Source: Alphaproteobacteria bacterium
Lineage (GTDB): Bacteria; Pseudomonadota; Alphaproteobacteria; SHVV01
Length of the DNA stretch: 64,000 bases
Direction: 5' to 3'
Assembly (NCBI GenBank): GCA_965261735.1
Contig: OZ253470.1
Coordinates: 1,188,129-1,252,128 of the forward strand
Shown: piece by piece, positions 1 to 64,000 of the stretch
Layout of the letters: the number at the start of each line of letters is the position of its first letter
Position numbering within the stretch: the stretch's first letter is position 1
Program-made: the position numbers and the translations under genes
Notes under the pieces: generated by a model
The model's input: the letters and a program-made list of their open reading frames with translations, nothing else
What the model was told of the DNA's origin: nothing
The model's database searches: none

Positions 1-43
1 CTCTTGCACAGAACGCAACATCAATTCGATTTCGGACAATCGA

Positions 44-553
44 TTGCGGCCGATTGCGGATACTCCGGCCCAACCGGCAACTCCAATAACCCTGGAGGTT
101 CAAATGTTCGGCAATCCCTCTTTGAACACCCGCATCGCCGTCGGCAAAACGCTCGGCGCCCTGTTCGGCCTTGCGGGATTTATCTACCTCACTGTCTATC
201 CGGTCGGCGATGAAAGCCTGCTGCGCTGGGGAATATTGCTCTGGTACACGACGCTGGGCGCGATCATCGGCGTGTTCGGCGTCTACACGTGGCACCCCGT
301 GCTGAAATTACCGATGCCGTGGTGGATTCTCGCACCCCTTTTGGGGGCGTGGATGAACTTCGTACTAACGTTCTTTGCCTATGACACGCTGGCCGCCGCC
401 ATGGCGTCCGTGTTCGGTCCGGAGGGCATCTTGTCTTCCCCGTTCTGGTTTGTCGCCGAGGGCGCCATTGTCGGGCTCATCATCGGCTTCGCCGCCACAC
501 GGTTCGGTGGCGAGGGACCCGAGACCGTTGCCCAGACCGCGGTCGTCCGGTGA
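44..553 (+). CDS. Hypothetical integral membrane protein. The true start may be the internal Met at 104.
   Basis: 169-aa ORF with about 5 hydrophobic segments and codon usage typical of the window. I recognise no family. Confidence 0.4.
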   Translation: MRPIADTPAQPATPITLEVQMFGNPSLNTRIAVGKTLGALFGLAGFIYLTVYPVGDESLLRWGILLWYTTLGAIIGVFGVYTWHPVLKLPMPWWILAPLLGAWMNFVLTFFAYDTLAAAMASVFGPEGILSSPFWFVAEGAIVGLIIGFAATRFGGEGPETVAQTAVVR

Positions 554-658
554 ATCGGGGACTACTCGCGCTGATCTGCCAGGGCAACGCGTTTGTAACG
601 TGAACGGGCAAAACGCGGCCGTTCAGGGGACCGGCTAAAGGCCGGCTTTGCCGGGCCG

Positions 659-1380
659 TCAAGGCGCGTGAACGGAAAACCTGCACTCGATCGCCTTATT
701 CGTGCGCCTCGCATCCTCCGCGCAATCGACGATCGTGCGGCCGTAGTTCTGCCAGATGTGGGCGCTCCAGCCGCTGGTCGGATCGTGGAGCGGCACGATC
801 TGGAACTGCTGCTCGAGCAGCACGCCGAGTACAAAGAAGGCTGGCACGGTAACGGCCAGCCCGAGCACCGACAATCGAAAACGATACCGGCGCTGCGTGG
901 CTGCCCAACGGTGGAAGTCGGCCGTGACTTTCCGATCACCCTCTTCGAGCAATTTCGCGGCTTCGCCTGTTACAGTTTTATGCGCAGCCAGCACCTTATC
1001 GAGCGCGGCCCAGGTATTCTTCGCCGCGGACGCGAACTTCTCCATGGCAAGGGTAAGCTTGTCGACTTTCCCACTTAGCTCGGCCAAATTCACGTCCGGT
1101 TCCTTGCCGAGGCGCGCGCAAATGCGGCGCGTCAGATCGAAGACGTTTTCAAGCGAGGCGAATTCCTCGGCCGGGACGTGTTCCGGATCGGGGTCGCCCC
1201 CAGCACCGCCACCCGGCAGATCCTTCGCGCCATCACTTTCAGCTGGCTGGGATGGGTCGCACGTGTTCGCCGCGAGGCTCTCCGATGCTGTCTCCCCGCG
1301 ATCCTCACCCGGGACTTTCCCGGCGGGCGCCGCGCTTCTCGGACCGCCAATTGCCGAAGGACGTGTCCATCCGGCCGGCT
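659..1380 (-). pseudogene. Hypothetical protein encoded immediately downstream of traG. Its 5' end (start codon plus 3 codons) has been displaced about 1.38 kb by an IS5 insertion.
   Basis: The body 659..1380 (minus strand) is an intact frame with a coiled-coil and a C-terminal TM segment. Removing IS5 (1385..2757) and one TTAG repeat restores ATG at complement(2767..2769), reading MKHLKPAGWTRPSAIGG... in frame. The ORF-track N-terminus MNPSSRLGNDDFFSSLL is IS inverted-repeat sequence. Confidence 0.55.
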
Positions 1381-2761
1381 TTAGCAGGCTGCTGAAAAAG
1401 TCATCATTGCCGAGCCTTGAACTCGGATTCATCGCCGAAATGAAATGAGATTTCGTGTCTTAGGGTGAAACCGTCTTCAATCTCGACCGATCCGATGCCC
1501 TGGGCTTCGTCCAGTTCGATGATCTGCCACTTTGCGGTCAGCGGCGTGCCGGCATCGCCCGTCATGTTGGCGCCTCCGCCAGCAGTCTGGGTAGTCGGAC
1601 GAGGTTGTAGGCGGCCAAGGCCAGGGTGAACGAAGCGTCGACCCGGTGGCGGCCCCGGAATTTGGTCTTGCTCAATCCCGCGCTCGTCTTGACCCAGCCG
1701 AAGACCTCCTCGATGCGCTTGCGGCAACGTTGGCTGACGCCGTAACCGGGATGGCGCGTCGTGCGCCCGTCTATCTTGGTCTTGCGCCGCTTGCCGGTCT
1801 TGGTGACGTGGTCCTGGACGGCGATATGGGGGGTCACCTTGCGGTGCCGCAGTTCCTCGACAAAATCCGCGACGTCAAAACCCTTGTCCCCGCCCACCGT
1901 GATCCGACGCCGCCCGCCTCTACTCTCCACCGGGCGATGCCTGTCGATCAGATCAAGGGCGGCTTCGCGTTCCGCCGTGCCCGACGCAATGGTCACGCCG
2001 CCGCCGACTGCCAGACCATGGCGGTTCTCCGTCAGCGCATGGCCCATGTAACACAGCTTGCTTTCCCGGCCATTACCCTTGCGATAAAGCCGGGCGTCCG
2101 GATCAGTGGTGCTTGCATGGGTCGCGTTCGAGCGTTTCTCGCCATGAAAATCCCGCGCGGCGTTGCGCCCCGATCCCCCGTCGCCATCGTCCTCACCTTT
2201 GGGACGAAAGCTCTTCATCGACGCCCAGGCCTCGATCAATGTTCCGTCTACCGAAAAATGATCCCGGCTCAATAGTCCCCCTACCTTGTGGTGCTGGATA
2301 ACCCCCGCAAGCAGCTGCCCCGAAACCTCCGCCTCCAGAAGACGGTCCCGGTTGTGGCAGAACGCGCTGGCGTCCCACACGCCATCGTCCAGCCCAAGCC
2401 CCACAAACCAGCAAAACAGCATGTTGAAGTTTAGCTGCTCCATCAGCTGACGCTCCGAGCGGATCGAATAAAACGCCTGCAACAGTAACGCTCGAAGAAG
2501 CTTCTCCGGCGGGATCGATGGGCGACCCATGTGGGAATAAAGCGTCTCGAACTCCGAAGATAGAGACCCCAATACGTCGTTCACGATCTCACGGATCAGA
2601 CGCAGCGGATGATCATCCGGAACACGCTCTTCCAAGTCTACGTAGCTGAATAAATTGCCACTGCTTTGATCTCGACCCCGCATGCCATCCTCCATCACTC
2701 GAAGAAATCACAGAATCATGTCACAATTGCAAAGGCGAGGACTTTTTCAGCAGCCTGTTAG
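1381..2761 (-). mobile_element. IS5-family insertion sequence, about 1.37 kb, with 18-bp perfect terminal inverted repeats and a 4-bp target duplication TTAG.
   Basis: CAGGCTGCTGAAAAAGTC at 1385-1402 matches GACTTTTTCAGCAGCCTG at 2740-2757. Both are flanked by TTAG (1381-1384 and 2758-2761), which fits the YTAR target preference of IS5. Confidence 0.8.
1562..2698 (-). CDS. IS5-family (IS4/IS5 superfamily) DDE transposase.
   Basis: 378 aa. The N-terminus LFSYVDLEERVPDDHPLRLIREIV and the D..D..E spacing are characteristic of IS5/IS1031-group transposases. Confidence 0.9.
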   Translation of the reverse strand: MMEDGMRGRDQSSGNLFSYVDLEERVPDDHPLRLIREIVNDVLGSLSSEFETLYSHMGRPSIPPEKLLRALLLQAFYSIRSERQLMEQLNFNMLFCWFVGLGLDDGVWDASAFCHNRDRLLEAEVSGQLLAGVIQHHKVGGLLSRDHFSVDGTLIEAWASMKSFRPKGEDDGDGGSGRNAARDFHGEKRSNATHASTTDPDARLYRKGNGRESKLCYMGHALTENRHGLAVGGGVTIASGTAEREAALDLIDRHRPVESRGGRRRITVGGDKGFDVADFVEELRHRKVTPHIAVQDHVTKTGKRRKTKIDGRTTRHPGYGVSQRCRKRIEEVFGWVKTSAGLSKTKFRGRHRVDASFTLALAAYNLVRLPRLLAEAPT

Positions 2762-2814
2762 TGCTTCATTAGCCCCAGGATCGCGATTGCCTGCCAATTG
2801 TTCAAGTTTCTCCG

Positions 2815-4636
2815 TCACAACGTTTTTCCACCGAAGGGTAGTTTGAATTGCGGCCACACCCGCTTTGCGTTGGCCTTTTCCGCGCGTTCTTTGCGGATGA
2901 CGAAAGGGTTGGGATCAGCGAGGTCGCGGGAATCCCAACGGCGCCAGTAGCGGGCGTGATGAAGATGGAGTGCATCTCTCGGCATGTCCTTGGGCGAGGC
3001 GATGATGTATTGGCGATCGGGGCCAAGGGTCATGAGTTCATCGGGGGTGATCAGGCGCTCGCGCACCAGGGCGCGGGAATCGCCGGCTTGCCATTGCGTG
3101 TTGGCGGTGACGATGCGGTTCTCGGCGATGGTGCCGGAACGGTTTTCGGTCCGGGCCTCGAAGGTGGCGGTGCCGATGGCCTTGGAAAGTTCCTCGGCGC
3201 CCTCGGCGTCGGTGCGCGGGAAGCCCAGGATCTGGACCAGTTCGGCCAGATGCAGGAGGGTCTTGCGGTGCTCCTTGCCCCAGGTCGAATCGAGGGCCGA
3301 GATCGACTGGGCGAAGCACCAGAAGTGGACGCCCTTGCCGGCGGCCATGGTGTAGCCGTCCATGACCGGCTTGAGGTAGCCAAGCCGCGGCATCTCGTCG
3401 ATGACGATAAGAAGATCGCGCTCAAGCGGTTTGATACCGGCGACGGCGTTGGGGATGGTGACCCACAGGCGCAGCCAGCCCTTGACGTGCTCGATGGTCT
3501 CTTCCGGCGCAACGACGAAGAGGTCGGTATCGCCCTCCGCCAGGATCAGGGGATCGAAGCTGGAGGTTTGCGTATGGGCGAGCAATTCAGGGTAGTTCAG
3601 GAAGGCGAGCTGGTTGGCGATGGTCATGAAATTGCTGCCGCCTTCCTCATCGCCGACCTGGGCCTGGCGCTCAACCGCGATATGGGTGAGCCCGCCGGCG
3701 AAGCGGTCCATTGAGGCCACCCCCTCGGCAAAATCATCCCGTTCCTTCGGTGGCATCGAGAGCATCTCGTAAAGGGTGGACAGGTTTTGCCTCTCGGCCG
3801 GTTCCTGGAAACGGACCCATGCCATGTAACCCGCAACGATAGCGCGCGCGGACTCATAGAAATGCTTGCCGGCGTTATGAGCATCAGGACGCGGCGGCGT
3901 GAGCAGAGCGTCCAGGAGGACATAGATGTCGCGCACGGCGAGGCTGTCATCGTCTCGAATAAAGTCGAGCGGGTTGTAGAGCACGCTTTCGACATCCGGC
4001 AGATGGGTTTCCTTGAACTTCTTGTGCTCGGCCACCACCCCGAAGGGATCGATCAGCAGAGCCCGGCGGCCCAGCTCGCGCCTGCGCCGCGCGGCGATGC
4101 ACCAGAGCTCGCCGCGCGGGTCGATGGTGACGGTCCCCCCGGTCGTCGGGCGACAGCAGGTTTAGGGCGATGAGAGCGCCCTTGCCGGCGCGGGGCGGGG
4201 CCACGGTGATGGCGGAGCCTTCCAGGGACCAGCCGATCAGCTTGGCATTGCGGCCCGCGCCCCACTGGCCGAGCAGGATGCCCCGGCGTTTGGCGAGGCG
4301 GCGCAGAGACCTTCGGCCGAGCAGCTTCGACCTGCCGTAGAGATCGGACTCGGCGCGCTGGCGGCGGTTGCCACTCTGAAGGTATTTGAGGCTGTGGATC
4401 AGGACCTCGAACCACGGCAGGAAAGAAATCGCGAAGCCCGGGGGCGGCACGGCGATCAAGGCCAGTTCATGGCCGCTCAGGCGGGTGAGCCGGTCGACAA
4501 ACCCTAAGAAGGAGGAGGCCTCGAGCACGGGCCGGACGATCTCCATCCAGATCGACGCGGCGCAAATCATCATTGCCGCGCTGTAGATCCGCCGCATCGT
4601 CGCGATGATCCGCGAACGCTGGCCCAACGTCGACAT
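2815..4636 (-). pseudogene. traG: traG/virD4 type IV secretion coupling protein, disrupted by a frameshift in a C6 homopolymer (4135-4140). The 5' end abuts an IS1380 remnant.
   Basis: The N-terminal ORF (3947..4636) has a TM region and Walker A PPRAGKGA. The C-terminal ORF (2815..4038) continues in another frame with TVTIDPRGELW...LLIVIDEMPRLGYL (Walker B) and the TraG/VirD4 C-terminal region. The frames join at gacggtcccccc ggtc. Confidence 0.8.
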
Positions 4637-5290
4637 CCTGCTGCGCGGCGACCGCGGCTTCGCGCGCGAGAACCTGATGCGCTGGTGCGAGGGAAATGCC
4701 GTGGATTACGTCTTCGGCCTGGCGCGCAACGATGTCCTGCTCAAGAAAGCACAGAGGGTCCGCGGCAAGGCCGCCATGGCCATGATCGAAACCGGCCAGC
4801 CGGTCCGCGCCTACGGCGATTTTCACCATATGACCAAATCACGATCTTGGGCCCGGCCACGGCGCGTCATCGCCAAGGTCGAACACAAGCCCGGACACGA
4901 ACAGCGCTGCCGCTTCCTCGTCACCTCCCTGGATCGCCACCAAGTCCCGCCCAGGGAACTCTACGAAGACACCTATTGCCCACGCGGAGACATGGAAAAC
5001 CGCATCAAGGACTGCCAACTCGATTTGTTTGCCAATCGCATGAGCGCGCACGCCTACAAAGCCAACCAGCTCCGCCTGCTCCTCGCCGCTTTCGCCTATG
5101 TCCTCATCGACGGTATCCGCGTGTCGCCCTGAAAAAGACGGCCCTGGCCAAGGCCGTCCCCAATACCATCCGCCTGAAACTTCTGAAGCTCGGCGCCAAA
5201 GTCATCAACTCCGTGCGACGCATCAAGCTCTCCCTGCCCGATGCCTGCCCTTACAAAGACCTCTTCTTCAAGGCCCGCGCCGCCCTGGCG
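4605..5290 (+). pseudogene. IS1380-family transposase fragment, C-terminal roughly two thirds, with an internal frameshift.
   Basis: LLRGDRGFARENLMRWCEGNAVDYVFGLARN...YKANQLRLLLAAFAYVLIDGIR, then in a second frame ...TIRLKLLKLGAKVINSVRRIKLSLPDACPYKDLFFKA. There is no N-terminal region and I could not identify an IR. Confidence 0.7.
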
Positions 5291-5594
5291 CCCCCATAAT
5301 CGCAACTCTCCACCGCAACAGGGAAAAGGGGGCAACGCTGCGGCGGCGATGACTCCTGCATGCCCGAAAGCCACCAAAACTCAAATCATACGCGGAGCCT
5401 GCCCAACTATCTCGGCCAGAATATCCATCTCAAAGCCCGACCCACCACACCGACACTCAAATCAGCCCAATCACTCTCAAATGCACCGTCTCAAAAACGC
5501 CTCGCGAGAAGTCCGGGATATATCGTTGTGTTCGGGAGCGATATCCTCGCTATTTGTGCTTTACAGCCCTTCCGCGAACACCATATTGATGGGT

Positions 5595-6023
5595 ATGGAA
5601 ACGATCCGCCTCTACACCAAAGTGCGTCGCCTACTTAAAGGAGCAAACCTCCGGCCAACGCAGCAGCGCTTGGCGCTCGCACGGCTGCTCATGGATGGGA
5701 CGCACCGACATGTCACCGCCGAGCAGCTCCACGGCGACGCAGTGGCGGCTAACATCAAAGTATCGTTGGCGACGGTCTATAACACTCTCCACCAATTCAC
5801 TAACGCAGGTTTGTTGCGTGAAGTCGTCGTAGAGCCGGGCCGTTCCTATTTCGACACGAACACGTCCGACCACCACCACTTCTTCAATGTCGACTGCGGC
5901 GAATTGATCGACATTTCGGGTGAAGAGTTCAGTGTAGGGAAGCTTCCGCCCACGCCCTATGGAACTCAGATCAGCCGGATCGACATCATCGTCCAAATCC
6001 GAGAAGACGAAGATCCGGCTTAG
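5595..6023 (+). CDS. irr: Fur-family transcriptional regulator, Irr-like (iron response regulator with an HHH motif), directly upstream of katG.
   Basis: LRPTQQRLALARLL...VSLATVYNTLHQFTNAGLL...SYFDTNTSDHHHFF closely matches rhizobial Irr (LRPTRQRVAL...SLATVYNTLHQFTEAG...YFDTNVSDHHHFF). It is in the same frame as ORF 5241..6023, and the start is taken as the ATG at 5595. Confidence 0.75.
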   Translation: METIRLYTKVRRLLKGANLRPTQQRLALARLLMDGTHRHVTAEQLHGDAVAANIKVSLATVYNTLHQFTNAGLLREVVVEPGRSYFDTNTSDHHHFFNVDCGELIDISGEEFSVGKLPPTPYGTQISRIDIIVQIREDEDPA

Positions 6024-6287
6024 GATCGTTTTGTGGTCTCAAGCGGATATTTTTGTGTTTGGAACGCTTCCAATTCATTGACTCGGTATTCGCCGTTTCC
6101 CATATTCACCGATGCGGACCGGCGATCCCAATTCTGAGCGCGTTGCAACCGCAATTTTGATACGGGAATCAGCCAAACAAATTGTGGGAAGATGCCACGC
6201 CGTCCTTGAAGGGAACTCGAACCCGACAGAATTTAAAAGACTCATATGGTGGCTAGAACCAGGCACTATTTGGGGAATGTCAGCTAA

Positions 6288-8513
<2,226 letters not shown>

Positions 8514-8540
8514 TCCCAACGGAAAGGTCTTCGAGGGCTT

Positions 8541-9650
8541 CTAGTGGATTGATTCCAACGTTTGGAACCCTCTGTTTCGTGCGGCGATGATATGATCGGG
8601 GTCGGCTTTCCAGATGAAGGGTTTTGGGTTTGCGTCATTGTATTCGCGGACAAATCGGTTGATGGCGGCCTGAAGGTCGACGACGGATTGGAAGACGCCG
8701 TATTTGAGCCTGCGCCGCGTTAGTTTGGCGAAGAAGCCCTCGACGGCATTGAGCCACGAGCACGAGGTTGGCGTGAAGTGGAAGGTCCAGCGTGGATGGC
8801 GGGCGAGCCAGGCGCGGACCTTGTCCTTCTTGTGCGCGGCGTAGTTGTCGAGGATGACGTGGACGGCCTTGTCCGTCGGCACCTCGCGCTCGATGCGGTT
8901 GAGGAAGCGGATGAACTCCTGATGGCGGTGGCGCTGCATGTTCTGTGCGATGACCGTACCGTCCAGCACGTTGAGCGCGGCGAACAGCGTCGTCGTGCCA
9001 TGCCGTTTGTAATCATAGGTCATCGTACCGGCGCGGCCCTTCTTCATCGGCAAGCCGGGTTGGGTGCGGTCGAGCGCCTGGATCTGTGATTTCTCATCAA
9101 CCGACAGCACCACGGCATGGGCCGGCGGATCGACATACAAGCCGACGATATCTGTGAGCTTCTCGGCGAAGGCGGGATCATTGGAGAGCTTGAAGTGCCG
9201 CCAGCGGTGCGGGCTGAGGCCATGGGCCTTCCAGATCGCTTGGACCGTCGACGCCGCGACGCCAGTAACCTTCGCCATCGCGCGCAGCGTCCAGTGGGTC
9301 GCCTCGTGCGGCGGCGCTTGCTGGGTCAGGCGGACGATCTCGGCGACGCGCTCCGGCGGGATCGGCGCTTTGCCAGGCGGACGGGACCTGTCGCGAAGCA
9401 AGCCGTTGACACCCTCGTGCATGAACCGCTCCTGCCAGCGCCAGACACAGGTCTTGGACTTGCCGGTCTCGGCCATGATCGACGAGTTCCCGAGCCCCTC
9501 GTCGCTCTTCAGGATGATCCGCGCCCGCCAGACATGTTTCTGCGAGCTCTTCGGGTCCGCGACGATAGCTTGCAATCGCTGACGGTCGCCAGACGTGACA
9601 GTAAAATGGATGCCGGTGCGCATAGCACAGACTCGCATGACACCGCACAA
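8541..9650 (-). CDS. IS630-family (Tc1/mariner-like) DDE transposase.
   Basis: 369 aa with an HTH N-terminal half and a DDE region ...HAVVLSVDEKSQIQAL...HVILDNYAAHKK...WLNAVEGFFAKLT. Confidence 0.9.
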   Translation of the reverse strand: MCGVMRVCAMRTGIHFTVTSGDRQRLQAIVADPKSSQKHVWRARIILKSDEGLGNSSIMAETGKSKTCVWRWQERFMHEGVNGLLRDRSRPPGKAPIPPERVAEIVRLTQQAPPHEATHWTLRAMAKVTGVAASTVQAIWKAHGLSPHRWRHFKLSNDPAFAEKLTDIVGLYVDPPAHAVVLSVDEKSQIQALDRTQPGLPMKKGRAGTMTYDYKRHGTTTLFAALNVLDGTVIAQNMQRHRHQEFIRFLNRIEREVPTDKAVHVILDNYAAHKKDKVRAWLARHPRWTFHFTPTSCSWLNAVEGFFAKLTRRRLKYGVFQSVVDLQAAINRFVREYNDANPKPFIWKADPDHIIAARNRGFQTLESIH

Positions 9651-9695
9651 TACGGAATCTCAAATCGGACTCTTTCGTTCCGATCAATCCACTAG
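8541..9695 (-). mobile_element. IS630-family insertion sequence, copy 1 (1155 bp), with TA-flanked inverted repeats CTAGTGGATTGAT...ATCAATCCACTAG. It sits 28 bp downstream of katG.
   Basis: Terminal IRs are at 8541-8556 and 9680-9695. It is 99.7% identical to copy 2 at 13640..14794. Confidence 0.85.
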
Positions 9696-9765
9696 ATTGG
9701 ATTGGTCCCATTATCGGAGGAGCGATCGCAGCTCTTGTCTACAAGCACGTATTCATGAGCGACAG

Positions 9766-10074
9766 TCAGCCGAACGAGTAGTCCTGCACTGAAGATCGCA
9801 ACGGCCCCATGGGGTATTTGTATGGACGCCTCCCGGAACGCAAGGACCGATTTGGTCCAACGCCCGCGAAGGGTGCGAAGCGGTCGCGAATGGCGGTCGC
9901 GAGGTTTTCGGGGCCTGCTTTGCTGTCAACCGCCTCACGCAGGATGAGGCGCGCTTCTTCTTCCATTGAACGCCCCACCGTGAAACACATCAGACGACGA
10001 GACAAACTCCAGAAAATGGCATTCAGAAGTGCAATCACGCCGCCGCATCGGCTCACGATTCGTCGCGGGATCAA
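9766..10074 (-). pseudogene. Possible remnant of a ribbon-helix-helix antitoxin (VapB/FitA-like). The N-terminus is aberrant and no cognate toxin is present.
   Basis: The segment ...GRSMEEEARLILREAVDSKAGPENLATAIRDRFAPFAGV resembles the C-terminal half of FitA/VapB-type antitoxins (RSMEEE..R.IL..AV......LG..I..RFA). The expected N-terminal beta-strand region is missing. The gene is bracketed by IS630 (9695) and IS256 (10087). Confidence 0.25.
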
Positions 10075-10086
10075 GGCCTAAACCTG

Positions 10087-11537
10087 GTCGTGTCCCAGGA
10101 CGTGGTGTAGGAGTTGTTGGAGCCTCTGTTAGCTGTGGGTAGGCGGCTTGCCGTAGCGACCGCCGAGAGTCTGGCGTAGGCAAGCCGGCTATCCACAGCG
10201 GAGGCCATCGCGGTTCCGGTTTAGGGTTGGGCTAGTGCAAACCAACCTGACCCGAAGGAGAACCACGATGACCCAGGACATGATGACCCTGCGCGCGCTT
10301 TTGGAGAAGAGCTCCGATGCCGATCTGCTTTGCGAGATGATCGGCTTCACGGCCGAGCGGCTGATGGCACTGGAGGTTGAGGGCCTGACCGGCGCCGGGC
10401 ACGGCGAGCGCTCGGCGGATCGTATCACCCATCGCAACGGCTACCGCGACCGGTCCTGGGAGACGCGGGCCGGCACGGTCGAGCTGAAGATCCCGAAGCT
10501 GAGGAAGGGAAGCTACTTCCCGGGCTTCCTGGAGCCGCGGCGGATGGCCGAGAAGGCGCTGGCTGCGGTGATCCAGGAGGCCTACATCCAGGGGGTGTCG
10601 ACCCGCTCGGTCGACGATCTGGTTCAGGCGATGGGGATGTCGGGCGCCTCCAAGAGCCAGGTCTCCAGGCTGTGCGGCGAGATCGACGATAAGGTCACCG
10701 GCTTCCTCGATCGACCGCTGGAGGGCGACTGGCCCTATCTGTGGCTCGACGCCACCTACGTGAAGGTGCGCCAGACCGGACGCATCGTCTCGGTCGCGGT
10801 GACCGTGGCTGTGGCCGTCAACGACCAAGGCCGCCGCGAGGTCCTGGGCGTGGCGATCGGCGCGTCGGAGGCCGAGACCTTCTGGACCGAGTTCCTGCGC
10901 TCGCTGGCCCGGCGCGGGCTGCGCGGCGTGAAGCTGGTGATCTCCGACGACCACAAGGGCCTGAAGGCCGCCGCGACCCGGATCCTCGGCGCCACATGGC
11001 AGCGCTGCCGCGTGCACTTCGCCCGCAACCTGCTGGCCCATGCCGGCCGCCAGGGCCGGCGCGTCGTCTCCGCCTTCGTCGCCACCGCCTTCGCCCAGGA
11101 GGACGCCGACAGCGCGAAGGTCCAGTGGCGCCAGGTCGCCGACCAGCTCAGGCCCAAGGTGCCCAAGCTGGCAGTTCTCATGGACGAAGCCGAGAGCACG
11201 ACGTCCTCGCCTACATGAGCTTCCCCAGGGAGCACCGCCAGAAATTGCACTCCACAAACCCGATCGAACGGCTCCATGCCGAGGTCAAGCGTCGCACCAA
11301 CGTCGTCGGTATCTTTCCCAACGAAGCCGCCATCACACGGCTCGTCGGCGCCATCCTTCTCGAGCAGAACGACGAGTGGGCCGTCTCAAGGAGATACATG
11401 ACGCTGGAATCCATCGCCCCGCTGAGCGATGGTGTCCCCATCACGCTGCCCACCGTGGCAGCCTGAACGTCCCGGCCCTACCCGCCGGGAGCCGCGTAGA
11501 GCGCAACGCTCTTACACCACTCCGCGGGACACGATCC
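10087..11537 (+). mobile_element. IS256-family insertion sequence, copy A (1451 bp), with an 8-bp target-site duplication TAAACCTG.
   Basis: Left end GTCGTGTCCCAGG, right end CCGCGGGACACGATCC. Identical flanking octamers at 10079-10086 and 11538-11545. Confidence 0.85.
10235..11466 (+). pseudogene. IS256-family (mutator-type) transposase, inactivated. Relative to the intact copy B it carries a 15-bp in-frame duplication and a 2-bp insertion that causes a frameshift.
   Basis: Compared with the intact copy at 15965..17179, copy A reads [14 protein letters not shown] (15-bp duplication) and gaagccgagAGcacgacg, which shifts frame. The C-terminus continues in ORF 10741..11466. Confidence 0.8.
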
Positions 11538-11562
11538 TAAACCTGTAGATCAGATTCTTGGT

Positions 11563-12978
11563 GGGGACAGGGGTTGTGTCTCGAAAGTGGTGGAAATTGG
11601 TTTTGGCGCCTCTCCGAGCGGGTTGAGTTTTGCGGCGGTCAGGCTGCGCGGTCAAGGGTTTCGTCGGCGATTAGCTGATCGAGGGTTTCCCATCCATCGA
11701 CTTTGCGCATCTGGATTTGGCCGGAAGCGAGGAGTGCCCAGAGGAGCATCGGCACTGTTTCGGGACACGGCAGCACGGTCTGTGTTTTGATCCGGCGCTT
11801 GAACTCCTCGTTGAGACGCTCAATGGCGTTGGTCGTTCGGGCTGATTTCCATTGGCTCTTGGACAGGCGCGTGAAGGTAAAGAGCTTGTCGCCCGCTTCT
11901 GCGAGGCTGTCCGCGACGGCCCTGCATTTCAGCCGCCACTTGCGGACAAACGCCTTGCGGCGGGTTTCCACCTCGGAGGCAGTGTCGGCATAGATCATAT
12001 CGCGGTAATCTTCGCTCAGCTCGTCATGCACGTGTTTGGGAGCATGACCCAGAAGGTTGCGGTGCTTGTGCACGGTGCAGCGTTGAACGGGAAGGTCATC
12101 GCCCCAAAGCGCCGACAGAGCCGCCTCCAGTCCCGGCGCGCCATCGACGATGACAAACCCGGGCCGTTTCAGTCCACGCGCATCAAGGTCGTCGAGGAAC
12201 TGGCGCCACGCCGCCTGGCTTTCTCCGCCCATATTCCCGATCGAAAGCAAGACCTTCTGGCCATCCCGGCGCACCCCTATAGCCGCGAGAACCGAGATGT
12301 TGGTGGCCTTGCGGTCCAGTCGGGTCTTGATCACAGTGCCGTCAAGGATCAGCCGAACGATATCCTCATCCGCGAGGCCACGGCTGCACCAGGCGTCCCA
12401 ATCGACCTTCACCTTGCGCCACGCCCGGCTCACAACGTCCTTGCTCACAGCACCCCGGAAGAGCCCGAACAGCGCGCGTTTCACCCGCCGCGTGTTGGTT
12501 CCGGACAGATACACCGAAGCGATCAGCGCCTCGGCCTTTCTGGTCAGCCGCTGGTAGCGCGGCAGCGCCCGCGAACGCCATTCCGACGCCCGACCGTCTT
12601 CCTCAACGATCCGCGCACGCGGCACGCTCACCCTCTCGGTCCCGAATGTCCCCGTCAGTTGCCGCTCCCGGTGCCCGTTCCAGATACCCTTGCCGAAGCG
12701 CGTCCTCTCGACCGTATCGGCAGCGCCCGAGAAACTGCGCAAGTTCCTCCTCAAAAACGGCCTCGATCGTGGATCTGATGTTCTCCCGCAGCCGGTCCTC
12801 GAGCGGATCATAGCCGGCGTCATTGGCCAGTAGCGAAAGCGCGGAAGTCTCGGTAGTGTTCTTCATGGCGTGATCTCCTTGGCGGTGCTAGCCGCCGATT
12901 GGGTGGTTGTCTTGTCACCCGGAGATTACGCCATCCTCAAATTTCCACCACTTTCGAGACACAGCCGGGACAGGTTCC
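11563..12978 (-). mobile_element. Third, distinct IS256-family element. Its transposase is split by a frameshift, which is either programmed or inactivating.
   Basis: Imperfect IRs with a shared 23-bp core TGTGTCTCGAAAGTGGTGGAAAT at both ends. The N-terminal ORF 12603..12866 (MKNTTETSALSLLANDAGYDPLEDRLRENIRSTIEAVFEEELAQFLGR) is typical of IS256. The body ORF 11639..12823 carries the DDE domain. Confidence 0.7.
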
Positions 12979-13014
12979 AGTTAGAGACTTGTCGAAGACG
13001 CCCTCGCCGCATGG

Positions 13015-13515
13015 CTACTCCCCCTCGTCCTCCGGCTCGCGCACCTCGATCTTGGGCTGCTCCGCGACTTGGTCTTCGGGCACGAAGGTGATGCGCATGC
13101 CCCACCCGGCAAAAAATCGCAGCAGGCCGCCGAACTCGGCGAGATCGAATGCTCGGTCGTCGATGTAGATCACAGTCTCACCATTCTCGTCGTCCTCGAT
13201 ATGGCAGCGGAGCACTCGGCCGCGAGGCACCCATTGGGCGCTGTCTTCGACGAACCTGACCTGAGGTTTGCCGGGAGGTATCTCGACCGCGGTGCTGTCG
13301 AACTCGGCGGCGAGGTTCTCTTGTGCGTCCATCATCGCGTTGAACAGGTCGAGCACCGCGGCGTCGGACATGGTTCGGAGATGAGAGCCGACGTTCACGC
13401 GGGCCACCGACACGTTGGGGTCGGCATGCTCGATAACCGCCATTTCGCCCTCGCGGGTGATCTTCACTTCGTCGAGAGAGGCACGCCGGGGCGGTTTCTT
13501 TCGCATGAACGGCAC
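13015..13515 (-). CDS. Hypothetical acidic cytoplasmic protein (166 aa), an IS-flanked passenger gene of unknown function.
   Basis: Clean ORF with a GTG or ATG start and no recognisable motif. It lies between the IS256-like element (end 12978) and IS630 copy 2 (13640). Confidence 0.35.
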   Translation of the reverse strand: MPFMRKKPPRRASLDEVKITREGEMAVIEHADPNVSVARVNVGSHLRTMSDAAVLDLFNAMMDAQENLAAEFDSTAVEIPPGKPQVRFVEDSAQWVPRGRVLRCHIEDDENGETVIYIDDRAFDLAEFGGLLRFFAGWGMRITFVPEDQVAEQPKIEVREPEDEGE

Positions 13516-13639
13516 CGCAGGTCGTACATTGTTGGGATGGATAGGCGGTCCATCCAGAATCTCGGAGTAGCGTAGCTCGGACGGGAACCGCCGGGAAGTA
13601 CCGCGGAGGGCAGTGCGCCCGTGTGGACGCTACGAGCTC

Positions 13640-14794
13640 CTAGTGGATTGATTCCAACGTTTGGAACCCTCTGTTTCGTGCGGCGATGATATGATCGGGG
13701 TCGGCTTTCCAGATGAAGGGTTTTGGGTTTGCGTCATTGTATTCGCGGACAAATCGGTTGATGGCGTCCTGAAGGTCGACGACGGATTGGAAGACGCCGT
13801 ATTTGAGCCTGCGCCGCGTTAGTTTGGCGAAGAAGCCCTCGACGGCATTGAGCCACGAGCACGAGGTTGGCGTGAAGTGGAAGGTCCAGCGTGGATGGCG
13901 GGCGAGCCAGGCGCGGACCTTGTCCTTCTTGTGCGCGGCGTAGTTGTCGAGGATGACGTGGACGGCCTTGTCCGTCGGCACCTCGCGCTCGATGCGGTTG
14001 AGGAAGCGGATGAACTCCTGATGGCGGTGGCGCTGCATGTTCTGTGCGATGACCGTACCGTCCAGCACGTTGAGCGCGGCGAACAGCGTCGTCGTGCCAT
14101 GCCGTTTGTAATCATAGGTCATCGTACCGGCGCGGCCCTTCTTCATCGGCAAGCCGGGTTGGGTGCGGTCGAGCGCCTGGATCTGTGATTTCTCATCAAC
14201 CGACAGCACCACGGCATGGGCCGGCGGATCGACATACAAGCCGACGATATCTGTGAGCTTCTCGGCGAAGGCGGGATCATTGGAGAGCTTGAAGTGCCGC
14301 CAGCGGTGCGGGCTGAGGCCATGGGCCTTCCAGATCGCTTGGACCGTCGACGCCGCGACGCCAGCAACCTTCGCCATCGCGCGCAGCGTCCAGTGGGTCG
14401 CCTCGTGCGGCGGCGCTTGCTGGGTCAGGCGGACGATCTCGGCGACGCGCTCCGGCGGGATCGGCGCTTTGCCAGGCGGACGGGACCTGTCGCGAAGCAA
14501 GCCGTTGACACCCTCGTGCATGAACCGCTCCTGCCAGCGCCAGACACAGGTCTTGGACTTGCCGGTCTCGGCCATGATCGACGAGTTCCCGAGCCCCTCG
14601 TCGCTCTTCAGGATGATCCGCGCCCACCAGACATGTTTCTGCGAGCTCTTCGGGTCCGCGACGATAGCTTGCAATCGCTGACGGTCGCCAGACGTGACAG
14701 TAAAATGGATGCCGGTGCGCATAGCACAGACTCGCATGACACCGCACAATACGGAATCTCAAATCGGACTCTTTCGTTCCGATCAATCCACTAG
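13640..14794 (-). mobile_element. IS630-family insertion sequence, copy 2. The transposase is 13640..14749 and differs from copy 1 at 3 residues.
   Basis: Same IRs as copy 1 (13640-13655 and 14779-14794) with TA flanks. Confidence 0.85.
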
Positions 14795-15262
14795 TGTACC
14801 GGAGGGCCGAACATCCGAAGGCGCATCTGGCGGGCTTCGGCGGCTGGATGCATACCGACGGCTATGCCGGGTTCGGCAAGCTCGCCCGCGCCGGGCCGGT
14901 CCGCGAGGTCGCCTGCCTGGCGCATGTGAGACGGAAGTTCTTCGATGTCCATGGCGCCCGGGGCTCGGCGATCGCGGCCGAGGCGCTGGAACGCATCGCG
15001 GCGCTCTACGCCATCGAGAAGGAAGCCCGCGGGCAGCCGCCCGACCGGCGCGTTGCAATCCGCGGGGCCAAGGCCGGGCCGCGCCTCGACGATCTGGAGC
15101 GCTGGTTGCAAACGGCAAAAAACCCCGCTGGCGGCGGCCATCCGGTATGCGCTGACCCGCCTGAAGCGCCTACGGCCATATCTGGAGCACGGCTTCCTGG
15201 AAATCGACAACAACCCCGCCGAGTGCGCCATGAGTGGCCGCTTTGCCTCGGAATGCGCAACA
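14795..15262 (+). pseudogene. IS66-family transposase (TnpC) C-terminal fragment with a frameshift. It is truncated by the IS630 copy 2 insertion.
   Basis: HLAGFGGWMHTDGYAGF...ACLAHVRRKFFDV, and in a second frame AAAIRYALTRLKRLRPYLEHGFLEIDNNPAECA. Both are conserved C-terminal IS66 TnpC motifs. Confidence 0.7.
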
Positions 15263-15360
15263 TAGGCGAAGGCGGCGAAGATCAGGCGCACCTGGTTGGC
15301 CTTGTACCAACCCCCCGCTATCACCTTCCCCTTCGAATCCTTGGTGACGGGCACCAGCAA
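15262..15360 (-). pseudogene. Second IS1380-family transposase fragment, about 33 codons.
   Basis: GKVIAGGWYKANQVRLIFAAFAYV parallels YKANQLRLLLAAFAYV of the fragment at 4605..5290. Confidence 0.5.
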
Positions 15361-15414
15361 TTCCGCGATCAGGACTTCTTCTCGCGTATTTTCGCCGTCG
15401 CGGTCTGCATCGAT

Positions 15415-15552
15415 CTAGCTCCCGAAATTCTTTGCGCGCTCAAAGGGTTTGCCCGTGAACTCATGTTCTATCCCGATTCCGTCCAGAGGATCGTTGGCCA
15501 ATGCCGGCACAGCCAGAAGAACAAGGGTTGCCATCGTCGCAAAGCGAAACAT
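15415..15552 (-). CDS. Candidate small secreted peptide (45 aa) with a signal peptide. It is absent from the ORF track because it is shorter than 60 aa.
   Basis: Minus-strand reading MFRFATMATLVLLAVPALA|NDPLDGIGIEHEFTGKPFERAKNFGS with stop at 15415. A GGAAGG RBS lies 8 nt upstream of the ATG at complement(15550..15552). Confidence 0.25.
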   Translation of the reverse strand: MFRFATMATLVLLAVPALANDPLDGIGIEHEFTGKPFERAKNFGS

Positions 15553-15816
15553 CGGATGCCTACCTTCCAGTTGGTCCAGCGCTATTCCCCAGGTTTGGCA
15601 GGTTTGGTTGCCTTGGCGGCTATCCGTGCGTTCACTGCTTCCCGTCCGAACCCAAGTACACCCTGGAAGAGCAGGATCGCGCCCTTGCTTCCGCCGGCGA
15701 TGACTGCCGCGGTTGCAAATGTGCCAAACGACAATGCACCGGAATATCCCCCGGTCTTGGCGAAGATCACTGATAAGACGTCGAACTGGCCCCAGACACA
15801 GATTACGTATGATGCG

Positions 15817-17250
15817 GTCGTGTCCCAGGACGTGGTGTAGGAGTTGTTGGAGCCTCTGTTAGCTGTGGGTAGGCGGCTTGCCGTAGCGACCGCCGAGAGT
15901 CTGGCGTAGGCAAGCCGGCTATCCACAGCGGAGGCCATCGCGGTTCCGGTTTAGGGTTGGGCTAGTGCAAACCAACCTGACCCGAAGGAGAACCACGATG
16001 ACCCAGGACATGATGACCCTGCGCGCGCTTTTGGAGAAGAGCTCCGGTGCCGATCTGCTTTGCGAGATGATCGGCTTCACGGCCGAGCGGCTGATGGCAC
16101 TGGAGGTTGAGGGCCTGACCGGCGCCGGGCACGGCGAGCGCTCGGCGGATCGTATCACCCATCGCAACGGCTACCGCGACCGGTCCTGGGAGACGCGGGC
16201 CGGCACGGTCGAGCTGAAGATCCCGAAGCTGAGGAAGGGAAGCTACTTCCCGGGCTTCCTGGAGCCGCGGCGGATGGCCGAGAAGGCGCTGGCTGCGGTG
16301 ATCCAGGAGGCCTACATCCAGGGGGTGTCGACCCGCTCGGTCGACGATCTGGTTCAGGCGATGGGGATGTCGGGCGCCTCCAAGAGCCAGGTCTCCAGGC
16401 TGTGCGGCGAGATCGACGATAAGGTCACCGGCTTCCTCGATCGACCGCTGGAGGGCGACTGGCCCTATCTGTGGCTCGACGCCACCTACGTGAAGGTGCG
16501 CCAGACCGGACGCATCGTCTCGGTCGCGGTGACCGTGGCTGTGGCCGTCAACGACCAAGGCCGCCGCGAGGTCCTGGGCGTGGCGATCGGCGCGTCGGAG
16601 GCCGAGACCTTCTGGACCGAGTTCCTGCGCTCGCTGGCCCGGCGCGGGCTGCGCGGCGTGAAGCTGGTGATCTCCGACGACCACAAGGGCCTGAAGGCCG
16701 CCGCGACCCGGATCCTCGGCGCCACATGGCAGCGCTGCCGCGTGCACTTCGCCCGCAACCTGCTGGCCCATGCCGGCCGCCAGGGCCGGCGCGTCGTCTC
16801 CGCCTTCGCCCAGGAGGACGCCGACAGCGCGAAGGTCCAGTGGCGCCAGGTCGCCGACCAGCTCAGGCCCAAGGTGCCCAAGCTGGCAGTTCTCATGGAC
16901 GAAGCCGAGCACGACGTCCTCGCCTACATGAGCTTCCCCAGGGAGCACCGCCAGAAATTGCACTCCACAAACCCGATCGAACGGCTCCATGCCGAGGTCA
17001 AGCGTCGCACCAACGTCGTCGGTATCTTTCCCAACGAAGCCGCCATCACACGGCTCGTCGGCGCCATCCTTCTCGAGCAGAACGACGAGTGGGCCGTCTC
17101 AAGGAGATACATGACGCTGGAATCCATCGCTCCGCTGAGCGATGGTGTCCCCATCACGCTGCCCACCGTGGCAGCCTGAACGTCCCGGCCCTACCCGCCG
17201 GGAGCCGCGTAGAGCGCAACGCTCTTACACCACTCCGCGGGACACGATCC
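15817..17250 (+). mobile_element. IS256-family insertion sequence, copy B (1434 bp), with an intact transposase and no target-site duplication.
   Basis: Same ends as copy A. The flanks (ATGATGCG and GCCGCCGC) are not a TSD. Its right end truncates umuC. Confidence 0.85.
15965..17179 (+). CDS. IS256-family transposase, intact (404 aa).
   Basis: Full-length mutator-type DDE transposase with ...[15 protein letters not shown]...[11 protein letters not shown]...[21 protein letters not shown]. Confidence 0.9.
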
Positions 17251-18230
17251 GCCGCCGCGACGATAACGCGGCTGTCGGCGGTTGGCGTCAGGAACGCTGC
17301 CGATGCGGCGGTCGTATATTGCGGGGCGGCGGTATCGAAACTGTCGGTCGCGATGGACACCTGGAGATTGCCGCAGACCTGATCGGCCTGACGGATCTTC
17401 TCCGCCGTCCTTTCCGCGAAGGATACGATCGCGTCGCGAACCTGTCCCTGATCGGCAATCGCCCGGCTGAAGCTTCGCGAACAGCAGGTGGTTTGTTTCG
17501 CGGCGGGTTGTGTCTCCAATTCATGACAGGCGATGCCGCGCAGCTCGTGCACCGTTCTGAGCCCGGTCACGCCCATGCGCTGGCGCACCCAGCCATCGGG
17601 CGCATCGCGCAGGTCCAGCGCGGTCCCGATACCGCGCCCGGCCAGCATCCTCGACCAGCGGCCACCGATGCCCCAGACATCGCCCGCGGCGGTCCTGGAG
17701 AGCGCCGGGCCGACCCAGGCGGGATTGCCCGACAGGTCGAGAACCCCTCCCGTCCGTGGCGCGCTTTTGGCGATCCTGTTGGCGATCTTGGCCAGGGTCT
17801 TGGTCGGGCCGATCCCGATCGATACCGGGATGCCGGTCCAGCGGCGGACCCGGGTGCGAAGATCTCGGCACCACCGGGTCAGGTCCGGAACCGCCAGGCG
17901 GTCGAGATCGAGGAAGCTCTCGTCGATACTGTAGACCTCGATGCGCGGCGCCTCGGCGGCCAGGATGCTCATCACCCGTTCCGACAGGTCGCCATAGAGC
18001 GCGTAGTTCGAGGACAGCACGGTGACATCGTGGCGTTCGACGAGGCGCTTCGCCTGGAACAGCGGGACGCCCATGGCGATGCCGAGCGCCTTGGCCTCCT
18101 GGGAGCGGGCGACGATGCAGCCATCGTTGTTGGACAGCACGACGATGGGGCGGCCGGCGAGCAAAGGTTGGAACACCCGCTCGCACGAGGCATAGAAGTT
18201 GTTGCAATCGACCAGGCCGATCGTGGCCAT
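17251..18230 (-). pseudogene. umuC: umuC (Y-family translesion DNA polymerase V catalytic subunit). The 3' end, about 95 codons, is removed by the IS256 copy B insertion.
   Basis: Starts [22 protein letters not shown]...[17 protein letters not shown] (palm/fingers). Homology ends at the IS256 right end at 17250. Confidence 0.85.
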
Positions 18231-18237
18231 GGACCTA

Positions 18238-18513
18238 ACGCGCGCAGTGCCGGCGGATGCTGTGGGTAACGACGCCCCAGGCCTCGCAACCGGCATCATC
18301 GAGGTCGATATCGGAAAAGGCCGGGTTCTCGGCGTAGAGGACCAATCCGTCATTGCTCTTTTTCAGGCGTTTGACCGTCAGCTCGCCATGCAGGACGGCG
18401 ATGACGATATCGTCGGCCTGGGGCGCGATGGCGCGGTCGACAACGAGAAGGTCGCCGTCGAAAATTCCGGCATCGCGCATGGATTCGCCCTGTCGTATGT
18501 AGCCACATACCAC
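18238..18513 (-). CDS. umuD: UmuD'-like S24 peptidase domain protein. It lacks the N-terminal arm that carries the RecA-dependent cleavage site.
   Basis: [42 protein letters not shown] has Ser and Lys in the LexA/UmuD context. It is 4 bp upstream of umuC. The in-frame upstream sequence hits a stop after 28 codons and contains no Cys/Ala-Gly cleavage motif. Confidence 0.7.
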
Positions 18514-18606
18514 CCGTCGTCAAAATAATCGTCACACGACGAGAATAGGTGTTGTTTGACTCGAAGCACGATTGATATCCAGTGGGGCCCGGCTATGCGA
18601 ACGGAG

Positions 18607-18808
18607 CTATTTCCGAAAGTGAAAGTTGGTGACGGTGCCCGTGTAATCCACGCCGTTCAAGGGAAGACTCATTCTTGCTGGGACCTCGGCGGTTTCCGTG
18701 GCCGTGCCGGTGCCGACAATGACGCCGTCCGCGTCGAGCAGCGTGATGCCGTAGCTGCATCCTGAGAGCAGTAGGAGGGGAAGGATTAAGGAGGCGTCGC
18801 ACCGTCAC
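18607..18808 (-). pseudogene. Small lipoprotein gene that needs a 1-nt frame correction near 18787.
   Basis: Deleting one A in CTCCTTAATCC yields (GTG)TVRRLLILPLLLLSGC|SYGITLLDADGVIVGTGTATETAEVPARMSLPLNGVDYTGTVTNFHFRK, a textbook lipobox L-S-G-C. The sequence as given breaks the frame. Confidence 0.3.
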
Positions 18809-18971
18809 CTCTCTGCTGGCCAGTCTGGACTCGGCAGTATCCAGAGTGCGCGCATGGACTCAGCGTAGCGCGCTGCCGCGGGCCTGCCAACAGGGTGCGA
18901 GTCGGCGCCGATTTTGGGGAATTTGAACTCTCAGGTGCCAGCTTCAATCAGCATATACTGCTTGTAGCAAG

Positions 18972-19205
18972 GTGTGGGATGCCCGGATGAGCCCAGAAAG
19001 ACGATCGGTCTTGATGACTGTGATCGGCGGCATGATGGCTGCCGCCTACCTGGACACCGAAGGCGTCGTCGATCTGAGTTTTGGATTCCCGCAAGGTGGC
19101 GTCGTCGAGGGCGCGCTCACGGCGATCACCGGCGCCGCGGCGGGTTATGCGGTATTGTTCTTCTTCCGCAAGCTGCGGGATCTAGTGACCCGCGACGAGG
19201 AATAG
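18972..19205 (+). CDS. Hypothetical small membrane protein of about 72-77 aa with two hydrophobic segments.
   Basis: GTG at 18972 or ATG at 18987, reading LMTVIGGMMAAAYL...ALTAITGAAAGYAVLFFF. No family assignment. Confidence 0.3.
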   Translation: MWDARMSPERRSVLMTVIGGMMAAAYLDTEGVVDLSFGFPQGGVVEGALTAITGAAAGYAVLFFFRKLRDLVTRDEE

Positions 19206-19653
19206 CGACCTGTCAAGACGGCTGCTGCCGAGGCCGAGTGGCGCCCGAAGCTGACGTCGCGCTCAGGCCGGCGCCGCCGTCCCTGGTCGTGACGGGCCTC
19301 AAAATCGGCTGATGCCGGTCCCGATGCCGCATGGGGGATTCGGGCTCTTAGGCCCCTACTGCGACCGCCTGAGAGGCCCGTCAGCGCGTTTCTAGGGGTC
19401 GGGCGGTAAGATGGGTGCCCTCTGGGGAAGCCACGATTCGACAGGCGGCGATGTCCCCGACTGACGCGATTCTGAAGGAGCAGGTTGCAAGTTAGGAACA
19501 TGTTCCGAATTCGCACGGACATAACCTCGGGCAACGTTGCCCCAGGTTCCATTGACCGCAAGTCCACTTACCGCTGGCGCATCATGTCGCGAGGAAGCTG
19601 TAGTGGCCTAGAAGTTTCAGACCGGATAAATTCAGGCCACTACGATGTTCGTT

Positions 19654-20721
19654 CCTTGCCTATCCGGTTTACACCCACACCCACTAGGGCTAGAATGGGC
19701 GCAACCCGGATATAGGGGAGCGCGCCATGGATGTTCTCGACCGCGCCGATCTCCCATTCCCGCATTCGCTACCCGAGTTCCAGCGACTTTTCCCCGATGA
19801 TGCGGCCTGCGCCGCCTACCTGGAGAAAGCCCGCTGGGGAGACGGCTTTGCCTGCCCGCACTGCGGCACGGCGGGAGAGCCGTTCCACTTTGAAAACCGC
19901 CCTGGCGTCCTGCGCTGCCGCAAGTGCCGCCAGAACACCGGGCTGACGGTGGGAACAGTGATGGAGCGTAGCCACACTCCGCTGAACGTCTGGTTCTGGG
20001 CCGCTTATCTGGTCGCCAGTCAGACGCCCGGCATGTCCGCCGTGCAGTTTCAGCGGCAACTTGGTCTTTCGCGCTACGAGACGGCCTTTCAAATTCTCCA
20101 CAAGCTCCGCTCGGGCATGGTGCGGCCCAACCAAGACAGGATCGGTGGACAGCCCAAGAACCATGTTGAGGTGGACGAAACCTGGGTTGGCGGGCGAACG
20201 CGTGGGGAAGGCCGTGGTGTTCACCACAAGGTTCCCGTCTCCTGTGCCATCGAGGTGCGTCATCGAAAGCCGGGCACCAAGCTCGACAACCGGAAAGACG
20301 GACGCTATGCCGGACGCGTTCGGCTCGCCGTCGTGCTCGACCGTAGCGCCGAGTCGCTCTGTGGGTTCGTCGAGAGCACCGTCGCGCCGCGATCGCTGAT
20401 CGTTACTGACGATTGGAGCGGCTATGCTGGCCTCGGGAAGCGCGGCTATGAGCACTTCGCTGTTGCCGAGTGTGGTGATCCAGAGGTTGCCGAGCAATAC
20501 CTGCCGATCATCCATCTGGTTTTCGCCAACCTGAAGACGTGGCTGATCGGTATCCACCACGGCGTTAGCCACCAGCACCTACAAGCCTACCTCAACGAGT
20601 TCACCTTCCGCTTCAACAGGCGGTTCTACCCGTTCAACGCCTTCCGCTCATTGCTCGGCATCGCGGGCGACACCTCTGCTCCAACCTATGCCGAGCTTTA
20701 CTCGGGAGAGTGGCGGCACCC
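19654..20721 (+). mobile_element. IS1595-family insertion sequence, copy 1. The transposase is intact except for the C-terminal 7 aa. The right terminal roughly 36 bp, including the IR, is deleted together with the 3' end of the adjacent peroxiredoxin gene.
   Basis: Left IR CCTTGCCTATCCGGTTTACACCCACACC at 19654. The transposase (19727 onward) has an N-terminal Zn-finger CPHCG...CRKCR and a DDE domain. Homology to the intact copy 3 stops at 20721 (gagtggcggcaccc), where the copy 3 sequence tacatgtagcggtcatggg... is missing. Confidence 0.85.
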
Positions 20722-20724
20722 GGC

Positions 20725-21186
20725 GAGGTTCACCTCGAGCCCTAGCGCCCTGGTAAAGTTGCCGTTTCCGTCCGCCAGCATCAGGATCTGGCCGCCGACG
20801 TGCTGATCTCCGGCCCAGGCACACATGACGAAGGCGTCGTTAACGGCAAGGCAGGCAATCGTGTCGATTCCCTTCGCCTTGATTGTCGCGGCACTGGCGA
20901 CGAACCCGGGTAGATGCTGCGCCGAACAGATCGGTGTGAAGGCTCCCGGAACCGAAAACAGTACCACTCTCTTGCCACCGAAGAGGTCGCCCGTGGAGAT
21001 CGCCTGCGGCCCCTCGTCGGTCATCGTCATCAGGCTCGCCGCGGGGATCCTTTCACCAATGAGTATGGTCTTGCGAAGGCCGATCTCGTTCATCTGGGTG
21101 GTGAAGATGTTGTCGAATTGCTCCTTGCTGGCCTTGAACAATTCATCGAGTGATGCCGACCCTACGGCGCGATTCTGCTCGGTCAT
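20725..21186 (-). pseudogene. Prx5-type peroxiredoxin (atypical 2-Cys, AhpC/TSA fold) with a roughly 40-aa N-terminal extension. The last roughly 40 codons are missing because of an IS1595-associated deletion.
   Basis: Core ILIGERIPAASLMTMTDEGPQAISTGDLFGGKRVVLFSVPGAFTPICSAQHLPGF... ends at ...NFTRALGLEVNL and is fused to the IS tail. The N-terminus MTEQNRAVGSASLDELFKASKEQFDNIFTTQMNEIGL precedes the usual start equivalent, which is TIxxGDKLP. Confidence 0.75.
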
Positions 21187-21193
21187 CGCGGCA

Positions 21194-21721
21194 TCACAGC
21201 AGCTCGACGCATCGCGCCAACGCCCGCTCCACGGCGCGATGGAATGCCGCTTCCTCTGGATCCACGGTGGACCTGCCGCGGGACATCTCTTCAGGCTGAA
21301 TTGCGAAGGCCACACCGTCCGCGCTTCCCGTGATCTCGTGTCCATCGCCGGACGAATTGATGTGGGCCCTACCGAACTGCGACTTGCTGATGTTTTGATC
21401 CGCCAGGATCAGTTTGCACAGAACGATGAACTCATCGCCATCGCGGCGGCGATCCGCCACCTCGTAGCGCCACCCGTCGCCATAGCGGTCATCGAGGAAG
21501 CGCACCGTTTCCGACGATCCCACCGCGGCCGCCGAGTCGGGTTCGGTTGTCTGGGCCACGGGCCGTGCCGTATACGGCCCATCGCCCAGCGAATTGCCCT
21601 GACGCCCTGTGCCGGCAAGGCTTGATCCTCGGCCGGCATAGAGTTCCTCGAGCCGTTCGCGATTGCGGCCCAGCATTTCGTCAAATGCCGACGAGTAGCC
21701 GGGCCGGCGGTTGGAGACCAT
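21194..21721 (-). CDS. Standalone 175-aa protein homologous to the N-terminal extensions of both HyuB proteins in this window (GDGW / Rad52-like-signature domain). It is translationally coupled between the amidase and the peroxiredoxin.
   Basis: MVSNRRPGYSSAFDEMLGRNRERLEELYAG...RFLDDRYGDGWRYEVADRRRDGDEFIVLCKLILADQNISKSQFGRAHINSSGDG...AAFHRAVERALARCVELL. There is an 11-nt gap to the upstream gene and a 7-nt gap to the downstream gene. Confidence 0.7.
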   Translation of the reverse strand: MVSNRRPGYSSAFDEMLGRNRERLEELYAGRGSSLAGTGRQGNSLGDGPYTARPVAQTTEPDSAAAVGSSETVRFLDDRYGDGWRYEVADRRRDGDEFIVLCKLILADQNISKSQFGRAHINSSGDGHEITGSADGVAFAIQPEEMSRGRSTVDPEEAAFHRAVERALARCVELL

Positions 21722-21732
21722 ATGTTCTTGCC

Positions 21733-22443
21733 TCAGGTTTGGGCGCTGGGCTCGCCGCTCCACCAACGTTGGAAATCGTGCCGGGCCGTGGCCGCATAGC
21801 CGCTCGTGCCGGCCGCCCTCAGGTGCGCCATCACCTCCTCGCTTGAGACAACGTCGCCGTACTTGGCGTCGATGTCGAACAGGTTGGCCTCGTGCGGCTC
21901 CTCGGCCCGATCGCCGACGCCATCGCGCACCACGATCGTGTGGTAGCCGCACTGCATCGAGTCGATCGCCGACGCACGGATGCAGCCACTTGTCGTGCAC
22001 CCGGTCATAACGATGGTATCGACACCGCGCGACTTCAGGTAGGCATCCACATCGGTGCCAAAAAAGGCGCTGGCGAACTTCTTTTCCACCACATACTCGC
22101 CGTTGTCGGGGGCGATGCGCTCGTCCACCTCGACCATCGGGGAGCCCCTGCGTAGGATGGCCAGCGCAGGCACTTTCTTGATGAACATACCCGCGTCCCG
22201 AAAGTGCGCCTCATAGGCGATCGTGGTGTACACGATAGGCAGACCGCCGCGCCGGAACGCGGCCAATAGCTCGTTCGTGACCGCCAACTGATTGGAGAAA
22301 TCACCACCCAAGGGCGTCGTCGGATCGGTGAACCCCCTGATGAAATCGACGATCAGAAGGGCGGGCTTGGTACCATACCCGGCGCGGCCGGCGAAGCCTT
22401 TGTGCCGGTACTCCTCAAACGTCTGCTCTTGCCAGTCGTTCAT
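21733..22443 (-). CDS. Isochorismatase-family cysteine hydrolase, N-carbamoylsarcosine amidase-like (paralog 1).
   Basis: ALLIVDFIRGF...VDTIVMTGCTTSGCIRASAIDSM has the D-K-C triad context of CSHase/isochorismatase hydrolases. About 45% identical to paralog 2 at 45691..46377. Confidence 0.8.
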   Translation of the reverse strand: MNDWQEQTFEEYRHKGFAGRAGYGTKPALLIVDFIRGFTDPTTPLGGDFSNQLAVTNELLAAFRRGGLPIVYTTIAYEAHFRDAGMFIKKVPALAILRRGSPMVEVDERIAPDNGEYVVEKKFASAFFGTDVDAYLKSRGVDTIVMTGCTTSGCIRASAIDSMQCGYHTIVVRDGVGDRAEEPHEANLFDIDAKYGDVVSSEEVMAHLRAAGTSGYAATARHDFQRWWSGEPSAQT

Positions 22444-22722
22444 TTTGCACCTCCGCAAGAGACCTGAGCCCGCGACCGCCAGCCCGGCCATCGCAGCGTC
22501 GCTCGGCCTCGCTGCCGCCTCGATTTAACACCTCTTGAGGACTTCGATCAACGCGAGCAGAACCGCGGCGAACTGGCTTGATCTCCGCCGGTTAGCCCAT
22601 TATCAACAAAAGGGCAAGGGAGCCCTTCGATTCTGTGGACATCCGGGCCGCGCGATCGGCGGGAGAGACGATCGCCGGAGTGAGTGTCTCAAGATCAACG
22701 CCAATTCGTGGGAGAGCGACCG

Positions 22723-23796
22723 ATGAGCGATGATTCCACCCCCGATCCCGCCCTAGATCCCGACCGGCAGCGGCCTCGCGCGGAGGTGCTAGCGGCAGGT
22801 GGGCCGCGCTACAGCCCGCGGCCACTGCTCACTCCCTCATCCCACAATTCACTGACCGATGCGCGGCGACTTAGGGGATCCGGCACGGAAGGCCGCAAGG
22901 ACATCCTGTGTGCCTTCGGCGTCGACGTAGACGCCGTCGCCGGGTGGCTCGGCTCCTATGGCGGGGAGAACTCGCCGTGCGACATCTCGCGCGGACTGTT
23001 CGCGGGCGAGGTGGGCGTTCCGCGGCTGGTTAAGCTGTTCGACCAGCTCGGCATCAAAACCACGTGGTTTATCCCGGGCCACTCGATCGAGACCTTTCCG
23101 CAACAAACCAAGCTGGTGGTCGATGCGGGTCACGAAATCGGCATACACGGCTACTCCCACGAAAACCCGATCGCCATGACGCCGGACCAGGAGGAGGCGG
23201 TGCTGGATAAATGCATCGACCTCATCCGCGGCGTCTCCGGGCGCAGCCCTACCGGTTACGTCGCACCCTGGTGGGAGTTCAGTCCGGTCAGCAACGAATT
23301 GCTGTTGAAAAAAGCGATCAAGTACGACCACAGCCTCATGAACGACGACTTTCACCCGTTCTACGTTCGGGTCGGCGACAGCTGGACTCCAATCGACTAC
23401 GCCAAGCATCCGCGCGAGTGGATGAAGCCATTGGTACGCGGCGAGGAGACCGATCTGATCGACATCCCGGCGAGCTGGTACCTCGACGACCTGCCGCCAA
23501 TGATGTTCATCAAGAGCGCCCCCAACAGCTTCGGCTTTGTCAATCCGCGCGACATCGAGCAGCTTTGGCGCGACCAGTTCGACTGGGTGTATCGTGAGAA
23601 CGACTACGCCGTGTTCACCATGACCATCCACCCCGACGTTTCGGGACGGCCGCAGGTGCTGCTCATGCTCGAGCGGCTCTACAATCACTTCATCAGCCAC
23701 CCCGGCGTGCGCTTCTGCACCTTCGACGAAATCGCTGACGACTTCAAACGGCGCTCCCCACGCGATACCGGGGCGGGCGCAAAGGCCGCCGAGTAG
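22723..23796 (+). CDS. Polysaccharide deacetylase (NodB/CE4-fold) family protein, PuuE-allantoinase-like cyclic amidohydrolase.
   Basis: NodB-homology motifs ...[12 protein letters not shown].., [11 protein letters not shown] and ...WW.. are present. Length and motif pattern resemble metal-independent PuuE-type allantoinases. A GGGAGAG RBS precedes the ATG at 22723, and the ORF-track start at 22684 is also possible. Confidence 0.6.
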
Positions 23797-23826
23797 CGGC
23801 GCGCCAAAACAGGAGGCGAGACGGAA

Positions 23827-24156
23827 ATGTGCAGCTTGTGCGGGGTGCTCGCAGGCCGGGGGCATTGGACGGAGTCTTCGAGCCATCCTGAGGCGTTCGC
23901 GGACGGCGCGCCAGCGACCCGGCGGGCGGAGCGCCAACGGCGCGCGCGCCTCGCCAGCACGATTCTCAAGTTTTACGGGCTGACGCTCCGAGATTGGGAG
24001 GGCACGTCCTATATATTGCAGGGCGGCACCGGCCGGACCCTTTTGATCGAGAATCTGACTGACCTGTGGGCCGCCGCCGACCGTATGAGCGGAAGGACCT
24101 GCGACCCGCTGGACGCCTCCCTACTGGCCGCGCTAACCGGGGCGGAACATCCATGA
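23827..24156 (+). CDS. Hypothetical 109-aa protein, translationally coupled upstream of the COG0523 GTPase.
   Basis: Strong RBS AGGAGG 11 nt upstream. Stop is 13 nt before the GTPase start. No recognisable domain. N-terminus MCSLCGVLAG. Confidence 0.45.
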   Translation: MCSLCGVLAGRGHWTESSSHPEAFADGAPATRRAERQRRARLASTILKFYGLTLRDWEGTSYILQGGTGRTLLIENLTDLWAAADRMSGRTCDPLDASLLAALTGAEHP

Positions 24157-24169
24157 CTGGCGCTCACCG

Positions 24170-25264
24170 ATGACGGACTACGCTTCCCTCCTGCCGATCA
24201 ATGTCATAACCGGGTTTCTCGGCAGCGGCAAAACCACCCTGCTGCGGGATTTGTTGCGATCGCCGCACCTACGCGACACCGCGGTGCTGATCAACGAGTT
24301 CGGCGAAGTAGGACTGGATCATCATCTGTTCCGCCACGTCTCCGAGAGCACGGTGCTGCTCGAGAACGGCTGCCTCTGTTGCGCCGTACGCGGCGATCTC
24401 AAGTTGGCCCTGCACGATCTGCTGTCGAAGCGCGACAAAGGAGAGCTGCCCCCCTTCCGGCGCGTCGCGATTGAGACCTCCGGCCTCGCCGACCCCGTGC
24501 CCATCGCCTACACAATCCTGGCCGAACCGGTCCTGCAACACCACTTCCGCCTCGGCAACGTGGTGACCACGATTGACGCGGTGAACGGGGCGGGTCAACT
24601 GGATCAGTTCGAGGAATCGGTGAAACAGGTCTCCGTCGCCGATCGCTTGGTGTTGACCAAGACGGACCTCTGCGGTGCGCCGGAGGTTGCGGTGCTTCGC
24701 GATATTTTGAGCCGCCTCAACAAGTCGGCGCCGGTGTTCGAGTCGGTCGCGGAGGGGATCGATCCCGAGCATCTGCTGGCGCAGGATATTTACAATCCGG
24801 GCGACTACCGGGAAGCAAGCCGATGGCTCGTCGACCGTAGCGAACACCCGGTAAGTGCGGAATGCGAGATTCTCCACCACCACCACGACCCGGGCATCTT
24901 CTCCTTTTGCCTGTGTTTCGATCAGCCCATGGATTGGACTGCCTTTGGCGTCTGGATGACGATGCTCCTCAACCGCCATGGCGAAAAAGTGCTCCGCATC
25001 AAGGGCATGCTCAACGTTGCCGGCCAAGCCGCTCCCGTGCTTATCAACGGGGTGCAGCACATCGTGCATCCACCAGCCCATCTCGACGACTGGCCCGACG
25101 CGGATCATCGCTCGCGCATCGTGTTCATCGTTCGTGACATGTCGCGCCGGCGCATCGAGGCTTCTCTGGCGGCCTTCAACGACCTCGCCAATCCGCGCGC
25201 CACCATGGACGCCGAAAACCGACCCGGGCCGACCACGGCCCTCGACTCTGCCAGCGTCGGTTAA
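24170..25264 (+). CDS. COG0523 / CobW-family G3E GTPase, a putative metal-insertion chaperone.
   Basis: Walker A GFLGSGKTTLL, the metal-binding GCLCCAVR (CxCC) motif, and the His-rich stretch ILHHHHDPG. Confidence 0.85.
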   Translation: MTDYASLLPINVITGFLGSGKTTLLRDLLRSPHLRDTAVLINEFGEVGLDHHLFRHVSESTVLLENGCLCCAVRGDLKLALHDLLSKRDKGELPPFRRVAIETSGLADPVPIAYTILAEPVLQHHFRLGNVVTTIDAVNGAGQLDQFEESVKQVSVADRLVLTKTDLCGAPEVAVLRDILSRLNKSAPVFESVAEGIDPEHLLAQDIYNPGDYREASRWLVDRSEHPVSAECEILHHHHDPGIFSFCLCFDQPMDWTAFGVWMTMLLNRHGEKVLRIKGMLNVAGQAAPVLINGVQHIVHPPAHLDDWPDADHRSRIVFIVRDMSRRRIEASLAAFNDLANPRATMDAENRPGPTTALDSASVG

Positions 25265-25914
25265 GGGGCCGAGTCGGACGAAGACACCCGCGGTGGTGGC
25301 CGGCGCGGACGCCAGCCGATCCTGAAAGCGCGCACCGCGTGGTGGAGCAGGAAAAACGCTATCGCGAGAATCACCAGCAAGATGATGGCGAGGAGCTTGC
25401 CGCCAAACCCCGCATCGATGATCGGACCACGGCTCATCAAGTGCTCGCTCAGCATCTCGACGGCTTGCAGAGTGGCGCCGCCAAAAAAGATCAAGGCTAT
25501 GAGAATGGCTATCTGTAGGGTATCGAAGACGAGCCCTTCGACCTCAAGATCAGTGGCGGCCCGGAAGATGTTTCTGCGGAAGGATTGCCAATGGGAGACC
25601 GCGTAGCCGATCACCCCGACGAGCGACGCGAACCAGAATATGACGTTGGAAAAATGGATGCGCGGAATACTTTGGGTCAAGTAATCTTCGAACGGCCGAT
25701 AAAAATAGAGGAAGATCAACAGTATGACGAGACCAACCAGGATGATCCAAAACCTCGGCCGCTGCCAACTGGTGCTGTCCTGTGCCATGATGAGCGGGGC
25801 CGCTCCGTCCCGGGGGTTCCAGTAGCTGCTTATCGTCTCGGCGCACCTCGGGCAAGCCAAAAAACGGCTCTCGCCAACCTCGACCTCAATGCACTGCGGT
25901 GAATCCGTTCTCAC
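25261..25914 (-). CDS. 4-TM membrane protein of unknown function, paralog A. The likely start is the internal Met at 25788.
   Basis: ...LYFYRPFEDYL...IFWFASLVGVIGYAVSHWQSFR...FGGATLQAVEMLSEHLM...IDAGFGGKL... is about 40% identical to 39509..39976. Confidence 0.55.
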   Translation of the reverse strand: MRTDSPQCIEVEVGESRFLACPRCAETISSYWNPRDGAAPLIMAQDSTSWQRPRFWIILVGLVILLIFLYFYRPFEDYLTQSIPRIHFSNVIFWFASLVGVIGYAVSHWQSFRRNIFRAATDLEVEGLVFDTLQIAILIALIFFGGATLQAVEMLSEHLMSRGPIIDAGFGGKLLAIILLVILAIAFFLLHHAVRAFRIGWRPRRPPPRVSSSDSAP

Positions 25915-26133
25915 GGAGCCCGCGCGGACCGAACGCTGGTGTGGCTACGGCGGAGCCGGCGGCGGCATCGACCCGCAACCTCGGGCTTAGCTTAGGCGCC
26001 GGCTTGACTCAGCCTTTCAGCTACCCAAAGAATGGGAGTTGGGCGGAAGGATGGGCGTAGTCCGAGGGAACGGGGACGGCATCTCGGTCGATTCCCGGCG
26101 CTGCCGCGTGAATTTTGGTAACAAGGAAAGGCC

Positions 26134-28197
26134 ATGAGCAGCCGCCTCGGCATTGATGTGGGTGGGACTTTCACCGATCTCTTGCTGTTCAACGAGAGTA
26201 GCGGCGAAATCCACCTGCTCAAGACGCCGTCCACGCCCGAAGACCAGTCGGTCGGCATTCTCAACGGCGTCGAGCGGCTGATCGCCCAATCGGGCATACC
26301 CGCGGCCGAGATTCAGACGGCACTCCACGGCACCACGGTATCGACAAACATCGTGCTCGAGGAAAAAGGCGCCAAAGTCGGCCTGCTGGTCACGGAAAAC
26401 TTCGAGCAGGTGCTGCATTTGGCGCGGTCGCAGACGCCGGGGCCGCTGGCCGGTTGGATCATCATGATCAAGCCGGATCCGCTCGCGGATCTGGAGTTGA
26501 CCCGTGGTGTCCCGGAACGCATCAACGCGCGCGGCGAAATCCTCAAGCCGCTCGATGAAGCCTACGTGCGCACCGCCATACCGGACCTCATAGAGGCAGG
26601 CGTGGAATCGATTACGGTATCATTACTCCATTCCTACGCCAACGCCGCGCACGAGGTACGGATCAAGGAGATCATCCAGGACCTGGGAATCGAGGTGCCG
26701 GTTTCGCTGTCCAGCGAAATTCTCCCGGAGTTTCGTGAATACGAGCGGACTCTGGTCACGGTGATGAACGCCTACGTGCGGCCCAGCATGCGCAGCTATC
26801 TGAGGAACTTCGAGGACAAGTTGCGCAGCATCCAGTTTTCGCCCCATGTGAACATCGTGCGCTCCGATGGCGGACTGATGAGCGTGGAGCGCGCCTCCGA
26901 GTCCCCCGTCTACACGATGTTGTCCGGGCCGGCGGGCGGGGTTTCGGGTGCCGCTTTTCTCGCCGCGCTGGCCGGGAGCCCCAATGCTCTCGGTTTCGAC
27001 ATGGGTGGCACCTCGACCGACGTTTCGCTGATCCAAGATGGCCAACCGATGATCTCGCGCCAGACCTCGCTCGGCTATTACCCACTGAAGGTGCCCTCCG
27101 TCGAGGTACACAGCGTCGGCGCAGGTGGCGGCTCCATCGCCCATGTGCCGATGACCGGCGCTCTGCGCGTCGGTCCCGAGAGCGCGGGCGCCGCGCCTGG
27201 CCCCGCCTGCTACGGTAGGGGCGGCGACCAGCCCACGGTGACGGACGCCAACGTGGTGCTCGGGCGCTTGCCGCCGAGCCTGCTCGGCGGCGACATGGCG
27301 CTGGACGTCAAGGCGGCCGAGGAAGCGGTGGCGAAGATCGGGCGCGCCCTTGGTCTCGACACCTACCAGGCGGCTCAGGGGATTCTCGATATCGTCAACG
27401 AGAACATGTTCGGGGCGCTGCGACTGGTATCGGTGCAGAAGGGTCTCGATCCGCGGGACTTCGCGCTCGTCGCCTTTGGCGGGGCGGGCCCCCTTCACGG
27501 CAATGCCATGGGCGCGCTCGCGCAGTGCTACCCGGTGATCATCCCCCCGACCCCTGGAGTGCTCTCGGCCCTAGGGTTTCTCTACTCGGACGTAAAGAAC
27601 GAGTTCGCCAAGACGTTTATCCGCAATCTCAACGAAGTGCATGCCGGCGATGTGACGGAAATCTTGACGCGGCTAGGCACTGAGGCGACAGCGTGGCTGC
27701 GCGAGGAAGGCATCGAGGAGCGAAGCCAGGAGCTGCGCTTCGAGGCCGACGTGCGGTATTTTCGCCAGGGCTACGAGATCTCCCTTACCGTGACCCCCAG
27801 CACGTTGGTCAATGGCGGAATCCAGGATATTGAGAATCGTTTCGGCGCCATCCACGAACGGCTGTATGGTTTCAAGTTGGATGCGCCGGTCGAGCTCGTG
27901 AACCTGCGCGCCGTCGGTACCGGCCGGGTGGTGAAGATCAAGTTCCCGAGCTTCGAGAAGCAAGGCAGCGATCCCTCCCCCGCCATGGTGGATCAACACC
28001 GGGTCTACTTCGACGGCAACTTTGTGTCGGCCAACGTTTACGATCGCAACCTGCTCGCCGCGGGCAACCGCATCTCGGGCCCAGCGGTGGTCACACAAAC
28101 GGATTCGACCACCCTCATCCACCCCGCGCACAGCGGAGAGGTGGACGCGTATCTGAACATCTTGATTTATCCGCAGGGCGCGAGTCCTTCGGCATGA
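26134..28197 (+). CDS. hyuA: Hydantoinase A / N-methylhydantoinase (ATP-hydrolysing) A subunit / oxoprolinase family, copy 1.
   Basis: 687 aa. N-terminal ASKHA fold GIDVGGTFTDLLLF, an AAGGRSGA-type motif region and a DMGGTSTD motif. RBS AAGGAAAGG. Confidence 0.9.
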   Translation: MSSRLGIDVGGTFTDLLLFNESSGEIHLLKTPSTPEDQSVGILNGVERLIAQSGIPAAEIQTALHGTTVSTNIVLEEKGAKVGLLVTENFEQVLHLARSQTPGPLAGWIIMIKPDPLADLELTRGVPERINARGEILKPLDEAYVRTAIPDLIEAGVESITVSLLHSYANAAHEVRIKEIIQDLGIEVPVSLSSEILPEFREYERTLVTVMNAYVRPSMRSYLRNFEDKLRSIQFSPHVNIVRSDGGLMSVERASESPVYTMLSGPAGGVSGAAFLAALAGSPNALGFDMGGTSTDVSLIQDGQPMISRQTSLGYYPLKVPSVEVHSVGAGGGSIAHVPMTGALRVGPESAGAAPGPACYGRGGDQPTVTDANVVLGRLPPSLLGGDMALDVKAAEEAVAKIGRALGLDTYQAAQGILDIVNENMFGALRLVSVQKGLDPRDFALVAFGGAGPLHGNAMGALAQCYPVIIPPTPGVLSALGFLYSDVKNEFAKTFIRNLNEVHAGDVTEILTRLGTEATAWLREEGIEERSQELRFEADVRYFRQGYEISLTVTPSTLVNGGIQDIENRFGAIHERLYGFKLDAPVELVNLRAVGTGRVVKIKFPSFEKQGSDPSPAMVDQHRVYFDGNFVSANVYDRNLLAAGNRISGPAVVTQTDSTTLIHPAHSGEVDAYLNILIYPQGASPSA

Positions 28198-28205
28198 GGT
28201 GAACC

Positions 28206-30497
28206 ATGACTGACCTGAACCCGCCGCGCAGATCGGTCTCGCTGGACGACTTGCTGAAGGCCAACAAGGCGCAGTTCGACAGTGTCTTCGCGGCCCAGAT
28301 GAGGGACACGGGCCTGGTGAGCGTGACCCATCGGCCGGCCACGGCAGAGGATCTTGTCTCGGCTAGCCTAGGGGTCCGGGCGGTCGTCGACGGCGACGAT
28401 AGTACGGCACTCCTCGACGGGCGGTTTGGCGAGGGTTGGTCATCCGAGGTCGTCGAACACAAGACCGAAGGCGGCTCGGTCACGGTGCTGTGCAAGCTCG
28501 TGGTGGACGGGGTTTCAAAAATGCAGTTCGGTGCGGCACGGATCAACGGCGATCAGGGTGCCGCTCTGCAAAGGGCGACCGACGAGGCGCTCAAGAAGTG
28601 TGCGGCCCTGTTCGGGCCGCGAGAGGGGCTGCCGGAGGCAGAGGCCGGAGGCCCCGCCGCCCGACCGCAAGAGGCGCCGGCCGCGGGAGCCCAGCCCGAT
28701 GCCGCCGTGCCCAGCCTCGCCGCCCCCACTAGCCGTGCGCTGGACACGATCACCCTGGATCTCATCGAAAACGCGCTGCGCAACGCCCGGCACGAGATGG
28801 ACGCCGTACTCTTCCGCTCCGCCATGTCACCCGTGATCCGCGAGCAACACGACGAGTTTCCCATGATCACCGACCCCAAGGGGCGGATGATCGTCGGCCA
28901 GTTCGGCTCCTACGTCGCCGAGATGCTGCGCGAGCAGAACATGCAGGTTGATCCGGGCGACGTCATTCTCAATAACGATCCCTTCAAATGCGGCGGCGCC
29001 ATCAGCCATATCAACGATTGGCTCGTGCTCGTGCCGATCTTTCACGGCAACGAACTTGTCGGCTTCAGCTCCATGTTCGGCCACATGATGGACGTCGGCG
29101 GCTGGGTGCCCGGCAGCATGCCGACCGCCGCCACGTCGATCTTCGGCGAGGGAATCCGCATCCCGCCGATCAAGATCTACGCGAAGGGCGAGATCAACAA
29201 GGCGGCGCTCGGCATCATCATGAACAACACGCGCACGCCCGAAATGAACTACAGCGACCTCATGGCTATCATCGCCGGCTGCCGTGCCGGCGAGAAGCGG
29301 GTGATCCAGATCTGCGACCGCTTCGGTAAGGACACCTACATTCAGGCGTGTGAGGCCCTGCTTGAGCGTACCAACCGCGCGATGCGGCAGCTCATCGTTC
29401 AGAACCTGCCCAATGAGCCTCAGTCGTTCGAAGACTACGTAGATGATGACGGCTGCGGCAACGGCCCCTTCAAGATGAAACTGACCGTGTGGCGCGAGGG
29501 CGACGAGGCCTTCTTCGATTGGACGGGGACCTCAGATCAGGCGCCGGGTCCGATCAATTTCTTCCTCAACGAGGGCATGTTCAAGATGTTCATCGGGGTC
29601 TACATGATCATGGTGTTCGACCCCCAGATTCTCTTCAACGACGGATTCTACGACCTCATTCACGTGACCCTACCCAAAGGGTCGCTCGTGCACCCGGAGT
29701 TCCCGGCAGCGCTGGGCTGCCGCACGCACGCCCTCGCCCGCCAGTTCGACGTCCTCGGCGGCGCGCTGAGTAAAAACGCGCCGGAAATGGCCACTGCCGC
29801 CGGCTATGGCTCAAGCCCTCACTTCCTGTACTCGGGCGTTGACGGCGATGGCCGCCCGTTCCAGCTCATGGAGATACTGTTTGGCGGGATTCCCGGCCGC
29901 CCGGTAGGCGACGGCATGGATGGCCACTCGTGGTGGCCGCTATTCGAGAATATTCCCACCGAATACCTCGAAACCTACTATCCGATGATCATCGAAAACT
30001 ACACCACGCTAGCCGACACCGGCGGCGCTGGGAGGCACCGCGGCGGCAACGGCGTCGAAAAGGTTTACTTGTTGTTGGAGAACGGCGAGATCTCCATCCA
30101 CGATGACCGCCATCTCACCCAGCCGTGGGGGATTCTCGGAGGACAACCGGGCGCTTGCTCGGAAAAATGGCTGGAGAAAGAGGACGGGTCCAGGGAGCCG
30201 TTGCCCTCGAAGGTGGACAACGTAAGAGTGCGCGGGGGCGACAGGATCATCTTCCGCACCGCCGGCGGCGGCGGCTGGGGCGACCCATTGGAACGCGAGC
30301 CGGCAAAGGTGCGCGGCGACGTGGTGCGCGGTCTCTTGACCGTGGGCGCCGCCCAGGAACGGTACGGCGTGGTCATCGGCAGCGTCGGGCTCACCATTGA
30401 CGACCGGGCGACCCAGGAGTTGCGCGAGAAGCTGAAAGGGAATCGAGGGACCCTCCCGGTGTTCGATTTTGGTGCGCAGCCATCGGGTCATGCATGA
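28206..30497 (+). CDS. hyuB: Hydantoinase B / oxoprolinase-family subunit, copy 1, with an unusual roughly 190-aa N-terminal extension: an amphipathic peptide, a GEGW (Rad52-like-signature) domain and a Pro/Ala-rich linker.
   Basis: The HyuB homology starts at about residue 190 (LDTITLDLIENALRNARHEMDAVLFRSAMSPVIREQHDEF...). The N-terminus is MTDLNPPRRSVSLDDLLKANKAQFDSVFAAQMRDTGL...LLDGRFGEGWSSEVVEHKTEGGSVTVLCKLVVDGVSKMQFGAARINGDQGAALQRATDEALKKCAALFGP. Confidence 0.85.
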   Translation: MTDLNPPRRSVSLDDLLKANKAQFDSVFAAQMRDTGLVSVTHRPATAEDLVSASLGVRAVVDGDDSTALLDGRFGEGWSSEVVEHKTEGGSVTVLCKLVVDGVSKMQFGAARINGDQGAALQRATDEALKKCAALFGPREGLPEAEAGGPAARPQEAPAAGAQPDAAVPSLAAPTSRALDTITLDLIENALRNARHEMDAVLFRSAMSPVIREQHDEFPMITDPKGRMIVGQFGSYVAEMLREQNMQVDPGDVILNNDPFKCGGAISHINDWLVLVPIFHGNELVGFSSMFGHMMDVGGWVPGSMPTAATSIFGEGIRIPPIKIYAKGEINKAALGIIMNNTRTPEMNYSDLMAIIAGCRAGEKRVIQICDRFGKDTYIQACEALLERTNRAMRQLIVQNLPNEPQSFEDYVDDDGCGNGPFKMKLTVWREGDEAFFDWTGTSDQAPGPINFFLNEGMFKMFIGVYMIMVFDPQILFNDGFYDLIHVTLPKGSLVHPEFPAALGCRTHALARQFDVLGGALSKNAPEMATAAGYGSSPHFLYSGVDGDGRPFQLMEILFGGIPGRPVGDGMDGHSWWPLFENIPTEYLETYYPMIIENYTTLADTGGAGRHRGGNGVEKVYLLLENGEISIHDDRHLTQPWGILGGQPGACSEKWLEKEDGSREPLPSKVDNVRVRGGDRIIFRTAGGGGWGDPLEREPAKVRGDVVRGLLTVGAAQERYGVVIGSVGLTIDDRATQELREKLKGNRGTLPVFDFGAQPSGHA

Positions 30498-30592
30498 GGC
30501 CGGCGCAAGGAACCATGCGTTAGACGGATAGGCGGCTACCTATTCCATCCCTGGAGGCAACGCCGACCCATCGCAACAGCGGGGGCTATACG

Positions 30593-33409
30593 ATGCTCGA
30601 CATAGCGATCCCAATCCTCATCTTCGCGATCATTGTCATCGCCATCCTGTATGTCGTCTCAATCTGGATTTACAAGCGTTCGCCCACCAACATGGCATTC
30701 ATCCGCACCGGTTTCCTGGGCACCAAGGTATGCCTGGGCCGGGGCGCTCTGGTGTTTCCGGTTTTCCACGAGGTCACTTGGGTTTCCCTGGAGACGATCA
30801 AACTCATCGTAAGCCGCGCCCGTGAGCAGGGCGTTCTCACAGCCGACAAGATCCGCATCGACGTCGGCGCCGAGCTCTACGCCCATGTCGGCCACACGCC
30901 CGAGGCCATTCTCACGGCGAGCCGGAGTTTGGGCGAGAAGACATTCGACGCCGAGAAGGTACGCAACCTGCTCGAGGCCAAGGTCGTCAGCGCGCTCAGG
31001 AGCTACGCGGCGACCAAGACCCTTAGCGAGCTGCACGAAAACCGGGACGCCTTTGCCCGCGAAATCAAAGCTAGTGTGACGGAGAGCTTTGAGGCCAATG
31101 GCCTCACGCTTGAGGAAGTGACGATCGTCACCATGGAGCAAACGCCAAAGGAGTACTTCAAGACCGACAACGTGTTCGACGCCGAGGGGCTCAAGATCAT
31201 CACGGAAATCACTTCCGATGCCCGTAGAGAGGTCCACGACACCGAGAAGCGCACGACCGTGTCCATCCGCCAGAAGGACCTGGACACGCAACTCGAGCTC
31301 CTCGAAATCGAACGGCAGGAGGCCGTCGCCCGGGCGGGCCAGGACAAGGCAGTATCCAACGAGCAGGCGCTTCAGCTCGGCCAAAAGCAGATCTACGTTC
31401 TCGACCAGCGCAAAGCCGTCGAGGAAAAGGAGATCGAGAACGAGAAAGCGCTGGAGCGCATGCGGACCGATCGCGATCTGATCATCACCGAAGAGGCGAA
31501 GAAGCGCGAGGCTTCCGAGATCCAAAAAGAGTTGGCACTAGAGCAGGAGCGCAAGGACCGGGAGATTGCGATTATCGCCAAGGCGAGGGAAGAAGAGCTG
31601 GCCAACATCGCACGCAATCTAGCTCTCGAGCAGGCTGAGAAAGATCGCCAAATCGCCTTGATCGCCAAGGCGAAGCAGGAGGAATTGGCCGATATCGAGC
31701 GAGCGCTGGCACGCGATCGGGCCGCGAAAAACAGCGAAATCGAGCTCATCGCCACGGATCAGGAACGCCAGCAGACTGAGATTCAGCGTGCCACGGCGGT
31801 TATGGCCGAGGAGGAGGCGGCACGCGATCGGCGCCATCAGGCTGGTGAGGAGGCCGCCATATCCATGCGCAGGCGTAGCCTCCAGACCCGCCTCAGCACG
31901 CTTGACCTGGACAAGGACGAGGCGTTCGCCGAAGCCCGCCAGGAGCAAGAGGTGTCCAACGAAAAGGCGCGCGTACTCAGCGAACAACAGCGCTTCATCC
32001 TCGAGCAGCGTTGGCAAGTCGAAGAAGAAGAGATCAACAAGGCGCGGGCGGTCGAGGCCGCCGAAATCCACAAGGAAGCCGGAATTATCGAAACCATGAA
32101 AACACGCGAGGCCGCCGAGGTGCGCCGTGCCCTGGCCCGCGAGCAGGAGGAAAGGGACCGTGAGATCGCGCTGGTCGCCAAGTCGCAGGAGCTCGAACAG
32201 GCGGAAATCCGCCGCAAGTTGGCGGGCGAACAGGAAGATCGCGACCGCCAGCTCGCCCTTGTCGCCAAGGAGGAAGAGCTGCGACGTGCCGAGGTGAGGC
32301 AGGCCCTGGCGGTCGAGCTCGAGGAACGAGCCCGCGAGATCACGCTCATTGGCAAGGAACAGGAGCGCGAAATAGCGGATATCGGTCGCTTTCTGGCGCG
32401 CGAAAAGGAGGAACGCGACCGCGAGATCGCGTTGGCCGAAAAAACTCGGCAGCTGGAGGAAGCGGAGATCAAGCGCCTGGAGGCCTCCGCAAAGAGGGAG
32501 CGGGCCCAGCACAACGTGGAATCGGTGAGCCTCCTCGCCGACGCCGAGCGCACCAAGAACATCGAACGCGTCGAAGCCGAAAGGTTGGCTGAAAGCCGTC
32601 GGATCGACGAGGAAAATAAGGCCCAGATCAACCGCATGCACATGCTGGCTCAAGCCGAGACGCGGAAGCTGTCGGCTGAGCAGGAATCCGATGCGACGCT
32701 CATCAGAGCTCGCGCTACGAGCGAGGCCCAGAAGATTACCGCCGAGGGGATCGAGAAGGAGGCGGGGGCCACAGGCCGGGCCGAAATGGAGATCGAAGCG
32801 CTGCGTGCCGCCAACGCCCGGCGCATGCTCGAGGCCGAGGCTTCAGGCCTTGAAGCCAAGGCGGTCGCGCTGAAGAAGTACAACGAGTCCGGGGCCTTCC
32901 TGGAATTGGCAAAGATGCGTATCGAGGCCGAGCGCGACATCCACATCGATCAGGCCAAGGCCATGGGGAGCGCCCTGCAGGGTGCGCAAATCCGCATGTA
33001 TGGCGGCGAGAATGGCACCGTCGATACCATTCGCAGCATGTTTACCTCTGGGTTCGCGCTCGGCGAGGTTCTGGAGGGGGTGGCGCAGTCCTTACCCGAG
33101 GGCTTGCGCGGGCGATTCAAGGACAACGGCCTCAGGGGTCTTTTCGGCAAGCCGTACGGGACCAGCGATTTCAAGCATTCCATCGAGGACTTGAGCAAGC
33201 TGGTCCAGAAGAGCTTGCGTACGCGCAAAGACAAGGAGATCCCCTTCGCGGAAGCCGTGACCATTTTGCAGGAAAAGGCCGGCGGGGATGACGGCCAGGC
33301 GAAAGCGGTCGGCCTTCTCAAGGAGATGAACGAACAGGGGCAATTCGACGACCTTTCCTTTGACAAGGTGTGGGCGCTTATAAGAGCCGCGGCAAAGTCG
33401 GCGGACTGA
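30593..33409 (+). CDS. Flotillin-like SPFH/band-7 protein (YqiK/FloT type), unusually long at 938 aa with an expanded Glu/Ala/Arg-rich repeat region.
   Basis: N-terminal TM (ILIFAIIVIAILYVVSIW), an SPFH domain (FIRTGFLGTKVCLGRGALVFPVFHEVTWVSLETIKL...), about 500 aa of roughly 28-residue coiled-coil repeats (REQEERDREIALVAKSQELEQAEIRRKLAGEQEDRDRQLALVAKEEELRRAEV...), and a flotillin C-terminal tail. Confidence 0.85.
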   Translation: MLDIAIPILIFAIIVIAILYVVSIWIYKRSPTNMAFIRTGFLGTKVCLGRGALVFPVFHEVTWVSLETIKLIVSRAREQGVLTADKIRIDVGAELYAHVGHTPEAILTASRSLGEKTFDAEKVRNLLEAKVVSALRSYAATKTLSELHENRDAFAREIKASVTESFEANGLTLEEVTIVTMEQTPKEYFKTDNVFDAEGLKIITEITSDARREVHDTEKRTTVSIRQKDLDTQLELLEIERQEAVARAGQDKAVSNEQALQLGQKQIYVLDQRKAVEEKEIENEKALERMRTDRDLIITEEAKKREASEIQKELALEQERKDREIAIIAKAREEELANIARNLALEQAEKDRQIALIAKAKQEELADIERALARDRAAKNSEIELIATDQERQQTEIQRATAVMAEEEAARDRRHQAGEEAAISMRRRSLQTRLSTLDLDKDEAFAEARQEQEVSNEKARVLSEQQRFILEQRWQVEEEEINKARAVEAAEIHKEAGIIETMKTREAAEVRRALAREQEERDREIALVAKSQELEQAEIRRKLAGEQEDRDRQLALVAKEEELRRAEVRQALAVELEERAREITLIGKEQEREIADIGRFLAREKEERDREIALAEKTRQLEEAEIKRLEASAKRERAQHNVESVSLLADAERTKNIERVEAERLAESRRIDEENKAQINRMHMLAQAETRKLSAEQESDATLIRARATSEAQKITAEGIEKEAGATGRAEMEIEALRAANARRMLEAEASGLEAKAVALKKYNESGAFLELAKMRIEAERDIHIDQAKAMGSALQGAQIRMYGGENGTVDTIRSMFTSGFALGEVLEGVAQSLPEGLRGRFKDNGLRGLFGKPYGTSDFKHSIEDLSKLVQKSLRTRKDKEIPFAEAVTILQEKAGGDDGQAKAVGLLKEMNEQGQFDDLSFDKVWALIRAAAKSAD

Positions 33410-33429
33410 GCCGGCGCTCGGGACAGGGC

Positions 33430-34512
33430 ATGACGCAGCACGACGTCGTTCTGAAAGGCGTGGACAAGACCTTCGTGGGCGACGTTCGTGCCGTGATCGA
33501 CTTCAATGCCGAGATCGAGCACGGCGAGTTCGTAGCCATGCTCGGGCCGAGCGGCTGCGGCAAGACCACCATGCTGCGCCTGATCGGCGGGCTCGAAGAG
33601 GTGACCGCGGGACGCATCTACATCTCCGAGCAAGACGTGACGGACCTGCCGCCGTCGCAGCGCGACACCGCGATGATGTTTCAGAGCTTCGCGCTCTTCC
33701 CGCACCGCACGGTGCTGCAGAATGTTGAGTTCAGTCTCAAGACCAAGGGGCTGCCGAAAGACGAGCGCGCGCGCCACGTGTGGGAGATGCTCGAATTGGT
33801 GAGCCTCGCCGAGCTCGCCAACCGCTATCCCCGTGATCTGAGCGGAGGGCAACAGCAGCGCGTCGCCCTGGGCAGGGCTTTGATCGCCAGACCGACCGTA
33901 CTTCTACTCGATGAGCCGCTCGGCTCTCTCGACTACAGCCTGCGCCAAGCCATGATGGTCGAGCTCAAGAAGATTCAGCGCGAGCTGGGAATCACCTTCA
34001 TCATGGTCACCCACTCCCAGCAGGAAGCGTTGTCCATGGCGGACAAGGTGATCGTAATGAGCGATGCCGTGATTCAGCAGATCGGCACGTCGCGGGAAAT
34101 CTACGAGCACCCGCGAACCAAGTTCGTGGCCGAATTCGTCGGCAACAACAACTTGTTCCAGGGGACCGTCCGATCGCGCAGCGGTTCCATCGTGTTCGTG
34201 GAAACCAATGGCCACTTGTTCTACGTGAGAATCCCCGAGCACATGCGCCAGGTGCCGATCGGCAAGGAAGCGTACTTCTCGGTGCGAGCCGACCGCATGC
34301 ACACGGGCGAACAACCGGCCATGGCCAATCGGATCGAAGGCGAGTACGTCACCACCGAATTCATGGGCTCGCTGGAGACCGACGTTTTCGAGATCGCGCC
34401 CAGGATTTTCGTCCACGTCGAGCAGCACCGTAGCGCGTCGGATCGCGACTACAACATGGGGGACCGCGAAACCATCTGCTGGGCGGCCGATGCGGGGGTG
34501 CTGCTCGACTAG
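33430..34512 (+). CDS. ABC transporter ATP-binding protein, PotA/spermidine-putrescine-type importer ATPase with a C-terminal TOBE domain.
   Basis: Walker A GPSGCGKTT, Q-loop, signature LSGGQQQRVALGRAL, Walker B LLLDEPL and H-loop MVTHSQ. The ORF-track start at 33370 overlaps the flotillin gene, so the ATG at 33430 is preferred. Confidence 0.85.
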   Translation: MTQHDVVLKGVDKTFVGDVRAVIDFNAEIEHGEFVAMLGPSGCGKTTMLRLIGGLEEVTAGRIYISEQDVTDLPPSQRDTAMMFQSFALFPHRTVLQNVEFSLKTKGLPKDERARHVWEMLELVSLAELANRYPRDLSGGQQQRVALGRALIARPTVLLLDEPLGSLDYSLRQAMMVELKKIQRELGITFIMVTHSQQEALSMADKVIVMSDAVIQQIGTSREIYEHPRTKFVAEFVGNNNLFQGTVRSRSGSIVFVETNGHLFYVRIPEHMRQVPIGKEAYFSVRADRMHTGEQPAMANRIEGEYVTTEFMGSLETDVFEIAPRIFVHVEQHRSASDRDYNMGDRETICWAADAGVLLD

Positions 34513-34524
34513 GAACCTCGATCG

Positions 34525-35352
34525 CTATCGCGAGCGGCGATAGAGGATGGTGTAGATCGCGACGAACAGAGCGATCATGGACAACGAAAAAAGCGTCGAG
34601 GCGGTGCCGAGCGCAAACAGCGTCGGCCGGATGCGCTGGGCCGTGGCGGCGTTGATGTCGAGCGGCAGTGTGTTGTACTGGCCCGAGAGCAGAGTCGTGC
34701 GCGCGAACTCGTCGTAGGAAAGCGTAAAGCCAAAGAGAGCAGCCGCCACGATGCCAGGCATAATCAGCGGCAGCGTCACCTCCCTGAACACGGTCCATTC
34801 GCTGGCGCCCATGTCGCGGGCCGCCTCCTCGACACTCTCATCGAAGCGGTTGAAAACCGCCATCATGACCAGGAACCCGAACGGCAGCGTCCACACCACG
34901 TGGACGCCCAAACCCGAGGACCACCACGCCGGTGCAATCGCCACCTGCTTCAGCAGGGTCGCGAGCCCGAGACTGAGCAGGATCCCCGGCACCATGAGGC
35001 CCGCCAAGATCGTGTAGAACAAGAGGCCCGAGCCTGGGAACGGTTTGCGAAATGCCATCGCCAACATGGTGGAGAACAGGGCGGTGACGACCATCACGAT
35101 CAGCGCCAGAATCAACGAGCGCAGCAACGCCCCCTGCATGTCGCCGACCACCGAGGGCTCAATCAGCTTGTTCCACCAGTACAGGCTGACGCCGCGCATG
35201 GGAAAGCTCACGCCCCCTCGGCGCCCCTGGAACGAAAGGATGAACATGGCGATCATCGGCCCATAGATGAAGAGGAGGAACAGGATGTAGTAGGCGCTGA
35301 AACCGGTCTTGATCCAGGCCTTCTTTCTCCTTTCCGGGGTCGAGCGAGCCAC
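34525..35352 (-). CDS. ABC transporter permease (PotC/PotI-like).
   Basis: 275 aa, 6 TM, binding-protein-dependent transport EAA-loop context. Confidence 0.8.
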   Translation of the reverse strand: MARSTPERRKKAWIKTGFSAYYILFLLFIYGPMIAMFILSFQGRRGGVSFPMRGVSLYWWNKLIEPSVVGDMQGALLRSLILALIVMVVTALFSTMLAMAFRKPFPGSGLLFYTILAGLMVPGILLSLGLATLLKQVAIAPAWWSSGLGVHVVWTLPFGFLVMMAVFNRFDESVEEAARDMGASEWTVFREVTLPLIMPGIVAAALFGFTLSYDEFARTTLLSGQYNTLPLDINAATAQRIRPTLFALGTASTLFSLSMIALFVAIYTILYRRSR

Positions 35353-35353
35353 C

Positions 35354-36343
35354 TCAAAGCTCCTTGCGAATGTCGACCAGCCTCAGGATGATGACCACGC
35401 CGATCATCATGGCGAGCATCAGCATGAGGGCGTTTACCGCGGCGAAGGGATAGTTCGCTATACCGTAATAGTTCAGGATCACCGTCCCCGCTGTGCTGGT
35501 TTTTCCGCCGTACACCACAACCGCGGTCGCGAACTCCCCCATGATCAGCACGAAGATGAAGATCATTCCGATGGCCACCCCCGGGAGTGAGAGCGGGCCG
35601 ATGATCTCGCGGAAAATCTGGAACGGTTTGGCGCCCATATCGCGCGCCGCCTCGAGGATCGTCTTTTCGATTTTCGCCAGCGAGAAAAAGATGGGTCCGA
35701 CGCACAGCACAACGTAGAGCTGCACCAACGCCATCGTGTAACTGAACTGCGAATACAGCAGGAACTCGACGGGCTTGTCGATGATGCCCATGTCGAGCAA
35801 GGCCCTGTTGAGCAGGCCGCGCCGCCCCAGCATGGGCAGCCAGGCCACGGCGCGGATCAGGTAGCTGGTCCAGAACGGCACCATGCAAAACAGAAACAGC
35901 GTGATCTGCCACTTGAAGCTCTTCACCTGCATGGCGAGGAAATAGGCGATCGGGTATCCAAACAGCAGACAGAAGAGCATCACGACAATGGTGAATTTGA
36001 AAGTCGTCCAGAGAGTCCGGACAAAGATGCCTGGGGTCAGAAACCCAACGGAGGAGGGATCGAGGAATCCCTCGACGGTGAAGTAGTCCGCGTAGTGGCG
36101 GAGGGTCAGATCGGGCTCCATGCCGTGGCCCGTGGACTTCCAAAAGCTGAAAACAACGATGCTGGCCAAGGGCACAACCAGGAACAGCAGCAGCCAGACG
36201 ACGGCGGGCGTAATCAGCCAGCCCACGGGGAACCCAGCCTGTCGCCAGGTTTTCGCGGCCCGGGCCTCTGTTTCCGGCGCCGTCGGCTGGCTGCCGATCA
36301 GCCCTGAGTGGTGCGCATGCTCGGCTTGCTGCATACCAGTCAA
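35354..36343 (-). CDS. ABC transporter permease (PotB/PotH-like).
   Basis: 329 aa polytopic membrane protein, 1 bp from the downstream permease gene. Confidence 0.8.
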   Translation of the reverse strand: MTGMQQAEHAHHSGLIGSQPTAPETEARAAKTWRQAGFPVGWLITPAVVWLLLFLVVPLASIVVFSFWKSTGHGMEPDLTLRHYADYFTVEGFLDPSSVGFLTPGIFVRTLWTTFKFTIVVMLFCLLFGYPIAYFLAMQVKSFKWQITLFLFCMVPFWTSYLIRAVAWLPMLGRRGLLNRALLDMGIIDKPVEFLLYSQFSYTMALVQLYVVLCVGPIFFSLAKIEKTILEAARDMGAKPFQIFREIIGPLSLPGVAIGMIFIFVLIMGEFATAVVVYGGKTSTAGTVILNYYGIANYPFAAVNALMLMLAMMIGVVIILRLVDIRKEL

Positions 36344-36512
36344 GATTCAAAAGGCACGGAAGGACTAGGACCGGGCAAACCGGTGGGATTTGCCCGGTCC
36401 TTGGGGAGACGGCAGATCCCTGGGGACGCCACCGGTTCTCTAGGCGGGCGCGGCCGAAGCCGCCCGCACCCGCCACGACTACCGGGCCATCGGTCCGGCA
36501 ACAAACATCGGA

Positions 36513-37817
36513 TCAGGCCGCCAGAAACTCCGTCCAGCGCTTTACCAGATAATCGTTCTCGTCCATCAACGAGTTCCACACGGCGATATTGCTGAAGCGG
36601 TCCTGGTAGGAGCCGCCATCGCGGATTTCTCCCTTGGGCACAATGACGGTCCCGAACGGATCGGACAGTTCTTTGGCGGCGGGTTTCCCGTCGTACCAGT
36701 AATCCCACTCCTCGGGTTCCAAGTTCTTCCTCACTGGATCCAGCACCGACATGTAGTACGCCTGACGGGCCACAAAGGCGCCCGGCCAGCCGCTCAGCCA
36801 CCAGTTGATGTATTCGTATGCCGCGTCGAGCTTCGCACCCGTGGCCTTGGCGGAAATGGCCAAGCCGCCATGCCAGCCGCGCATGCCTTCTTTCGGCGAG
36901 GCGTAGATGCATTTTACGCCCTCCGCCTTGATGGCCGTCACCGCCGGAGACCACATGCTTTCAAGAGCCACCTCGCCGCTCACCATCAGGTTGACCGATT
37001 GGCCGAAGCTCTCCCAGAATGCCCGGAAGTGACCCTCCTTTTTCTTCTTGATCAGGAAATCGGCCATGAAATCGATCTCCTCCTTGGTCATGTTGCCCTT
37101 GTCGCCAAATGTGCGCAGGCCCAGCGCCTCGATCCCCATGGCCGCGTCCATGACACCGATCTGGGGTACGTTCAAGAGCGCTACGCGACCCTTGAAATCC
37201 GGGCTGAACAACTCGGCCCAGGATTCGATTTTCCGCCCGGTCTCATCGGGGTTGTAGCCAATCGAATCCGCGTTGTGCCAGGCCGGGACCATGGATACGT
37301 AACGCGACGGTCCCTGCACCCGATTACCGTCCTCGTCGAGCCAAAGGTGGCGGAACGGGGCGTCGCCCTGCCCGAGGTTCGAGCTGGGGGTCAGCTTACC
37401 GGTCTTTGACAGGTTGGTGACGTTGTCCCACTCCTTGATCCGCCGTGTGTCAATGGGCTGCCACACCTTGGCTGGAATCATAAAGTCCATATCGTTGTAG
37501 TAGCCCTCGGCCACATCATACTGGTCGTTCTGGTTCAGCAATTTGGCCACAAAGGGGCCGTAAACCAGCGCCTGGCCGCGAACGGCGAAGCCAAGATCCT
37601 TCGAGGCTTGGCTCTGGATCTCATTGATGATGCTGACGGCGAGGCCAACGGTGCGTACCGTTTCAGCCCCTTGGGCGATATGCGGGAAACCGCTGACGAG
37701 CGCCCCTGCCGCAACCGCGGTGGCAGTGGTGCCGATAAACTCGCGACGACTTACGCCCTTTTTGGGGGCGCGCTTCTTTCGATGAGTCTGGCCTGATTTC
37801 GCTTTATGCTCGGCCAT
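36513..37817 (-). CDS. ABC transporter periplasmic substrate-binding protein (PotD/PotF family) with a Tat signal.
   Basis: Start complement(37815..37817) with RBS GGGAGGAG. Twin-arginine signal SRREFIGTTATAVAAGALVSGFPHIAQG|AE. Confidence 0.8.
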   Translation of the reverse strand: MAEHKAKSGQTHRKKRAPKKGVSRREFIGTTATAVAAGALVSGFPHIAQGAETVRTVGLAVSIINEIQSQASKDLGFAVRGQALVYGPFVAKLLNQNDQYDVAEGYYNDMDFMIPAKVWQPIDTRRIKEWDNVTNLSKTGKLTPSSNLGQGDAPFRHLWLDEDGNRVQGPSRYVSMVPAWHNADSIGYNPDETGRKIESWAELFSPDFKGRVALLNVPQIGVMDAAMGIEALGLRTFGDKGNMTKEEIDFMADFLIKKKKEGHFRAFWESFGQSVNLMVSGEVALESMWSPAVTAIKAEGVKCIYASPKEGMRGWHGGLAISAKATGAKLDAAYEYINWWLSGWPGAFVARQAYYMSVLDPVRKNLEPEEWDYWYDGKPAAKELSDPFGTVIVPKGEIRDGGSYQDRFSNIAVWNSLMDENDYLVKRWTEFLAA

Positions 37818-38032
37818 CGATTCTCTCCTCCCGTTGACAACGTGGGTTCCTGTAGAGACGCCCGTTGAAGCTTGAATAAATCCTAGGGAAGCCGCCTCCA
37901 AGAGTCCATCCAAACATCATCGCCGGCGCCAGCAGCGCAGCCGTCAAAGCCTTTGCCTCGCCGCGATAGCCGCGCGCATACTGGCCGCCGGTCGAGCGCT
38001 AGATCGAGGCCGAGACTGCCCGGGAGGATGTC

Positions 38033-39499
38033 GTGACCGTATTGATCAAGAACGGCCGTATTGTGACCGCCGTCGATGACTACCACGCCGATATTTTTGT
38101 CAACGGCTCCACGGTTACCGTGATCGGGAAGAACCTGAACATCGAAGCGGATCGGGTGATCGACGCCTCGGGGAAGCTCGTCATTCCCGGCGGGGTCGAC
38201 CCGCACACCCATCTCGACCTACCGTTCGGCGGAACCACGACCTCCGACGACTTCGAGACCGGGACGCGCGCCGCGGCCTTTGGCGGAACCACGTGCCTCG
38301 TGGATTTCGCCGTGCAGTTGAAGGGTACCTCGACGCTGGAGGCGCTCGAGAAATGGCACGAGAAGGCCGCCGGCAAGACCGCCATCGATTATGGCTTTCA
38401 CATGATCATCACCGACATGCCGACCCATCGTACGCCAGAAATGAGGCGTCTCGCGGACGAGGGAATCACTAGCTACAAGCTGTTCATGGCCTATCCCGGT
38501 GCCATGCTGTCCGACGACGGCACCATCTTCCGCACGATGCGCAAGGCCGGTGAGGACGGAACCCTCGTGTGCATGCACGCCGAGAATGGAATCGTCATCG
38601 ACGAGCTCGTCAAGATCGCTCTCGCCGAAGGCCACATCGAACCCAAATATCACGCCTTGACCCGGCCGACCCGTCTCGAGGCCGAGGGAACGCACCGGGC
38701 GCTCGCCATCGCCGAGGTCGCGCGCTCGCCCGTCTACATCGTGCACATGAGTTGCCACGATTCGCTCCATGAGCTTCGCCAAGCCCAGGCCCGCGGGGTC
38801 ATGGCCCACGGCGAGACCTGCCCGCAATACCTCCTGCTCGACGTCGGCGCCTATGACGAGCCGGGATTCGACGGTGCCAAGTACGTGCTGACCCCGCCGC
38901 TGCGAGAAAAGTGGAACCAGGACGAACTATGGCGGGGTCTGCGCGGCAACGCCCTCAACGTCATTTCGACCGACCATTGTCCGTTCTGCCTACGCGAGCA
39001 GAAGGAGCTCGGGCGCGACGATTTCAGCAAGATCCCGAATGGCGGCCCGGGCATCGAAAACCGGATGAGCCTCATCTATCACCATGGCGTCGGAGCCGGC
39101 CGCATCGGCCTCAATCGCTTCGTCGAGCTCACCTCGACCGCCCCGGCCAAGATCTTCGGCCTCTTCCCGAAGAAGGGAACACTGGCCGTCGGCAGCGACG
39201 CCGATATCGTGATCTTCGATCCCGACCGCGAGGAGACGATCAGCTATTACAATGCGGCCACCCACCACATGAACATCGATTACAGCGCCTACGAGGGCTT
39301 TAAGGTCAAGGGCTACACGGAGACCGTGCTGAGCCGCGGCAAGGTCATCATCGACAAAGGCGAGTATTTGGGTCGACCGGGAGACGGCATGTTCGTCAAG
39401 CGAGGGCCCTACGGCGGCATGTACGCCGCCGCACCGGGTATGGGTGCGCCGCCGGCCGACTCGCGGTGGGACACCAGCGGGCCATCGCGCGCCGCCTGA
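38033..39499 (+). CDS. hydA: D-hydantoinase / dihydropyrimidinase (cyclic amidohydrolase, metal-dependent).
   Basis: GTG start with RBS GGGAGGA. GGVDPHTHLD metal-binding His pair, carboxylated-Lys context YKLFMAY, HAEN and TDHCPF motifs. 488 aa. Confidence 0.9.
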   Translation: MTVLIKNGRIVTAVDDYHADIFVNGSTVTVIGKNLNIEADRVIDASGKLVIPGGVDPHTHLDLPFGGTTTSDDFETGTRAAAFGGTTCLVDFAVQLKGTSTLEALEKWHEKAAGKTAIDYGFHMIITDMPTHRTPEMRRLADEGITSYKLFMAYPGAMLSDDGTIFRTMRKAGEDGTLVCMHAENGIVIDELVKIALAEGHIEPKYHALTRPTRLEAEGTHRALAIAEVARSPVYIVHMSCHDSLHELRQAQARGVMAHGETCPQYLLLDVGAYDEPGFDGAKYVLTPPLREKWNQDELWRGLRGNALNVISTDHCPFCLREQKELGRDDFSKIPNGGPGIENRMSLIYHHGVGAGRIGLNRFVELTSTAPAKIFGLFPKKGTLAVGSDADIVIFDPDREETISYYNAATHHMNIDYSAYEGFKVKGYTETVLSRGKVIIDKGEYLGRPGDGMFVKRGPYGGMYAAAPGMGAPPADSRWDTSGPSRAA

Positions 39500-39508
39500 G
39501 CGGCGGGC

Positions 39509-39976
39509 TCAGGGTTGCTGCGTGGCGGGACGGATGATCTTAAGCAGCCAAAAAATGATGCAAAACACGCCGGTCAGGATCACCAGCGCGGCGACGGCGC
39601 CAAGGCGCTCGCCGAACCCCGCATCGAGGGCGTACTCCTGCCGCAGAAGATGGACGCAGAGGATTTGAACCGCCTGCAGTGTCGCGCCGCCACTCAGTAG
39701 GATCGCGACGAAGGTGGAGCCCCGTAGCGAACTCAGCACCATGGATTCGATGCTGCGCTGCTGCACGATGTGGACGCGGTAGGCGTGCCAGTGATAGGTA
39801 CAAAACCCGATGATGCCGATGATCAACGCGACCCAGAAGATCGCATTCTCGAACCTTATTCCATAGACGACCAGCTTGAACAAGTCCTCAAAGGGCTCGT
39901 AAAAATAGAGAAACATCAAGACAACAATGAAAAGCAGGAAGCCCACGAGCGTCCAAAACCATTGCCACCCAGTCAT
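39509..39976 (-). CDS. 4-TM membrane protein of unknown function, paralog B.
   Basis: MTGWQWFWTLVGFLLFIVVLMFLYFYEPFEDLF...LLSGGATLQAVQILCVHLL...LDAGFGERL. Convergent with hydA at a 10-nt gap. Confidence 0.55.
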   Translation of the reverse strand: MTGWQWFWTLVGFLLFIVVLMFLYFYEPFEDLFKLVVYGIRFENAIFWVALIIGIIGFCTYHWHAYRVHIVQQRSIESMVLSSLRGSTFVAILLSGGATLQAVQILCVHLLRQEYALDAGFGERLGAVAALVILTGVFCIIFWLLKIIRPATQQP

Positions 39977-40125
39977 TGGCCCACCAGCTCGTGGTTCTTC
40001 AGGGTAGGGTACGGGTCAAAGGGCAATAAAAGCTCCCACAGCCTTATATCCGATTGCTCTCGCCGAGGGCAAGCCCCGCCTCGACGACTCTCAGGCTCTA
40101 TTCGCGCGCGCCCGGCGGGGTCCAC

Positions 40126-41187
40126 TCACGCGGCCGTTTCCGCAGCCGCGACAATAAGAAGGACACCGTAGAGAACCAGAAATACGGCGTCCTTAACCGC
40201 CGGAACGAGCTGTTTTTCCGCCCGATTGACGGCGATTAGGGCGATGGCCTCAAGAACAAAAAAGACTCCCGACAAGAAGAAGAACGGCCATATGCTGCGC
40301 CACCAGGACAGCTCTTCCGCTTGGGGCACCTCTTGTACCCATCTCGATATCAGCAATAAGAGGGGCAACACCATCAAGTAGCCGTACGCCACAAGGAAGC
40401 GAAACCGCGTGAGCTTCCGGTCCAGTATCCAGAACGTAAAGAAGAAAAGAACGACGTGGAGAAAATCCCAAAAGAGCGACGCATATTGATCGCTCTCGGT
40501 GACCTGCAACAGGTTGAGGAACCCAAGTAGAAGCAGAAAGACGATGCCGTCGCAGAATAGCCATTCGCGCACCGTCTCGCCGGCGCTCTTCATGCTCCAG
40601 GCGCGGGTCGCCTTGTCGAACAGCAGCACCACGCCGACCGCCACGCTGGCCGGATAGATTAGATGGAGCATCAGCGCGTACTGCTGCGCCCTCGGGACGT
40701 AGATCCAGTTGAGCAGCAGGAAGGCGAGCCCCAGGGCCAGTAGTCCCAAGAGGCGCGCTCCGGCAGGAGTCTCGAATTCCGACGGCGTGGCCGGGGTTTC
40801 GCCGTCTGCCGCCGCTACCGCTCGCGGCTGCCGAGGCAGGCGGGCGAAAAGAAAGACAACGAAGGCCGCGAGCCCGACCGCGCCGACGACCGACATTGCA
40901 ACGATGAAGACGACCGATCGCCGGCCCGTCCGCCAATCCGTTGCCGCCAGCTGCTCTTGCACGCCCGGAAGGAACTGCCAGAGCGCCAGCAGGACGACGA
41001 CCAGGAGCAGGATCGCCGCCAATAGGAGCTCGTACCATTGTGGCGTGTATCCGCCGACCGGTCTGCCGGCCTCCGGCTGCTGTGATCGGCCTAGGTAACG
41101 AGTAACGAGGAAAACGAGGAAGGCCGCGACGGCAACCGCCGCGATGGCGATCATGACCTCGAGGAAGGCAACCGATCTGCTATCCAC
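40126..41187 (-). CDS. Hypothetical polytopic membrane protein of about 10 TM, a possible permease, downstream of hyuB2.
   Basis: 353 aa, highly hydrophobic, no recognisable family motif. Confidence 0.45.
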   Translation of the reverse strand: MDSRSVAFLEVMIAIAAVAVAAFLVFLVTRYLGRSQQPEAGRPVGGYTPQWYELLLAAILLLVVVLLALWQFLPGVQEQLAATDWRTGRRSVVFIVAMSVVGAVGLAAFVVFLFARLPRQPRAVAAADGETPATPSEFETPAGARLLGLLALGLAFLLLNWIYVPRAQQYALMLHLIYPASVAVGVVLLFDKATRAWSMKSAGETVREWLFCDGIVFLLLLGFLNLLQVTESDQYASLFWDFLHVVLFFFTFWILDRKLTRFRFLVAYGYLMVLPLLLLISRWVQEVPQAEELSWWRSIWPFFFLSGVFFVLEAIALIAVNRAEKQLVPAVKDAVFLVLYGVLLIVAAAETAA

Positions 41188-41304
41188 CTTGTACCCGGGG
41201 GCTCATGTGAACGCGGCCCTGCGATCCCACGATTGCGGCGGCGCGGCGCAGCCGCACGGTCCGCCGAAAACAGCCGGCGACACGTGCCAGCGCCCGCATG
41301 CGCG

Positions 41305-43545
41305 CTAGCGAGACCGCAATCGCTGGGTCTCCTCCGAATTCAGGGTGTCAGCGACCGGATCGATGGCGACTCCGTAAACATCTCGGGCGATCTCTATTGT
41401 TATGTAGTCGTCCAGATAATCGCCCAGCACCATCGCCGGATCACGCGCTTTAGGATCGCCGTAGCCACCGCCGGAGGGCGCCGTGATTTGGATCAGATCG
41501 CCAGCTTCCATCTTATATCCGGTGACCTTGGAGGGCCAGTTCTGCTCTTCTGCCGTGCCCGGGTTCTTAACGAGCTTGCCCGTGTGGCCTTCCGTCCCAC
41601 CGAAGACGCCGTGCGGCTTTTCCAGGTGGCGGTCCGCCTCACACGAGATGTAACCCGGTGCGAGGAACCGGTTCTCGCGCACGATGCCGATGCCGCCGCG
41701 CCACTGGCCGGCGGCCGGAGGATCGGGCCGCAACTCGTAGCGCTCGTTGCGGATCGGATAGTGCATGTCGAGCTCTTCGACCGGATTGTTGCGCGTGTTG
41801 GCCATAAGGTTGTCGACGCTGTCCATGCCGTCCTTGCCGTGTCGGCCGCCGTAACTCCCCTCGTCGACCTCCAGATAAACCCAGTATTGCTGTTTCTCGG
41901 GAATGAACCCGCTGTAGGAGATGAAATAGAGCGACGCGGAATTGCCCCCGGTCGCCCTTTCCGGGATGACCGGCGACAGCGCGTGAATGACGCAGTCCAG
42001 CACCCTCTGAATCTGGGCGAAGCGTGAAAAGCAGGCGCGCGGAAAGTTTGGATTGAAGATCGTGCCCTTGGGGGCAATGACGTTGACCGGGCGGAAGATG
42101 CCCTCGTTTTGCGGGATGAACTCCTCGAAGGTCACTTCGTCCAGCATTAGGGTACGAACGATGTAGTTGCAAGCGACCACGAGACTGCCCTCGAAGGGCA
42201 CGTTGAAGCCGGTCTCCACCTCGGCCGCCGACCCGGTGAGGTCGATGGTGATGTCGCTGCCCTTGACACGCACGGTGACGTTGACCTTCAGCGGCGTATC
42301 GCGGTTTTTCCCGTCGTCATCCAGCCAGCCCTCGGAGTGGTACTCACCGTCGGGAACCTTTTCGATCTCGGCGCGCAGCATTCTTTCCGAGTAGTCCATC
42401 CAATAGTTTGCCGTGCCCATGACGGTGTCCGCGCCGTATTTCCCGACGAGCCGCAGAAAACGCTCGCGTCCGATTTCCACCGCCGCGATCATCGCCTCGA
42501 TATCCGAGGTATCCATGTCGGGGGTGCGCACGTTGTCCTTGAGGAGTTGCCAGACCTCCTCGTTACGGGTTCCGCGGTCGTACAACTTGATGGCGTTGAA
42601 GAGCTTGGACTCGGCGTAGACGTCGACCACGTCGACATTGATGCCGGGGGCGGCGCCGCCCATGTCGAGCAGGTGCGCGGTGCAGGCGGAGAACCCCAAT
42701 AGCCCGCCGTCATGAACGATGGGCACGATCACGGCCACGTCGGGCGTATGCGAGGCGCCGTAATAGGGGTGGTTGTGGATGATGACGTCGCCCTCGTGGA
42801 TGTTGCCGGCCAACCGTTTCAGGATGCCTCTGATGTACCAGGGAAGAGAACCGATGTGCATCGGCGTGCTCTCGCTCTCGCAGAGCTCATTCCCTTCCAT
42901 GTCGAAAATGCCGCAACCCAGGTCCTCCGACTCGCGAATGATGCTCGAGTAGGACATTCGGTAAAGGACGTGGGCCATCTCCTTGGCGATGGCGTTGAAG
43001 GCGCCGCCCACCACGCGAAGCGTGACTGGGTCGAGGTCCTGATATGAAAAGTCGGTAATCTTCGATGGCGCCGGACGGCCAGTCAGCGCCACCGCGGTCG
43101 AAACTGGCTCGGAGTCGGCCTGTCGCAACGCTGGCAGCTGGGGCGCGGGCGCCGGCCGCAGAGCCTCCGCCGCCGGTTCCGTTGCCTCGGGCGGGGAGGC
43201 TACCGGAGCGTCCGTTGTGGCCGGTAGCCCCGGTCGCGGCCGGACCGTGTCCGGCGGCGCGGCGCCCCGCCCGGTATCGACGAGCGTCATTGCGCACTGG
43301 AGGAGGCTGTCGTCGGAGGCGACCTCGAGCTGCTCGCCCAGCGACAGACCACCGCGCCCGTTGGCCGTTCCCGATTTTCGCACCTGGGCGCCGTCCGCCC
43401 GCAGCTCGCCTTCCACTTCCACGCCGTCGCCACGCAGGTGGTGGTTGATAATGTCGAAACTCCAACCGTCGCCGTAGGCGTCGCGGAGTGCCTTGACGAC
43501 GGCGGGGACGGTTGTTGGTCCCGTCGTACTTGGCGCGTCATTCAT
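41305..43545 (-). CDS. hyuB: Hydantoinase B / oxoprolinase-family subunit, copy 2, with a roughly 175-aa N-terminal extension: a GDGW domain and a Pro/Ala-rich linker.
   Basis: MNDAPSTTGPTTVPAVVKALRDAYGDGWSFDIINHHLRGDGVEVEGELRADG...SLLQCAMTL, then a P/A/T-rich linker, then HyuB homology from ...LDPVTLRVVGGAFNAIAKEMAHVLYRMSYSSIIRESEDLG. Confidence 0.85.
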   Translation of the reverse strand: MNDAPSTTGPTTVPAVVKALRDAYGDGWSFDIINHHLRGDGVEVEGELRADGAQVRKSGTANGRGGLSLGEQLEVASDDSLLQCAMTLVDTGRGAAPPDTVRPRPGLPATTDAPVASPPEATEPAAEALRPAPAPQLPALRQADSEPVSTAVALTGRPAPSKITDFSYQDLDPVTLRVVGGAFNAIAKEMAHVLYRMSYSSIIRESEDLGCGIFDMEGNELCESESTPMHIGSLPWYIRGILKRLAGNIHEGDVIIHNHPYYGASHTPDVAVIVPIVHDGGLLGFSACTAHLLDMGGAAPGINVDVVDVYAESKLFNAIKLYDRGTRNEEVWQLLKDNVRTPDMDTSDIEAMIAAVEIGRERFLRLVGKYGADTVMGTANYWMDYSERMLRAEIEKVPDGEYHSEGWLDDDGKNRDTPLKVNVTVRVKGSDITIDLTGSAAEVETGFNVPFEGSLVVACNYIVRTLMLDEVTFEEFIPQNEGIFRPVNVIAPKGTIFNPNFPRACFSRFAQIQRVLDCVIHALSPVIPERATGGNSASLYFISYSGFIPEKQQYWVYLEVDEGSYGGRHGKDGMDSVDNLMANTRNNPVEELDMHYPIRNERYELRPDPPAAGQWRGGIGIVRENRFLAPGYISCEADRHLEKPHGVFGGTEGHTGKLVKNPGTAEEQNWPSKVTGYKMEAGDLIQITAPSGGGYGDPKARDPAMVLGDYLDDYITIEIARDVYGVAIDPVADTLNSEETQRLRSR

Positions 43546-43557
43546 CGCCGGGCCCCG

Positions 43558-45636
43558 TTAGTGCAGTTTGATGAGAAGGTTGCCGTGAGAGTCTACCTCC
43601 GCAAGCAGCTCCGGCAAAATGAGGGTCGTGGTGTCCGCTTGCTCGACGATGGCGGGCCCCTGGATCACATTGCCCCTCTTCAGACGCCGCCGGTCGTAGA
43701 TAGGTGTGGAGACACTCGCGGGGCGCCCGCCGTCATCAAAAACGACGCTGCGACGCGCCGTCAACGCATCGGCGTCCGGTTCGCGCGAGCCCGCCGGTAG
43801 CTCCGCGGTACGAAGCTCCGGGATCTTGCCGAGGCCGATCACCCGGATGTTCACCAGCTCGACGTCCTTGTCCTCGAAATGCCGGCCATATTCACGTTCA
43901 TGCGTGCGGTGGAACTCCGCAATCAACTGTTCGATAAAACCAGCGTCCACGTTACCGGCGGGGGCGTCGACCCGCAGCTCGTATCCCTGCCCGTGATAGC
44001 GGCACTCCGCGACCCTCAGGAACATCCGGTCCTGTCGTCCGGTGTTGTCGCTGTCCAGCTGCCTCGCGGCCAGCTGCTCGAGCTGCGCGTAGTCCTCGGC
44101 GATTGGGCCGAGGTCCGGTTTGCTCAGGAGCTGCAGCTGGGTGCGGCTGAAATCGTAGGACAGATCGGTGGCCAGCAGGCCGAGGGCGGACGTAAGGCCC
44201 GGACTAGGTGGCACGATCACCAAGGGAATCGCTAGTTCCAACGCCACCTCGCAGGCCTGTAGGGGCCCGGCCCCGCCAAACGCCACCAGGGCGAACTCGC
44301 GCGGGTCGTACCCCTTGCGCACGCTGTTCATCTCGATCGACTGGATCATGCCGTGGTTGAGGATCTTGATCGCCCCGAGCGCCGCCTCCTCCACCGACAT
44401 GGCGAGTTGGGCGCACAGGTGTTTCTCGATACCCTGGCGCGACAGGTCGAACCGGAGCCCCATCTTGCCGCCGAGGAAGTTGTCCGGATTGAGCCTCCCC
44501 AGTACGGCGTTACAATCGGTCGACGTGGGTAGCTCACCCCCTCTGTCATAACAGCAGGGACCGGGTAGCGCCCCGGCGCTTCTCGGCCCGACTCGAAACA
44601 CGCCGCCCTTGTCGACATAGGCGATCGAGCCGCCTCCGGCGCCGATGGTGTCGATATCCACCATGGGGACCATGGCCTGGTAGTCACCAATCTTCGTGTC
44701 GAGCAGATGCTTCATGCTCATCCGGCCGTCGGGCGCCACGCCGATGTCGGCCGAGGTCCCCCCCACGTCCAGGGTGATCGCATTCTTGTACCCGGCCAGA
44801 CCGCTGGCCCAGATGCCTCCGATCAACCCGGCGACGGGTCCCGACATCAGCAGCGTCACGGGCCGGCGAGTCGCGCCCTGAGCAGTGGCAACCCCCCCGT
44901 TGGCCTGCATCAGATGCAGGTCCGAACGGAACTGCTCCTGCTTCATGGCGCGGTTCAAATTGTCCACGTAGGTCGCGGTCTTCGGCCCGACGTAGGCATT
45001 GAGACAGGTCGTGGTGAAGCGCTCATATTCCCTGTACTGGGGTATCACCTCGTGACTGAGCGACAGAAACACCTCGGGCCATTCCTCGCGGATGATCTCT
45101 CCGGCCCGCTTTTCGTGGGCCGGATTGAGGAAGGAGAACATGAAGCAGACCGCGACCGCCTCGACGCCCGCGCGCTTGAGCTTACGGATGGCCTCGCGCA
45201 CGCCCTCCTCGTCAAGGGGAACGAGCACCTCGCCATCCGGAGCGATGATGCGCTCCTTGACGGTCAGGCGATAACGTCGCCTGACCAACGGATATTTCTG
45301 CCAGGGCAGATCCTGCTGGATGCTGAAGTTGTAAGGGCGCTTGTGGCGGGCGATGTGGAGGATGTCCCGGTAACCCTCGGTGGTGATGAGCCCCGCCTTC
45401 GCTCCGTCGTGTTGCAGGATGATGTTGGTCGCGATGGTGGTGCCGTGGAAGAACTGCTCCACGTCGGAGGGAGCGACGCCGGCGCTCTCGCAGATCTCTA
45501 GTGCCCCGCCAATGGTACCGATCGAGGGGTCATCCGGGGTGGTGGGAACCTTGTTGAGGTCTATCGTCCCCTTCTCGTCGTTGACGAGTACGAGGTCGGT
45601 GAACGTTCCCCCGACATCCACGCCCATCCGAATCAA
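43558..45636 (-). CDS. hyuA: Hydantoinase A / N-methylhydantoinase A-family subunit, copy 2.
   Basis: 692 aa. MGVDVGGTFTDLVLVNDEKG...DVGGTSADIG. About 50% identical to copy 1. Confidence 0.9.
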   Translation of the reverse strand: MIRMGVDVGGTFTDLVLVNDEKGTIDLNKVPTTPDDPSIGTIGGALEICESAGVAPSDVEQFFHGTTIATNIILQHDGAKAGLITTEGYRDILHIARHKRPYNFSIQQDLPWQKYPLVRRRYRLTVKERIIAPDGEVLVPLDEEGVREAIRKLKRAGVEAVAVCFMFSFLNPAHEKRAGEIIREEWPEVFLSLSHEVIPQYREYERFTTTCLNAYVGPKTATYVDNLNRAMKQEQFRSDLHLMQANGGVATAQGATRRPVTLLMSGPVAGLIGGIWASGLAGYKNAITLDVGGTSADIGVAPDGRMSMKHLLDTKIGDYQAMVPMVDIDTIGAGGGSIAYVDKGGVFRVGPRSAGALPGPCCYDRGGELPTSTDCNAVLGRLNPDNFLGGKMGLRFDLSRQGIEKHLCAQLAMSVEEAALGAIKILNHGMIQSIEMNSVRKGYDPREFALVAFGGAGPLQACEVALELAIPLVIVPPSPGLTSALGLLATDLSYDFSRTQLQLLSKPDLGPIAEDYAQLEQLAARQLDSDNTGRQDRMFLRVAECRYHGQGYELRVDAPAGNVDAGFIEQLIAEFHRTHEREYGRHFEDKDVELVNIRVIGLGKIPELRTAELPAGSREPDADALTARRSVVFDDGGRPASVSTPIYDRRRLKRGNVIQGPAIVEQADTTTLILPELLAEVDSHGNLLIKLH

Positions 45637-45690
45637 GTCAAGCCCCCGTTCGCCTGTAACGGTGCATGCGCAGTCGGCGCCGTCGCGGAT

Positions 45691-46377
45691 TCAAGCACCG
45701 GTTTCCACCTTGGCCTGACCGAGGTAGTCGAGCACCCGCTCGAGGGGCTCCACGTCGCCGAACTTCGCGTCAATGTCGAAGAGGTTCCAGTCGACGACGC
45801 CGGCCACCCGGTCGCCCACCGCCTCGCGGACGACAATCGGCCGGAACCCCTCGGCGATCGCATCTTCGGTCGTGTGGCGGACGCACGCGCTGACGGTCGT
45901 ACCGGTGATGATGACCGTATCCACCCCGGCCGCCCTCAGGAAGCCGGCGAGATAGGTGCCGTGAAAGGCGCTGGCCCGCTTCTTGACGATAACATGCTCG
46001 CCGGCCTGCGGCGCGATGCGCTCGTCGATGGCAACGCCCTCGGTGCCGAGCTTCAAGACGGCCAGCGGAATCTTGAGATGCCACAGGCCCATGTCGGTAT
46101 TCGGCCCTTCGGTGACGGCATAGGCGGTGGTCGTGTAGACGATGGGAATGCGCTTGGCGCGCGCCGCCGCCAGCAGCTTCTGGACGCTCGGAATGATCAC
46201 GTCCATGCCGTCGCAACTGAACGCGTTGCCGGGGCGCGTCCAGGCGTTCGCGAGATCGATATTGATGAGCGCGGGCCATTCGCCAAAGCCAATTCGGCGC
46301 TGGAATCCCCGCTTCTTGTAGAGGTCGGAATCGGCGGAGAAGACCCGGCTCAGGGCCTTGCTAAGCTCTTCGTCCAT
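45691..46377 (-). CDS. Isochorismatase-family cysteine hydrolase, N-carbamoylsarcosine amidase-like (paralog 2).
   Basis: ALINIDLANAW...VDTVIITGTTVSACVRHTTEDA with the catalytic Cys context. It heads the operon with hyuA2 and hyuB2. Confidence 0.8.
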   Translation of the reverse strand: MDEELSKALSRVFSADSDLYKKRGFQRRIGFGEWPALINIDLANAWTRPGNAFSCDGMDVIIPSVQKLLAAARAKRIPIVYTTTAYAVTEGPNTDMGLWHLKIPLAVLKLGTEGVAIDERIAPQAGEHVIVKKRASAFHGTYLAGFLRAAGVDTVIITGTTVSACVRHTTEDAIAEGFRPIVVREAVGDRVAGVVDWNLFDIDAKFGDVEPLERVLDYLGQAKVETGA

Positions 46378-46487
46378 AGTGAAACGAAGCTACCACCGAC
46401 CAATCGGGGTGTCGATTTGGATTTGCGAGCCGTGGTACGGGGAGTTGTCGGGGCGGCCCGGTGGCCGCAACCGCGTTCGGCCTTGCC

Positions 46488-46902
46488 CTATTCCGGCGGG
46501 GTGACCCCCGTCTGTTCGGTGATGATCTTGTAGTGCTCGATCCGCCGATGGACGGCGAAATTGAACATGGCGTCCTGTGCGCGCACGCAGAGGTCCAGAT
46601 CGCAGCGGGCGGCGATCAGCTCGTCCCCTTTGGTGGCGGCCTGAGCGACGATCTCGCCCGACGGCGCGGCGATGATGGAGCCACCGATCAGGTCGCAGCC
46701 CTTCCTCGATGCCCGCCTTGGCCACGCCCACCACCCAGGCACCGTTCTGATAGGTGCCCGCCTGCATGCACAGATGATTGTGGAAGGCCGTGAGGTCGCT
46801 ATAGATCGGCTCCCACGGCATGTTCGCTGGCGTGTTGTAGCCGAGAAGCACGACTTCCGCCCCCTTGAGCGCCAGCACCCGATATGTCTCCGGCCAGCGC
46901 CG
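46488..46902 (-). pseudogene. N-carbamoyl-D-amino-acid hydrolase (D-carbamoylase, nitrilase superfamily), C-terminal roughly 128 codons only. The 5' part is deleted next to truncated IS1595 copy 2, and there is an internal frameshift.
   Basis: ...RRWPETYRVLALKGAEVVLLGYNTPANMPWEPIYSDLTAFHNHLCMQAGTYQNGAWVVGVAKAGIEEG matches DCase residues about 176-245 (RRWPEAWRVMGLRGAEIICGGYNTPTHN...SMQAGSYQNGAW). In a second frame ...DLIGGSIIAAPSGEIVAQAATKGDELIAARCDLDLCVRAQDAMFNFAVHRRIEHYKIITE matches the DCase C-terminus. The catalytic Cys is lost. Confidence 0.8.
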
Positions 46903-47398
46903 TCCACCGATCCTGTCTTGGTTGGGCCGCACCATGCCCGAGCGGAGCTTGTGGAGAATTTGAAAGGCCGTCTCGTAGCGCGAAAGACCAAGTTGCCGCT
47001 GAAACTGCACGGCGGACATGCCGGGCGTCTGACTGGCGACCAGATAAGCGGCCCAGAACCAGACGTTCAGCGGAGTGTGGCTACGCTCCATCACTGTTCC
47101 CACCGTCAGCCCGGTGTTCTGGCGGCACTTGCGGCAGCGCAGGACGCCAGGGCGGTTTTCAAAGTGGAACGGCTCTCCCGCCGTGCCGCAGTGCGGGCAG
47201 GCAAAGCCGTCTCCCCAGCGGGCTTTCTCCAGGTAGGCGGCGCAGGCCGCATCATCGGGGAAAAGTCGCTGGAACTCGGGTAGCGAATGCGGGAATGGGA
47301 GATCGGCGCGGTCGAGAACATCCATGGCGCGCTCCCCTATATCCGGGTTGCGCCCATTCTAGCCCTAGTGGGTGTGGGTGTAAACCGGATAGGTAAGG
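46903..47398 (-). mobile_element. IS1595-family copy 2, truncated. It keeps the 5' IR and the first 141 codons of the transposase and is fused to the D-carbamoylase remnant.
   Basis: IR ...GGTGTGGGTGTAAACCGGATAGGTAAGG at 47371-47398. The transposase reads MDVLDRADLP...NQDRIGG and then switches to carbamoylase sequence. Confidence 0.8.
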
Positions 47399-47713
47399 AT
47401 TGTATTATTTGGAATAAGTGGATTCGTTTCACTTGGGTTCATGATCGGCACTATTGACTTTCATAAACCAATTTTTCTGTCGGTATATTGGGAGCACCTT
47501 CGGATATCTGGTCCTGGCTATTGTGTTGTGGCTCCTCGCAATCAGGCTTTTTCTGACCGAATTCAAATATTATGATTAGGAGCTGTTCCCGAACCAGGCG
47601 CTCAACGACCACTGGAGGAATGGAATTTGGGGGTCGATACTTGTAGGTCGCTAAATCTGCAGCTTCGGTAGCGTAATGGCCGTAAGTGGACCCTCGGTCT
47701 ATGAGTGCACCCC

Positions 47714-48586
47714 CTAGTCGCGCAGCAGCTCGTTGACCGAGGTCTTGGCGCGCGTCCCGGCATCGACCTGCTTGACGATGACCGCGCAGTAAAGGTTCGG
47801 GCCGGGGCTGCCGTCGGCGAGCGGCTTGCCCGGGAGGCTGCCCGGTACGACGACCGAGTAGGCCGGCACCAGGCCGTAGTGGATCTCGCCGCTGGTGCGG
47901 TCGACGATCTTGGTCGAGGCGCCGATATAGACGCCCATCGAGAGCACCGCGCCGGTTTCCACGATCACCCCCTCGGCGACCTCGGAGCGCGCGCCGATGA
48001 AGCAGTCGTCCTCGACGATGACCGGCCCCGCCTGCAGCGGCTCGAGCACGCCGCCGATGCCGGCGCCGCCTGAGATGTGGCAGTTCTTGCCGATCTGGGC
48101 GCAGCTTCCCACGGTCGCCCAGGTATCGATCATGGTTCCGGCATCGACGTAGGCGCCGAGGTTGACGAAGCTCGGCATGAGCACGACGCCGGGCGCGATG
48201 TAGGCGGAATGGCGCACCACGCAGCTCGGCACGGCGCGAAAGCCCGCGGCGCGGAAGCGCGCCTCGTCCCAGTTGGCGAACTTCGACGCCACCTTGTCGA
48301 ACCACGGCGTGTTGGCGCCGGGGCCGCCGGGAATCGTGGCCATGTCGTTGAGACGAAACGACAGCATGACGGCCTTCTTGAGCCACTGATGGACCCGCCA
48401 CACCCCGCTCACCCTCTCGGCCACGCGCGCGGTTCCCGAATCGAGGGCCTCGAGCGCCTCGGCCACCGCGTCGCGGACCTCTCCCGTCGTCTTCGCGGTG
48501 ACCTGGTCGCGCCTGTCCCAGGCGGCTTCGATCACGGGCGCAAGTTGCTCGGCCGGCATCGCTGGCCCCTCCGCTTCTCCTGTCAC
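47714..48586 (-). CDS. dapD: 2,3,4,5-tetrahydropyridine-2,6-dicarboxylate N-succinyltransferase.
   Basis: ...[14 protein letters not shown]...[50 protein letters not shown]...[11 protein letters not shown] is near-collinear with E. coli DapD. The start may instead be at 48559. Confidence 0.93.
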
Positions 48587-48622
48587 GAAACTCGCGCGAC
48601 CATAATCCGGGGCGCCGCGCTG

Positions 48623-49335
48623 TCAACCGCGCTCGGCCGCCGCTTCCTCGCCCGTCAGGGCCTCGAGCCAGGCCGCCAGGTCGTCGGCAACGTAGTGCAC
48701 GTGCGCGCCGTCGGAGCCTTCCTTGGCGCTGTCGCGGTCGTTCGCGACCCAGACCGTCGTCATTCCAAGCGCGGCCGCGGGCTCCAGGTTGCGGGCGATG
48801 TCCTCGACCATGGCGGCGGCGCGAGGATCGACGTCGTGGCGCTCAATTAGCCTCCGATAAGTCTCGGGGTAAGGTTTTGCCAGGTAGTCTGCGGCTTCGA
48901 TGTCGAAAACGGCTTCGAAGTGGGAGCGCACGCCGAGGCGCGCCAAGATGCGTTCGGCGTGCGCCGTCGAGGCGCTGGTAAAGACGAGCTTGCGGCCCGG
49001 GAGCTTGTCGAGGGCGCTGTGCAAACGCTCGTCGACCGGCATGTGACCAAGGTCGATGTCATGAACATAGTCGAGGAAGGTCGTCGGATCGGTGTCATGA
49101 TGCAGCATCATGCCGCGCAGGGTGTTGCCGTAGCGCCCGAAATAGTCGCGCCGCACGGCGCGGGCGGCGGCGGGTTCGACACCGGTGGCGGCGGCGGCGA
49201 ACGCGCTGATGCGGGCGTCGATCTGCGCAAAAAGGTCCCAATGGGCGGGGTAGAGCGTGTTGTCGAGGTCGAACAGCCAGACCTCGACATGGGCGAGCGC
49301 CTGGCCCGAAGGCGCCGCGCGACTGGCCGTGGGCA
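48623..49335 (-). CDS. HAD-superfamily hydrolase, pyrimidine 5'-nucleotidase-like.
   Basis: HAD motif I WLFDLDNTLY, motif II, and a C-terminal (A)NDRD motif. The ORF-track N-terminal extension is probably not translated. Confidence 0.75.
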
Positions 49336-49436
49336 TGGCGCGAGTTTGCGGCCCCAGCGGAGCCGGGGCAAGCCGGAAATCGGGATCGCGCCCGCCTTGC
49401 GTCACCGATACCGCGCATTAGATGTTAGAATGAGTC

Positions 49437-49703
49437 TTGCCTATCCGGTTAACACCCATGACCGCTACATGTAGGGTGCCGCCACTCTCCCGAGTAAAGC
49501 TCGGCATAGGTTGGAGCAGAGGTGTCGCCCGCGATGCCGAGCAATGAGCGGAAGGCGTTGAACGGGTAGAACCGCCTGTTGAAGCGGAAGGTGAACTCGT
49601 TGAGGTAGGCTTGTAGGTGCTGGTGGCTAACGCCGTGGTGGATACCGATCAGCCACGTCTTCAGGTTGGCGAAAACCAGATGGATGATCGACAGGTATGA
49701 GTA
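49437..49703 (-). mobile_element. IS1595-family fragment, copy 4: a 3' roughly 265 bp with IR. It replaces the native upstream region of the GGDEF gene.
   Basis: CTTGCCTATCCGGTTAACACCCATGACCGCTACATGTAGGGTGCC... plus the transposase C-terminal codons ...IIHLVFANLKTWLIGIHHGVSHQHLQAYLNEFTFRFNRR...SGEWRHPTCSGHGC. Homology to intact copies stops near 49703. Confidence 0.8.
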
Positions 49704-49781
49704 TCGGCCGCTCCCCGGCGCCCCGAGCGAGGCCGATTGGCCGATCGGGGTCGAACCACGTGAGCGCGACCCGCACACATC

Positions 49782-51644
49782 ATGGTTGACCAAGCCACCA
49801 TCGTTACCAGCCTGCGGACAGACCGCGATCGCTTCGTGGCGTTCTCGTTCGCCGCCGCCGACGCGCTGGTCGAGCTCGACGCCGACCGCAAGGTCAGCTA
49901 CGCCGTAGGCGCCATTCACTGGCTCTCCGGCAAGTCGGCCGAAACCATCATCGGCGTGAGCTTTCTCGACGTGGTCGCCAAGGCCGACCGGCGCATGATC
50001 CAAGCCGCCTTCACGACCGCCGAGACTCAGCATCGGTTCGGCCCCATCAACATTCGGCTGACCGGCTCCGGCGGACGCGAGCAGCGTGTGGCCCTGTTCG
50101 GATCCTACCTCCCGGACCGTGCCAACCGCCTCTTCCTGGCGCTCAGCTCCCATCGCGTCGCGCCGGTGACGGCGGTTCGCGAGAACGTGAGCCGCGACGA
50201 GGCGACGGGGTTGCTCGACAAGCAGTCGTTCTCCGACCTGACGCTGGAGACGATGCAGTCGGGCGATCCGGATAACCCCTATAAGATGACGCTCCTCAAC
50301 GTCGAGGGTCTCGACGAGCTGCAGGAGCGGCTCGATGGCGCCGCGGCGCACGAATTCGTGTCCGATATCAGCGCCCACCTCCAGGTCCACTCGGTCAACG
50401 GCGAGGCCGCCGGGCGGCTCGAAGACAACCAGTTCGGCCTCGTCCACGAGGGGTTCCTCGACGTCTCCGTGCGAGGTGCCGCTCGAGGACGTCGAGGTGT
50501 GGATGACGCGGGCCGACGGCGGGCCGGCGTGCCTGGTGATCTCGTCGGTCCCCGTGGTCGATGCGTCGGGAGTCCGCGTCGCCGCGCGCGGCGTATGCCG
50601 CGATGTCACCGAAGCGCGCGAACGCGACGCGGCGCTGGAACAGGCGCGCGATCGTGAGCGCCTGCAGGGCCGCATCATCGATACGATGCGCAATGAGATT
50701 GATCCCGACCGCATGCTCCTCGTAGCCGCGGAATCGGTGGCGCTGGCGCTGGCGGCCCGTCACAGTTGGATCTTCGAGACCGCACCTGATGTCGCTCCGC
50801 ACGCGGCCGCCACCTTCACCGGGGCGAGCGAGCCTCCCCCTCCCCACGCGGCCGCCATCGAAGCGGCACTGACGGACTTGTTCGGTACCGGTGAGCCCGA
50901 GCCCGCAGCCGTCGCCGTCGCCGGACACCGGCTGCTCGCCATACCGTCCAACTACCACGGCGCGGTCAATGGTGCGATTTGCGTCGCACGCCTCGCCAAT
51001 GAGGCCCCGTTCGGCGACGACGAGCGGGCGCTCCTGGCCGGGATCGCCGGCCACATCGGAATTGCGATCGAGCAGTGCGCCAACCACCGGCGTCTGGAGA
51101 CGCTGTCGCGCACCGACGACTTGACGGGCCTGTTGAACCGGCGCGCTTTCGCCGAGGAAGTGGGGGACGCTTCAGCCACCTCCAGCGCATGGGACGATGT
51201 GGCGCCCTGCTGTATGTCGACCTCGATAATTTCAAGCAGGTCAACGACGTGCACGGACACCAGCGTGGCGACGAGGCGCTTGTCGCGCTCGCCGAGATAT
51301 TGTCTGGGGGCAGCCGCGTCGGCGATATCCCGGCGCGCCTCGGCGGCGACGAGTTCGCCCTATGGCTCGAGGAAACCGATGCCGCGGCGGCCGAGGCCAA
51401 GGCCAGGACGCTGCTCGAACAGGCACGCAGCCTGCGCGCCTATTCGGGCAGCCCCGATACGCCGCTCGGCATCTCCATAGGCATCGCCCTTAGCGATCCG
51501 GCGCTCGACGAATCGATCGACGAATTGCTGGCGCGCGCCGACGAGGCCATGTACGCGGTCAAGAAGGGTGGCAAGGGGAGCTTCGCCCTCGATGCGGCGA
51601 GCCTCGTGCGGGCACCGGTGGCAATGGAGCGGGACAAGTGCTGA
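49782..51644 (+). pseudogene. GAF-GGDEF diguanylate cyclase-like protein, split by two frameshifts (about 50465 and about 51170).
   Basis: Three overlapping frames cover an N-terminal sensory region, a GAF-like region (...LLAIPSNYHGAVNGAICVARLANEAPFGDDERALLAGIAGHIGIAIE) and GGDEF (...LYVDLDNFKQVNDVHGHQRGDEAL...RLGGDEFALW...). The second shift lies beside a G5 run. Confidence 0.7.
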
Positions 51645-52759
51645 ACCGACTGTTCAAGGGCAAGAGCAAGGCAAGGAAGACGCGCAAGTCGCCGCCTCTC
51701 TCCGATGACGAGGTCAAGCGGCTGGCGCGCGCCGAGGATCCGGGCGTTCGCTCGGAGATCGCGGGGCGCGAAGACGTCAGGCCCGAGGTCCTGTACTACC
51801 TAGCCGAGGACGAGGCGCCCGGCGTGCGCCGCCGAATTGCCGCCAACCCGGAAACCCCACGGCAAGCGGACGTCATTCTCGCGCGCGACGTCGATGACGA
51901 GGTACGCTGTGATCTCGCCCTCAAGATCGGGCGCCTCATCCCCGGCTTGTCCAGCGAAGAGTCCTCGCGCCTTCAGGATCTGACGTTCGAGGTCCTCAAC
52001 ATTCTCGCCAGCGATCAGCTGCCGCGGGTGCGTCAGATCATTGCCGAGGAGATCAAGCACGCCGGCAACGTGCCCCACGACATCGTCAACGAACTCGCCC
52101 GCGACGTCGAGCACATCGTCGCGGCGCCAATCCTCGAATATTCGATCCTGCTGACGGACCAGGACCTGATGGAGATCATCGCCGCCGGCCCGAACGAGGG
52201 AGCGCTGCCGGCCATAGCGCGGCGCGCCAGCGTCAGCGGCCGCGTGTCGGACGCGCTCGCATCGAGCGAAGACGTCCCGGCGATCGCCTCGCTGCTCGCC
52301 AATCCCAACGCGCAGATCCGTGAGGAGACCTTGGACTCGATCCTCGATCGCGCGCCCGCGGTGCCGCCTTGGCATGAGCCCCTGACCGTGCGGCCCAACC
52401 TATCGCAGCGCGCGCTCCGCCGTATCGCCGGCTTCGTCACCTCCTCGCTGCTCAGCATCCTCGCCGAGCGCAACGATCTCGACCCGGAGACCACCCGCGA
52501 GGTCGCGGAGGCGGTCAAGGAGCGGCTCAAGGAGCCGCTTCCGGGGGATGAGGGCGAGAGCATCGAGGAGCGCGCCAGGCGCATGTTCACGGCGGGACAG
52601 ATCGACGACGAGGCGCTGACCAATGCGGCGGAACAGGGCCAGCGCGAGTTTGCCGTGCACGCGCTGGCCCTCAAGGCGGCGATGGCGGTTCCGCTGGTGC
52701 GCAAAATACTCGATTCCAAGGCCGGCAAGGCGGTGACGGCGCTGACCTGGAAGGCCGAT
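51638..52759 (+). pseudogene. DUF2336-domain protein, conserved in alphaproteobacteria. The C-terminal end is replaced by IS1595 copy 3.
   Basis: 379-aa ORF with a repeated helical architecture. The last 6 codons in the ORF track (..DPCLSG) are IS sequence starting at 52760. Confidence 0.55.
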
Positions 52760-53866
52760 CCTTGCCTATCCGGTTAACGCCCATGACCGCTACATGTAGG
52801 GTGCCACCACTCTCCCGAGTAAAGCTCGGCATAGGTTGGAGCAGAGGTGTCGCCCGCGATGCCGAGCAATGAGCGGAAGGCGTTGAACGGGTAGAACCGC
52901 CTGTTGAAGCGGAAGGTGAACTCGTTGAGGTAGGCTTGTAGGTGCTGGTGGCTAACGCCGTGGTGGATACCGATCAGCCACGTCTTCAGGTTGGCGAAAA
53001 CCAGATGGATGATCGGCAGGTATTGCTCGGCAACCTCTGGATCACCACACTCGGCAACAGCGAAGTGCTCATAGCCGCGCTTCCCGAGGCCAGCATAGCC
53101 GCTCCAATCGTCAGTAACGATCAGCGATCGCGGCGCGACGGTGCTCTCGACGAACCCACAGAGCGACTCGGCGCTACGGTCGAGCACGACGGCGAGCCGA
53201 ACGCGTCCGGCATAGCGTCCGTCTTTCCGGTTGTCGAGCTTGGTGCCCGGCTTTCGATGACGCACCTCGATGGCACAGGAGACGGGAACCTTGTGGTGAA
53301 CACCACGGCCTTCCCCACGCGTTCGCCCGCCAACCCAGGTTTCGTCCACCTCAACATGGTTCTTGGGCTGTCCACCGATCCTGTCTTGGTTGGGCCGCAC
53401 CATGCCCGAGCGGAGCTTGTGGAGAATTTGAAAGGCCGTCTCGTAGCGCGAAAGACCAAGTTGCCGCTGAAACTGCACGGCGGACATGCCGGGCGTCTGA
53501 CTGGCGACCAGATAAGCGGCCCAGAACCAGACGTTCAGCGGAGTGTGGCTACGCTCCATCACTGTTCCCACCGTCAGCCCGGTGTTCTGGCGGCACTTGC
53601 GGCAGCGCAGGACGCCAGGGCGGTTTTCAAAGTGGAACGGCTCTCCCGCCGTGCCGCAGTGCGGGCAGGCAAAGCCGTCTCCCCAGCGGGCTTTCTCCAG
53701 GTAGGCGGCGCAGGCCGCATCATCGGGGAAAAGTCGCTGGAACTCGGGTAGCGAATGCGGGAATGGGAGATCGGCGCGGTCGAGAACATCCATGGCGCGC
53801 TCCCCTATATCCGGGTTGCGCCCATTCTAGCCCTAGTGGGTGTGGGTGTAAACCGGATAGGCAAGG
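52760..53866 (-). mobile_element. IS1595-family insertion sequence, copy 3. It is the complete reference copy, about 1107 bp, with both IRs and an intact 339-aa transposase (52774..53793).
   Basis: IRs CCTTGCCTATCCGGTTAACGCCCATGACC (52760) and GGTGTGGGTGTAAACCGGATAGGCAAGG (53839-53866). I see no flanking direct repeat. Confidence 0.85.
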
Positions 53867-53955
53867 AATAATCGATGTTTGCCATCGCTCCAGGCCGGCA
53901 GGTGTCGAGCAAGTTTGGAGGCTCGGATACGCTAGCCGATCCGTGAGATCGCGCG

Positions 53956-54705
53956 CTACGTATCCTTTCTCCGGATCACGGTTTCAACCGATCTCGGGCG
54001 CAGGAGCCGGGCGATATAGGCTGGCACGACCTCGCTCGCGGGGCCGTAGAGGGTCTCAGCGAACAGCGAATGTCCCTCCGAGGGTTCGAGGTTGAGCTCG
54101 ACCGTGTGGGCGCTGCCCGCGGCGCGCGCTTGGGCTACGAAGCCCGCGGCCGGATAGACGCTGCCCGAGGTGCCGATCGAGAGGAAGAGGTCGCAGGCCT
54201 CGAGCGCCGCGTCGATTCGCTCCATCGCCATCGGCATCTCGCCGAACCATACGACGTGCGGCCGCATCGAGCCGTGCCCCTCGCAAGCCGGGCAGGCCGT
54301 CTCGAGCCCGAGGTCCTCGGTCCACGGAAGGACGTGCCGGCAGGCGGTGCATCGCGCCTTCAGCAGCTCGCCGTGCATGTGAACGACGTTGCGCCCGCCG
54401 GCCCGCTCGTGGAGGTCATCCACGTTTTGCGTTACCACCATCACATCGCCGGCATGATCGCGCTCGAGGCGCGCCAGGGCCGCGTGCGCGGCGTTGGGCT
54501 CGGCGCCGGTCACGTTGCGCCGGCGCGCGTTGTAGAAGTTGTGCACCAGCGCGGGGTCGCGCGCGAATCCCTCGGGCGTCGCCACCTGCTCGAGGTCGTA
54601 GCGGGTCCACAATCCGTCCGTGTCGCGGAAGGTGCCGAGCCCGGATTCGGCGGAGATGCCGGCCCCGGTGAGGATGACGATGCGCGTGGGTTCGGCTAGG
54701 GTCAT
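53956..54705 (-). CDS. cobB: NAD-dependent protein deacylase, Sir2 family.
   Basis: Starts MTLAEPTRIVILTGAGISAESGLGTFRD... with a Zn ribbon CTACRHV...CPACEG and VVWFGE. The ORF track over-extends the N-terminus to 55056. Confidence 0.85.
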   Translation of the reverse strand: MTLAEPTRIVILTGAGISAESGLGTFRDTDGLWTRYDLEQVATPEGFARDPALVHNFYNARRRNVTGAEPNAAHAALARLERDHAGDVMVVTQNVDDLHERAGGRNVVHMHGELLKARCTACRHVLPWTEDLGLETACPACEGHGSMRPHVVWFGEMPMAMERIDAALEACDLFLSIGTSGSVYPAAGFVAQARAAGSAHTVELNLEPSEGHSLFAETLYGPASEVVPAYIARLLRPRSVETVIRRKDT

Positions 54706-54735
54706 GCGCCGCGTAGGATCGAAGAGGGCGGGCGC

Positions 54736-55209
54736 GTGGTCAAAGTTCTGTTCGTCTGCCTCGGCAACATATGTCGCTCGCCGAGCGCCGAGGGGGTGTT
54801 CCGGGCGCTTGTCGCCGAGCATGGCCTCGGCGATCGAATCGCGGTCGATTCGGCCGGCACCGGGGACTACCACATCGGCGAGGCGCCCGATTCGCGGGCC
54901 CAGGCCGAGGCCCGCCGGCGCGGGTTCGACATCAGCGCTCTCAAGGCACGCCAGGTGCGCCTCAGCGACTTTCACGACTTCGACTACATGATCGCTATGG
55001 ACCGGCGAAATCACGCCGAGCTCGAGGCGCTGCGGCCGGGCGGCGCCAGGGCGCATCTTCGGATGCTCCTCGACTTCGCGCCGGAGCTTGCCCGGGACGA
55101 GGTGCCCGACCCCTATCTCGGTGGGCCCGAGGGCTTCGCCGAGGTCCTGGAAATGATCGAGGCCGGGGCCCGCGGCCTGCTCTCAGAGGTGCGCGTGCGG
55201 TGCCTCTGA
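54736..55209 (+). CDS. Low-molecular-weight protein tyrosine phosphatase (arsenate-reductase fold).
   Basis: P-loop VLFVCLGNICRSPSAEG (CX5R) and a DPY motif DPYLGG. Confidence 0.85.
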   Translation: MVKVLFVCLGNICRSPSAEGVFRALVAEHGLGDRIAVDSAGTGDYHIGEAPDSRAQAEARRRGFDISALKARQVRLSDFHDFDYMIAMDRRNHAELEALRPGGARAHLRMLLDFAPELARDEVPDPYLGGPEGFAEVLEMIEAGARGLLSEVRVRCL

Positions 55210-55245
55210 GCTAACGGCGCCCAAGCGGTCGCGCTATCGCGCCGG

Positions 55246-55781
55246 CTATTGCAGCGGGTAGGTGGCCTCGGCGCTGTGGATGGCGCCGGCGCGCGCGAGA
55301 TGGCTCGAATAGAGCGTGAACGCATCGACGGCAACAGGCGCGCTGCGATACAGGTTGTGATCGGCAACGAAGCGGCCGACGCGCCCGTGGTGCGCGCCCT
55401 TGAGCCGGGCGAGCGTGACGTGGGGCTGGAACTTGCGGCGCTCCGCGGCGAGCCCGGCCCGGGTCAGCGCGCGCTCGACCTTGTCGTGCAGGCTCAGCAG
55501 CTCGGGACAGGGATCGAGGCCGGCCCATAGCGTGTGGGTCCGGCGGCCGTTGGCGAAGTGGCCGACGCCGGCGAGCGCACACGTAAGGCCGCGGCATCGA
55601 CCGCGCCGAGTGCGTCGCTGATCTCGGCGAGGTGGGTGCGCTCGACCTCGCCGATGAAGCGCAGCGTCAGGTGGATCTGCTCGGCCTCGACCCATTTCGC
55701 GCCTGACACGCCGGCGCACAGGAGCTGGAGACCGCGTTTGACCTCCTCGGGCAGGTCGACGGCGACGAACAGGCGCATCAC
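55246..55781 (-). pseudogene. thpR: RNA 2',3'-cyclic phosphodiesterase / 2'-5' RNA ligase (2H family, ThpR/LigT). It needs a frameshift near 55560 to be complete.
   Basis: MRLFVAVDLPEEV...HLTLRFIGEV (first HxTx motif) is in one frame and ...HVTLARLKG (second HxTx motif) in another. ATGA overlap with the upstream AKR stop. Confidence 0.7.
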
Positions 55782-56836
55782 GATCGCGCGCGCGCGACCT
55801 CGAGCGGTGGGTTGGGCTGGGCCCGGTGGATCGCCTCGGCCTCGCGCAGCACCTCTTCCGACAACGTGATCTCGGCGCTGGCGATCGCGCCCTCGAGCTG
55901 CGCCATGGAGGTGGCGCCGATGATGGCGGCGGTCACGAAGGGTCGGCCGGCGACATAGACGAGAGCCATTTGCGCGGGTTCGAGACCATGTTCGCGCGCC
56001 AGTGCGACATAGGCTTCCGTCGCCGCCGCCGCCTGCGGCGAGGCGTAGCTGGCGTAGCGCTCGAAGACGGCGAGCCGGCTGCCGGCGGGCTTCGCGCCGC
56101 CCGCATACTTGCCGCTGAGCAGCCCCATCGCCATCGGCGAGTAGGCGAGCAGGCCGACACCCTCGCGCATGCCGATCTCGGCGAGACCCGCCTCGAAGGA
56201 ACGGTTGAGCAGGCTGTAGGCGTTCTGGATGCTGACGAGGCGCGGCCGGCCCGCGGCTTGGGCCTCGGCGAGGAAGCGCATCACGCCCCACGGGGTCTCG
56301 TTCGACACCCCGAGGTGGCGCACCTTGCCGGCCTTGACGAGATCGCCCAACGCCGCCAGCGTTTCCTCGATCGCGATGTCGTCGGCATCGGCCACGTGCC
56401 GGTAGCCGAGGTCGCCGGCGAAGCCGATGCGCCGTTCCGTCGAATGGAGCTGGTAGAGGTCGACGTAATCGGTGCGCAGCCTCTTGAGGCTCGCATCGAT
56501 GGCGGCCTCGATGTTGCTGCGGTCGAGCCGGGTCTCGCCGCCGCGCAGCCAAGCGAGGTTGCTGCGCCCGACGGCCTTGGTGGCGAGGACCACCTTGTCG
56601 CGCACCCCGCGCGCGGCCAGCCAGGTGCCGATGTAGGACTCGGTGAGGCCCTGGGTTTCCGCCCGCGGCGGGATCGGGTAGGCCTCCGCCGTGTCGATGA
56701 AGTTGACGCCGTGATCGAACGCGTAGTCGAGCTGTGCGTGGGCCTCGGATTCACTGTTCTGCTCGCCCCACGTCATGGTGCCGAGGCAGAGGGCGCTGAC
56801 GGAGACGTTCGTGCGCCCGAGGGGACGGTTTTCCAT
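55778..56836 (-). CDS. Aldo/keto reductase, Tas-like NADP-dependent oxidoreductase.
   Basis: 352 aa. LCLGTMTWG, DTAEAYP and KVRHLGVSNE are AKR signature stretches. Confidence 0.85.
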   Translation of the reverse strand: MENRPLGRTNVSVSALCLGTMTWGEQNSESEAHAQLDYAFDHGVNFIDTAEAYPIPPRAETQGLTESYIGTWLAARGVRDKVVLATKAVGRSNLAWLRGGETRLDRSNIEAAIDASLKRLRTDYVDLYQLHSTERRIGFAGDLGYRHVADADDIAIEETLAALGDLVKAGKVRHLGVSNETPWGVMRFLAEAQAAGRPRLVSIQNAYSLLNRSFEAGLAEIGMREGVGLLAYSPMAMGLLSGKYAGGAKPAGSRLAVFERYASYASPQAAAATEAYVALAREHGLEPAQMALVYVAGRPFVTAAIIGATSMAQLEGAIASAEITLSEEVLREAEAIHRAQPNPPLEVARARS

Positions 56837-56943
56837 GGCGCTACTTCCGTGGCGGCTCGCCGGCGCCCGCGCAGGGGCGCCCGAGACCTAGCACAAAGGG
56901 CGAGCCTTGCTAAGGGAGATATCGGGGCCGGCGCCCCGGCGTG

Positions 56944-57655
56944 TCAATCGTCGGCGATCAGGCGTTTGACCACGGGTCCGATGCGCTCGACGATGACGGT
57001 GACGCCGGCGGCGTTGGGGTGGATGCCGTCCGCCTGATTGAGTGCGGGGTTGGTCGCCACTCCGTCGAGGAAGAAAGGATAAAGCGTGGCGGCGTGCTCG
57101 TGCGCGAGAACCGGGAACAGCGAATCGAAGGCGTGCACGTACGCATTGTCGAGGTTGCGCGGCGCCAGCATGCCGGCGAGCAGTATCTTGATTCCGCGTG
57201 CCTTGAGCTGGCCCAGGATGGCGTCGAGATTGTCGCGCGTGACCGCGGGGTCGATGCCGCGCAGGGCGTCGTTGCCGCCGAACTGAACGATCACGAGGTC
57301 GGGTTCCTCGGCCAGCGTCCAGTTGAGGCGCGTCCGCGCGCCGGCCGTGGTTTCGCCGGACAGGCCGGCGTTGACGACCCGGGCCGGGACGCCTGCCGCC
57401 TCGAGCCACGCCTCGAGCCGGCGGGGAAAGGAATCCCGCCAGTGCAACCCGTAGCCCGAGGTCAGGCTGTCTCCGAAGGCGATGACGAGCGGCTCGGCCG
57501 CGGCCACGGCCGGGGTCATCGTTGCGATCAGCAGCGCCACGCCCAACCCCGTGAAAGATCGCCAAAAAGGGTAATATGGAAGAGACGCGCCCGTCTCGCG
57601 CGCACGCCGCCATCTGCCACCCAGCAGCCCCATCCCGCCTCGGCGCCAAAGTTTC

Positions 57656-57657
<2 letters not shown>
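56944..57657 (-). CDS. tesA: SGNH/GDSL arylesterase / acyl-CoA thioesterase I-like, with a signal peptide.
   Basis: GDSLTSGYG (block I), GGNDALRG (block III) and DGIHPNAAG (block V). Divergent from ybbA with overlapping start codons, as in E. coli tesA-ybbA. The ORF-track start at 57957 is over-extended. Confidence 0.8.
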
Positions 57658-58396
<739 letters not shown>

Positions 58397-61030
58397 GGGC
58401 GCGGCCCGCGGCGCGACGCTGGCCGCCGGCCAGCAGCTAGGCCTCGCCGTCCGCCTGGCGCGGCGCGAGCTGCGCGGCGGCCTCAAGGGATTTCGCATTT
58501 TCCTCGTCAGCCTGGCGCTCGGCGTTGCCGCGATCGCCGGGATCGGCTCGCTGGCGGCGGCCATGCGCGCCGGGCTCGTCGAGAACGCCCAGGCGCTGCT
58601 CGGCGGCGATGTCGAGGTCGGCCTGCTCGGTCGCGGGCTCGACGCCGAGGAGGTCGCCTACCTCGGTGCCCACAGCCTCGCGGTCAGCCGCGTCCGCGAA
58701 ATGCGCGCCCTCGCCCGTGCCCCTGCGGGCGAACGGCGCACGCTCGTCGAACTCAAGGGCATCGCCGCGAACTATCCGCTGTACGGCGCCGTCGCTCTCA
58801 AACCGACGATGGCGCTCGCGGCCGCTCTTGGGCCGCGCGAGGGGCGCCTTGGGGCCGTCGCCGAGCCCTTCCTGCTCGAACGCCTCGGCCTGCGCCTCGG
58901 CGATGCGGTGCGCGTCGGTAAAGAGTTGTTCGAGATTCGCGCGGTGCTCGAGCGCGAGCCCGACCGCCTGGCGAGCGCCTTCAGCCTCGGGCCACGCCTG
59001 ATGGTATCGGAGGCGGGGTTCGATGCCACCGGCCTGGTGCGCGTCGGCAGCCTGATCCGGCACAAGTACCGGGCCGCGCTGGCCCCGGGCGAGAACATCG
59101 CGAGCTGGCGCACGGACCTGATGCGCGCCTTTCCCGAGAATGCGTGGCGCCTCCGCGACCGCCGCGATTCGCAGCCCTCGGTGCGCCGCTTCGTCGATCG
59201 TTTCGCGGTTTTCCTCGAGCTCATCGGCATTACAGCGCTGCTCGTCGGCGGCATCGGCGTCGGCAACGCGGTGCGCAACTACCTCGCCGGCAAGACCGAG
59301 ACCATCGCCATCCTCAAGGGCCTCGGCGCGCCCGGTGCCGTTATCTTCCGCATCTATTTCGCCGAGATCGGCGTGCTGTGTCTCACCGGGGTGGTCGCCG
59401 GCCTGGCGCTCGGCGCGCTCGTCCCGCCGCTGGCCACGGCACTGCTGGCGGACGCGTTGCCGGTGCCGACATCGGGCGGCCTCTATCCGGGGCCGCTGCT
59501 GCTCGCGGCCGCGTTCGGCGTCCTCGTCGCCTTCGTGTTCGCGATCTGGCCGCTCGCGCGGGCGCGCGAGGTGCCGGCGGCGAGCTTGTTCCGCGATATC
59601 GTCGCGCCGACCCGGCGCCTGCCGCGCGCCCGCTACCTCGTCGCCGCCGGTGGTGGTGCGCTGGCGCTCGCGCTGCTCGCCGTGTTCGCCGGCGGCCAGG
59701 CCTACATCGCCGCCTGGTTCGTGCTCGGCGCGGTTGGAGCGCTGCTCGCTTTTCGCCTCGCCGCAGCGGGGCTCGTGGCCGCGGTCCGCGCCCTCGGCCG
59801 ACCGCGCCGCGCCGGTCTGCGCCTCGCGCTGTCCAACATTTGCCGGCCCGGCGCGCCTACCGCCGGCATCGTCGTCTCGCTCGGCGTCGGCCTGTCGTTG
59901 CTCGTCGCCGTGGTGCTCATCGACGCCAATCTCGAGCGCCAGGTGGCCGAGCGTATTCCCGACGTGGCGCCCGCCTTTTTCTTTATCGACATCCAGCCCG
60001 ACCAAGCCGAGGCGTTCGACGCGGTGGTGAGCGGGGTCGTCGGCGCCGGCGCCGTCGAGCGCGTGCCGATGCTGCGCGGCCGGATCGCGGCCATCAATGG
60101 CGTCGCCATCGATACGGCGGCGGAGGTGCATGATGCCCATTGGGCGACACACCGTGAGATCGGCCTCAGCTACGCCGCCGCCACGCCGCCCCGCACCCGC
60201 CTCCTGGCCGGAACCTGGTGGCCCGAGGACTATGCGGGGCCGCCGCTCATCTCGCTCGACGCCGAGGTGGCCCAAGGGCTAGGCCTCGGGCTCGGCGACC
60301 GCCTGACCCTCAACGTGCTAGGCCGAGAGATCACCGGGAGTATCGCCAATTTGCGCCACATCGACTGGATGGACATCGGCATCAATTTCGTCGTCGTGTT
60401 CTCGCCCGGCGTGCTCGAGGGGGCGCCGCAGAGCCATCTCGCAACCGCGCGCGCGGCGCCGGCGGACGAGGCCGCGCTGTTCCGGGCCGTCACCGACCGC
60501 TTCGACAACGTCTCGCCCATTCGCGTGCGCGATGTCGTCGATGCCGTGGCCCGCGCCCTCGGGCAGATCGCCACGGCCGCGCGTGCGGCGGCCGGCGTCA
60601 CGCTCGCCGCCGGCCTGCTTGTGCTCGCCGGGGCGGTCGCTTCCGGGCATCGCCGCAGGGTGTACGACGCGGTCATCCTCAAGGTGCTCGGCGCCACCCG
60701 GGGCACCGTTCTCAAGGCCTACCTGCTGGAGTTCGCTCTCGTCGGCCTGGTCGCCGGCCTCATCGCCGCTGCGGTCGGCACCCTCGCCGCATGGGTGGTG
60801 GTTACGCGCGTGATGCACGCCGAGTGGCATCTCGTGGGCTGGGGCATCGCGGCCACCGTGGCGGGCGGCGTGGTGATGACCGCGGGCCTCGGATTCATCG
60901 GCACCTGGCGCGCGCTCGCGAGTCCCGCGGCACCCGTGCTACGCACCCCGTGAGCGGCTGTTCCGCTTGATTTCCGGGCGCGCCGCGCCAATATTAGGGC
61001 CACCAGGGAGGCTCGAGAGGGATTCATTCG

Positions 61031-61744
61031 ATGGCTGCTGACTACAGAACGCAGATCGGCGCGGCTGCCGCGGATCGGGCCGTGCTCGACGAGGGCCTGC
61101 GCGCCTACATGCTGCGGGTCTACAACTTCATGGCGTCCGGGGTGGCGCTCACGGGCATCGTCGCCTACGCGGTCGCCCACACGCCGGTGCTCTTCAACCT
61201 GATCTTCGGCACGCCGCTGTTCTGGGTCGTGCTACTGGCGCCGCTCGGCATGGTGTTCTACCTCAGCGCGCGCATCAACCGCATGAGCGCGGCCGGAGCG
61301 CAGACCGCGTTCTGGGTGTTCGCCGGCCTGATGGGGCTCTCGCTCTCCTCCATCTCCATCCAGTACACGGGCCTCAGCATCGCGCGCGTGTTCTTCATCA
61401 CGGCGGCCACCTTCGGTGCCATGAGCCTTTACGGCTATACCACCAAGCGCGACCTCACCGCCTGGGGCTCGTTCCTGTTCATGGGCCTGATCGGCATCAT
61501 GATCGCCGTAGTGATCAATATCTTCCTGCAATCGGCGGCGCTCTACTTCATCGTCTCGGTGATTGGCGTGATCGTTTTCGTCGGCCTCACCGCCTACGAC
61601 ACGCAGAAGATCAAGGAGTCGTACTGGGAGGGCGATTCGCAGGAGATCGCCGGCAAGAAGGCGATCATGGGCGCGCTTCGCCTCTACCTCGACTTCATCA
61701 ACCTGTTCGTCATGCTGCTCCACCTGTTCGGCCAGCAGCGCTGA
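61031..61744 (+). CDS. Bax inhibitor-1 / YccA-family 7-TM protein.
   Basis: 237 aa, seven hydrophobic helices, the characteristic ...LRVYNFMASGVALTGIVAY... N-terminus and a basic C-terminal tail. Confidence 0.85.
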   Translation: MAADYRTQIGAAAADRAVLDEGLRAYMLRVYNFMASGVALTGIVAYAVAHTPVLFNLIFGTPLFWVVLLAPLGMVFYLSARINRMSAAGAQTAFWVFAGLMGLSLSSISIQYTGLSIARVFFITAATFGAMSLYGYTTKRDLTAWGSFLFMGLIGIMIAVVINIFLQSAALYFIVSVIGVIVFVGLTAYDTQKIKESYWEGDSQEIAGKKAIMGALRLYLDFINLFVMLLHLFGQQR

Positions 61745-61767
61745 ACGAACGGGGTTTGTAACGGCAA

Positions 61768-61797
61768 CGCCCGGCGCTTGCGCCGGGCGTTTTCTTT
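61768..61797 (+). terminator. Rho-independent terminator downstream of the BI-1 gene.
   Basis: GC stem gcccggcgc-tt-gcgccgggc followed by GTTTTCTTTT. Confidence 0.75.
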
Positions 61798-61813
61798 TGG
61801 CGCGGGGCGCCGG

Positions 61814-62197
61814 TCAGTCGTTCTTGACGAGCATGAGCCCGGCGCGGTCGAGCATCTTCAACAGGCGCCCGAGCGCCCGCCCGCGGCCGAGCACGCGGCC
61901 CCGGCCGGTGACGAGGTAATGGCCCTCGTCCGCTCCGCCTCGCGGCAGCTTGACGACGCGATAGGCGGGGACGTCGTGGGTGTGCCGAAAGACCGTGAAG
62001 ACGGCGCCGTGGGGGCTCGGTTCGATGGCGTAGTCGCGCCATTCGCCAGCCATGACCTTGCGGCTATAGAGCGCCAGGATCTGGTTCAGCTCCTTGCGGT
62101 CGAAGAAGACGGGTACGGGATTGGGGAAGGGGTGCTTAGATCGAGTCGCGAATCCGGCCGCTTGGCGAAGGGCCGCGAATTCAACGACCTGGCTCAT
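61814..62197 (-). CDS. DUF2794-family protein, a conserved alphaproteobacterial hypothetical.
   Basis: 127-aa clean ORF (MSQVVEFAALRQ...EWRDYAIE...). The assignment is from memory of the family pattern only. Confidence 0.45.
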   Translation of the reverse strand: MSQVVEFAALRQAAGFATRSKHPFPNPVPVFFDRKELNQILALYSRKVMAGEWRDYAIEPSPHGAVFTVFRHTHDVPAYRVVKLPRGGADEGHYLVTGRGRVLGRGRALGRLLKMLDRAGLMLVKND

Positions 62198-62371
62198 GTG
62201 CGGGTTCGCTCCGCGCAGGCCAGCGGACCAATCCGGTATGATCGTGCGGCGGTAGCCGGGGCCGGTCCTAGAGGCTGCGCCCGCTCGTAGCTGCCTTCGA
62301 TCAGTTCTCCTCCCAAAGCCATCCTAGTCCGGCGGCCGAGGGTCGGCAAACGAAACCTGTTGGCCGGGGCC

Positions 62372-63342
<971 letters not shown>

Positions 63343-63346
<4 letters not shown>

Positions 63347-63999
63347 CTGCCCACCGTGGATGCCTCCTCGAGGCGGATGCAGGCGGCGCTGTGGCCGGGG
63401 CCGAGTGCCACCGGGGGCGGCACGCGCGCGTCGCACGCGGTGATCGTTAGCGGGCAGCGCCCGGCAAAGGGGCACCCCGGGGGCAGGGCATCGAGCTCCG
63501 GCACACGCCCGGCGATGGTCTCGAGCCGACGGGCGCCCTCGCCGAGACGCGGAACGGCCGCGAACAATCCCCGCGTGTAGGGGTGGGCCGGGCGGCCGAA
63601 CACGGCGTCCGTCGGCCCCTCCTCCAGGAAGGTCCCGCCATACATCACGTGGACGCGCCGCGTCGTTTCGGCGACGACGGCGAGGTCGTGCGATATCAGG
63701 ATCAGCGCCATGTCGGATTCGTCGGCAATCACCTTGATGAGGTCGAGGATCTGTGCCTGCACCGTGACGTCCAGAGCCGTCGTCGGCTCGTCGGCGATGA
63801 GCACGTCGGGGCTGCCGGCGAGCGCTATGGCGATCATCACGCGCTGGCGCTGGCCGCCCGACAGCTCGTGGGGATAGGCGCCGAGCCGGCGTTCCGCGTC
63901 GGCCATGCCGACGCGCTCGAGCAGGCGGTGCGCCTCGGCTCTGGCGGCGTGGCGCGTACCGCCGTGGGTGCGGAGCGCCTCGCCGATCTGCCGCCCCAC
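63343..63999 (-). CDS. Oligopeptide/dipeptide ABC transporter ATP-binding protein, DppD/OppD-like. It is partial: the N-terminus lies beyond the window edge.
   Basis: Signature LSGGQRQRVMIAIAL, Walker B VLIADEPTTALD and a C-terminal GCPFAGRCP motif. There is a 4-bp overlap with the downstream ATPase gene. Confidence 0.8.
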
Positions 64000-64000
64000 C

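Follow-up and report, generated by a model that had tools for sequence, protein, structure and literature searches.

A conserved N-terminal helix of hydantoinase beta subunits in one clade of Alphaproteobacteria: a putative docking helix, fused to a peroxiredoxin in a single lineage

The window analyzed here, a 64,000-nucleotide stretch of an alphaproteobacterial genome, raises the question of why a peroxiredoxin (Prx5), a hydantoinase beta subunit (HyuB1) and a small standalone protein with a 'GW' domain should begin with a similar peptide, which the initial annotation took for a docking or targeting tag on three otherwise unrelated proteins. The explanation that best accounts for the observations as a whole, with a probability that we put at roughly 0.6, is that the peptide is a docking helix (helix 1) of an N-terminal module of HyuB, and that the copy on Prx5 is a fusion of one lineage. 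The likeness itself was confirmed, as Prx5 and HyuB1 are identical at 19 of their first 40 residues, at 16 of the 28 core residues and at 63% of nucleotides. The three genes on the reverse strand and both of their gaps were also found as first described: an isochorismatase-family amidase (N-carbamoylsarcosine-amidase-like; 21733-22491; PF00857, E = 1.6e-38) is the first gene of the operon, its stop at 21733 is separated by 11 nt from the ATG of the standalone gene at 21721, and the standalone stop at 21194 is separated by 7 nt from the prx ATG at 21186. The amidase likely starts at M17 (22443), and it is called as a 236-aa protein in the related loci L002 and L138.

HyuB1 carries the peptide as helix 1 at the head of a conserved module, which comprises this helix (residues 10-37; 28233-28316, forward strand), a second conserved short helix, motif 2 (HRPxTxxDLxSASL, residues 41-55; 28326-28370, forward strand; conservation 0.76, AF2 helix 47-57 at low pLDDT), a Rad52-like domain, the 'GW' domain, with the fold alpha-beta-beta-beta-alpha (residues 64-135; 28395-28610, forward strand) and a Pro/Ala-rich linker (residues 136-178). 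The linker is followed by the Hydantoinase_B catalytic domain (28611-30497 with the linker, forward strand), which matches PF02538 at residues 180-694 (E = 1e-149) over profile positions 1-519 of 519. The alpha subunit, HyuA1 (26134-28197, forward strand), with Pfam Hydantoinase_A and its N- and C-terminal domains, is encoded immediately upstream, its stop lying 8 nt before the hyuB1 ATG, and HyuA was found in 56 genome and 64 metagenome loci. In one clade of Alphaproteobacteria, the beta subunit of an ATP-dependent enzyme of the hydantoinase/lactamase type has acquired this module. Among characterized enzymes of the HyuAB type (caprolactamase, N-methylhydantoinase, acetophenone carboxylase), the catalytic domains of HyuA and HyuB in the window match fully; the best NCBIfam matches were CapA and CapB, below their equivalog cutoffs, and NCBIfam gave no equivalog-level names for the proteins. 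The alignment with the CapB model, which has 577 positions, begins at HyuB1 residue 179, so that the N-terminal module falls outside it.

Helix 1 is as well conserved as the folded domain, with a mean conservation of 0.79 across 53 species, compared to 0.37-0.49 for the linkers and 0.37 for the Pro/Ala linker of HyuB1. Since the pattern used to collect the sequences fixed 11 of the 16 motif positions fully or in part, the invariance of those 11 is partly an effect of the collection; positions left free in the pattern were nearly invariant as well (N20 in 74 of 75 peptides, Q31 and G36 in 73 of 75 each). The residues counted as invariant include D14, K18, N20, K21, Q23, F24 and D25. Pairwise divergence was periodic with the codon, at 0.25, 0.16 and 0.44 for the first, second and third positions, and judged from these sequences helix 1 is under constraint and translated. 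A secretion signal or membrane-surface helix is an unlikely identity for it, as it lacks a hydrophobic core, has a modest hydrophobic moment (0.32-0.48) and carries invariant polar residues on all its sides.

The description of the three proteins as otherwise unrelated did not hold for two of them, because residues 1-137 of HyuB1 are homologous to the standalone protein over the whole module, peptide and GW domain included. The 175-aa standalone protein (21194-21721, reverse strand) consists of helix 1 (residues 10-31; 21629-21694), a disordered linker (residues 32-65) and a Rad52-like core (residues 71-174; 21200-21511). AF2 models of the two proteins show one shared architecture, with helices at residues 13-34 in HyuB1 and 10-31 in the standalone protein followed by linkers of low pLDDT, and a single alignment (A1) unites the HyuB N-terminal extensions, the standalone proteins and the paralogue HyuB2. 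The profile of the module family drew 1262 cluster representatives, and the best 150 of the 1262 were standalone proteins or HyuB fusions, together with one true single-strand annealing protein, P0331. On this alignment, the 'GW protein' of the window is, and should be annotated as, a separately encoded paralogue of the N-terminal module of HyuB. Its peptide, which occupies the same place in front of the homologous domain as in HyuB, is a divergent relative: a profile-profile comparison with the HyuB peptide family gave 90.8% probability (E = 1.2e-6), which upholds the reported likeness, but the sequence is too divergent to be matched by the HyuB-peptide profile.

The folded part of the module has the beta-beta-beta-alpha core of the Rad52 fold. 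It matched PF04098 at E = 0.0065 with 16.8 bits, below the cutoff of 20.3, while the A1 profile matched P0331 at 5.5e-16, and P0331 in turn matches Erf-like/SSAP PHROGs. With the annealing proteins Rad52, Mgm101 and Sak the domain has in common the helix motif A-T-D-x-A-L-K/R-x-C/A, and it differs from them in its sub-threshold Pfam Rad52_Rad22 score, in its setting in a catabolic operon rather than in recombination or phage genes, and in being fused to or paired with enzymes. The presence of a Rad52/Mgm101-type annealing fold on catabolic enzymes is an unexpected reuse of this fold; the module has no Pfam or NCBIfam family of its own, and a literature search returned no paper on Rad52 together with hydantoinase. 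From the fold alone, we assume that the domain may form rings.

In proteins of the Rad52 family, N-terminal helices precede the beta-beta-beta-alpha core, and helix 1 could accordingly be an integral structural element of the Rad52-like module, packing on the domain in cis or bridging neighbouring subunits of a ring, with the copy on Prx5 as a meaningless remnant. This is consistent with the position of helix 1 ahead of the domain in two paralogous families and with its AF2 pLDDT (~89 in HyuB1, ~80-89 overall), a high value for a helix with no binding partner in the model. Several observations make it an unlikely explanation. Helix 1 is kept in HyuB variants that have no Rad52-like domain (L020, L095, L099, L070, L121 and L133), and in L095 and L099 the flotillin gene is still found downstream; conversely, HyuB2 (41305-43545, reverse strand) has the domain (43276-43506, placed by the A1 alignment) without helix 1; and helix 1 and the domain are kept apart by 30-60 residues of variable linker (pLDDT below 50). 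The role of helix 1 is therefore independent of the Rad52-like domain. A PDB sequence search with the module profile and with the peptide profile gave nothing significant.

If helix 1 is a docking helix, it would tether its carrier protein to another product of the conserved gene cluster, with the Rad52-like domain supplying oligomerisation. The most probable partner would be the giant flotillin encoded right after hyuB, a 938-aa SPFH protein (30593-33409, forward strand) with a Band_7 domain at residues 45-190 (PF01145, E = 3.1e-16), preceded by a hydrophobic N-terminal transmembrane anchor and followed by a long charged repeat region. The initial annotation had pointed to this neighbour of hyuAB1, and the association proved general: in every locus whose sequence reaches far enough past hyuB, a flotillin gene comes after it (38 of 38 in genomes and 37 of 37 in metagenomes, 75 of 75 in all). 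In the HyuB2 cluster of the window, no Band_7 match was found in the downstream genes at 40126-41187 and 39509-39976. This one contrast within the window, together with the synteny, makes the flotillin a plausible partner of helix 1. Two further neighbours are equally possible partners, because they are equally syntenic, namely HyuA and a conserved small membrane protein encoded divergently from hyuA1 (25261-25914, reverse strand). This 217-aa membrane protein, with a paralogue at 39509-39976, matched no Pfam or NCBIfam family; it is present at 35 loci in genomes and at 34 in metagenomes.

The arrangement resembles other SPFH scaffolds with operon partners, such as stomatin-NfeD, HflKC-FtsH and FloT/FloA with their clients, in that a strictly conserved operon joins the scaffold to a presumed client, and the basic residues that come after its N-terminal transmembrane segment point to a scaffold on the cytoplasmic side, within reach of an enzyme in the cytosol. 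The arrangement differs from them in the unusual length of the flotillin (938-1081 aa), in having no NfeD partner, and in its client, which would be an ATP-dependent, soluble amidohydrolase bearing an N-terminal helix dedicated to this role. To our knowledge, the choice of clients by bacterial flotillins is largely unexplained and no short recognition sequence has been defined. Our literature search returned no paper linking hydantoinases with flotillins, and a paper on SPFH evolution mentions neither hydantoinase nor oxoprolinase (PMC2636767). A more specific proposal, which we regard as tentative and rather improbable in its entirety, is that helix 1 is an addressing peptide for a prokaryotic flotillin that recruits HyuAB, and Prx5 in one lineage, to a membrane SPFH scaffold, while the enzyme is multimerised by a ring of co-opted Rad52-fold domains, which also draws in the next enzyme of the pathway by way of the free paralogue. 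If true, this would be a flotillin-anchored catabolic assembly. Helix 1 itself is a candidate flotillin recognition helix: its 28 residues hardly vary among more than 100 loci from Alphaproteobacteria, and it is always on an enzyme with a giant flotillin gene downstream, outlasts the loss of the folded domain and has been captured at least once by another enzyme.

The claim that the peptide is a tag common to unrelated cargo was examined by scanning 185,579 species genomes (596 Gb) and 241 million metagenome records with a DNA pattern for helix 1. The matches were HyuB N-termini, their fragments or rearranged hyuB 5' ends in 58 of 59 cases in the genomes and 68 of 69 in the metagenomes, the exceptions to HyuB carriers amounting to two chance matches, one of them in the 596 Gb of genomes, and one truncated chimera. 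The peptide was thus not met on a range of non-homologous proteins in different genomes: apart from one clade of at least 98% identity, HyuB was its only carrier, with a divergent form on the standalone paralogue.

In that clade, the copy on Prx5 is a gene fusion confined to one lineage, in which the first 38 codons of the module, start included, replace the start of prx. Codons 1-38 (21073-21186, reverse strand; core S10-L37 at 21076-21159) carry the captured peptide and the Redoxin domain follows (20698-21072, reverse strand; PF08534, E = 8.5e-25), the fold junction at R38/K39 being the site of the start Met in other Prx5 proteins. The fusion was found only in the P0045 cluster (5 variants, at least 98% identity), and its strain variants show 4 differences in 1766 nt. 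The nearest known peptides, from HyuB variants without the GW domain, are identical to it at 19 of 28 residues, and a recent copy from hyuB1 of the same genome was ruled out by the nucleotide identity of only 63%. The module joins Prx5 cleanly and without a frame shift, precisely at the start codon, and four intact alleles persist, which hints at function rather than accident.

The allele in this window is not an intact Prx5. Compared to contig L002, which is otherwise 100% identical, a 164-bp deletion has removed the last 47 prx codons, and with them the completeness of the Redoxin fold, together with the adjoining IS1595 end; the deletion junction is at 20721, and the last 8 Prx5 codons and the stop are IS-derived sequence. 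The peroxidatic Cys motif PGAFTPICS and the PF08534 match are kept, and the gene should be annotated as a truncated fusion allele, intact alleles being 198 or 202 aa in length. The adjacent IS1595-family transposase ORF (19727-20806, forward strand; PF12762 and PF12760, delimited by comparison with L002) reads 359 aa instead of 339 aa because the same deletion removed its stop. The 198-aa fused gene of L138 has no IS downstream, from which it follows that the fusion predates the IS insertion, and IS1595 was accordingly ruled out as its cause.

The fusion is what remains of the initial proposal, in which helix 1 is a general addressing tag and Prx5, HyuB and the standalone protein form a flotillin-associated complex coupling amide hydrolysis to peroxide detoxification. 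In its support, the fusion begins with the module's own MT[DE]xN and joins Prx5 in frame exactly at the start codon, four or more strain variants have intact alleles, the fusion is older than the IS insertion, and the peptide retains 12 of the 15 near-invariant positions of helix 1, scoring 46.6 bits (E = 1e-13) among 1096 ORFs of the window with a profile built on 75 HyuB peptides, all of them from other organisms. In addition, a relative (L062/63) encodes a BCP-type peroxiredoxin right after its standalone gene. That gene, however, is frameshifted and has no peptide, and the Prx5 peptide deviates from HyuB (D15E, L17F, N20S) where HyuB is 97-100% invariant. The fusion is absent from the species genomes and metagenome records scanned, the next 119 Prx5 homologues among the matches listed have no helix-1 peptide, no Prx5 catalytic domain was found in 126 related loci, and the prx gene of the window is truncated. 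Being confined to one clade and absent elsewhere, the fusion leaves the co-assembly proposal resting on one recent event and thus unsupported, and we consider a general tag of this kind doubtful. With helix 1 as a docking helix of the HyuB module, Prx5 would be brought to the same partner in the fusion lineage, if the captured peptide still binds.

Whether the peptide is made at all on Prx5 bears on this reading. The initial annotation held that it is a genuine in-frame extension, and there is indeed no Met at the canonical start; an in-frame ATG, M32, does lie 8 codons upstream of T40, the first residue of the Prx5 fold, and judged from sequence alone translation may also start downstream of the peptide. 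Translation from M32, with the upstream codons as untranslated rearrangement debris, would fit the IS-rich region, the lack of a clear Shine-Dalgarno sequence before either ATG, and the occurrence of other chimeric hyuB 5' ends, joined to a truncated Amidohydro_2 gene in L076 and to TctC in P0037/L075. Against this, both the open frame and the homology extend from the Met that belongs to the module, and the 7-nt spacing after the standalone stop suits translational coupling, making it somewhat less probable again than a general tag. Finally, a chance or low-complexity match, a possibility that the initial annotation had itself raised, is ruled out for practical purposes: the segment is short and rich in the common residues alanine, lysine and aspartate, but the profile E value is that given above, the degenerate DNA motif pattern had exactly two matches in the window and none in 100 shuffles, one chance match was met in all the genomes, and the peptide is conserved in the HyuB of other organisms with its polar residues kept position by position.

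The comparison with cargo peptides of known assemblies was borne out in one respect, as helix 1 is a short, conserved, predicted helix set apart from its cargo by a variable disordered linker. Encapsulation peptides of bacterial microcompartments (PduP, PduD, EutC) are likewise placed at the extreme N-terminus ahead of a poorly conserved disordered linker and are likewise transferable in principle, as in the capture by Prx5. Helix 1 differs from them in being near-invariant all round, polar residues included, rather than on the hydrophobic face only, and in belonging to a single enzyme family instead of to several kinds of cargo. Encapsulin cargo-loading peptides are also short addressing sequences on flexible linkers, with peroxidase-type cargo among those known, but they are usually C-terminal and extended rather than helical, and the peptide here is N-terminal. 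Pfam searches of the window genes (ORFs below 100 aa in part) and of five related 20-kb loci (L001, L002, L062/63, L064 and L138) found no microcompartment shell genes (PF00936, PF03319) and no encapsulin (PF04454), and both kinds of cargo peptide were rejected.

The standalone gene follows an amidase gene in all loci examined, directly after an isochorismatase-family amidase in L001, L062/63, L064/65, L068 and L138. No hyuAB or flotillin was found within 10 kb in L064 and L068, and the divergent helix 1 of the standalone protein may bind something else. A plasmid search gave partial matches to single genes only; plasmid homologues of the amidase are annotated as N-carbamoylsarcosine amidohydrolase, and if the enzyme is an N-carbamoyl-amino-acid hydrolase, as these annotations suggest, it would act one step after HyuAB. 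Many short standalone-like matches to the HyuB extension proved to be frameshifted or truncated calls that run into hyuB, and these split ORFs are probably assembly errors in the Pro/Ala linker and not separate genes.

The amidase gene of the isochorismatase family (21733-22491, minus strand) is followed after 11 nt by the gene for the 175-residue standalone protein (21194-21721), which has no Pfam or NCBIfam match, and after a further 7 nt by the gene for Prx5, a Redoxin-domain protein (starting at 21186), ORFs and spacings that match the initial annotation. HyuA1 (26134-28197), HyuB1 (28206-30497) and an SPFH/flotillin protein of 938 residues (30593-33409) are encoded further downstream, on the plus strand. 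The N-termini of Prx5 and HyuB1, which carry the shared peptide referred to here as helix 1, are identical at 19 of 40 residues (16 of the 28 core positions) and at 63% of nucleotides. The back-translated motif occurred exactly twice in the window and in none of 100 shuffles. When a profile of 75 distinct HyuB peptides from other organisms was run against 1096 window ORFs, HyuB1 scored 56 bits and the Prx5 peptide 46.6 bits (E = 1e-13), with the next match at E > 5. The standalone N-terminus is too divergent for this narrow profile; comparison of the HyuB and standalone peptide families as profiles gave a probability of 90.8% (E = 1.2e-6), and in a joint alignment the standalone peptide sits ahead of a clearly homologous domain. 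Judged from sequence, the peptide similarity is homology and not chance, and the likeness first noticed between Prx5 and HyuB1 holds.

In HyuB1, a 178-residue extension precedes the Hydantoinase_B domain. An AlphaFold2 model of this extension, built on a 49-sequence alignment, placed helix 1 at residues 13-34 (pLDDT ~89), a weaker helix at 47-57 corresponding to a second conserved motif (HRPxTxxDLxSASL, motif 2), a confident alpha-beta-beta-beta-alpha domain at 64-135 (pLDDT 94-98) and, after it, a disordered Pro/Ala linker. The standalone protein was modeled on the same plan, with a helix at 10-31, disorder at 32-65 and then that domain, enlarged by one hairpin. Pfam Rad52_Rad22 matched the window domain below threshold (E = 0.0065), while the profile of the module family reached a genuine annealing protein, P0331 (E = 5.5e-16), that matches Erf-like/SSAP PHROGs. 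The domain initially labeled GW is thus a Rad52-fold domain by predicted fold, and the N-terminal module of HyuB, which has no curated family in Pfam or NCBIfam, has a free-standing paralogue in the standalone protein. The peptide had been described as lying on three otherwise unrelated proteins, a description contradicted by the homology of the HyuB1 extension and the standalone protein. The paralogue HyuB2 (41305-43545), which lacks helix 1, opens with a further, third copy of the domain.

Further carriers of helix 1 were sought with a DNA pattern of degenerate codons for [LF]-D-[DE]-L-[LF]-[KN]-A-x-K-x-x-F-D-x-(V/I/L/M/F)-F, in which the (V/I/L/M/F) position admits every residue whose codon has T in the middle. 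Among 185,579 species, with one genome each, 59 loci were found, one a chance match and 58 the N-terminus of HyuB in alphaproteobacterial MAGs (Xanthobacteraceae, Rhodospirillaceae, one SAR324). Among 241 million metagenome records, 69 loci were found; 51 encode helix 1, the Rad52-like domain and HyuB, and a further eight do so but are rearranged or run off the contig end. Six were classed by script as HyuB without the Rad52-like domain, two of which (L077 and L106) on inspection carry a divergent domain missed by the pattern, and the unclassified L121 is a true HyuB with helix 1 and without the domain. The remainder included one truncated fragment, one chance match and L076, a 1.8-kb contig joining helix 1 to the last two thirds of the Amidohydro_2 profile (positions 102-289 of 289), which is a chimera or rearrangement of a hyuB 5′ end. 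A partial module joined to TctC-like sequence (L075/P0037) was also observed; both cases are either assembly chimeras or true rearrangements at the 5′ end of hyuB. An exhaustive profile search returned 1262 cluster representatives, the best 150 being standalone proteins (140-200 aa) or HyuB fusions (750-780 aa). The search for further carriers thus gave HyuB proteins, chance matches and the one Amidohydro_2 chimera, and no enzyme class other than HyuB was found with helix 1 in these genomes, metagenome records or best 150 profile matches. In several long-read MAG contigs (L001, 10001-12317; P0008, P0013, P0029-P0033), module and catalytic domain were called as separate overlapping ORFs because of frame shifts inside the GC-rich Pro/Ala linker, probably assembly indels rather than genuinely split genes.

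Across 53 species, the mean top-residue fraction was 0.79 for helix 1, 0.76 for motif 2 and 0.79 for the Rad52-like domain, 0.49 for the variable stretch and 0.37 for the Pro/Ala linker. Positions left free by the search pattern were near-invariant (N20 in 74, Q23 in 70, Q31 in 73 and G36 in 73 of 75 peptides). Nucleotide divergence within helix 1 was codon-periodic (0.25, 0.16, 0.44), indicating that it is translated and selected in HyuB. This strong conservation in HyuB speaks against the low-complexity coincidence, lacking conservation in orthologues, that the initial annotation had allowed for. In this HyuB clade and its free-standing paralogue, helix 1 is ancestral, under selection and translated. 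Invariant residues, polar ones included, lie on every face of the helix, which would suit a specific interface with a protein more than a helix lying on a membrane surface.

The Prx5 carrier has a different history. Prx5 homologues were scored (8000 in all), and of the matches listed P0045 (100% identical) alone extends over the peptide; the 119 that come after it in the list reach at most 71% identity, are almost all 160 aa long, and cover 73-80% of the query. None of seven inspected in full has the peptide, and four begin MTIKVGD. The 90% cluster of P0045 holds five variants at 98% identity or more, and no Prx5 domain was found in 126 related loci. The fusion junction lies exactly where other Prx5 proteins have Met. 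Of 15 near-invariant positions, the Prx5 peptide retains 12; it deviates at D15E (in 3% of HyuB peptides), L17F (0%) and N20S (1%). Its nearest relatives, identical at 19 of 28 residues, come from HyuB variants that lack the Rad52-like domain; no recent donor is known. On the alleles and homologues compared, the Prx5 copy is a rare, recent capture. An in-frame ATG at codon 32 could possibly yield a shorter product without the peptide.

The fused gene encodes 198 aa with a natural C-terminus and no downstream IS in the related locus L138, 202 aa with IS1595 inserted at its 3′ end in the matching metagenome contig L002, and 162 aa in the window; the fusion is therefore older than the IS insertion. 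Relative to the 100% identical L002, the window has a 164-bp deletion at junction 20721, beside IS1595, that takes the final 47 codons of prx together with the end of the IS, transposase stop included, so that prx is truncated in this genome and the transposase ORF (19727-20806) is extended. Near 19159-19187 the window also lacks 738 bp present in L002 (12194-12931), a segment that overlaps a DDE_3 transposase gene. In a relative with the same operon (L062/63, 10559-11005), a BCP-type peroxiredoxin gene with its own Shine-Dalgarno and no peptide follows the standalone gene, a second, independent peroxiredoxin at this position; a frameshift splits it into two ORFs, and the catalytic 'GCT' segment is missing.

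The conserved cluster comprises the amidase and standalone genes, a polysaccharide-deacetylase-family enzyme, a 109-aa protein, a CobW-type GTPase, a small membrane protein, HyuA, HyuB with the module, and flotillin. For the HyuAB core, the best matches are the caprolactamase CapAB models, with scores short of the equivalog cutoffs. Where enough downstream sequence was available, flotillin followed hyuB in 38 of 38 genome and 37 of 37 metagenome loci, and it does so in L095 (676 aa) and L099 (714 aa), whose HyuB lacks the Rad52-like domain and keeps helix 1. The standalone gene is always directly after an isochorismatase-family gene, at times overlapping it, also without hyuAB within 10 kb (L064, L068). 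A second, paralogous cluster (39509-46377, minus strand) encodes an isochorismatase-family protein, HyuA2, HyuB2, a multi-TM protein of 353 aa and, at 155 aa, a paralogue of the small membrane protein; these last two, the membrane proteins encoded after HyuB2, have no Band_7 domain, and the cluster has no flotillin.

We propose that helix 1 would act as a docking helix for a cluster-encoded partner. Flotillin is the best candidate because its gene is strictly syntenic, helix 1 persists where the Rad52-like domain is lost, and HyuB2 offers a single contrasting case, although HyuA or the small membrane protein, being equally syntenic, could be the partner instead. Basic residues after its N-terminal TM segment suggest, by the positive-inside rule, that flotillin would form a cytoplasmic scaffold. 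As Rad52, Mgm101 and Sak assemble into rings, the Rad52-like domain could by analogy drive HyuB multimerisation and, via the standalone paralogue, recruit the amidase, which would act next in the pathway if its plasmid homologues are correctly annotated as N-carbamoylsarcosine amidases. In the library searched, we found no paper linking hydantoinases with flotillins or with Rad52; helix 1 would represent a known kind of terminal docking helix with an unusual Rad52-fold companion and a testable link to flotillin. Tagged Prx5 may join the same assembly, as its clean fusion junction and four intact alleles favor, but the fusion is confined to a single lineage, three peptide residues deviate and the gene is truncated here. 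The claim of a peroxide- and amide-handling co-assembly, as initially proposed, is weak. In form, with a helix at the terminus and a flexible linker, helix 1 resembles the encapsulation peptides of BMCs and the loading peptides of encapsulins, a role rejected as the gene lists of the window and related loci contain none of the shell genes that define those systems.

Flotillin orthologues range from 938 to 1081 aa. Around residues 300-700 (31500-32700), the window protein has a long series of alike charged segments, such as EQERKDREIAIIAKAREEELANI and EQAEKDRQIALIAKAKQEELADI, suggestive of internal repeats that would set its unusual length. The 109-aa protein (23827-24156; 19 genome and 17 metagenome loci) and the small membrane protein (25261-25914; 35 and 34 loci) are conserved in the cluster and have no Pfam or NCBIfam match.

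Three copies of an IS1595-family transposase (19727-20806, 46390-47325, 52774-53793), identical at their N-termini, together bracket both hyu clusters, the second being a chimeric ORF that continues into unrelated, apparently foreign sequence. Two ORF pairs with identical first 40 residues (8541-9650 and 13640-14749; 10235-11218 and the similar 15965-17179) suggest that a block of mobile-element genes, ~5 kb long, was duplicated upstream of the prx/hyu region. A catalase-peroxidase-like gene (6324-8513; 729 aa, Pfam peroxidase domain) lies amid IS elements 13 kb from prx, and a umuD-like (Peptidase_S24) and umuC-like (IMS) pair (17154-18513) adjoins the IS-rich stretch both here and in L002.

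Follow-up and report, generated by a model that had tools for sequence, protein, structure and literature searches.

The window, a stretch of 64,000 nucleotides of alphaproteobacterial DNA, contains a 26-kb island in which two HyuA/HyuB pairs, two isochorismatase-family amidohydrolases (iso1 and iso2), a D-hydantoinase and a truncated carbamoylase are accompanied by a COG0523 GTPase with its partner of 109 aa, as well as by an ABC importer and a flotillin-like protein. Intergenic gaps within the island do not exceed 220 nt, no Rfam family was found in it, and its GC content is 0.60-0.64, against 0.66-0.73 beyond 48 kb. The genes listed in the original prediction are real and correctly placed, and its description of an island for cyclic-amide/ureide hydrolysis is coherent.

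Both ends of the island are bracketed by IS1595 sequences, which had previously been overlooked. Specifically, the left boundary is an IS1595-family element (19652..20721, plus strand; Pfam DDE_Tnp_IS1595 and Zn_ribbon_IS1595; transposase ORF 19694-20806), 100% identical, in inverted orientation, to positions 52799-53868, and the right boundary is an IS1595 5' fragment (46899..47399, minus strand), a 501-nt inverted repeat of 19653-20153, also 100% identical. These copies cut the end genes at both edges. On the left, prx (20698..21186, minus) encodes a Prx5-type peroxiredoxin with an N-terminal tag (Redoxin E=1.8e-24); its 3' end is truncated by IS1595 and only profile positions 3-106 of 148 are matched, while the full-length form (202 aa) is present in a near-identical contig (L004). 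On the right, the carbon-nitrogen hydrolase of D-carbamoylase type (46390..46898, minus), rightly described before as a remnant, matches CN_hydrolase profile positions 151-213 only, has lost its 5' end at the IS1595 junction and is frameshifted, as seen by three-frame translation. Since this gene is a pseudogene, the carbamoylase is dispensable in this island. The identical IS1595 arms, the two truncated end genes and the GC contrast together suggest that this copy of the cluster was mobilised.

The minus-strand operon at the left end comprises prx, the gene for a stand-alone GW protein (21194..21721; 175 aa, with an N-terminal helical tag, a disordered linker and a putative Rad52-like core) and iso1 (21733..22491). 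A longer ORF (21194-22000), from which the start coordinate of the original prediction derived, was rejected as an artefact, as its last 175 codons alone are the GW gene. Iso1 is an isochorismatase-family cysteine amidohydrolase of the CSHase/NicF clade (Pfam Isochorismatase 1.6e-38). Its top PDB match is 26st, named N-carbamoylsarcosine amidohydrolase (235 bits), followed by 3ot4 at 159 bits and 4l07 at 153 bits, two chains of the isochorismatase family that we take to be maleamate amidohydrolases (NicF).

The plus strand then carries a CE4-fold hydrolase (22684..23796), the 109-aa protein (23827..24156) and the COG0523 G3E GTPase, a putative metallochaperone (24170..25264; Pfam cobW 1.4e-43, CobW_C 8e-24; motifs GFLGSGKT, CLCC, ETSG and HHHH). 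The hydrolase had been labelled PuuE-like, but it scores only 40 bits against PuuE and 505 bits, over 290 residues, against Helicobacter pylori HP0310 (3qbu/4ly4), and was assigned to the HP0310/cyclic-imidase family. The HP0310 family has been related to cyclic imidases (PMC9304392; PMC3084791); HP0310 itself was inactive on allantoin and acetylated amines in one study and showed esterase/deacetylase activity in another (PMC3084791, PMC3688963). In addition, HP0312, a member of COG0523 (PMC2770081), served as anchor gene in an HP0310 gene-context comparison (PMC3084791). The 109-aa protein matches no family; its gene is invariably placed between those for the CE4 hydrolase and COG0523 (L001, L002 and L005-L028, where the gammaproteobacterial versions L021 and L024 have no imidase module), with 41-62% identity in loci of metagenome-assembled genomes (MAGs) and 38-40% in two plasmids. 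These plasmids, from Paraburkholderia and Shinella, group the same three genes, and there the module pairs with an amidase. The proposed coupling of the GTPase and the 109-aa protein beside a metal-dependent hydrolase is thus borne out by conserved synteny.

The first HyuA/HyuB pair, hyuA1 (26134..28197) and hyuB1 (28206..30497), lies on the plus strand; the RBS GAGGTG at the junction was correctly read, but the gap is 8 nt and not 9 nt. HyuA1, the ATP-binding subunit of a type-1 hydantoinase/lactamase (Pfam Hydant_A_N, Hydantoinase_A, Hydant_A_C), scores 460 bits against the N-methylhydantoinase (NMHase) 7hk5, 354 against caprolactamase CapA and 263 against acetone carboxylase beta. HyuB1 (763 aa; Hydantoinase_B 1e-149) consists of a tag (aa 1-40), the putative Rad52-like GW core (aa ~59-138), a Pro/Ala linker and the Hydantoinase_B core (aa 180-694), and shares 72-79% identity along its full length with more than 120 clusters. 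The closest plasmid-borne homologues of the HyuAB1 core stand in unrelated contexts, in Geobacillus with a CoA-transferase and an HMG-CoA-lyase and in Sphingomonas with a succinate-semialdehyde dehydrogenase.

The second pair belongs to a minus-strand operon composed of the CN-hydrolase remnant, iso2, hyuA2, hyuB2 and the genes for a ~10-TM and a 4-TM protein. HyuA2 (43558..45636) matches NMHase residues 1-687 with 825 bits. HyuB2 (41305..43545; 746 aa) has an N-terminal GW core (aa ~12-95, 43261-43512) that aligns with HyuB1 and the GW family, a linker, and a Hydantoinase_B core aligning end to end with NMHase residues 700-1264 (719 bits, compared with only 263 bits for HyuB1 against NMHase). 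Iso2 (45691..46377), an N-carbamoylsarcosine-amidohydrolase-like cysteine hydrolase, shares 55% identity (262 bits) with the Arthrobacter enzyme 1NBA and keeps the Asp-Lys-Cys triad intact. These close matches to solved enzymes uphold the logic of combining HyuAB with an isochorismatase-family hydrolase, and because of them the HyuAB2 and iso2 set most likely converts N-methylhydantoin, derived from creatinine, to sarcosine; for this set, the route originally proposed has good support. The A and B copies had been estimated at about 50% identity, whereas we computed 40% for A and 31% for B, with 44% for the amidases. The paralogy of the A (E=6e-166), B (3e-91), iso (2e-50) and 4-TM (6e-31) pairs is far beyond chance, the 4-TM pair having been correctly recognised before.

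Between the two sets lie the flotillin-like SPFH protein (30593..33409, plus; 938 aa; Band_7 3e-16, N-terminal TM helix, long coiled coil), the ABC transporter ATPase (33370..34512, plus; ABC_tran 1.4e-32, TOBE_2), two BPD_transp_1 permeases (34525..36343, minus; 34525-35352 and 35354-36343) and a PotD/PotF-like periplasmic solute-binding protein (36513..37913, minus; SBP_bac_8 6e-14, TAT signal domain). The D-hydantoinase/dihydropyrimidinase (38033..39499, plus) scores 599.8 bits to TIGR02033 (cut-off 393) and carries HTH, SYKLFMAY, CMHAEN, YIVHMS and STDHCP, read as metal and carboxylated-lysine motifs. Of the membrane proteins, the 4-TM protein at 25261..25914 (minus; four hydrophobic segments) is 39-40% identical to its paralogue u155 (39509..39976, minus), and u353 (40126..41187, minus), the ~10-TM protein by TM count, has no Pfam or NCBIfam match; its relatives form 470 clusters, every one named hypothetical. 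Pfam and NCBIfam scans of the window ORFs matched no creatininase, creatinine/cytosine deaminase or regulator, as had been proposed, and ORF family scans found no sarcosine oxidase in the window.

Both HyuB subunits carry a fused GW domain, which is also encoded alone; on HyuB2 it is N-terminal here and C-terminal in four MAG loci. Neither its Rad52-like nature nor these fusions had been noticed before. Pfam Rad52_Rad22 matches 5 of 25 GW members, one above the curated cut-off (HyuB1 aa 1-150, 21.1 bits against 20.3), and the GW profile (alignment A2) compared by hhalign with one RAD52 sequence gave only E=0.08. On the borderline Pfam score and one AF2 model, the domain appears to be Rad52-like, resembling a DNA-repair domain. 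The N-terminal helical tag is common to three proteins, the local peroxiredoxin, HyuB1 and the stand-alone GW protein; in every locus a tag HMM matched HyuB1 and GW alone, with Prx as a further match here (E=8e-15).

The whole arrangement recurs as a supercluster in uncultured soil and marine bacteria, and many MAGs of uncultured Alphaproteobacteria have it either as a contiguous block or with its gene order kept. In L017, L019, L020, L025 and L026 the order is flot-hyuB1-hyuA1-4TM-COG0523-109aa-CE4 <> iso1-GW-hyuA2-hyuB2-u353-u155 / perm-perm-SBP <> dht, with protein identities of 45-85%. L030 and L031 share the order of the window (iso, u353, u155 / dht <> SBP-perm-perm / ATPase-flot, with hyuB1 in L031) and lack hyuAB2. 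The block around the first pair is present in L005-L009 and L012-L028. The flotillin-like gene adjoins hyuB1 in 13 of 13 related loci with sequence past hyuB1, and in L031, the L030 sequence stopping inside flot; the permease orthologues are 70-82% identical and keep their order in L017-L031; the 4-TM gene of the first set holds its position in every related locus whose sequence covers it, and u155 comes after u353 in the related loci with u353 (L017-L026, L030, L031). HyuAB2 is an optional insert in the supercluster and the HyuAB1 set is more conserved. Since a single supercluster elsewhere unites the two sets with importer, D-hydantoinase, membrane proteins and flotillin, the earlier view of ancient paralogy or two acquisitions of separate loci is not supported.

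Taken as a whole, the 26-kb stretch is best explained, with a probability of about 0.6, as one functional unit, an IS1595-bracketed rearranged copy of a conserved supercluster of ~20 genes that serves to take up small cyclic ureides/imides and mineralise them by hydrolysis; import and hydrolysis of such small nitrogen-rich rings is the most likely role to be read from the sequences. It is possible, though unlikely, that the island is dedicated to creatinine/N-methylhydantoin, with both HyuAB pairs isofunctional N-methylhydantoinases, both iso proteins N-carbamoylsarcosine amidohydrolases, and creatinine deaminase and sarcosine oxidation encoded elsewhere. Each of the six proteins does have N-methylhydantoinase or a chain named N-carbamoylsarcosine amidohydrolase as its best solved relative, but HyuB1 matches NMHase far less well than HyuB2, iso1 is nearly as close to the presumed maleamate amidohydrolases, that pathway leaves the D-hydantoinase, imidase-like hydrolase and carbamoylase remnant without a function, and HyuAB1-only genomes retain the remaining cluster.

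A cyclic-imide/lactam pathway for the core first set is likewise a tentative and rather doubtful alternative: the CE4 imidase or HyuAB1 would turn an imide or lactam into a half-amide, iso1 would act as half-amidase, like maleamate amidohydrolase, and the dicarboxylate would enter central metabolism. The iso1 scores of 150-160 bits to 3ot4/4l07 and the plasmid pairing of the CE4 module with an amidase agree with this, as does the relation of the HP0310 family to cyclic imidases (PMC9304392). In L013 and L027 the cluster is flanked by genes for a family III CoA-transferase and an HMGL-like lyase, and the same pair follows iso-HyuA-HyuB on the Geobacillus plasmid; however, both genes are absent from the window, the top match of iso1 is still named N-carbamoylsarcosine amidohydrolase, and L021 and L024 lack the imidase module.

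Pyrimidine (dihydrouracil/dihydrothymine) salvage and degradation, in which the D-hydantoinase would serve as dihydropyrimidinase and either iso or the carbamoylase now lost would provide the ureidopropionase, seems distinctly improbable. It would fit the TIGR02033 score, the CN-hydrolase remnant upstream of iso2 and marine contig L008, where a GTP-cyclohydrolase-II-like/DUF1688/UPRTase trio, presumably URC-type uracil catabolism genes, lies between two hyu sets, but dihydropyrimidine dehydrogenase is absent, two ATP-dependent HyuAB enzymes are left unexplained and the carbamoylase is dispensable here. An island unrelated to ureides, its HyuAB pairs being 5-oxoprolinases or ATP-dependent carboxylases of the acetone/acetophenone type, is a possibility raised in the original prediction but very hard to sustain. 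Weak matches exist within the common superfamily, but the scores of carboxylases are 5-10 times lower; carboxylase subunits reach 47-119 bits for B and ~260-330 for A, and NMHase 263-825 bits. Moreover, gamma/epsilon subunit genes are absent and an amidohydrolase is the constant partner. An accidental joining of two unrelated loci by IS1595 activity, suggested by an IS-rich region with IS junctions at both ends, is just as remote, being already contradicted by no fewer than eight independent contigs that have these genes linked in the absence of IS elements, with protein identities of 45-85%.

In the preferred reading, a supercluster for cyclic ureides/imides, substrates would enter through the ABC importer with its PotD-like binding protein. 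The HyuAB enzymes, by homology to N-methylhydantoinase, would open rings using ATP, the core HyuAB1 set probably acting on a ring related to N-methylhydantoin, and two further enzymes would do so without ATP, the metal-dependent D-hydantoinase and the imidase-like CE4 hydrolase of HP0310 type, the latter metallated by the COG0523 GTPase together with the 109-aa protein. The cysteine hydrolases iso1 and iso2, given their homology to chains named N-carbamoylsarcosine amidohydrolase and the intact triad of iso2, would cleave the resulting N-carbamoyl or half-amide acid, releasing NH3 (plus CO2). In addition, gene linkage suggests a scaffold or localisation role for the GW domain, the tag and flotillin: the HyuB subunits may be tethered through the Rad52-like GW domain, also encoded as a free protein, and tag and GW domain would serve to assemble the enzymes or to localise them, plausibly at a platform of the cluster-encoded flotillin and membrane proteins. 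A DNA-repair-like, apparently Rad52-type domain on ring-opening enzymes is unexpected.

Gene calling, carried out by listing open reading frames and filtering them by GC3, indicated a single clear gene in each stretch from 20.7 to 47.4 kb of the window, and gene families were assigned through Pfam and NCBIfam scans. The left operon, on the minus strand, is composed of a peroxiredoxin gene (prx, 20698–21186), the gene for a 175-aa protein belonging to no family (GW protein, 21194–21721) and iso1, coding for an isochorismatase-family amidohydrolase (21733–22491). On the plus strand are found the genes for a CE4 hydrolase with a Polysacc_deac_1 domain (22684–23796), a 109-aa orphan protein (23827–24156) and a COG0523 GTPase (24170–25264) and, beyond a 4-TM open reading frame on the minus strand (25261–25914), hyuA1 (26134–28197), hyuB1 (28206–30497, 763 aa), the gene of a 938-aa Band_7 protein, named flot (30593–33409), and that of an ABC ATPase (33370–34512). 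Two permeases and a PotD-like binding protein with a TAT signal are encoded on the minus strand (34525–37913), divergently from dht, the D-hydantoinase/dihydropyrimidinase gene (38033–39499). The last operon, also on the minus strand, includes, in order of transcription, a CN-hydrolase remnant (46898–46390), iso2, hyuA2, hyuB2 and the genes of a protein with about ten TM segments (u353) and of a second 4-TM protein (u155). An open reading frame at 21409–21684 (91 aa) was not retained, since its product is rich in Arg and without homologues and since it overlaps the true GW frame. No Rfam family reached its gathering score in the window and, therefore, no riboswitch regulator is indicated.

An all-against-all BLASTP comparison showed that A1 and A2 are 40% identical, B1 and B2 31%, iso1 and iso2 44%, and the two 4-TM proteins 39%. 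The paralogy of the two hydantoinase sets put forward in the original prediction is thus real, but with these values for the A and B copies, instead of the roughly 50% assumed there, it is more ancient. The junction between hyuA1 and hyuB1 reads TGA-GGTGAACC-ATG, which corresponds to a gap of 8 nt and not of 9 nt as first proposed, while the GAGGTG ribosome binding site indicated ahead of hyuB1 is indeed present and overlaps the hyuA1 stop codon.

The same prediction described two separate loci. Three homologue searches, using the GW protein, HyuB1 and u353 as queries, provided related contigs, which were compared in a tblastn table. The block flot-hyuB1-hyuA1-4TM-COG0523-109aa-CE4, divergent from iso1-GW, recurs in 20 fetched loci, frequently in incomplete form; these belong to MAGs of uncultured Alphaproteobacteria and to two gammaproteobacterial-type contigs, both of which lack the CE4 module. 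Specifically, in the loci L017, L019, L020, L025 and L026 this block runs straight into iso1-GW-hyuA2-hyuB2-u353-u155, followed by the two permease genes and the binding protein gene, divergent from dht, so that the genes of the two hyu sets, of the importer and of the D-hydantoinase form one continuous series. On L030, a 7.3-Mb circular contig, and on L031 the window order is maintained (iso, u353, u155; dht divergent from the binding protein and permease genes; ATPase and flot), with hyuB1 following flot in L031 and an iso enzyme 83% identical to iso2 in L030; on neither contig is hyuAB2 found between iso and u353. In addition, the flotillin gene adjoins hyuB1 in 13 of the 13 loci reaching that far, as well as in L031. 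An accidental juxtaposition of the two sets is unlikely. The related contigs reveal one conserved supercluster in place of two loci, the core of which, as judged by synteny across the fetched loci, is made of HyuAB1 together with the flotillin, the importer, the D-hydantoinase, the membrane proteins and an iso enzyme, while HyuAB2 is an optional, N-methylhydantoinase-like insert in this core.

The flot product shows the features of flotillin/SPFH proteins, namely a Band_7 domain (3e-16), a TM segment at residues 1–30 and a coiled coil; its assignment to FloT was rejected (18 bits against an equivalog cut-off of 700). When 25 kb of the island were compared by megablast with 72,556 plasmids, only short gene-level matches were obtained. 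Genes for FMO-like flavin monooxygenases were observed at 16643–18109 of L030, inside the supercluster with the permeases on one side and the ABC ATPase on the other, and at 4231–5910 of L031, about 3.4 kb upstream of the iso gene and outside the conserved block.

The ends of the island are occupied by IS1595 sequences. A full element at 19652–20721 and beyond recurs, inverted and with 100% identity, as a full copy at 52761–53868, and a 501-nt 5' fragment at 46899–47399 is likewise 100% identical and inverted with respect to the left copy. The island is thus bracketed by identical arms of 1070 and 501 nt, the right one being a 5' fragment only. The left element removes the 3' end of prx, which the near-identical contig L004 retains as a 202-aa gene, and on the right the truncated carbamoylase gene is joined to the 5' fragment. 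Since IS1595 clips both ends, the boundaries result from past deletions and insertions and are not natural operon ends; with this qualification, the word island used in the original prediction is apt. The near-identical contigs L003 and L004 have different IS junctions, a finding more in favour of several successive insertions and deletions than of a single transposition. GC content is 0.60–0.64 up to 48 kb and 0.66–0.73 beyond.

Past the right end, a high-GC segment with dapD and a pyrimidine 5'-nucleotidase gene (47400–49435) lies between 5' and 3' fragments of IS1595 (46899–49698), the full copy at 52761–53868 being located 3 kb further on; the IS1595 pieces around this segment have been left behind by IS-mediated deletions or rearrangements. 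The left flank (1–19650) is rich in IS elements and contains fragments of a T4SS coupling protein gene (2815–4161) and of a DDE_Tnp_1_4 (DDE group 1) transposase gene (4587–5132), katG (6288–8513), two nearly identical IS630-type copies (8537–9659 and 13636–14758), an IS256/Mutator element repeated with 100% identity (10086–11493 and 15816–17206) and a gene for a DUF7713 protein (13015–13629).

Both HyuAB pairs display the domain composition of the HyuA/HyuB superfamily, with Hydant_A_N, Hydantoinase_A and Hydant_A_C in the A subunit and Hydantoinase_B in the product of the adjacent gene (Pfam E values from 1e-11 to 1e-157; A–B gaps of 8 and 12 nt). Among solved structures, the best match of HyuA2 is N-methylhydantoinase 7hk5 (residues 1–687, 825 bits) and that of the HyuB2 core is the remainder of the same chain (residues 700–1264, 719 bits), followed by acetone carboxylase alpha with 47 bits. 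The two window proteins thus match the two halves of this enzyme end to end, but as separate subunits, whereas N-methylhydantoinase (PDB 7hk5/9h03) is a single fused A–B chain of 1288 aa; moreover, HyuB2 carries an additional stretch of about 170 aa, consisting of a Rad52-like domain and a linker. The chain 7hk5 is the best solved match of the first pair as well, at 460 bits for HyuA1, with caprolactamase next (354 bits), and at 263 bits for HyuB1, followed by caprolactamase (211 bits) and acetone carboxylase alpha (83 bits). Full-length similarity to N-methylhydantoinase (EC 3.5.2.14) was accordingly found for pair 2 only. Caprolactamase CapAB (PDB 6yra), like other HyuAB-type lactamases, resembles pair 1 in having two subunits with the same Pfam domains; its partner, however, is an aminotransferase, while that of the window HyuAB is an amidohydrolase, and neither pair reached the NCBIfam caprolactamase equivalog cut-off of 1000 bits (CapA 524–570, CapB 240–258). 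As regards a function of HyuAB as carboxylases or oxoprolinases, the acetophenone carboxylase models gave 109–351 bits for the Apc subunits, without reaching their NCBIfam equivalog cut-offs (1250–1500), and the acetone carboxylase matches are those listed here behind 7hk5; we regard such a function as unlikely.

The gene order iso-hyuA-hyuB suggests one operon. In comparison with the known route from creatinine through N-methylhydantoin to sarcosine, the window has no creatinine deaminase and, unlike the N-methylhydantoinase/N-carbamoylsarcosine amidohydrolase system, its set 2 is optional and located inside a larger cluster. Characterised HyuB-type subunits measure 564–594 aa (PMC8453981, Table 1), as compared to 763 aa for HyuB1 and 746 aa for HyuB2. 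The long HyuB1 form occurs, at full length and with 72–79% identity, in more than 120 clusters from soil and marine metagenomes, whose sole annotation is "N-methylhydantoinase B"; a protein search among 72,556 plasmids gave no match covering at least 80% of the GW-extended HyuB1, so that none of them carries this extended form.

The best solved match of iso2 is the Arthrobacter N-carbamoylsarcosine amidohydrolase 1NBA (262 bits, 55% identity), followed by 26st (141 bits, 44%). Its stretches INIDLANAW, VKKRASAF and SACVRHT align with segments of 1NBA that we take to hold the catalytic residues, and the Asp-Lys-Cys triad is matched. For iso1, in which the corresponding D, K and C are also read, the best match is 26st, named N-carbamoylsarcosine amidohydrolase (235 bits), and the next are the isochorismatase-family chains 3ot4 (159 bits) and 4l07 (153 bits), presumably maleamate amidohydrolases. 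Isochorismatase fold, triad and a closest chain of that name are therefore combined in both proteins. Azospirillum plasmid matches annotated "N-carbamoylsarcosine amidohydrolase" were set aside as a different system, their surroundings being a cluster of nicotinate type and a plain ABC/racemase one.

The dht product scores 599.8 bits with TIGR02033 (cut-off 393.25) and contains HTH (58–60), SYKLF, MHAEN, VHMS and TDHCP, read as the motifs of the binuclear metal centre and the carboxylated Lys. As in the classical hydantoinase process, an intact dht was once accompanied in the cluster by a D-carbamoylase-type gene. In contrast to that process, the carbamoylase is now a truncated and frameshifted remnant, of which only the C-terminal third of the CN hydrolase is retained, and hydantoin racemase is not present.

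The CE4 protein had been labelled PuuE-like, yet its best solved match is H. pylori HP0310 (HpPgdA, PDB 3qbu), with 505 bits over 290 residues against 40 bits for PuuE (3cl6), and it scores 61.8 bits with the PuuE equivalog TIGR03212 (cut-off 424.6). This high similarity and the Polysacc_deac_1 domain assign it to the HP0310/cyclic-imidase family, from which it differs by an N-terminal extension of about 70 aa, absent in HP0310, and by a gene divergent from that of an isochorismatase-family amidase rather than paired with an amidase-signature enzyme. HP0310 has been described as structurally atypical, as probably acting on a small molecule and as inactive on allantoin and acetylated amines (PMC3084791); esterase and deacetylase activity was reported in a separate study (PMC3688963), and a further one connects the family with cyclic imidases, among them A. 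nidulans HxnM and the imidase of P. putida YZ-26 (PMC9304392). The COG0523 protein contains cobW and CobW_C domains, a Walker A motif, the CxCC metal motif as CLCC and a His-rich motif, and remains below the CobW, ZigA and YjiA equivalog cut-offs, so that no subfamily is assigned to it. The CE4-109aa-COG0523 triple is also found on Paraburkholderia and Shinella plasmids, adjoining an amidase, SDRs and binding proteins. Furthermore, HP0312, an anchor gene in the HP0310 gene-context comparison (PMC3084791), belongs to COG0523 (PMC2770081), and Helicobacter therefore probably has the module as well.

The additional 170 aa or so of HyuB1 and HyuB2 include a domain that also forms the free GW protein, a family for which 353 representatives (E ≤ 1e-3) were counted in 1.84 billion proteins. 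In an AF2 model of the GW protein, pLDDT exceeds 90 in a core of the order alpha-beta-beta-beta-(beta-beta)-alpha. Pfam Rad52_Rad22 matches 5 of 25 GW family members, and HyuB1 residues 1–150 obtain 21.1 bits against a cut-off of 20.3; an hhalign comparison of the GW profile (alignment A2) with a single RAD52 sequence aligned the expected segments, at a non-significant E of 0.08. On the basis of the modelled core, the borderline Pfam match and this non-significant alignment we call the domain Rad52-like, homology being probable but not proven. Differently from the N-terminal domain of the single-strand annealing proteins Rad52/Mgm101, it forms part of a metabolic enzyme or is encoded next to one, and it lacks a recombination gene context. 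The domain is N-terminal on the window HyuB2, whereas on the orthologues of L019 (13032–15194) and, equivalently, of L020, L025 and L026 it is C-terminal in one open reading frame, after a Pro/Ala-rich linker. This permuted position, at either end of HyuB2, argues for a tethered, self-contained module. If true, a catabolic enzyme bearing a Rad52 fold, at one terminus or at the other, would be an unusual case of domain recruitment.

A second shared element is a predicted N-terminal helix of about 36 aa, here named tag, with the pattern S-x-S-L/F-D-D/E-L/M-L-x-x-N-K/R-x-Q-F-D. An HMM made from the first 36–42 residues or so of HyuB1-type and GW-type proteins and from the N-terminus of the window Prx was run on six-frame translations. 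It matches Prx (20698–21186, minus strand), GW (21194–21721, minus strand) and HyuB1 (28206–28325, plus strand) in the window. HyuB1 and GW are matched in every locus, and the peroxiredoxin as well in the window lineage only, with no further matches in the window or in 30 related loci. In the literature searched, no joint mention of a hydantoinase with Rad52, flotillin or COG0523 was found.

The peroxiredoxin following GW is of the PrxQ/BCP type in L005 (10559–11005), L007 (10506–10643 and downstream) and L009 (10617–10754 and downstream). These genes contain an in-frame TGA at the position of the peroxidatic Cys (YPKADTPG-TGA-T/N), beyond which the frame continues, and we propose their products, from sequence, as candidate selenocysteine peroxiredoxins; at the same cluster position the window has a Prx5-type enzyme with Cys. 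In L005/L006, a chromosomal copy of the cluster, a gene for an Fpg/Nei-type DNA glycosylase directly follows the peroxiredoxin (11146–12069). This is one genome context only, curious beside a Rad52-like domain and hydantoin-type enzymes.

As for the substrates, N-methylhydantoin is the best candidate for set 2. For set-1-like enzymes, two gene contexts point to the conversion of an imide or lactam to a dicarboxylate. Genes for a family III CoA-transferase and an HMGL-like lyase lie beside the iso-GW side of the cluster in L013 (10638–12734) and L027 (10467–11228), with further CoA-transferase or lyase genes listed for L007/L008 (CoA_transf_3) and L032 (11010–13123); the same two genes together directly follow iso-HyuA-HyuB on plasmid pGYMC5201 of Geobacillus sp. 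Y412MC52, the HyuB core of which is 62% identical to HyuB1. Such neighbours are a hint of a dicarboxylate end product. On a Sphingomonas plasmid, succinate-semialdehyde dehydrogenase comes after HyuAB. The marine (Tara) alphaproteobacterial contig L008 encodes, between the two hyu sets, a GTP-cyclohydrolase-II-like protein resembling URC1, DUF1688 and UPRTase (7036–10156), which we take to be URC-type uracil catabolism genes; this trio, dht and the carbamoylase remnant suggest cyclic ureides derived from nucleobases.

In our working model, the ABC system would import the substrate, whose ring would be opened either by HyuAB with ATP or by the D-hydantoinase or the CE4 hydrolase with metal; the N-carbamoyl or half-amide products would then be cleaved by iso1 and iso2. 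The COG0523 and 109-aa proteins would load the metal of the CE4 hydrolase, and the GW domain and the tag would organise the enzymes, possibly at a platform of flotillin and membrane proteins. A more far-reaching version, which we consider improbable, is that the Rad52-like domains of HyuB1, HyuB2 and the free GW protein co-assemble into a ring scaffold, the tag docking HyuB1, GW and the peroxiredoxin on a flotillin and 4-TM/10-TM platform beside the importer, as a membrane-associated ring-opening metabolon; alternatively, the GW domain might have retained nucleic-acid binding and be the missing regulator of the cluster. A metabolon of this kind, if true, would mean that a DNA-recombination fold was recruited for metabolic scaffolding.

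In conclusion, the observations of the original prediction were largely right and its interpretation was right in part. The enzymes belong to known families and do not form a new kind of system, while the architecture of the supercluster, with its Rad52-like HyuB domain, tag, flotillin/membrane linkage and CE4-109aa-COG0523 module, is, as far as we found, undescribed. The synteny provides a first genomic rationale for a non-peptidoglycan function of the HP0310 family and, likewise, for one COG0523 subfamily and its 109-aa partner. ATP-dependent hydantoinase/lactamase enzymes are poorly understood and find use in creatinine diagnostics as well as in lactam biocatalysis; the linkage of HyuB1 to flotillin, membrane proteins, a CSHase-like amidase and an importer gives a concrete point from which a nitrogen-scavenging pathway, widespread among uncultured Alphaproteobacteria, can be tested.

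Follow-up and report, generated by a model that had tools for sequence, protein, structure and literature searches.

A two-part extension with a Rad52-like core on HyuB proteins of a hydantoinase lineage

Two HyuB proteins encoded in this stretch of DNA (hereafter the window, 64,000 nt in length; all coordinates are positions within it, position 1 being its first letter) carry long extensions ahead of Hydantoinase_B, which raises the question of what these extensions are and what they might do. An earlier note on the same DNA read them as copies of a single module with a Rad52-like signature, repeated in a free-standing 175-aa protein. The ORFs and sequences quoted there are all present in the window, and the features discussed below are listed in Table 1.

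Table 1 Positions of the hydantoinase genes, the module parts and their neighbours in the window
Feature	Position	Strand	Description
Peroxiredoxin	20698..21186	-	Redoxin aa 44-152, E 8.5e-25; N-terminal tag helix
Tag helix of peroxiredoxin	21073-21162	-	~aa 9-38; tag HMM 50 bits, E 2e-14
Standalone protein	21194..21721	-	175 aa: tag helix, disordered linker, Rad52-like core
Rad52-like core of standalone protein	21197-21514	-	aa 70-175, with extra beta-hairpin
Tag helix of standalone protein	21635-21694	-	aa 10-29
Isochorismatase-family amidohydrolase	21733..22491	-	N-carbamoylsarcosine amidohydrolase-like; Pfam Isochorismatase
Small membrane protein	25261..25914	-	4 hydrophobic segments, no Pfam family; divergent from HyuA1
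HyuA1, partner of HyuB1	26134..28197	+	Hydant_A_N, Hydantoinase_A, Hydant_A_C; ends 8 nt before HyuB1 start
HyuB1	28206..30497	+	763 aa; order: tag helix, linker, Rad52-like core, Pro/Ala linker, Hydantoinase_B
Tag helix of HyuB1	28230..28307	+	~aa 9-34, SVSLDDLLKANKAQFDSVFAAQM; AF2 helix aa 13-34
Rad52-like alpha-beta-beta-beta-alpha core of HyuB1	28395..28616	+	aa 64-137
Pro/Ala-rich flexible linker of HyuB1	28617..28742	+	aa 138-179, read from sequence
Flotillin-like SPFH/Band7 protein	30593..33409	+	938 aa; N-terminal TM helix, SPFH domain, long coiled-coil repeats
orf155, paralogue of small 4-TM membrane protein	39509-39976	-	paralogy
HyuB2	41305..43545	-	746 aa; core, Pro/Ala-rich linker aa 92-171, Hydantoinase_B aa 172-698
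Rad52-like core of HyuB2	43273..43506	-	~aa 14-91; N-terminal, no tag helix
HyuA2, partner of HyuB2	43558..45636	-	domain scan
Second isochorismatase-family gene, near HyuA2	45691-46377	-	domain scan

Architecture and distribution of the extension

In both HyuB1 and HyuB2 some 170-180 residues precede Hydantoinase_B, and the domain itself is complete. The Pfam profile is covered from end to end (positions 1-519 of 519), with E 1e-149 in HyuB1 (aa 180-694) and 2e-157 in HyuB2; a HyuA gene lies directly upstream of each HyuB gene, so both are members of the family with an adjacent partner. The C-terminal 570-580 residues resemble N-methylhydantoinase (7hk5), CapB (6yra_B) and the alpha/delta subunits of acetone/acetophenone carboxylases in being a full-length Hydantoinase_B paired with HyuA. 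By sequence comparison, N-methylhydantoinase is the closest solved relative of the module-bearing HyuAB lineage (7hk5_A against HyuB1, E 5e-77). The extra N-terminal residues of HyuB1 are unlike anything in its solved relatives: the caprolactamase/hydantoinase beta subunit (6yra_B, 581 aa) aligns to aa 178-737, and the first 166-229 residues are aligned by no solved relative. The extensions are real additions to the enzyme subunit, as the earlier note had held.

They are not a single module. What had been taken as one unit begins with a conserved helix of about 25-30 aa (the tag), which a disordered linker joins to a core of about 70-105 aa; a Pro/Ala-rich linker follows, and in HyuB1 its length and sequence vary among orthologues. 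Both parts of the module hang on disordered or Pro/Ala-rich linkers. Nor does HyuB2 bear the same module as HyuB1, since it has the core alone, without the tag helix. The kinship of the three copies does stand above chance. The HyuB1 N-terminus matches the standalone protein by BLASTP with E 3e-15, which bears out the description of the latter as built from the HyuB1-type module, and a family HMM from which HyuB2 was left out gives its N-terminus 30.9 bits, where the best of 2000 shuffles reaches 8.4 bits. A word-based search with the HyuB2 N-terminus gave no matches. Public gene calls agree on the lengths of HyuB2 (746 aa) and the standalone protein (175 aa, P0045). Two features had escaped the earlier note, the separate, portable N-terminal helix and the placement of the core at the C-terminus of other HyuB2-type proteins, found in loci L008, L013 and L017. 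One further identity was considered for the module: the acetone carboxylase gamma subunit is a known small extra subunit of the HyuB enzyme family, but its family is absent from all Pfam scans of the modules.

A mis-called start, read-through of adjacent genes or an assembly frameshift could mimic such a fusion, and many relatives of the HyuB1 N-terminus do appear in the databases as proteins in their own right, of 150-230 aa and encoded immediately upstream of HyuB. These split calls, however, stem from long-read assemblies prone to error, where HyuA, HyuB and CobW are broken up too, and the C-terminal tails of the short proteins consist of HyuB sequence with a frameshift or truncation. Because the N-terminal fusion is one uninterrupted ORF in 9/9 species-representative genome loci and on 41 metagenome contigs, where the complete ORFs span 754-783 aa, the artefact reading is refuted, and we regard it as extremely improbable. 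In HyuB1 itself the linker is in frame, a GAGG stands 8 nt 5' of the ATG, and the start codon is correct, the residues from Met1 on being conserved across dozens of homologues. For annotation, the fusion explains the existence of HyuB proteins of ~750-780 aa, and frameshifts in it account for many of the 'hypothetical 150-230 aa proteins' placed 5' of HyuB in long-read MAGs.

The fusion is widespread and unannotated, recurring in many environmental genomes within the hydantoinase system. The earlier note had allowed that the extension might turn out to be a common, already annotated feature of HyuB. Common it is, as the nine genome loci and 41 metagenome ORFs attest, but no family in Pfam or NCBIfam represents the module. 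The related-locus search was run with a narrow alignment (A4). Free-standing cores make up at least 169 protein clusters (50% identity, E <= 1e-10), and they define an unannotated protein family, to which a putative, likewise unannotated, common docking helix can be added. A tblastn search of 72,556 plasmids with both module types returned no match. Our literature search found no paper tying Rad52 or Rad52-like domains to hydantoinase B or oxoprolinase, and none joining hydantoinase and flotillin; within that search, the statement that the module-hydantoinase fusion is undescribed stands.

Fold of the core

Predicted structure supports a Rad52-like core. In HyuB1, AF2 places helices at aa 64-74 and 117-135 and strands at aa 78-88, 91-100 and 103-112 (block pLDDT 83-90); the corresponding block of the standalone protein reaches pLDDT 94-97. 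The beta-beta-beta-alpha core fold of the Rad52/Rad22 family is present in these models, and the AlphaFold and Foldseek comparison proposed in the earlier note put RAD52 at the top for both (8rj3_C for the HyuB1 core, E 2e-4; 5.7e-4 for the other model). By eye, the cores and RAD52 have a [FY]G-x-x-GW motif in common. The small-residue stripe of the last helix reads A-x3-A-x3-A-x3-C here and A-x3-A-x3-G-x3-A in RAD52, and both end in xxFG. The FGxxGW motif and the FG-ending helix stripe are what the core has in common with the Rad52/Rad22/Mgm101/Sak annealing proteins at large (PF04098; 1KN0, 5JRB, 8G3G, 9YI6), which run to about 190 aa for Rad52 against 70-105 aa for the minimal core here.

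The sequence signal is weak but recurs. Rad52_Rad22 (PF04098, gathering cut-off 20.3 bits) scores 16.8 bits on full-length HyuB1, 20.2 on aa 1-195 and 21.4 (E 2.6e-4) on the isolated aa 10-149, so that HyuB1 lies at the threshold, with profile positions 30-128 of 153 covered. Among fused-type members, 10 of 39 match PF04098 at E < 1 (best E 4e-5), as do 6 of the 104 members in the mostly standalone set; neither the standalone protein of the window nor the HyuB2 copy matched in the Pfam scan. PF04098 is nevertheless the sole recurrent Pfam family across all scanned members (104 + 39). A family HMM (alignment A2) found no match at E <= 10 among all PDB sequences, and hhalign, run with the family profiles on human RAD52 as a lone sequence, gave weak local matches (E 0.005 and 0.04) in the right register. 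In a PHROGs scan of the 104 members, phage annealase families were not consistently matched; two members touched an Erf-like family, with a best E of 0.057.

These weak HMM and hhalign matches, with PF04098 reached by a minority of members, leave room for a generic dsRBD-like alpha-beta-beta-beta-alpha domain that came to resemble Rad52 by convergence, the likeness being one of analogy. This concerns origin and is compatible with an assembly function. We consider it unlikely. Rad52-family structures ranked above all dsRBDs, and above the ribosomal protein S5 N-terminal domain, in each of three independent searches; no Pfam dsrm match appeared in the 143 scanned members; and the FGxxGW motif and the FG-ending small-residue stripe fall at equivalent positions. 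The core has the minimal beta-beta-beta-alpha fold of the Rad52/Mgm101 superfamily and is probably a very divergent homologue. The Rad52 assignment of the earlier note largely holds at the level of the fold and is not one of canonical Rad52.

Groove residues, charge and cysteines

Although the fold is shared, much of what serves DNA binding in RAD52 is missing. The RAD52 N-terminal hairpin (R55/Y65) and C-terminal helices complete the ssDNA groove and ring. In place of the hairpin, the region before the core is predicted to be disordered (pLDDT < 50 or 50-60), and after the last core helix the protein ends or the linker begins at once, so that neither the N-terminal hairpin/alpha1 nor the C-terminal helices have a counterpart in the module. 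With the register set manually through the FG end of the helix, the equivalents of RAD52 K152, R153 and R156 are K130, K131 and A134 in HyuB1 and A169, R170 and E173 in the standalone protein, and the family columns at these positions hold mixed residues. The groove lysines and arginines are thus partly kept, but neither the full set of basic inner-site residues nor a basic surface is found: the three window cores are net negative with pI 4.6-5.0, against 8.2-8.7 for RAD52. The standalone family also differs from Rad52 in an extra hairpin ahead of the last helix. Taken together, the absent hairpin and C-terminal helices, the acidic pI and the only partly basic groove residues argue, as read from the sequence, against canonical ssDNA annealing by the core.

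A retained Rad52-like nucleic-acid binding, in which the module would moonlight as an ssDNA- or RNA-binding or ring-forming domain, for example in autoregulation through the operon mRNA or in anchoring the enzyme to nucleic acid, has some evidence in its favour. The best structural matches are ssDNA-annealing proteins and the next are dsRNA-binding domains; K130 and K131 of HyuB1 sit where RAD52 has K152 and R153; and an E-R-R-R patch is conserved on the first hairpin of the standalone family, with its RRR on the beta1-beta2 hairpin, the region of RAD52 K102. The patch counts against a loss of the DNA role, as do the 31% of cores with a pI above 7. Against these points stand the negative charge of the window cores and the acidic family median (pI 5.5), the missing groove elements, an Ala or Glu at the R156 position and the genomic context: the neighbours of the module are catabolic and membrane-related only, and neither recombination nor phage genes adjoin it. 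In this the module departs from Rad52, being attached to a catabolic enzyme or encoded next to one. We find retained nucleic-acid binding quite improbable, and the Rad52-fold domain probably helps complex assembly rather than DNA binding.

The cysteines of the core point to a different possibility. A helix Cys is near-invariant (102 of 104 members), a degree of conservation beyond what structure alone would demand, and a second Cys in strand 2 occurs in 58 of 104. Instead of scaffolding, the core might use its thiols in redox chemistry or handle metal, for instance as a factor that assembles or repairs the HyuAB metal site. Such a role would also suit two of the neighbours, a CobW-type metallochaperone gene conserved in the cluster and a peroxiredoxin gene, adjacent or close to the standalone gene in the window, L020, L010, L012 and L017. 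Yet the invariant Cys is a lone one, and neither a CxxC motif nor a His/Cys cluster is present; that Cys lies in the small-residue stripe (compare RAD52 A154), is probably packed on the sheet and may be buried; and the second Cys is missing from HyuB2-type cores and gamma-clade standalone proteins. We judge such a role improbable and return to assembly as the preferred function of the core.

The tag helix, the operon and a possible complex

The tag occurs on three different proteins, HyuB1, the peroxiredoxin and, in diverged form, the standalone protein. The tag HMM scores 66 bits on HyuB1 (E 2.6e-19), the first 40 aa of the peroxiredoxin are 41-64% identical to HyuB1-type N-termini, and the columns S, L, Q-F-D, F and Q are invariant in alignments A5 and A6. 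Tag and core are separable: L016, L072, L023, L075 and L076 have HyuB with the tag only, HyuB2 has the core only, and the peroxiredoxin is tagged. Short terminal helices serve docking or targeting as encapsulation peptides of BMCs, cargo peptides of encapsulins and docking domains of PKS/NRPS. The tag resembles them in being a short conserved helix on a poorly conserved flexible linker, common to HyuB1, the standalone protein and the peroxiredoxin of one cluster; in BMC and encapsulin systems, too, the same short terminal peptide is found on several different proteins, the cargo. Unlike those systems, the window has no shell, encapsulin or PKS genes among its scanned ORFs (BMC, EutN and encapsulin families included), and the tag is not significantly amphipathic. 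Its hydrophobic moment is no higher than that of shuffles, on which ground an amphipathic or coiled-coil helix was dropped.

The sole invariant neighbour of tagged HyuB is the flotillin-like SPFH protein, assigned through Pfam Band_7 and TM/composition analysis. Wherever a metagenome locus extends at least 221 nt past tagged HyuB, the SPFH gene comes next, and the same holds for all genome loci with a downstream flank to inspect. A 4-TM protein gene is conserved upstream of HyuA1 and directly precedes the standalone gene in L015 and L016. The core is not strictly coupled to the 4-TM or SPFH gene, both being absent within 9 kb in L017 and L018. In the window the isochorismatase-family amidohydrolase gene lies directly upstream of the standalone gene, and the same order, a CSHase-like gene then the standalone gene, directly adjoining, recurs in the genome loci examined. 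The closest solved relatives of this amidohydrolase are N-carbamoylsarcosine amidohydrolases (26st_A, E 6e-69; 1nba_A, E 8e-38). Together with 7hk5_A for HyuB1, 26st_A is consistent with an N-methylhydantoinase/N-carbamoylsarcosine amidase pathway of the creatinine type, with no NCBIfam equivalog cut-off reached for any named enzyme.

The extension is a real and conserved accessory module, in two parts, that belongs to one lineage of HyuA/HyuB-type ATP-dependent hydantoinases. We give about even credence to the proposal that, tethered flexibly, it serves the assembly of an N-methylhydantoinase-like system. The Rad52-like core would have lost DNA annealing and would act as a protein-protein assembly or oligomerisation hub, and the tag would be a portable docking helix. 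Core and tag could then hold their partners in one, possibly membrane-associated, complex: HyuAB, the standalone adaptor whose gene adjoins that of the N-carbamoylsarcosine-amidase-like hydrolase, and accessory proteins, the peroxiredoxin among them. The flotillin-like SPFH and small 4-TM proteins would provide any link to the membrane, and the complex might couple ring opening to decarbamoylation. The fuller picture is rather doubtful and is offered tentatively: a DNA-independent, minimal offshoot of the Rad52 fold and a portable docking helix may form the assembly system of an unrecognised membrane-associated catabolic complex, in which HyuB and adaptor cores oligomerise as the hub, the helix recruits HyuB, adaptor and peroxiredoxin, and the whole is seated on an SPFH scaffold with the 4-TM proteins.

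To our knowledge, the Rad52 fold is known only from DNA/RNA transactions (Rad52, Rad59, Mgm101, phage Sak and DdrA). An acidic, minimal Rad52 fold flexibly linked to either end of a catabolic subunit would mean its reuse beyond strand annealing and, if true, the first reuse of the Rad52 ring fold as a metabolic-enzyme scaffold. The locus also draws attention to a rigidly conserved operon (4-TM protein, HyuA, tag-core-HyuB and flotillin-like SPFH, with the amidase and adaptor nearby). The peroxiredoxin gene of the window is cut at its 3' end by an IS1595 element: its match to the intact 202-aa copy of L020 stops at position 20722, and the IS ends at 20721.

Two-part organisation of the HyuB extension

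Two HyuA/HyuB pairs are encoded in the window. As the earlier note had claimed, both HyuB paralogues carry an N-terminal module ahead of the enzyme domain and a free copy is encoded separately (the standalone protein); the Pfam limits (Table), BLASTP and profile scores against shuffled sequences all confirm this. Solved relatives are without such an extension: the caprolactamase/hydantoinase beta subunit 6yra_B (581 residues) aligns to HyuB1 178-737, and the alignment with the N-methylhydantoinase 7hk5_A begins at HyuB1 residue 167. The standalone protein matches the HyuB1 N-terminus at E 3e-15 (BLASTP). A family HMM from which the HyuB2 copy had been left out gives the HyuB2 N-terminus 30.9 bits, whereas 2000 shuffles peak at 8.4 bits. 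Judged at the level of sequence, the kinship of the three copies exceeds chance.

The extension consists of a tag helix and a core, which are separable. The tag (SVSLDDLLKANKAQFDSVFAAQM in HyuB1; a diverged form, SSAFDEMLGRNRERLEELY, in the standalone protein) is conserved, spans about 25-30 residues and is predicted to be helical in both AF2 models (block pLDDT 86-91 in the standalone protein, about 51-54 in HyuB1). A disordered linker then leads to the core, a compact domain of alpha-beta-beta-beta-alpha topology in the AF2 models (residues 64-137 of HyuB1 at block pLDDT 83-90; residues 70-175 of the standalone protein at 94-97, two loop blocks excepted), and a Pro/Ala-rich linker connects the core to the enzyme domain. 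The modelled standalone core has an extra beta-hairpin ahead of its last helix.

HyuB2 of the window possesses the core and lacks the tag. HyuB proteins in five other loci possess the tag and lack the core, which makes tag and core independent of each other. The peroxiredoxin encoded beside the standalone gene bears the HyuB1-type helix (50 bits against the tag HMM, E 2e-14; Redoxin domain at aa 44-152). Thus the tag, common to at least three different proteins, is a portable module that different enzymes of the cluster have in common. The core is N-terminal in HyuB2 of the window and C-terminal in HyuB2-type proteins elsewhere, which indicates that the domain switched ends during evolution. 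L010, L012 and L017 likewise have a Prx5-like gene in the vicinity of the standalone gene; those of L010 and L012 are tagless and fused to another thioredoxin-like domain.

Coordinates of features in the window and in related loci (L numbers)
Feature	Locus	Coordinates	Strand	Description
T4SS coupling protein	window	2815-4038	-	TraG/VirD4-like
Fur-family regulator, large haem peroxidase	window	5241-8513	+	adjacent; peroxidase KatG-like
IS1595, two copies	window	19652-20721, 52799-53868	inverted	1070 nt each, 100% identical
Tagged peroxiredoxin	window	20698-21186	-	directly downstream of standalone gene; N-terminus ASLDELFKASKEQFDNIFTTQMNEIGL
Standalone protein	window	21194-21721	-	175-aa ORF; same length in public gene calls
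Polysaccharide-deacetylase/PuuE-like hydrolase, CobW-type GTPase metallochaperone	window	22684-25264	+	conserved between amidase and HyuA1
orf217	window	25261-25914	-	4 hydrophobic segments, no Pfam family; first Hyu set
HyuB1	window	28206-30497	+	763 aa; Pfam Hydantoinase_B at residues 180-694
SPFH flotillin-like protein	window	30593-33409	+	938 aa; N-terminal TM helix, SPFH domain, long E/R/A-rich coiled-coil repeats
Dihydropyrimidinase/D-hydantoinase	window	38033-39499	+	TIGR02033, E 3.5e-180; with ABC-transporter genes; adjoins second Hyu set
orf155	window	39509-39976	-	orf217 paralogue, 4 hydrophobic segments, no Pfam family; second Hyu set
orf353	window	40126-41187	-	multi-TM protein, no family; second Hyu set
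HyuB2	window	41305-43545	-	746 aa; Pfam Hydantoinase_B at residues 172-698
IS1595, partial third copy	window	46899-47399		
SIR2-family protein	window	53956-55056	-	
HyuB2-type protein, C-terminal core	L008	13096-15312		738 aa; core behind Pro/Ala-rich linker
HyuB2-type protein, C-terminal core	L013			core behind Pro/Ala-rich linker
HyuB2-type protein, C-terminal core	L017	13130-15352		740 aa; core behind Pro/Ala-rich linker
HyuB1-type protein, coreless	L016	1-1914	-	tag helix and Pro/Ala linker
HyuB1-type protein, coreless	L072, L023, L075, L076			tag helix and Pro/Ala linker
Third isochorismatase-HyuA-HyuB set	L010, L012	16151-20450		no tag or core

Relation of the core to Rad52

The earlier note had also likened the core to the Rad52 annealing domain and proposed structural and Pfam comparisons. 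In Foldseek searches RAD52 ranked first for both models, as the top match of HyuB1 (E 2e-4) and in all of the first twelve places for the standalone protein (E 5.7e-4 to 6.5e-3). Rad52_Rad22 was the sole Pfam family matched repeatedly. The Pfam comparison bore out the likeness in part: the isolated domain from the window scores 21.4 bits, above the gathering score of 20.3, and 10 of the 39 fused-type members match (best E 4e-5), but only 6 of the 104 mainly standalone members do so. Direct reading of the sequences identifies FGxxGW ahead of strand 1 as a motif common to the core and RAD52. The small-residue stripe of the last helix, A159-A163-A167-C171 in the standalone protein, resembles A-x3-A-x3-G-x3-A of RAD52 and terminates in FG in the fused type. 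With a single RAD52 sequence as target hhalign gave a weak match (the comparison sequence is identical to 1KN0), and the family HMM found no match among PDB sequences. Since structure, sequence profile and motifs agree, we conclude that the core has a Rad52-superfamily fold. Homology to Rad52 beyond the fold is probable; convergence from a dsRBD-like fold, which concerns the origin of the domain and not its function, seems unlikely.

The fold stands, but the core is no canonical Rad52. Its Rad52_Rad22 match spans only positions 30-128 of the 153 in the profile, and both the N-terminal hairpin/alpha1 of RAD52 (human R55, Y65) and its C-terminal helices are absent. The core is acidic (pI 4.6-5.0 in the three window cores, 5.5 as the family median) compared with 8.2-8.7 for RAD52, and at the positions of RAD52 K152/R153/R156 HyuB1 has K, K, A and the standalone protein A, R, E. 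An RRR patch conserved in the standalone family would favour retained nucleic-acid binding; no recombination or phage genes lie beside the module, and we consider such binding improbable. Invariant core residues are mostly of the packing kind (L, W, V, G, the Ala stripe), together with one last-helix Cys (102/104), C132 in HyuB1 and C171 in the standalone protein. A thiol, redox or metal role, which this Cys would fit together with the neighbouring peroxiredoxin and CobW genes, is quite unlikely.

Authenticity and spread of the fusion

Most hits of the initial database search were 'separate' proteins of 150-230 aa. We rejected these as artefacts, since their source is long-read assemblies that likewise split HyuA, HyuB and CobW, and their tails are HyuB sequence, frameshifted or truncated. 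Many 'hypothetical proteins' 5' of HyuB in ENA long-read MAGs (loci L001 and L002, database proteins P0001-P0033) are equally spurious, produced by frameshifts in the fused gene. That the fused ORF is itself an artefact is exceedingly improbable, as clean assemblies carry one ORF. Module and HyuB share a single uninterrupted ORF at nine species-representative genome loci (715-870 codons, counted stop to stop across both, L014 being cut at the locus end), and 41 complete metagenome ORFs of the fused type measure 754-783 aa from the tag. The tag-core-HyuB fusion is genuine and common, with hosts in Alphaproteobacteria (Rhodospirillales-like MAGs), some Gammaproteobacteria and metagenome contigs of many different samples.

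The extension, first noted as foreign to HyuB, is thus widespread, but no existing family in Pfam, NCBIfam or PHROG corresponds to the module. Nothing similar occurred in 72,556 plasmids, and a literature search found no link of Rad52-like domains to hydantoinases or oxoprolinases. The family numbers 611 clusters at E <= 1e-3, of which the weaker may include low-complexity hits to linker columns, and 169 at E <= 1e-10. Two gammaproteobacterial MAGs (L010, L012) contain a third isochorismatase-HyuA-HyuB set, with 68-86 nt between HyuA end and HyuB start; as this set has neither tag nor core, the module is confined to particular HyuB lineages.

Gene neighbourhood and putative assembly role

In the window, as in 16 of 18 other examined loci with a standalone gene, that gene lies directly 3' of an isochorismatase-family gene; in L015 and L016 an orf217 homologue with four TM segments takes the place of the latter. 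The best solved relatives of the isochorismatase-family protein are N-carbamoylsarcosine amidohydrolases (E 6e-69 and 8e-38), and HyuAB is N-methylhydantoinase-like (7hk5_A). By analogy with established pathways, this suggests that HyuAB and the amidase may catalyse two successive reactions in a hydantoin or creatinine-type pathway. The PuuE-like, CobW, D-hydantoinase and ABC genes suggest a broader cyclic-amide or ureide catabolic island.

Gene order around the fusion is rigid: divergent orf217, then HyuA, tag-core-HyuB and the SPFH protein. The SPFH gene lies directly 3' of tagged HyuB in all metagenome loci where the sequence continues for at least 221 nt beyond HyuB, and 3' of it in all genome loci whose data include the downstream flank. 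We know of no earlier description of a hydantoinase operon with an SPFH scaffold coupled to it. An ABC ATPase gene comes next after the SPFH gene (window; L022-L078).

The core is tethered by a flexible linker to either HyuB terminus, or is encoded beside the amidase. Because it can be attached at either end through about 40-80 disordered residues, it probably takes no part in catalysis, and we infer that it acts in the manner of an assembly or docking module. Besides DNA binding, the Rad52 fold is known for homo-oligomerisation. We propose that the cores of HyuB and the standalone protein, as a free adaptor, would co-assemble, whilst the tag would recruit clients to a common partner, possibly SPFH or membrane proteins. 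Ring opening, decarbamoylation and accessory functions would thereby be brought together. That the module is real, two-part and of Rad52 fold, taken jointly, is very likely; the assembly role has about an even chance of being correct. The sequences would place a Rad52-fold domain in a new, non-DNA, enzyme-tethered role, a clean and widespread finding that is readily testable.

Three IS1595 copies bracket both Hyu clusters in a composite-transposon-like arrangement. The window peroxiredoxin gene is homologous to the intact 202-aa peroxiredoxin of L020 only as far as 20722, right at the end of the left IS1595 (20721), and the element therefore truncates this gene. The window is rich in other transposases (DDE_3 in two copies, IS66, Mutator and IS4-type). 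The region, with its T4SS coupling, Fur/KatG-like and SIR2 genes, may belong to a mobile or integrative element.

Follow-up and report, generated by a model that had tools for sequence, protein, structure and literature searches.

Why should a flotillin-like gene lie between the genes of a hydantoinase-type enzyme and those of an ABC importer? The locus was examined in a 64,000-nucleotide stretch of alphaproteobacterial contig OZ253470.1 (the window). A sequence-only reading of it had proposed two roles for the encoded SPFH protein, either a membrane organiser for the adjacent transporter or the scaffold of an enzyme assembly.

Identity, domains and fold of the long SPFH protein

The open reading frame begins with an ATG and spans 30593..33409 on the + strand, encoding 938 residues as originally called, and M1 is invariant in a 20-orthologue alignment (A1). 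Band_7/SPFH (PF01145) is the sole Pfam match of the protein (aa 45–190, 30725..31162, + strand), with 60.3 bits against a cutoff of 23.6, and Foldseek aligned this domain to the SPFH domains of stomatin and flotillin (TM-score 0.7–0.86, normalised to the target). A predicted N-terminal transmembrane helix (aa 2–29, 30596..30679, + strand), drawn from the AF2 model and the sequence, carries K28 and R29 at its end; both N-terminal elements expected of a flotillin are retained. By the positive-inside rule, the protein beyond this helix would face the cytoplasm. Glu (139), Ala (131) and Arg (91) are the most frequent of the 938 residues.

Over aa 1–369 the protein shares 35% identity with E. coli YqiK (E = 2e-58), and profile–profile alignment with YqiK-like proteins (hhalign) spanned aa 6–797 with a probability of 100% (E = 1e-80). 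About 300 residues (aa ~300–605) have no YqiK counterpart in this alignment, in agreement with the earlier estimate that the coiled-coil region is roughly doubled relative to YqiK-type flotillins. The helical region is highly charged, and its measured hydrophobic periodicity was not significant. AF2, hhalign and alignment A1 further delimited a C-terminal helical bundle (aa 809–936, 33017..33400, + strand; pLDDT 76–87 across aa 861–930), which has no counterpart in YqiK-type flotillins, the hhalign alignment stopping at aa 797. Many residues between aa 777 and 849 are invariant among orthologues.

The top Foldseek matches of the whole protein were the flotillin cage chains 9bq2_A/B, followed by prohibitin, stomatin, vault (MVP chains) and HflK/C. 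The AF2 model contains three helices of 203, 198 and 149 residues, with breaks that coincide with the module boundaries described below. The full-length model is of low confidence (pLDDT 63.9, pTM 0.25), so that the arrangement of its three helices is tentative, which weighs against a scaffold. To our knowledge, all SPFH proteins with a solved structure form large rings or cages. By analogy, the present protein probably also builds such an assembly, with the long helices as its wall.

The fold matches include HflK/C–FtsH structures, and a role in quality control, in which the cage would regulate a protease or the turnover of membrane-associated proteins as in HflK/C–FtsH or stomatin–NfeD, corresponds to the best-documented prokaryotic SPFH mechanism (PMC2636767). 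Nevertheless, this role is highly improbable here: the sequence affinity is to the flotillin/YqiK branch and not to HflK/C, the predicted cytoplasmic orientation differs from that of HflK/C, no NfeD partner gene was found beside the SPFH gene, and no protease gene was found to be conserved in its neighbourhood.

Duplicated module and unit-wise length variation

BLOSUM autocorrelation of the protein peaked at lags 29 (value 2.27) and 58, correcting the period of about 28 residues suggested at first to 29. Moreover, what had been described as a single repeat array proved to be two, each within one copy of a duplicated module of ~195 residues. Internal alignment and the AF2 model placed module A at aa 226–420 (31268..31852, + strand), forming most of model helix 234–436, and its duplicate, module A', at aa 426–617 (31868..32443, + strand), inside model helix 442–639. 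Smith–Waterman comparison of the two segments scored 367, against 110 ± 12 (maximum 150) for 200 shuffles. Because of this score and the autocorrelation peaks, the repeats were judged to be well above chance. The DNA of the two modules is dissimilar (best blastn match 50 nt at 80%), and the duplication is therefore old.

Autocorrelation and unit comparison resolved array 1 (31508..31768, + strand) into three good 29-residue units (aa 306–392) and then a degenerate one, with 10–17 of 29 residues identical pairwise. Array 2 (32105..32452, + strand), for which alignment A1 was also used, contains four good units (aa 505–620) and then a degenerate one, with 12–19 of 29 residues in common. The repeat motif quoted beforehand does occur in the protein, for example as ERDREIALVAKSQELEQAEIRRKLAGEQED.

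Long SPFH orthologues range from 851 to 1023 residues, and their lengths cluster at 851, ~910, 938, 965, 994 and 1023, in steps of whole 29-residue units. Most of this variation falls in array 2, as whole-unit indels at A1 columns ~530–650, and one orthologue (P0100) has exactly one unit fewer in array 1. The suggestion that the array is a slippage hotspot at the DNA level fails for the window's gene, in which TRF returned 0 rows at a minimum score of 30, no DNA-level tandem repeat was detected, the units share 54–67% DNA identity and no exact direct repeat exceeds 13 nt. It holds for the family, since the gammaproteobacterial orthologues in L028 and L084 carry 87-bp tandem repeats at 89–94% identity.

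A length of 938 residues is the norm within a tight, isolated clade. Among 1.84 billion representative proteins, the long family falls into one cluster at 50% identity, all of its members are at least ~58% identical, and the nearest flotillins outside it show 29–40% identity and 420–745 residues. The loci come from Alpha-, Beta- and Gammaproteobacteria and SAR324. In the model that we favour, the extra length would stem from the ancient duplication of a ~195-residue helical module composed of 29-residue units, making the putative wall-forming region ~300 residues longer than that of ordinary bacterial flotillins. Individual lineages would then adjust the length as entire units are added or removed, one unit corresponding to about 4.35 nm of helix.

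The SPFH gene is a fixed member of a conserved gene cluster

In almost all of ~100 related loci, from uncultured bacteria, the SPFH gene lies between a tagged hydantoinase-type enzyme and a transporter ATPase. Upstream in the window are hyuA (26134..28197, + strand), for subunit A of an ATP-dependent enzyme of the hydantoinase/oxoprolinase family, and hyuB (28206..30497, + strand), for its B subunit. Orthologues of similar length are common, yet in 76 of 80 loci hyuB immediately precedes the SPFH gene in the same orientation, so the proposed link to hyu genes stands and is much tighter than was first supposed; contig ends account for at least two of the four loci without it. hyuA is present upstream in 68 of 80, the shortfall being mostly due to contig ends.

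Downstream, the gene of a 360-residue PotA/UgpC-like ABC-transporter ATPase (33430..34512, + strand; Pfam ABC_tran and TOBE_2) begins 20 nt beyond the stop codon of the SPFH gene. Of 75 eligible loci, 73 have its orthologue downstream in the same orientation, at 69–81% identity. The initial placement of the SPFH gene beside an ABC importer was borne out for this ATPase; the genes for the permease and the binding protein are read in the opposite direction. A divergent gene upstream of hyuA (g25261, 25261..25788, − strand; mechanical ORF reaching 25914), recognised from sequence and conservation, encodes a membrane protein of ~175 residues with about four hydrophobic segments. It is found in 63 loci with position and orientation unchanged, is called as 167–175 residues in L082, L083 and L084, and has no Pfam or NCBIfam family match.

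The hyuB–SPFH spacer (30498..30592, + strand) measures 95 bp, as first reported, with the hyuB stop at 30497 and the SPFH start at 30593, and carries a Shine–Dalgarno-like GGGGG 6–10 nt before the ATG. Across loci, this spacer is usually 60–130 bp, and a GGGTG/GGAGG-like motif precedes the start in most. No terminator-like site was found on the + strand between hyuB and the SPFH gene. The sole + strand sigma-70-like promoter match in 25200–34700 lies upstream of hyuA (26004..26033), and with one match found against 1.7 expected by chance, a consensus match alone is weak evidence. Taken together, hyuA, hyuB, the SPFH gene and the ATPase gene are probably co-transcribed as one unit. The long SPFH gene is a fixed member of this unit and does not encode a free-standing housekeeping flotillin.

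Conserved order could also stem from common ancestry and from horizontal transfer of the block, the protein being a general membrane-organising or stress flotillin that travels with a catabolic island. Horizontal spread is suggested by the occurrence of one tight cluster (at least ~58% identity) over four bacterial groups, IS1595-family copies lie on both sides of the cluster in the window, and the phenotypes of bacterial flotillin mutants, in the parts of the literature available, are generally weak or pleiotropic. Gene order at 58–74% protein identity normally decays unless selected. The outer cluster genes are kept less often (30–51 loci), and rearrangements therefore occur round an unchanged core, whereas the hyuA–hyuB–SPFH–ATPase order is intact at 58–74% identity. 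Moreover, the SPFH gene is inside the unit, where its neighbours are tens of bases away and no terminator-like site intervenes, and the absence of NfeD indicates that the island has not simply acquired an ordinary flotillin cassette. We consider an uncoupled passenger improbable.

The ATPase raises a further alternative, in which the SPFH protein would organise or regulate the ABC importer only, by corralling the permease–ATPase complex in a membrane patch or by gating its activity, and the HyuB extension would have a separate job such as enzyme oligomerisation. The 20-nt spacing and the retention of the ATPase fit this proposal, as does L027, in which the SPFH gene and ATPase are kept and no hyuAB is found within 10 kb upstream, a locus that weighs against a scaffold. 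Known SPFH clients, as far as the available portions of the literature go, are mostly membrane proteins (FtsH for HflK/C, aquaporin 1 for stomatin). Permease and binding-protein genes are near the SPFH gene in 33–40 loci, but are kept nearby less often than hyuAB. In addition, the hyuB linkage is equally tight, and in L084 the SPFH gene and the ATPase are ~2.6 kb apart, with other genes in between, but hyuB still adjoins the SPFH gene. The restriction of a HyuB peptide to SPFH-adjacent copies (see below) would also be left unexplained. A purely transporter-directed role is on balance unlikely. Roles as transporter organiser and enzyme scaffold are not separable by synteny, because the ATPase is conserved about as tightly as hyuB.

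HyuB carries a conserved N-terminal extension

HyuA matches Pfam Hydant_A_N, Hydantoinase_A and Hydant_A_C, and its closest solved relative is the N-methylhydantoinase 7hk5 (aa 3–678, E = 1.8e-136). HyuB (763 residues) matches Hydantoinase_B from aa 180, after an N-terminal extension of ~178 residues, and aligns with N-methylhydantoinase over aa 167–742 (E = 5.1e-77). Solved HyuB relatives align from aa 167 or later only, and none has a counterpart of the peptide, Rad52-like domain or Pro/Ala tether that make up the extension. With 524 and 240 bits, HyuAB does not reach the cutoffs of the NCBIfam caprolactamase equivalog models (1000), and a cyclic amide or hydantoin is its putative substrate.

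The extension opens with a conserved, acidic, amphipathic peptide (aa ~10–35, SLDDLLKANKAQFDSVFAAQM; 28233..28310, + strand), predicted to be helical (AF2 helix 13–35). It is found in 70 of 71 SPFH-adjacent HyuB proteins and in 0 of 3 non-adjacent paralogues, a negative set so tiny that it weighs against a scaffold. The co-occurrence also runs the other way: among metagenome loci retrieved by the peptide pattern alone, all 18 that are long enough contain a long SPFH gene. Shared descent of one ancestral operon may be the sole cause, and the loci are non-independent samples because all members are at least ~58% identical.

The second element is a Rad52-like domain (aa ~66–135, 28401..28610, + strand) of three strands and one helix, followed by a Pro/Ala-rich linker to aa ~178. 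Its Rad52_Rad22 Pfam match (20.3 bits) equals the gathering score exactly, AF2 confidence is high over aa 71–130 (pLDDT 88–94), and human RAD52 rings account for 15 of the top 16 Foldseek matches, yeast Mgm101 being the remaining one. The literature searched contained no mention of Rad52 together with hydantoinase. The domain occurs in 54 of 71 SPFH-adjacent HyuB proteins. Two observations weigh against a scaffold: HyuB2 has a Rad52-like domain without an adjacent SPFH gene, and HyuB tether length does not rise with SPFH length (Spearman rho −0.36).

The N-terminal tags that the sequence-only reading took to be shared among the enzymes do exist. A peroxiredoxin at the cluster edge starts with the HyuB leading peptide in the window's lineage. 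The tagged form is from one lineage only, which weighs against a scaffold, and nearly all of the other matches listed are ordinary 160-residue proteins with the catalytic domain only.

In bacterial microcompartments and encapsulins, cargo is targeted by short conserved terminal peptides. The short peptide and flexible linker of HyuB resemble these by analogy, and a second enzyme bears the same peptide. On this basis, the SPFH protein might form a sealed, membrane-capped cage, modelled on the flotillin cage or a half-vault as opposed to an open scaffold, with HyuAB tethered inside and the importer feeding in substrate as in an enzyme nanocompartment. The very long modelled helices would give a large lumen, the flotillin cage wall reportedly has no holes and is probably impervious even to small molecules (PMC11260169), and vault shells, whose MVP chains are among the fold matches, house the specific enzyme PARP4 (9bw6; PMC12280208). 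However, ATP would have to enter and product to leave, and no pore or exchanger is evident; closure and an enclosed enzyme both lack structural support, the SPFH model is unable to show an oligomer, and the tagged peroxiredoxin is from a single lineage. A closed chamber thus seems a doubtful prospect.

A proposed scaffold coupling HyuAB to the importer

The most likely explanation, to which we assign a probability of roughly 0.45, is that the long SPFH protein is a dedicated scaffold coupling HyuAB to the importer. This YqiK-type flotillin would be attached to the inner membrane through a single N-terminal helix, would otherwise lie in the cytoplasm, and would keep the ATP-dependent ring-opening enzyme at the membrane patch of the matching ABC importer, where imported cyclic amide or hydantoin would be cleaved at its point of entry. 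HyuB would be recruited through its extension, in which the acidic amphipathic peptide and the flexible Pro/Ala tether are in most cases accompanied by a Rad52-like (ring-forming) domain; HyuB and the SPFH protein would then be in physical contact.

Comparison with known systems

E. coli YqiK and B. subtilis FloT/YuaG, prokaryotic flotillin-like proteins reportedly assigned by Hinderhofer and colleagues in 2009 to the SPFH2 group, share the N-terminal anchor, SPFH domain and Glu/Ala-rich helical region. In contrast, they are shorter (553 residues for YqiK and 477 positions for the FloT model, on which the long protein scores 18 bits against a 700-bit cutoff) and lack the ~300 extra helical residues of the duplicated, 29-residue-repeat module, and the C-terminal bundle is unrelated. 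Their operon partner is NfeD (YqiJ/YuaF), whereas the long SPFH gene lies within a hyuAB–ABC ATPase unit without NfeD. HflK/C–FtsH and stomatin–NfeD have the SPFH fold and long-helix architecture in common with it; HflK/C, a hetero-oligomer, faces the periplasm and has a protease as its client, unlike the long protein, whose neighbourhood has no conserved protease or NfeD gene.

The eukaryotic flotillin-1/2 cage (9bq2; Fu and MacKinnon, 2024, PMC11260169) is the best structural match, over about 380 aligned columns with just 15–19% sequence identity. Its highly charged, non-classical wall is built of a 186-residue helix (PMC11260169), compared with modelled helices of 203, 198 and 149 residues here. 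Flotillin-1/2 has a lipidated hairpin anchor in place of a transmembrane helix, and the long protein would be a homo-oligomer at best because only one gene is present. Among cages of the SPFH fold class, the MVP/PARP4 vault offers the closest precedent for an enzyme client, but vaults are soluble, eukaryotic and made of MVP repeat domains, and the HyuB extension has no homology to the vault-shell-binding region of PARP4. The likeness is offered as a functional analogy only, and vault membership is not claimed. HyuAB itself shares the full Pfam Hydantoinase_A/Hydantoinase_B set with N-methylhydantoinase (7hk5), the hydantoinase/5-oxoprolinase pair 6yra and the acetone/acetophenone carboxylase family, the solved hydantoinase relatives being without the peptide, Rad52-like domain and tether.

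A precedent for client-dedicated bacterial flotillins found by synteny is provided by the rhodopsin clusters of SAR11, HIMB59 and Pseudothioglobus, in which, according to the available part of the report, a flotillin gene is invariably beside and co-transcribed with the rhodopsin gene (PMC10308929). That part makes no mention of an expanded repeat region, and the partner there is a membrane protein, whereas the partners of the long SPFH gene are a soluble ATP-dependent enzyme and a transporter ATPase. Here too, the near-constant gene order suggests that a bacterial flotillin serves one specific client.

The SPFH gene and its product

The sequence-only reading had proposed a 938-aa flotillin-like reading frame 95 bp downstream of hyuB, and both points were borne out: an ATG-started ORF encoding 938 residues occupies 30593..33409 (+), and hyuB terminates at 30497, which leaves a spacer of 95 bp. 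The start methionine is invariant across an alignment of 20 orthologues. Band_7/SPFH (PF01145) is the sole Pfam match in the product, covering aa 45-190 with 60.3 bits against a cutoff of 23.6. Sequence and structural model agree on a hydrophobic N-terminal helix (aa 2-29) followed by Lys-Arg, which by the positive-inside rule would place most of the protein on the cytoplasmic side.

The AlphaFold2 monomer model, built from 60 sequences, reached a pLDDT of 63.9 and a pTM of 0.25, with only moderate confidence for the SPFH-domain part and a helix packing that is not fixed at this confidence. The model contains the transmembrane helix, the SPFH domain and three very long helices (234-436, 442-639 and 648-796) whose breaks fall exactly at the boundaries of a duplicated module, and its C-terminal helical bundle is predicted better than the rest. 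A Foldseek search of the PDB returned 54 matches at E <= 1e-3, and all 50 listed were SPFH-family or vault chains. The best were the flotillin-1/2 cage chains of 9bq2 (E 5.5e-7, ~380 columns), followed by prohibitin, stomatin, major vault protein and HflK/C, and isolated SPFH domains were matched at a target-normalised TM-score of 0.7-0.86. As every solved member of the SPFH family forms a high-order membrane ring or cage, this protein would be expected to assemble in the same manner. Searching the PDB with the single sequence gave no match, and the profile search gave nothing but a chance match to peptidase T (E 0.08). Moreover, Fourier analysis of helix hydrophobicity (3.5 vs ~3.63 residues per turn) revealed no peak above shuffled controls.

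Repeat arrays and length variation

The coiled-coil region had been read as one array of roughly 28-residue repeats. Repeats are indeed present, but the BLOSUM autocorrelation peaks at lag 29, both in aa 290-400 (2.27) and in aa 500-660 (1.63, with 1.26 at lag 58), so the period is 29 residues. In addition, a stronger second signal at lag 200 indicated two arrays rather than one, with three good units in array 1 (aa 306-392) and four in array 2 (aa 505-620). Each array lies inside one copy of a duplicated module of ~195 residues, and the two copies (aa 226-420 and 426-617) align with a Smith-Waterman score of 367, compared with 110 +/- 12 and a maximum of 150 for shuffled sequences. The DNA of the modules is unalignable, the 29-residue units of the window gene are 54-67% identical at DNA level, the longest exact direct repeat measures 13 nt and TRF returned no rows, that is, no DNA-level tandem repeat in this gene, which together indicate that the duplication is old.

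The suggestion that the array is a hotspot for slippage and length variation was therefore rejected for the window copy, yet it holds for the family. Orthologue lengths cluster at 851, ~910, 938, 965, 994 and 1023 aa, and the steps between them correspond to complete units of 29 residues, with array 2 the main site of change and array 1 affected once. Together with repeat units well above chance, these whole-unit differences identify a tandem-repeat protein with evolving copy number. The 964-aa gammaproteobacterial orthologue of locus L028 has an 87-bp unit repeated 2.5-2.9 times at 89-94% identity (11616-11865), and the 1023-aa gammaproteobacterial form of locus L084 carries 4.4 copies at 92% identity (11625-12009). 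Repeats this nearly identical suggest that units were gained recently in the gammaproteobacterial lineage and that unit turnover is still ongoing in some lineages. Such gains and losses supply natural variants with which the effect of helix length on SPFH cage size could be studied.

The protein had also been considered unusually long. A length of 938 aa is normal within the clade, since the best 120 of 1672 relatives from a word-indexed search all measure 851-1023 aa; against the next relatives (420-745 aa) the claim stands. An exhaustive search of 1.84 billion representatives placed the whole long clade in one 50%-identity cluster plus fragments. Beyond this cluster, identity drops abruptly to 29-40%, and the relatives match just the N-terminal 250-470 residues. 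This sudden fall indicates a sharply delimited clade without intermediates.

A conserved gene neighbourhood

Scanning one genome per species yielded 80 loci from Alpha-, Beta- and Gammaproteobacteria and SAR324. All 80 belong to metagenome-assembled genomes (from the marine water column, soil and sediment), with no cultured isolate among them, which is probably why the system has been overlooked. The sequence-only reading had named orthologues of similar length that are common and never linked to hyu genes as evidence against its proposal. Such orthologues are common, but in 76 of the 80 loci the gene immediately upstream, on the same strand, is hyuB, typically with a gap of 60-130 bp. Two of the remaining four (L015 and L020) are contig ends. 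In L038, hyuB probably lies just past the 1.8-kb flank, because the related L040 has a 1.66-kb insertion at this position. In L027 (OZ241870.1), the SPFH gene and the ABC ATPase gene are kept with a UDG-like gene inserted between them, and hyuAB is absent within 10 kb upstream. L026 (OZ242023.1), a related gammaproteobacterial genome, keeps hyuB without a recognisable hyuA upstream; everywhere else hyuA is present where the flank is long enough.

Downstream, 73 of 75 eligible loci have an orthologous ABC ATPase gene (69-81% identity) in the same orientation, which starts within 400 nt in 64 of them. The SPFH protein might organise the transporter only, a rival explanation on which this linkage and the absence of hyuAB upstream in L027 bear on one side and the constancy of hyuB on the other. 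A role in protease regulation has also been weighed, but no protease occurs among the conserved neighbours. In the window, the importer genes are split: the ATPase gene (33430-34512, +) lies with hyuAB and the SPFH gene, and two permeases and a binding protein with a twin-arginine signal (20.2 bits) are encoded convergently at 34525-37913 (-). A gene that runs divergently from hyuA in 63 loci, g25261, encodes a small membrane protein with about four hydrophobic segments and no soluble beta domain. The outer genes, namely isochorismatase-like, polysaccharide-deacetylase-like, cobW, the two permeases, the binding protein and dihydropyrimidinase/D-hydantoinase, are less constant (30-51 loci each). 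The core order is constant and its surroundings change.

No terminator-like site was found in the hyuB-SPFH spacer. The single promoter-like match on the + strand of the unit lies upstream of hyuA, which is weak evidence, and a Shine-Dalgarno-like motif precedes the SPFH start codon in most loci. PADLOC, run with anti-phage defence in view, matched none of the SPFH protein, HyuA, HyuB, g25261 and the stand-alone Rad52-like protein described below.

The HyuB extension and its leading peptide

HyuA and HyuB belong to the ATP-dependent hydantoinase/oxoprolinase family, with matches to Pfam Hydantoinase_A (E 3e-95) and Hydantoinase_B (E 1e-149) and the PDB relatives 7hk5 and 6yra; the cutoffs of the caprolactamase and acetophenone carboxylase equivalog models were not reached. 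The Hydantoinase_B domain of the 763-aa HyuB begins at residue 180, and the solved relatives (N-methylhydantoinase 7hk5, the 6yra pair and acetone/acetophenone carboxylases) align from residue 167 onward only. The extension ahead of this point consists of a leading peptide, SLDDLLKANKAQFDSVFAAQM, predicted to be helical, a Rad52-like domain of ~70 residues and a Pro/Ala-rich linker.

N-terminal tags shared among the catabolic enzymes had been noticed from the sequence alone, and they were confirmed. The leading peptide occurs in 70 of the 71 SPFH-adjacent HyuB genes having enough upstream sequence and in none of three non-adjacent HyuB paralogues; it is also found on a peroxiredoxin, and HyuB2, the second HyuB of the window, shares the Rad52-like domain. 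Gammaproteobacterial SPFH-adjacent HyuB proteins keep the peptide and lack the Rad52-like domain. Furthermore, a metagenome scan by the peptide pattern alone, built from eight alpha-type sequences, recovered 28 loci, 18 of them with at least 3.2 kb downstream. All 18 encode a Hydantoinase_B domain after the peptide and a long SPFH gene ~2.3 kb downstream, a reciprocal result that covers only the SLDDLL[KQR]AN variant. The peptide core is net negative, with three Asp and two Lys, so it would more likely make a protein-protein contact than bind the membrane directly.

The main caveat is that co-occurrence of peptide and SPFH gene is by itself no proof of contact, since all members descend from one operon and are phylogenetically non-independent. 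This bears on a further, unlikely rival, in which the SPFH gene would be a passenger without coupling to the enzyme; the unchanged core amid varying outer genes stands on the other side.

The tagged peroxiredoxin gene of the window (20698-21186, -) encodes an N-terminal peptide, SLDELFKASKEQFDNIFTTQM, as in HyuB1 (HMM 43.7 bits), and has lost its 3' end beside an IS1595-family transposase gene. In a sister strain the protein is intact at 202 aa (locus L083, 10001-10609). Nearly all other peroxiredoxin matches listed measure 160 aa and match in the catalytic domain only. A widespread tagged peroxiredoxin family was rejected, the tag being found among the matches listed only in the identical sister-strain protein. 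The HyuB N-terminal module was also considered as a separate adaptor and dismissed; the 44 short database matches are HyuB frameshift fragments from error-prone assemblies.

Rad52-like domains in the cluster

The N-terminal domain of HyuB falls into the Rad52/Rad22 superfamily by both sequence and fold. Pfam Rad52_Rad22 (PF04098) matches at 20.3 bits, exactly the gathering score, and the AlphaFold2 model shows three strands and a helix with pLDDT 88-94 for aa 71-130. The top 16 Foldseek matches comprised 15 human RAD52 rings and one yeast Mgm101 (E 3.5e-5 to 1.4e-3). The domain is present in 54 of 71 SPFH-adjacent HyuB genes. In the window it occurs three times: in the N-terminal part of HyuB1 with the leading peptide (28206-28739, +), in that of HyuB2 without the peptide (43261-43545, -), and as a stand-alone protein of ~175 aa at the cluster edge (21194-21721, -). 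The stand-alone form is conserved in this position in at least 24 loci, the flank length setting a limit on the count. The literature search found no paper linking Rad52 with a hydantoinase, and a Rad52-fold domain on a metabolic enzyme appears to have no earlier report in the literature searched.

The surrounding cluster and mobile elements

The cluster also encodes a dihydropyrimidinase/D-hydantoinase (38033-39499, +; NCBIfam equivalog, 600 bits vs a 393-bit cutoff), an isochorismatase-family amidase (21733-22491, -), a polysaccharide-deacetylase/PuuE-like protein (22684-23796, +) and a CobW-type GTPase (24170-25264, +). This gene content suggests that the pathway breaks down a cyclic ureide, hydantoin or lactam. 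In L084, the genome of the 1023-aa form, an M20 peptidase gene and a three-gene HcnABC/sarcosine-oxidase-like oxidoreductase set stand ahead of the cluster (1-4527), which hints that the ring-opened product may be an N-carbamoyl or N-alkyl amino acid.

A second pair, hyuA2/hyuB2, lies at 41305-45636 (-), with HyuB2 31% identical to HyuB1. It is accompanied at 39509-41187 (-) by g39509, 34% identical to g25261, and g40126, a 353-aa polytopic membrane protein; no SPFH gene was found in the neighbourhood of this pair in the window.

Two full 1070-bp copies of an IS1595-family element form an inverted pair at 99.9% identity (19652-20721 and 52799-53868), and partial copies lie at 46899-47399 (501 bp) and 49474-49698 (225 bp). 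Because inverted copies bracket the hyu/SPFH cluster (~20.7-46.9 kb), it may be mobilisable as a composite unit. To the right of the IS copies (47400-64000) the G+C content rises to 0.684, from 0.61-0.63 in the cluster and further left.

A candidate scaffold for uptake and cleavage

In the best-supported reading, the protein would act as a dedicated, probably co-transcribed flotillin-type scaffold for a module of uptake and cleavage. By means of the HyuB extension, HyuAB would be held on a ring or cage of SPFH protein at the cytoplasmic face, next to the ABC importer, whose ATPase gene belongs to the same unit. The length of the HyuB tether shows no positive relation to SPFH length (rho -0.36). 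Linker length thus does not track SPFH length and gives no support to a tether matched to cage height, and this speaks against a simple tethering picture.

A more elaborate and improbable arrangement is a sealed nanocompartment, in which a closed, membrane-capped SPFH cage on the cytoplasmic face would enclose HyuAB loaded through the HyuB peptide, with the ABC importer filling the same volume, the Rad52-like domain arranging HyuAB as a ring and the Pro/Ala tether suspending it. If true, bacteria would possess an enzyme nanocompartment built from a flotillin, its targeting peptide portable and its wall height dictated by how many 29-residue units are present. Such a structure would add a third kind of prokaryotic protein compartment to microcompartments and encapsulins, and would give a Rad52-fold domain a role unrelated to DNA.

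The scaffold reading bears on a wider problem. Mutants of bacterial flotillins usually show weak, pleiotropic phenotypes and their clients have been found piecemeal, so the question of the clients has long stayed open. Here, genomics alone supplies a specific candidate client set, which makes the question directly testable. In ~100 loci from four bacterial groups, one flotillin clade almost always lies between an ATP-dependent hydantoinase-type enzyme and a transporter ATPase. The clade appears to have lost its canonical NfeD partner, and comparison of sequences indicates that the enzyme has acquired a unique leading peptide as well as a Rad52-like domain. The system is of value because it offers a client assignment for a bacterial flotillin that is unusually clean and testable, and because of the Rad52-fold fusion.

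Comparison with known SPFH systems

Sequence domain and fold, an SPFH domain with a long helix, both place the protein in the SPFH (Band 7) superfamily. E. coli YqiK shares 35% identity with the N-terminal ~370 residues (E 2e-58), profile-profile comparison (hhalign) with 25 YqiK-like proteins gave a probability of 100% (E 1e-80), and the nearest representatives outside the family are all YqiK-like in length and matched region. The sequence tie is thus to YqiK/FloT rather than to HflK/C or stomatin, and sequence and model together indicate that the protein belongs to, and would work like, the flotillin/YqiK branch. Database names of family members are generic ('SPFH domain-containing protein', 'uncharacterized membrane protein YqiK'), and the literature search found no paper pairing SPFH with a hydantoinase.

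The protein departs from the canonical prokaryotic flotillin cassette in three features, namely the NfeD partner, size and architecture, and the FloT equivalog score. The canonical operon partner is an NfeD homologue (NfeD2: YqiJ/YuaF) (PMC2636767), whereas tblastn with E. coli YqiJ, of low sensitivity because NfeD2 is poorly conserved, found none in the window and the 80 loci. Typical prokaryotic flotillins have ~420-745 aa and one helical region, in contrast to 938 aa, ~300 inserted helical residues and a module duplication here. In the hhalign alignment, YqiK-type flotillins map onto residues ~6-320 and ~606-797 and have no counterpart to the ~300 intervening helix residues or the C-terminal bundle (aa ~800-938). 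The FloT equivalog (NF058507) scored 18.2 bits (E 0.0011) against a curated cutoff of 700. In the solved flotillin cage, 44 helices of 186 residues each run in parallel to form the barrel-shaped wall (PMC11260169).

HflK/HflC are paired paralogues with FtsH as client, whereas a single SPFH gene is present here, with neither a second paralogue nor a protease among the conserved neighbours; the cytoplasmic orientation suggested by the positive-inside rule also contrasts with an HflK/HflC-type placement. Vaults housing PARP4 are a precedent by analogy only. The closest functional precedent is provided by the rhodopsin-dedicated flotillins of SAR11 and relatives (PMC10308929).
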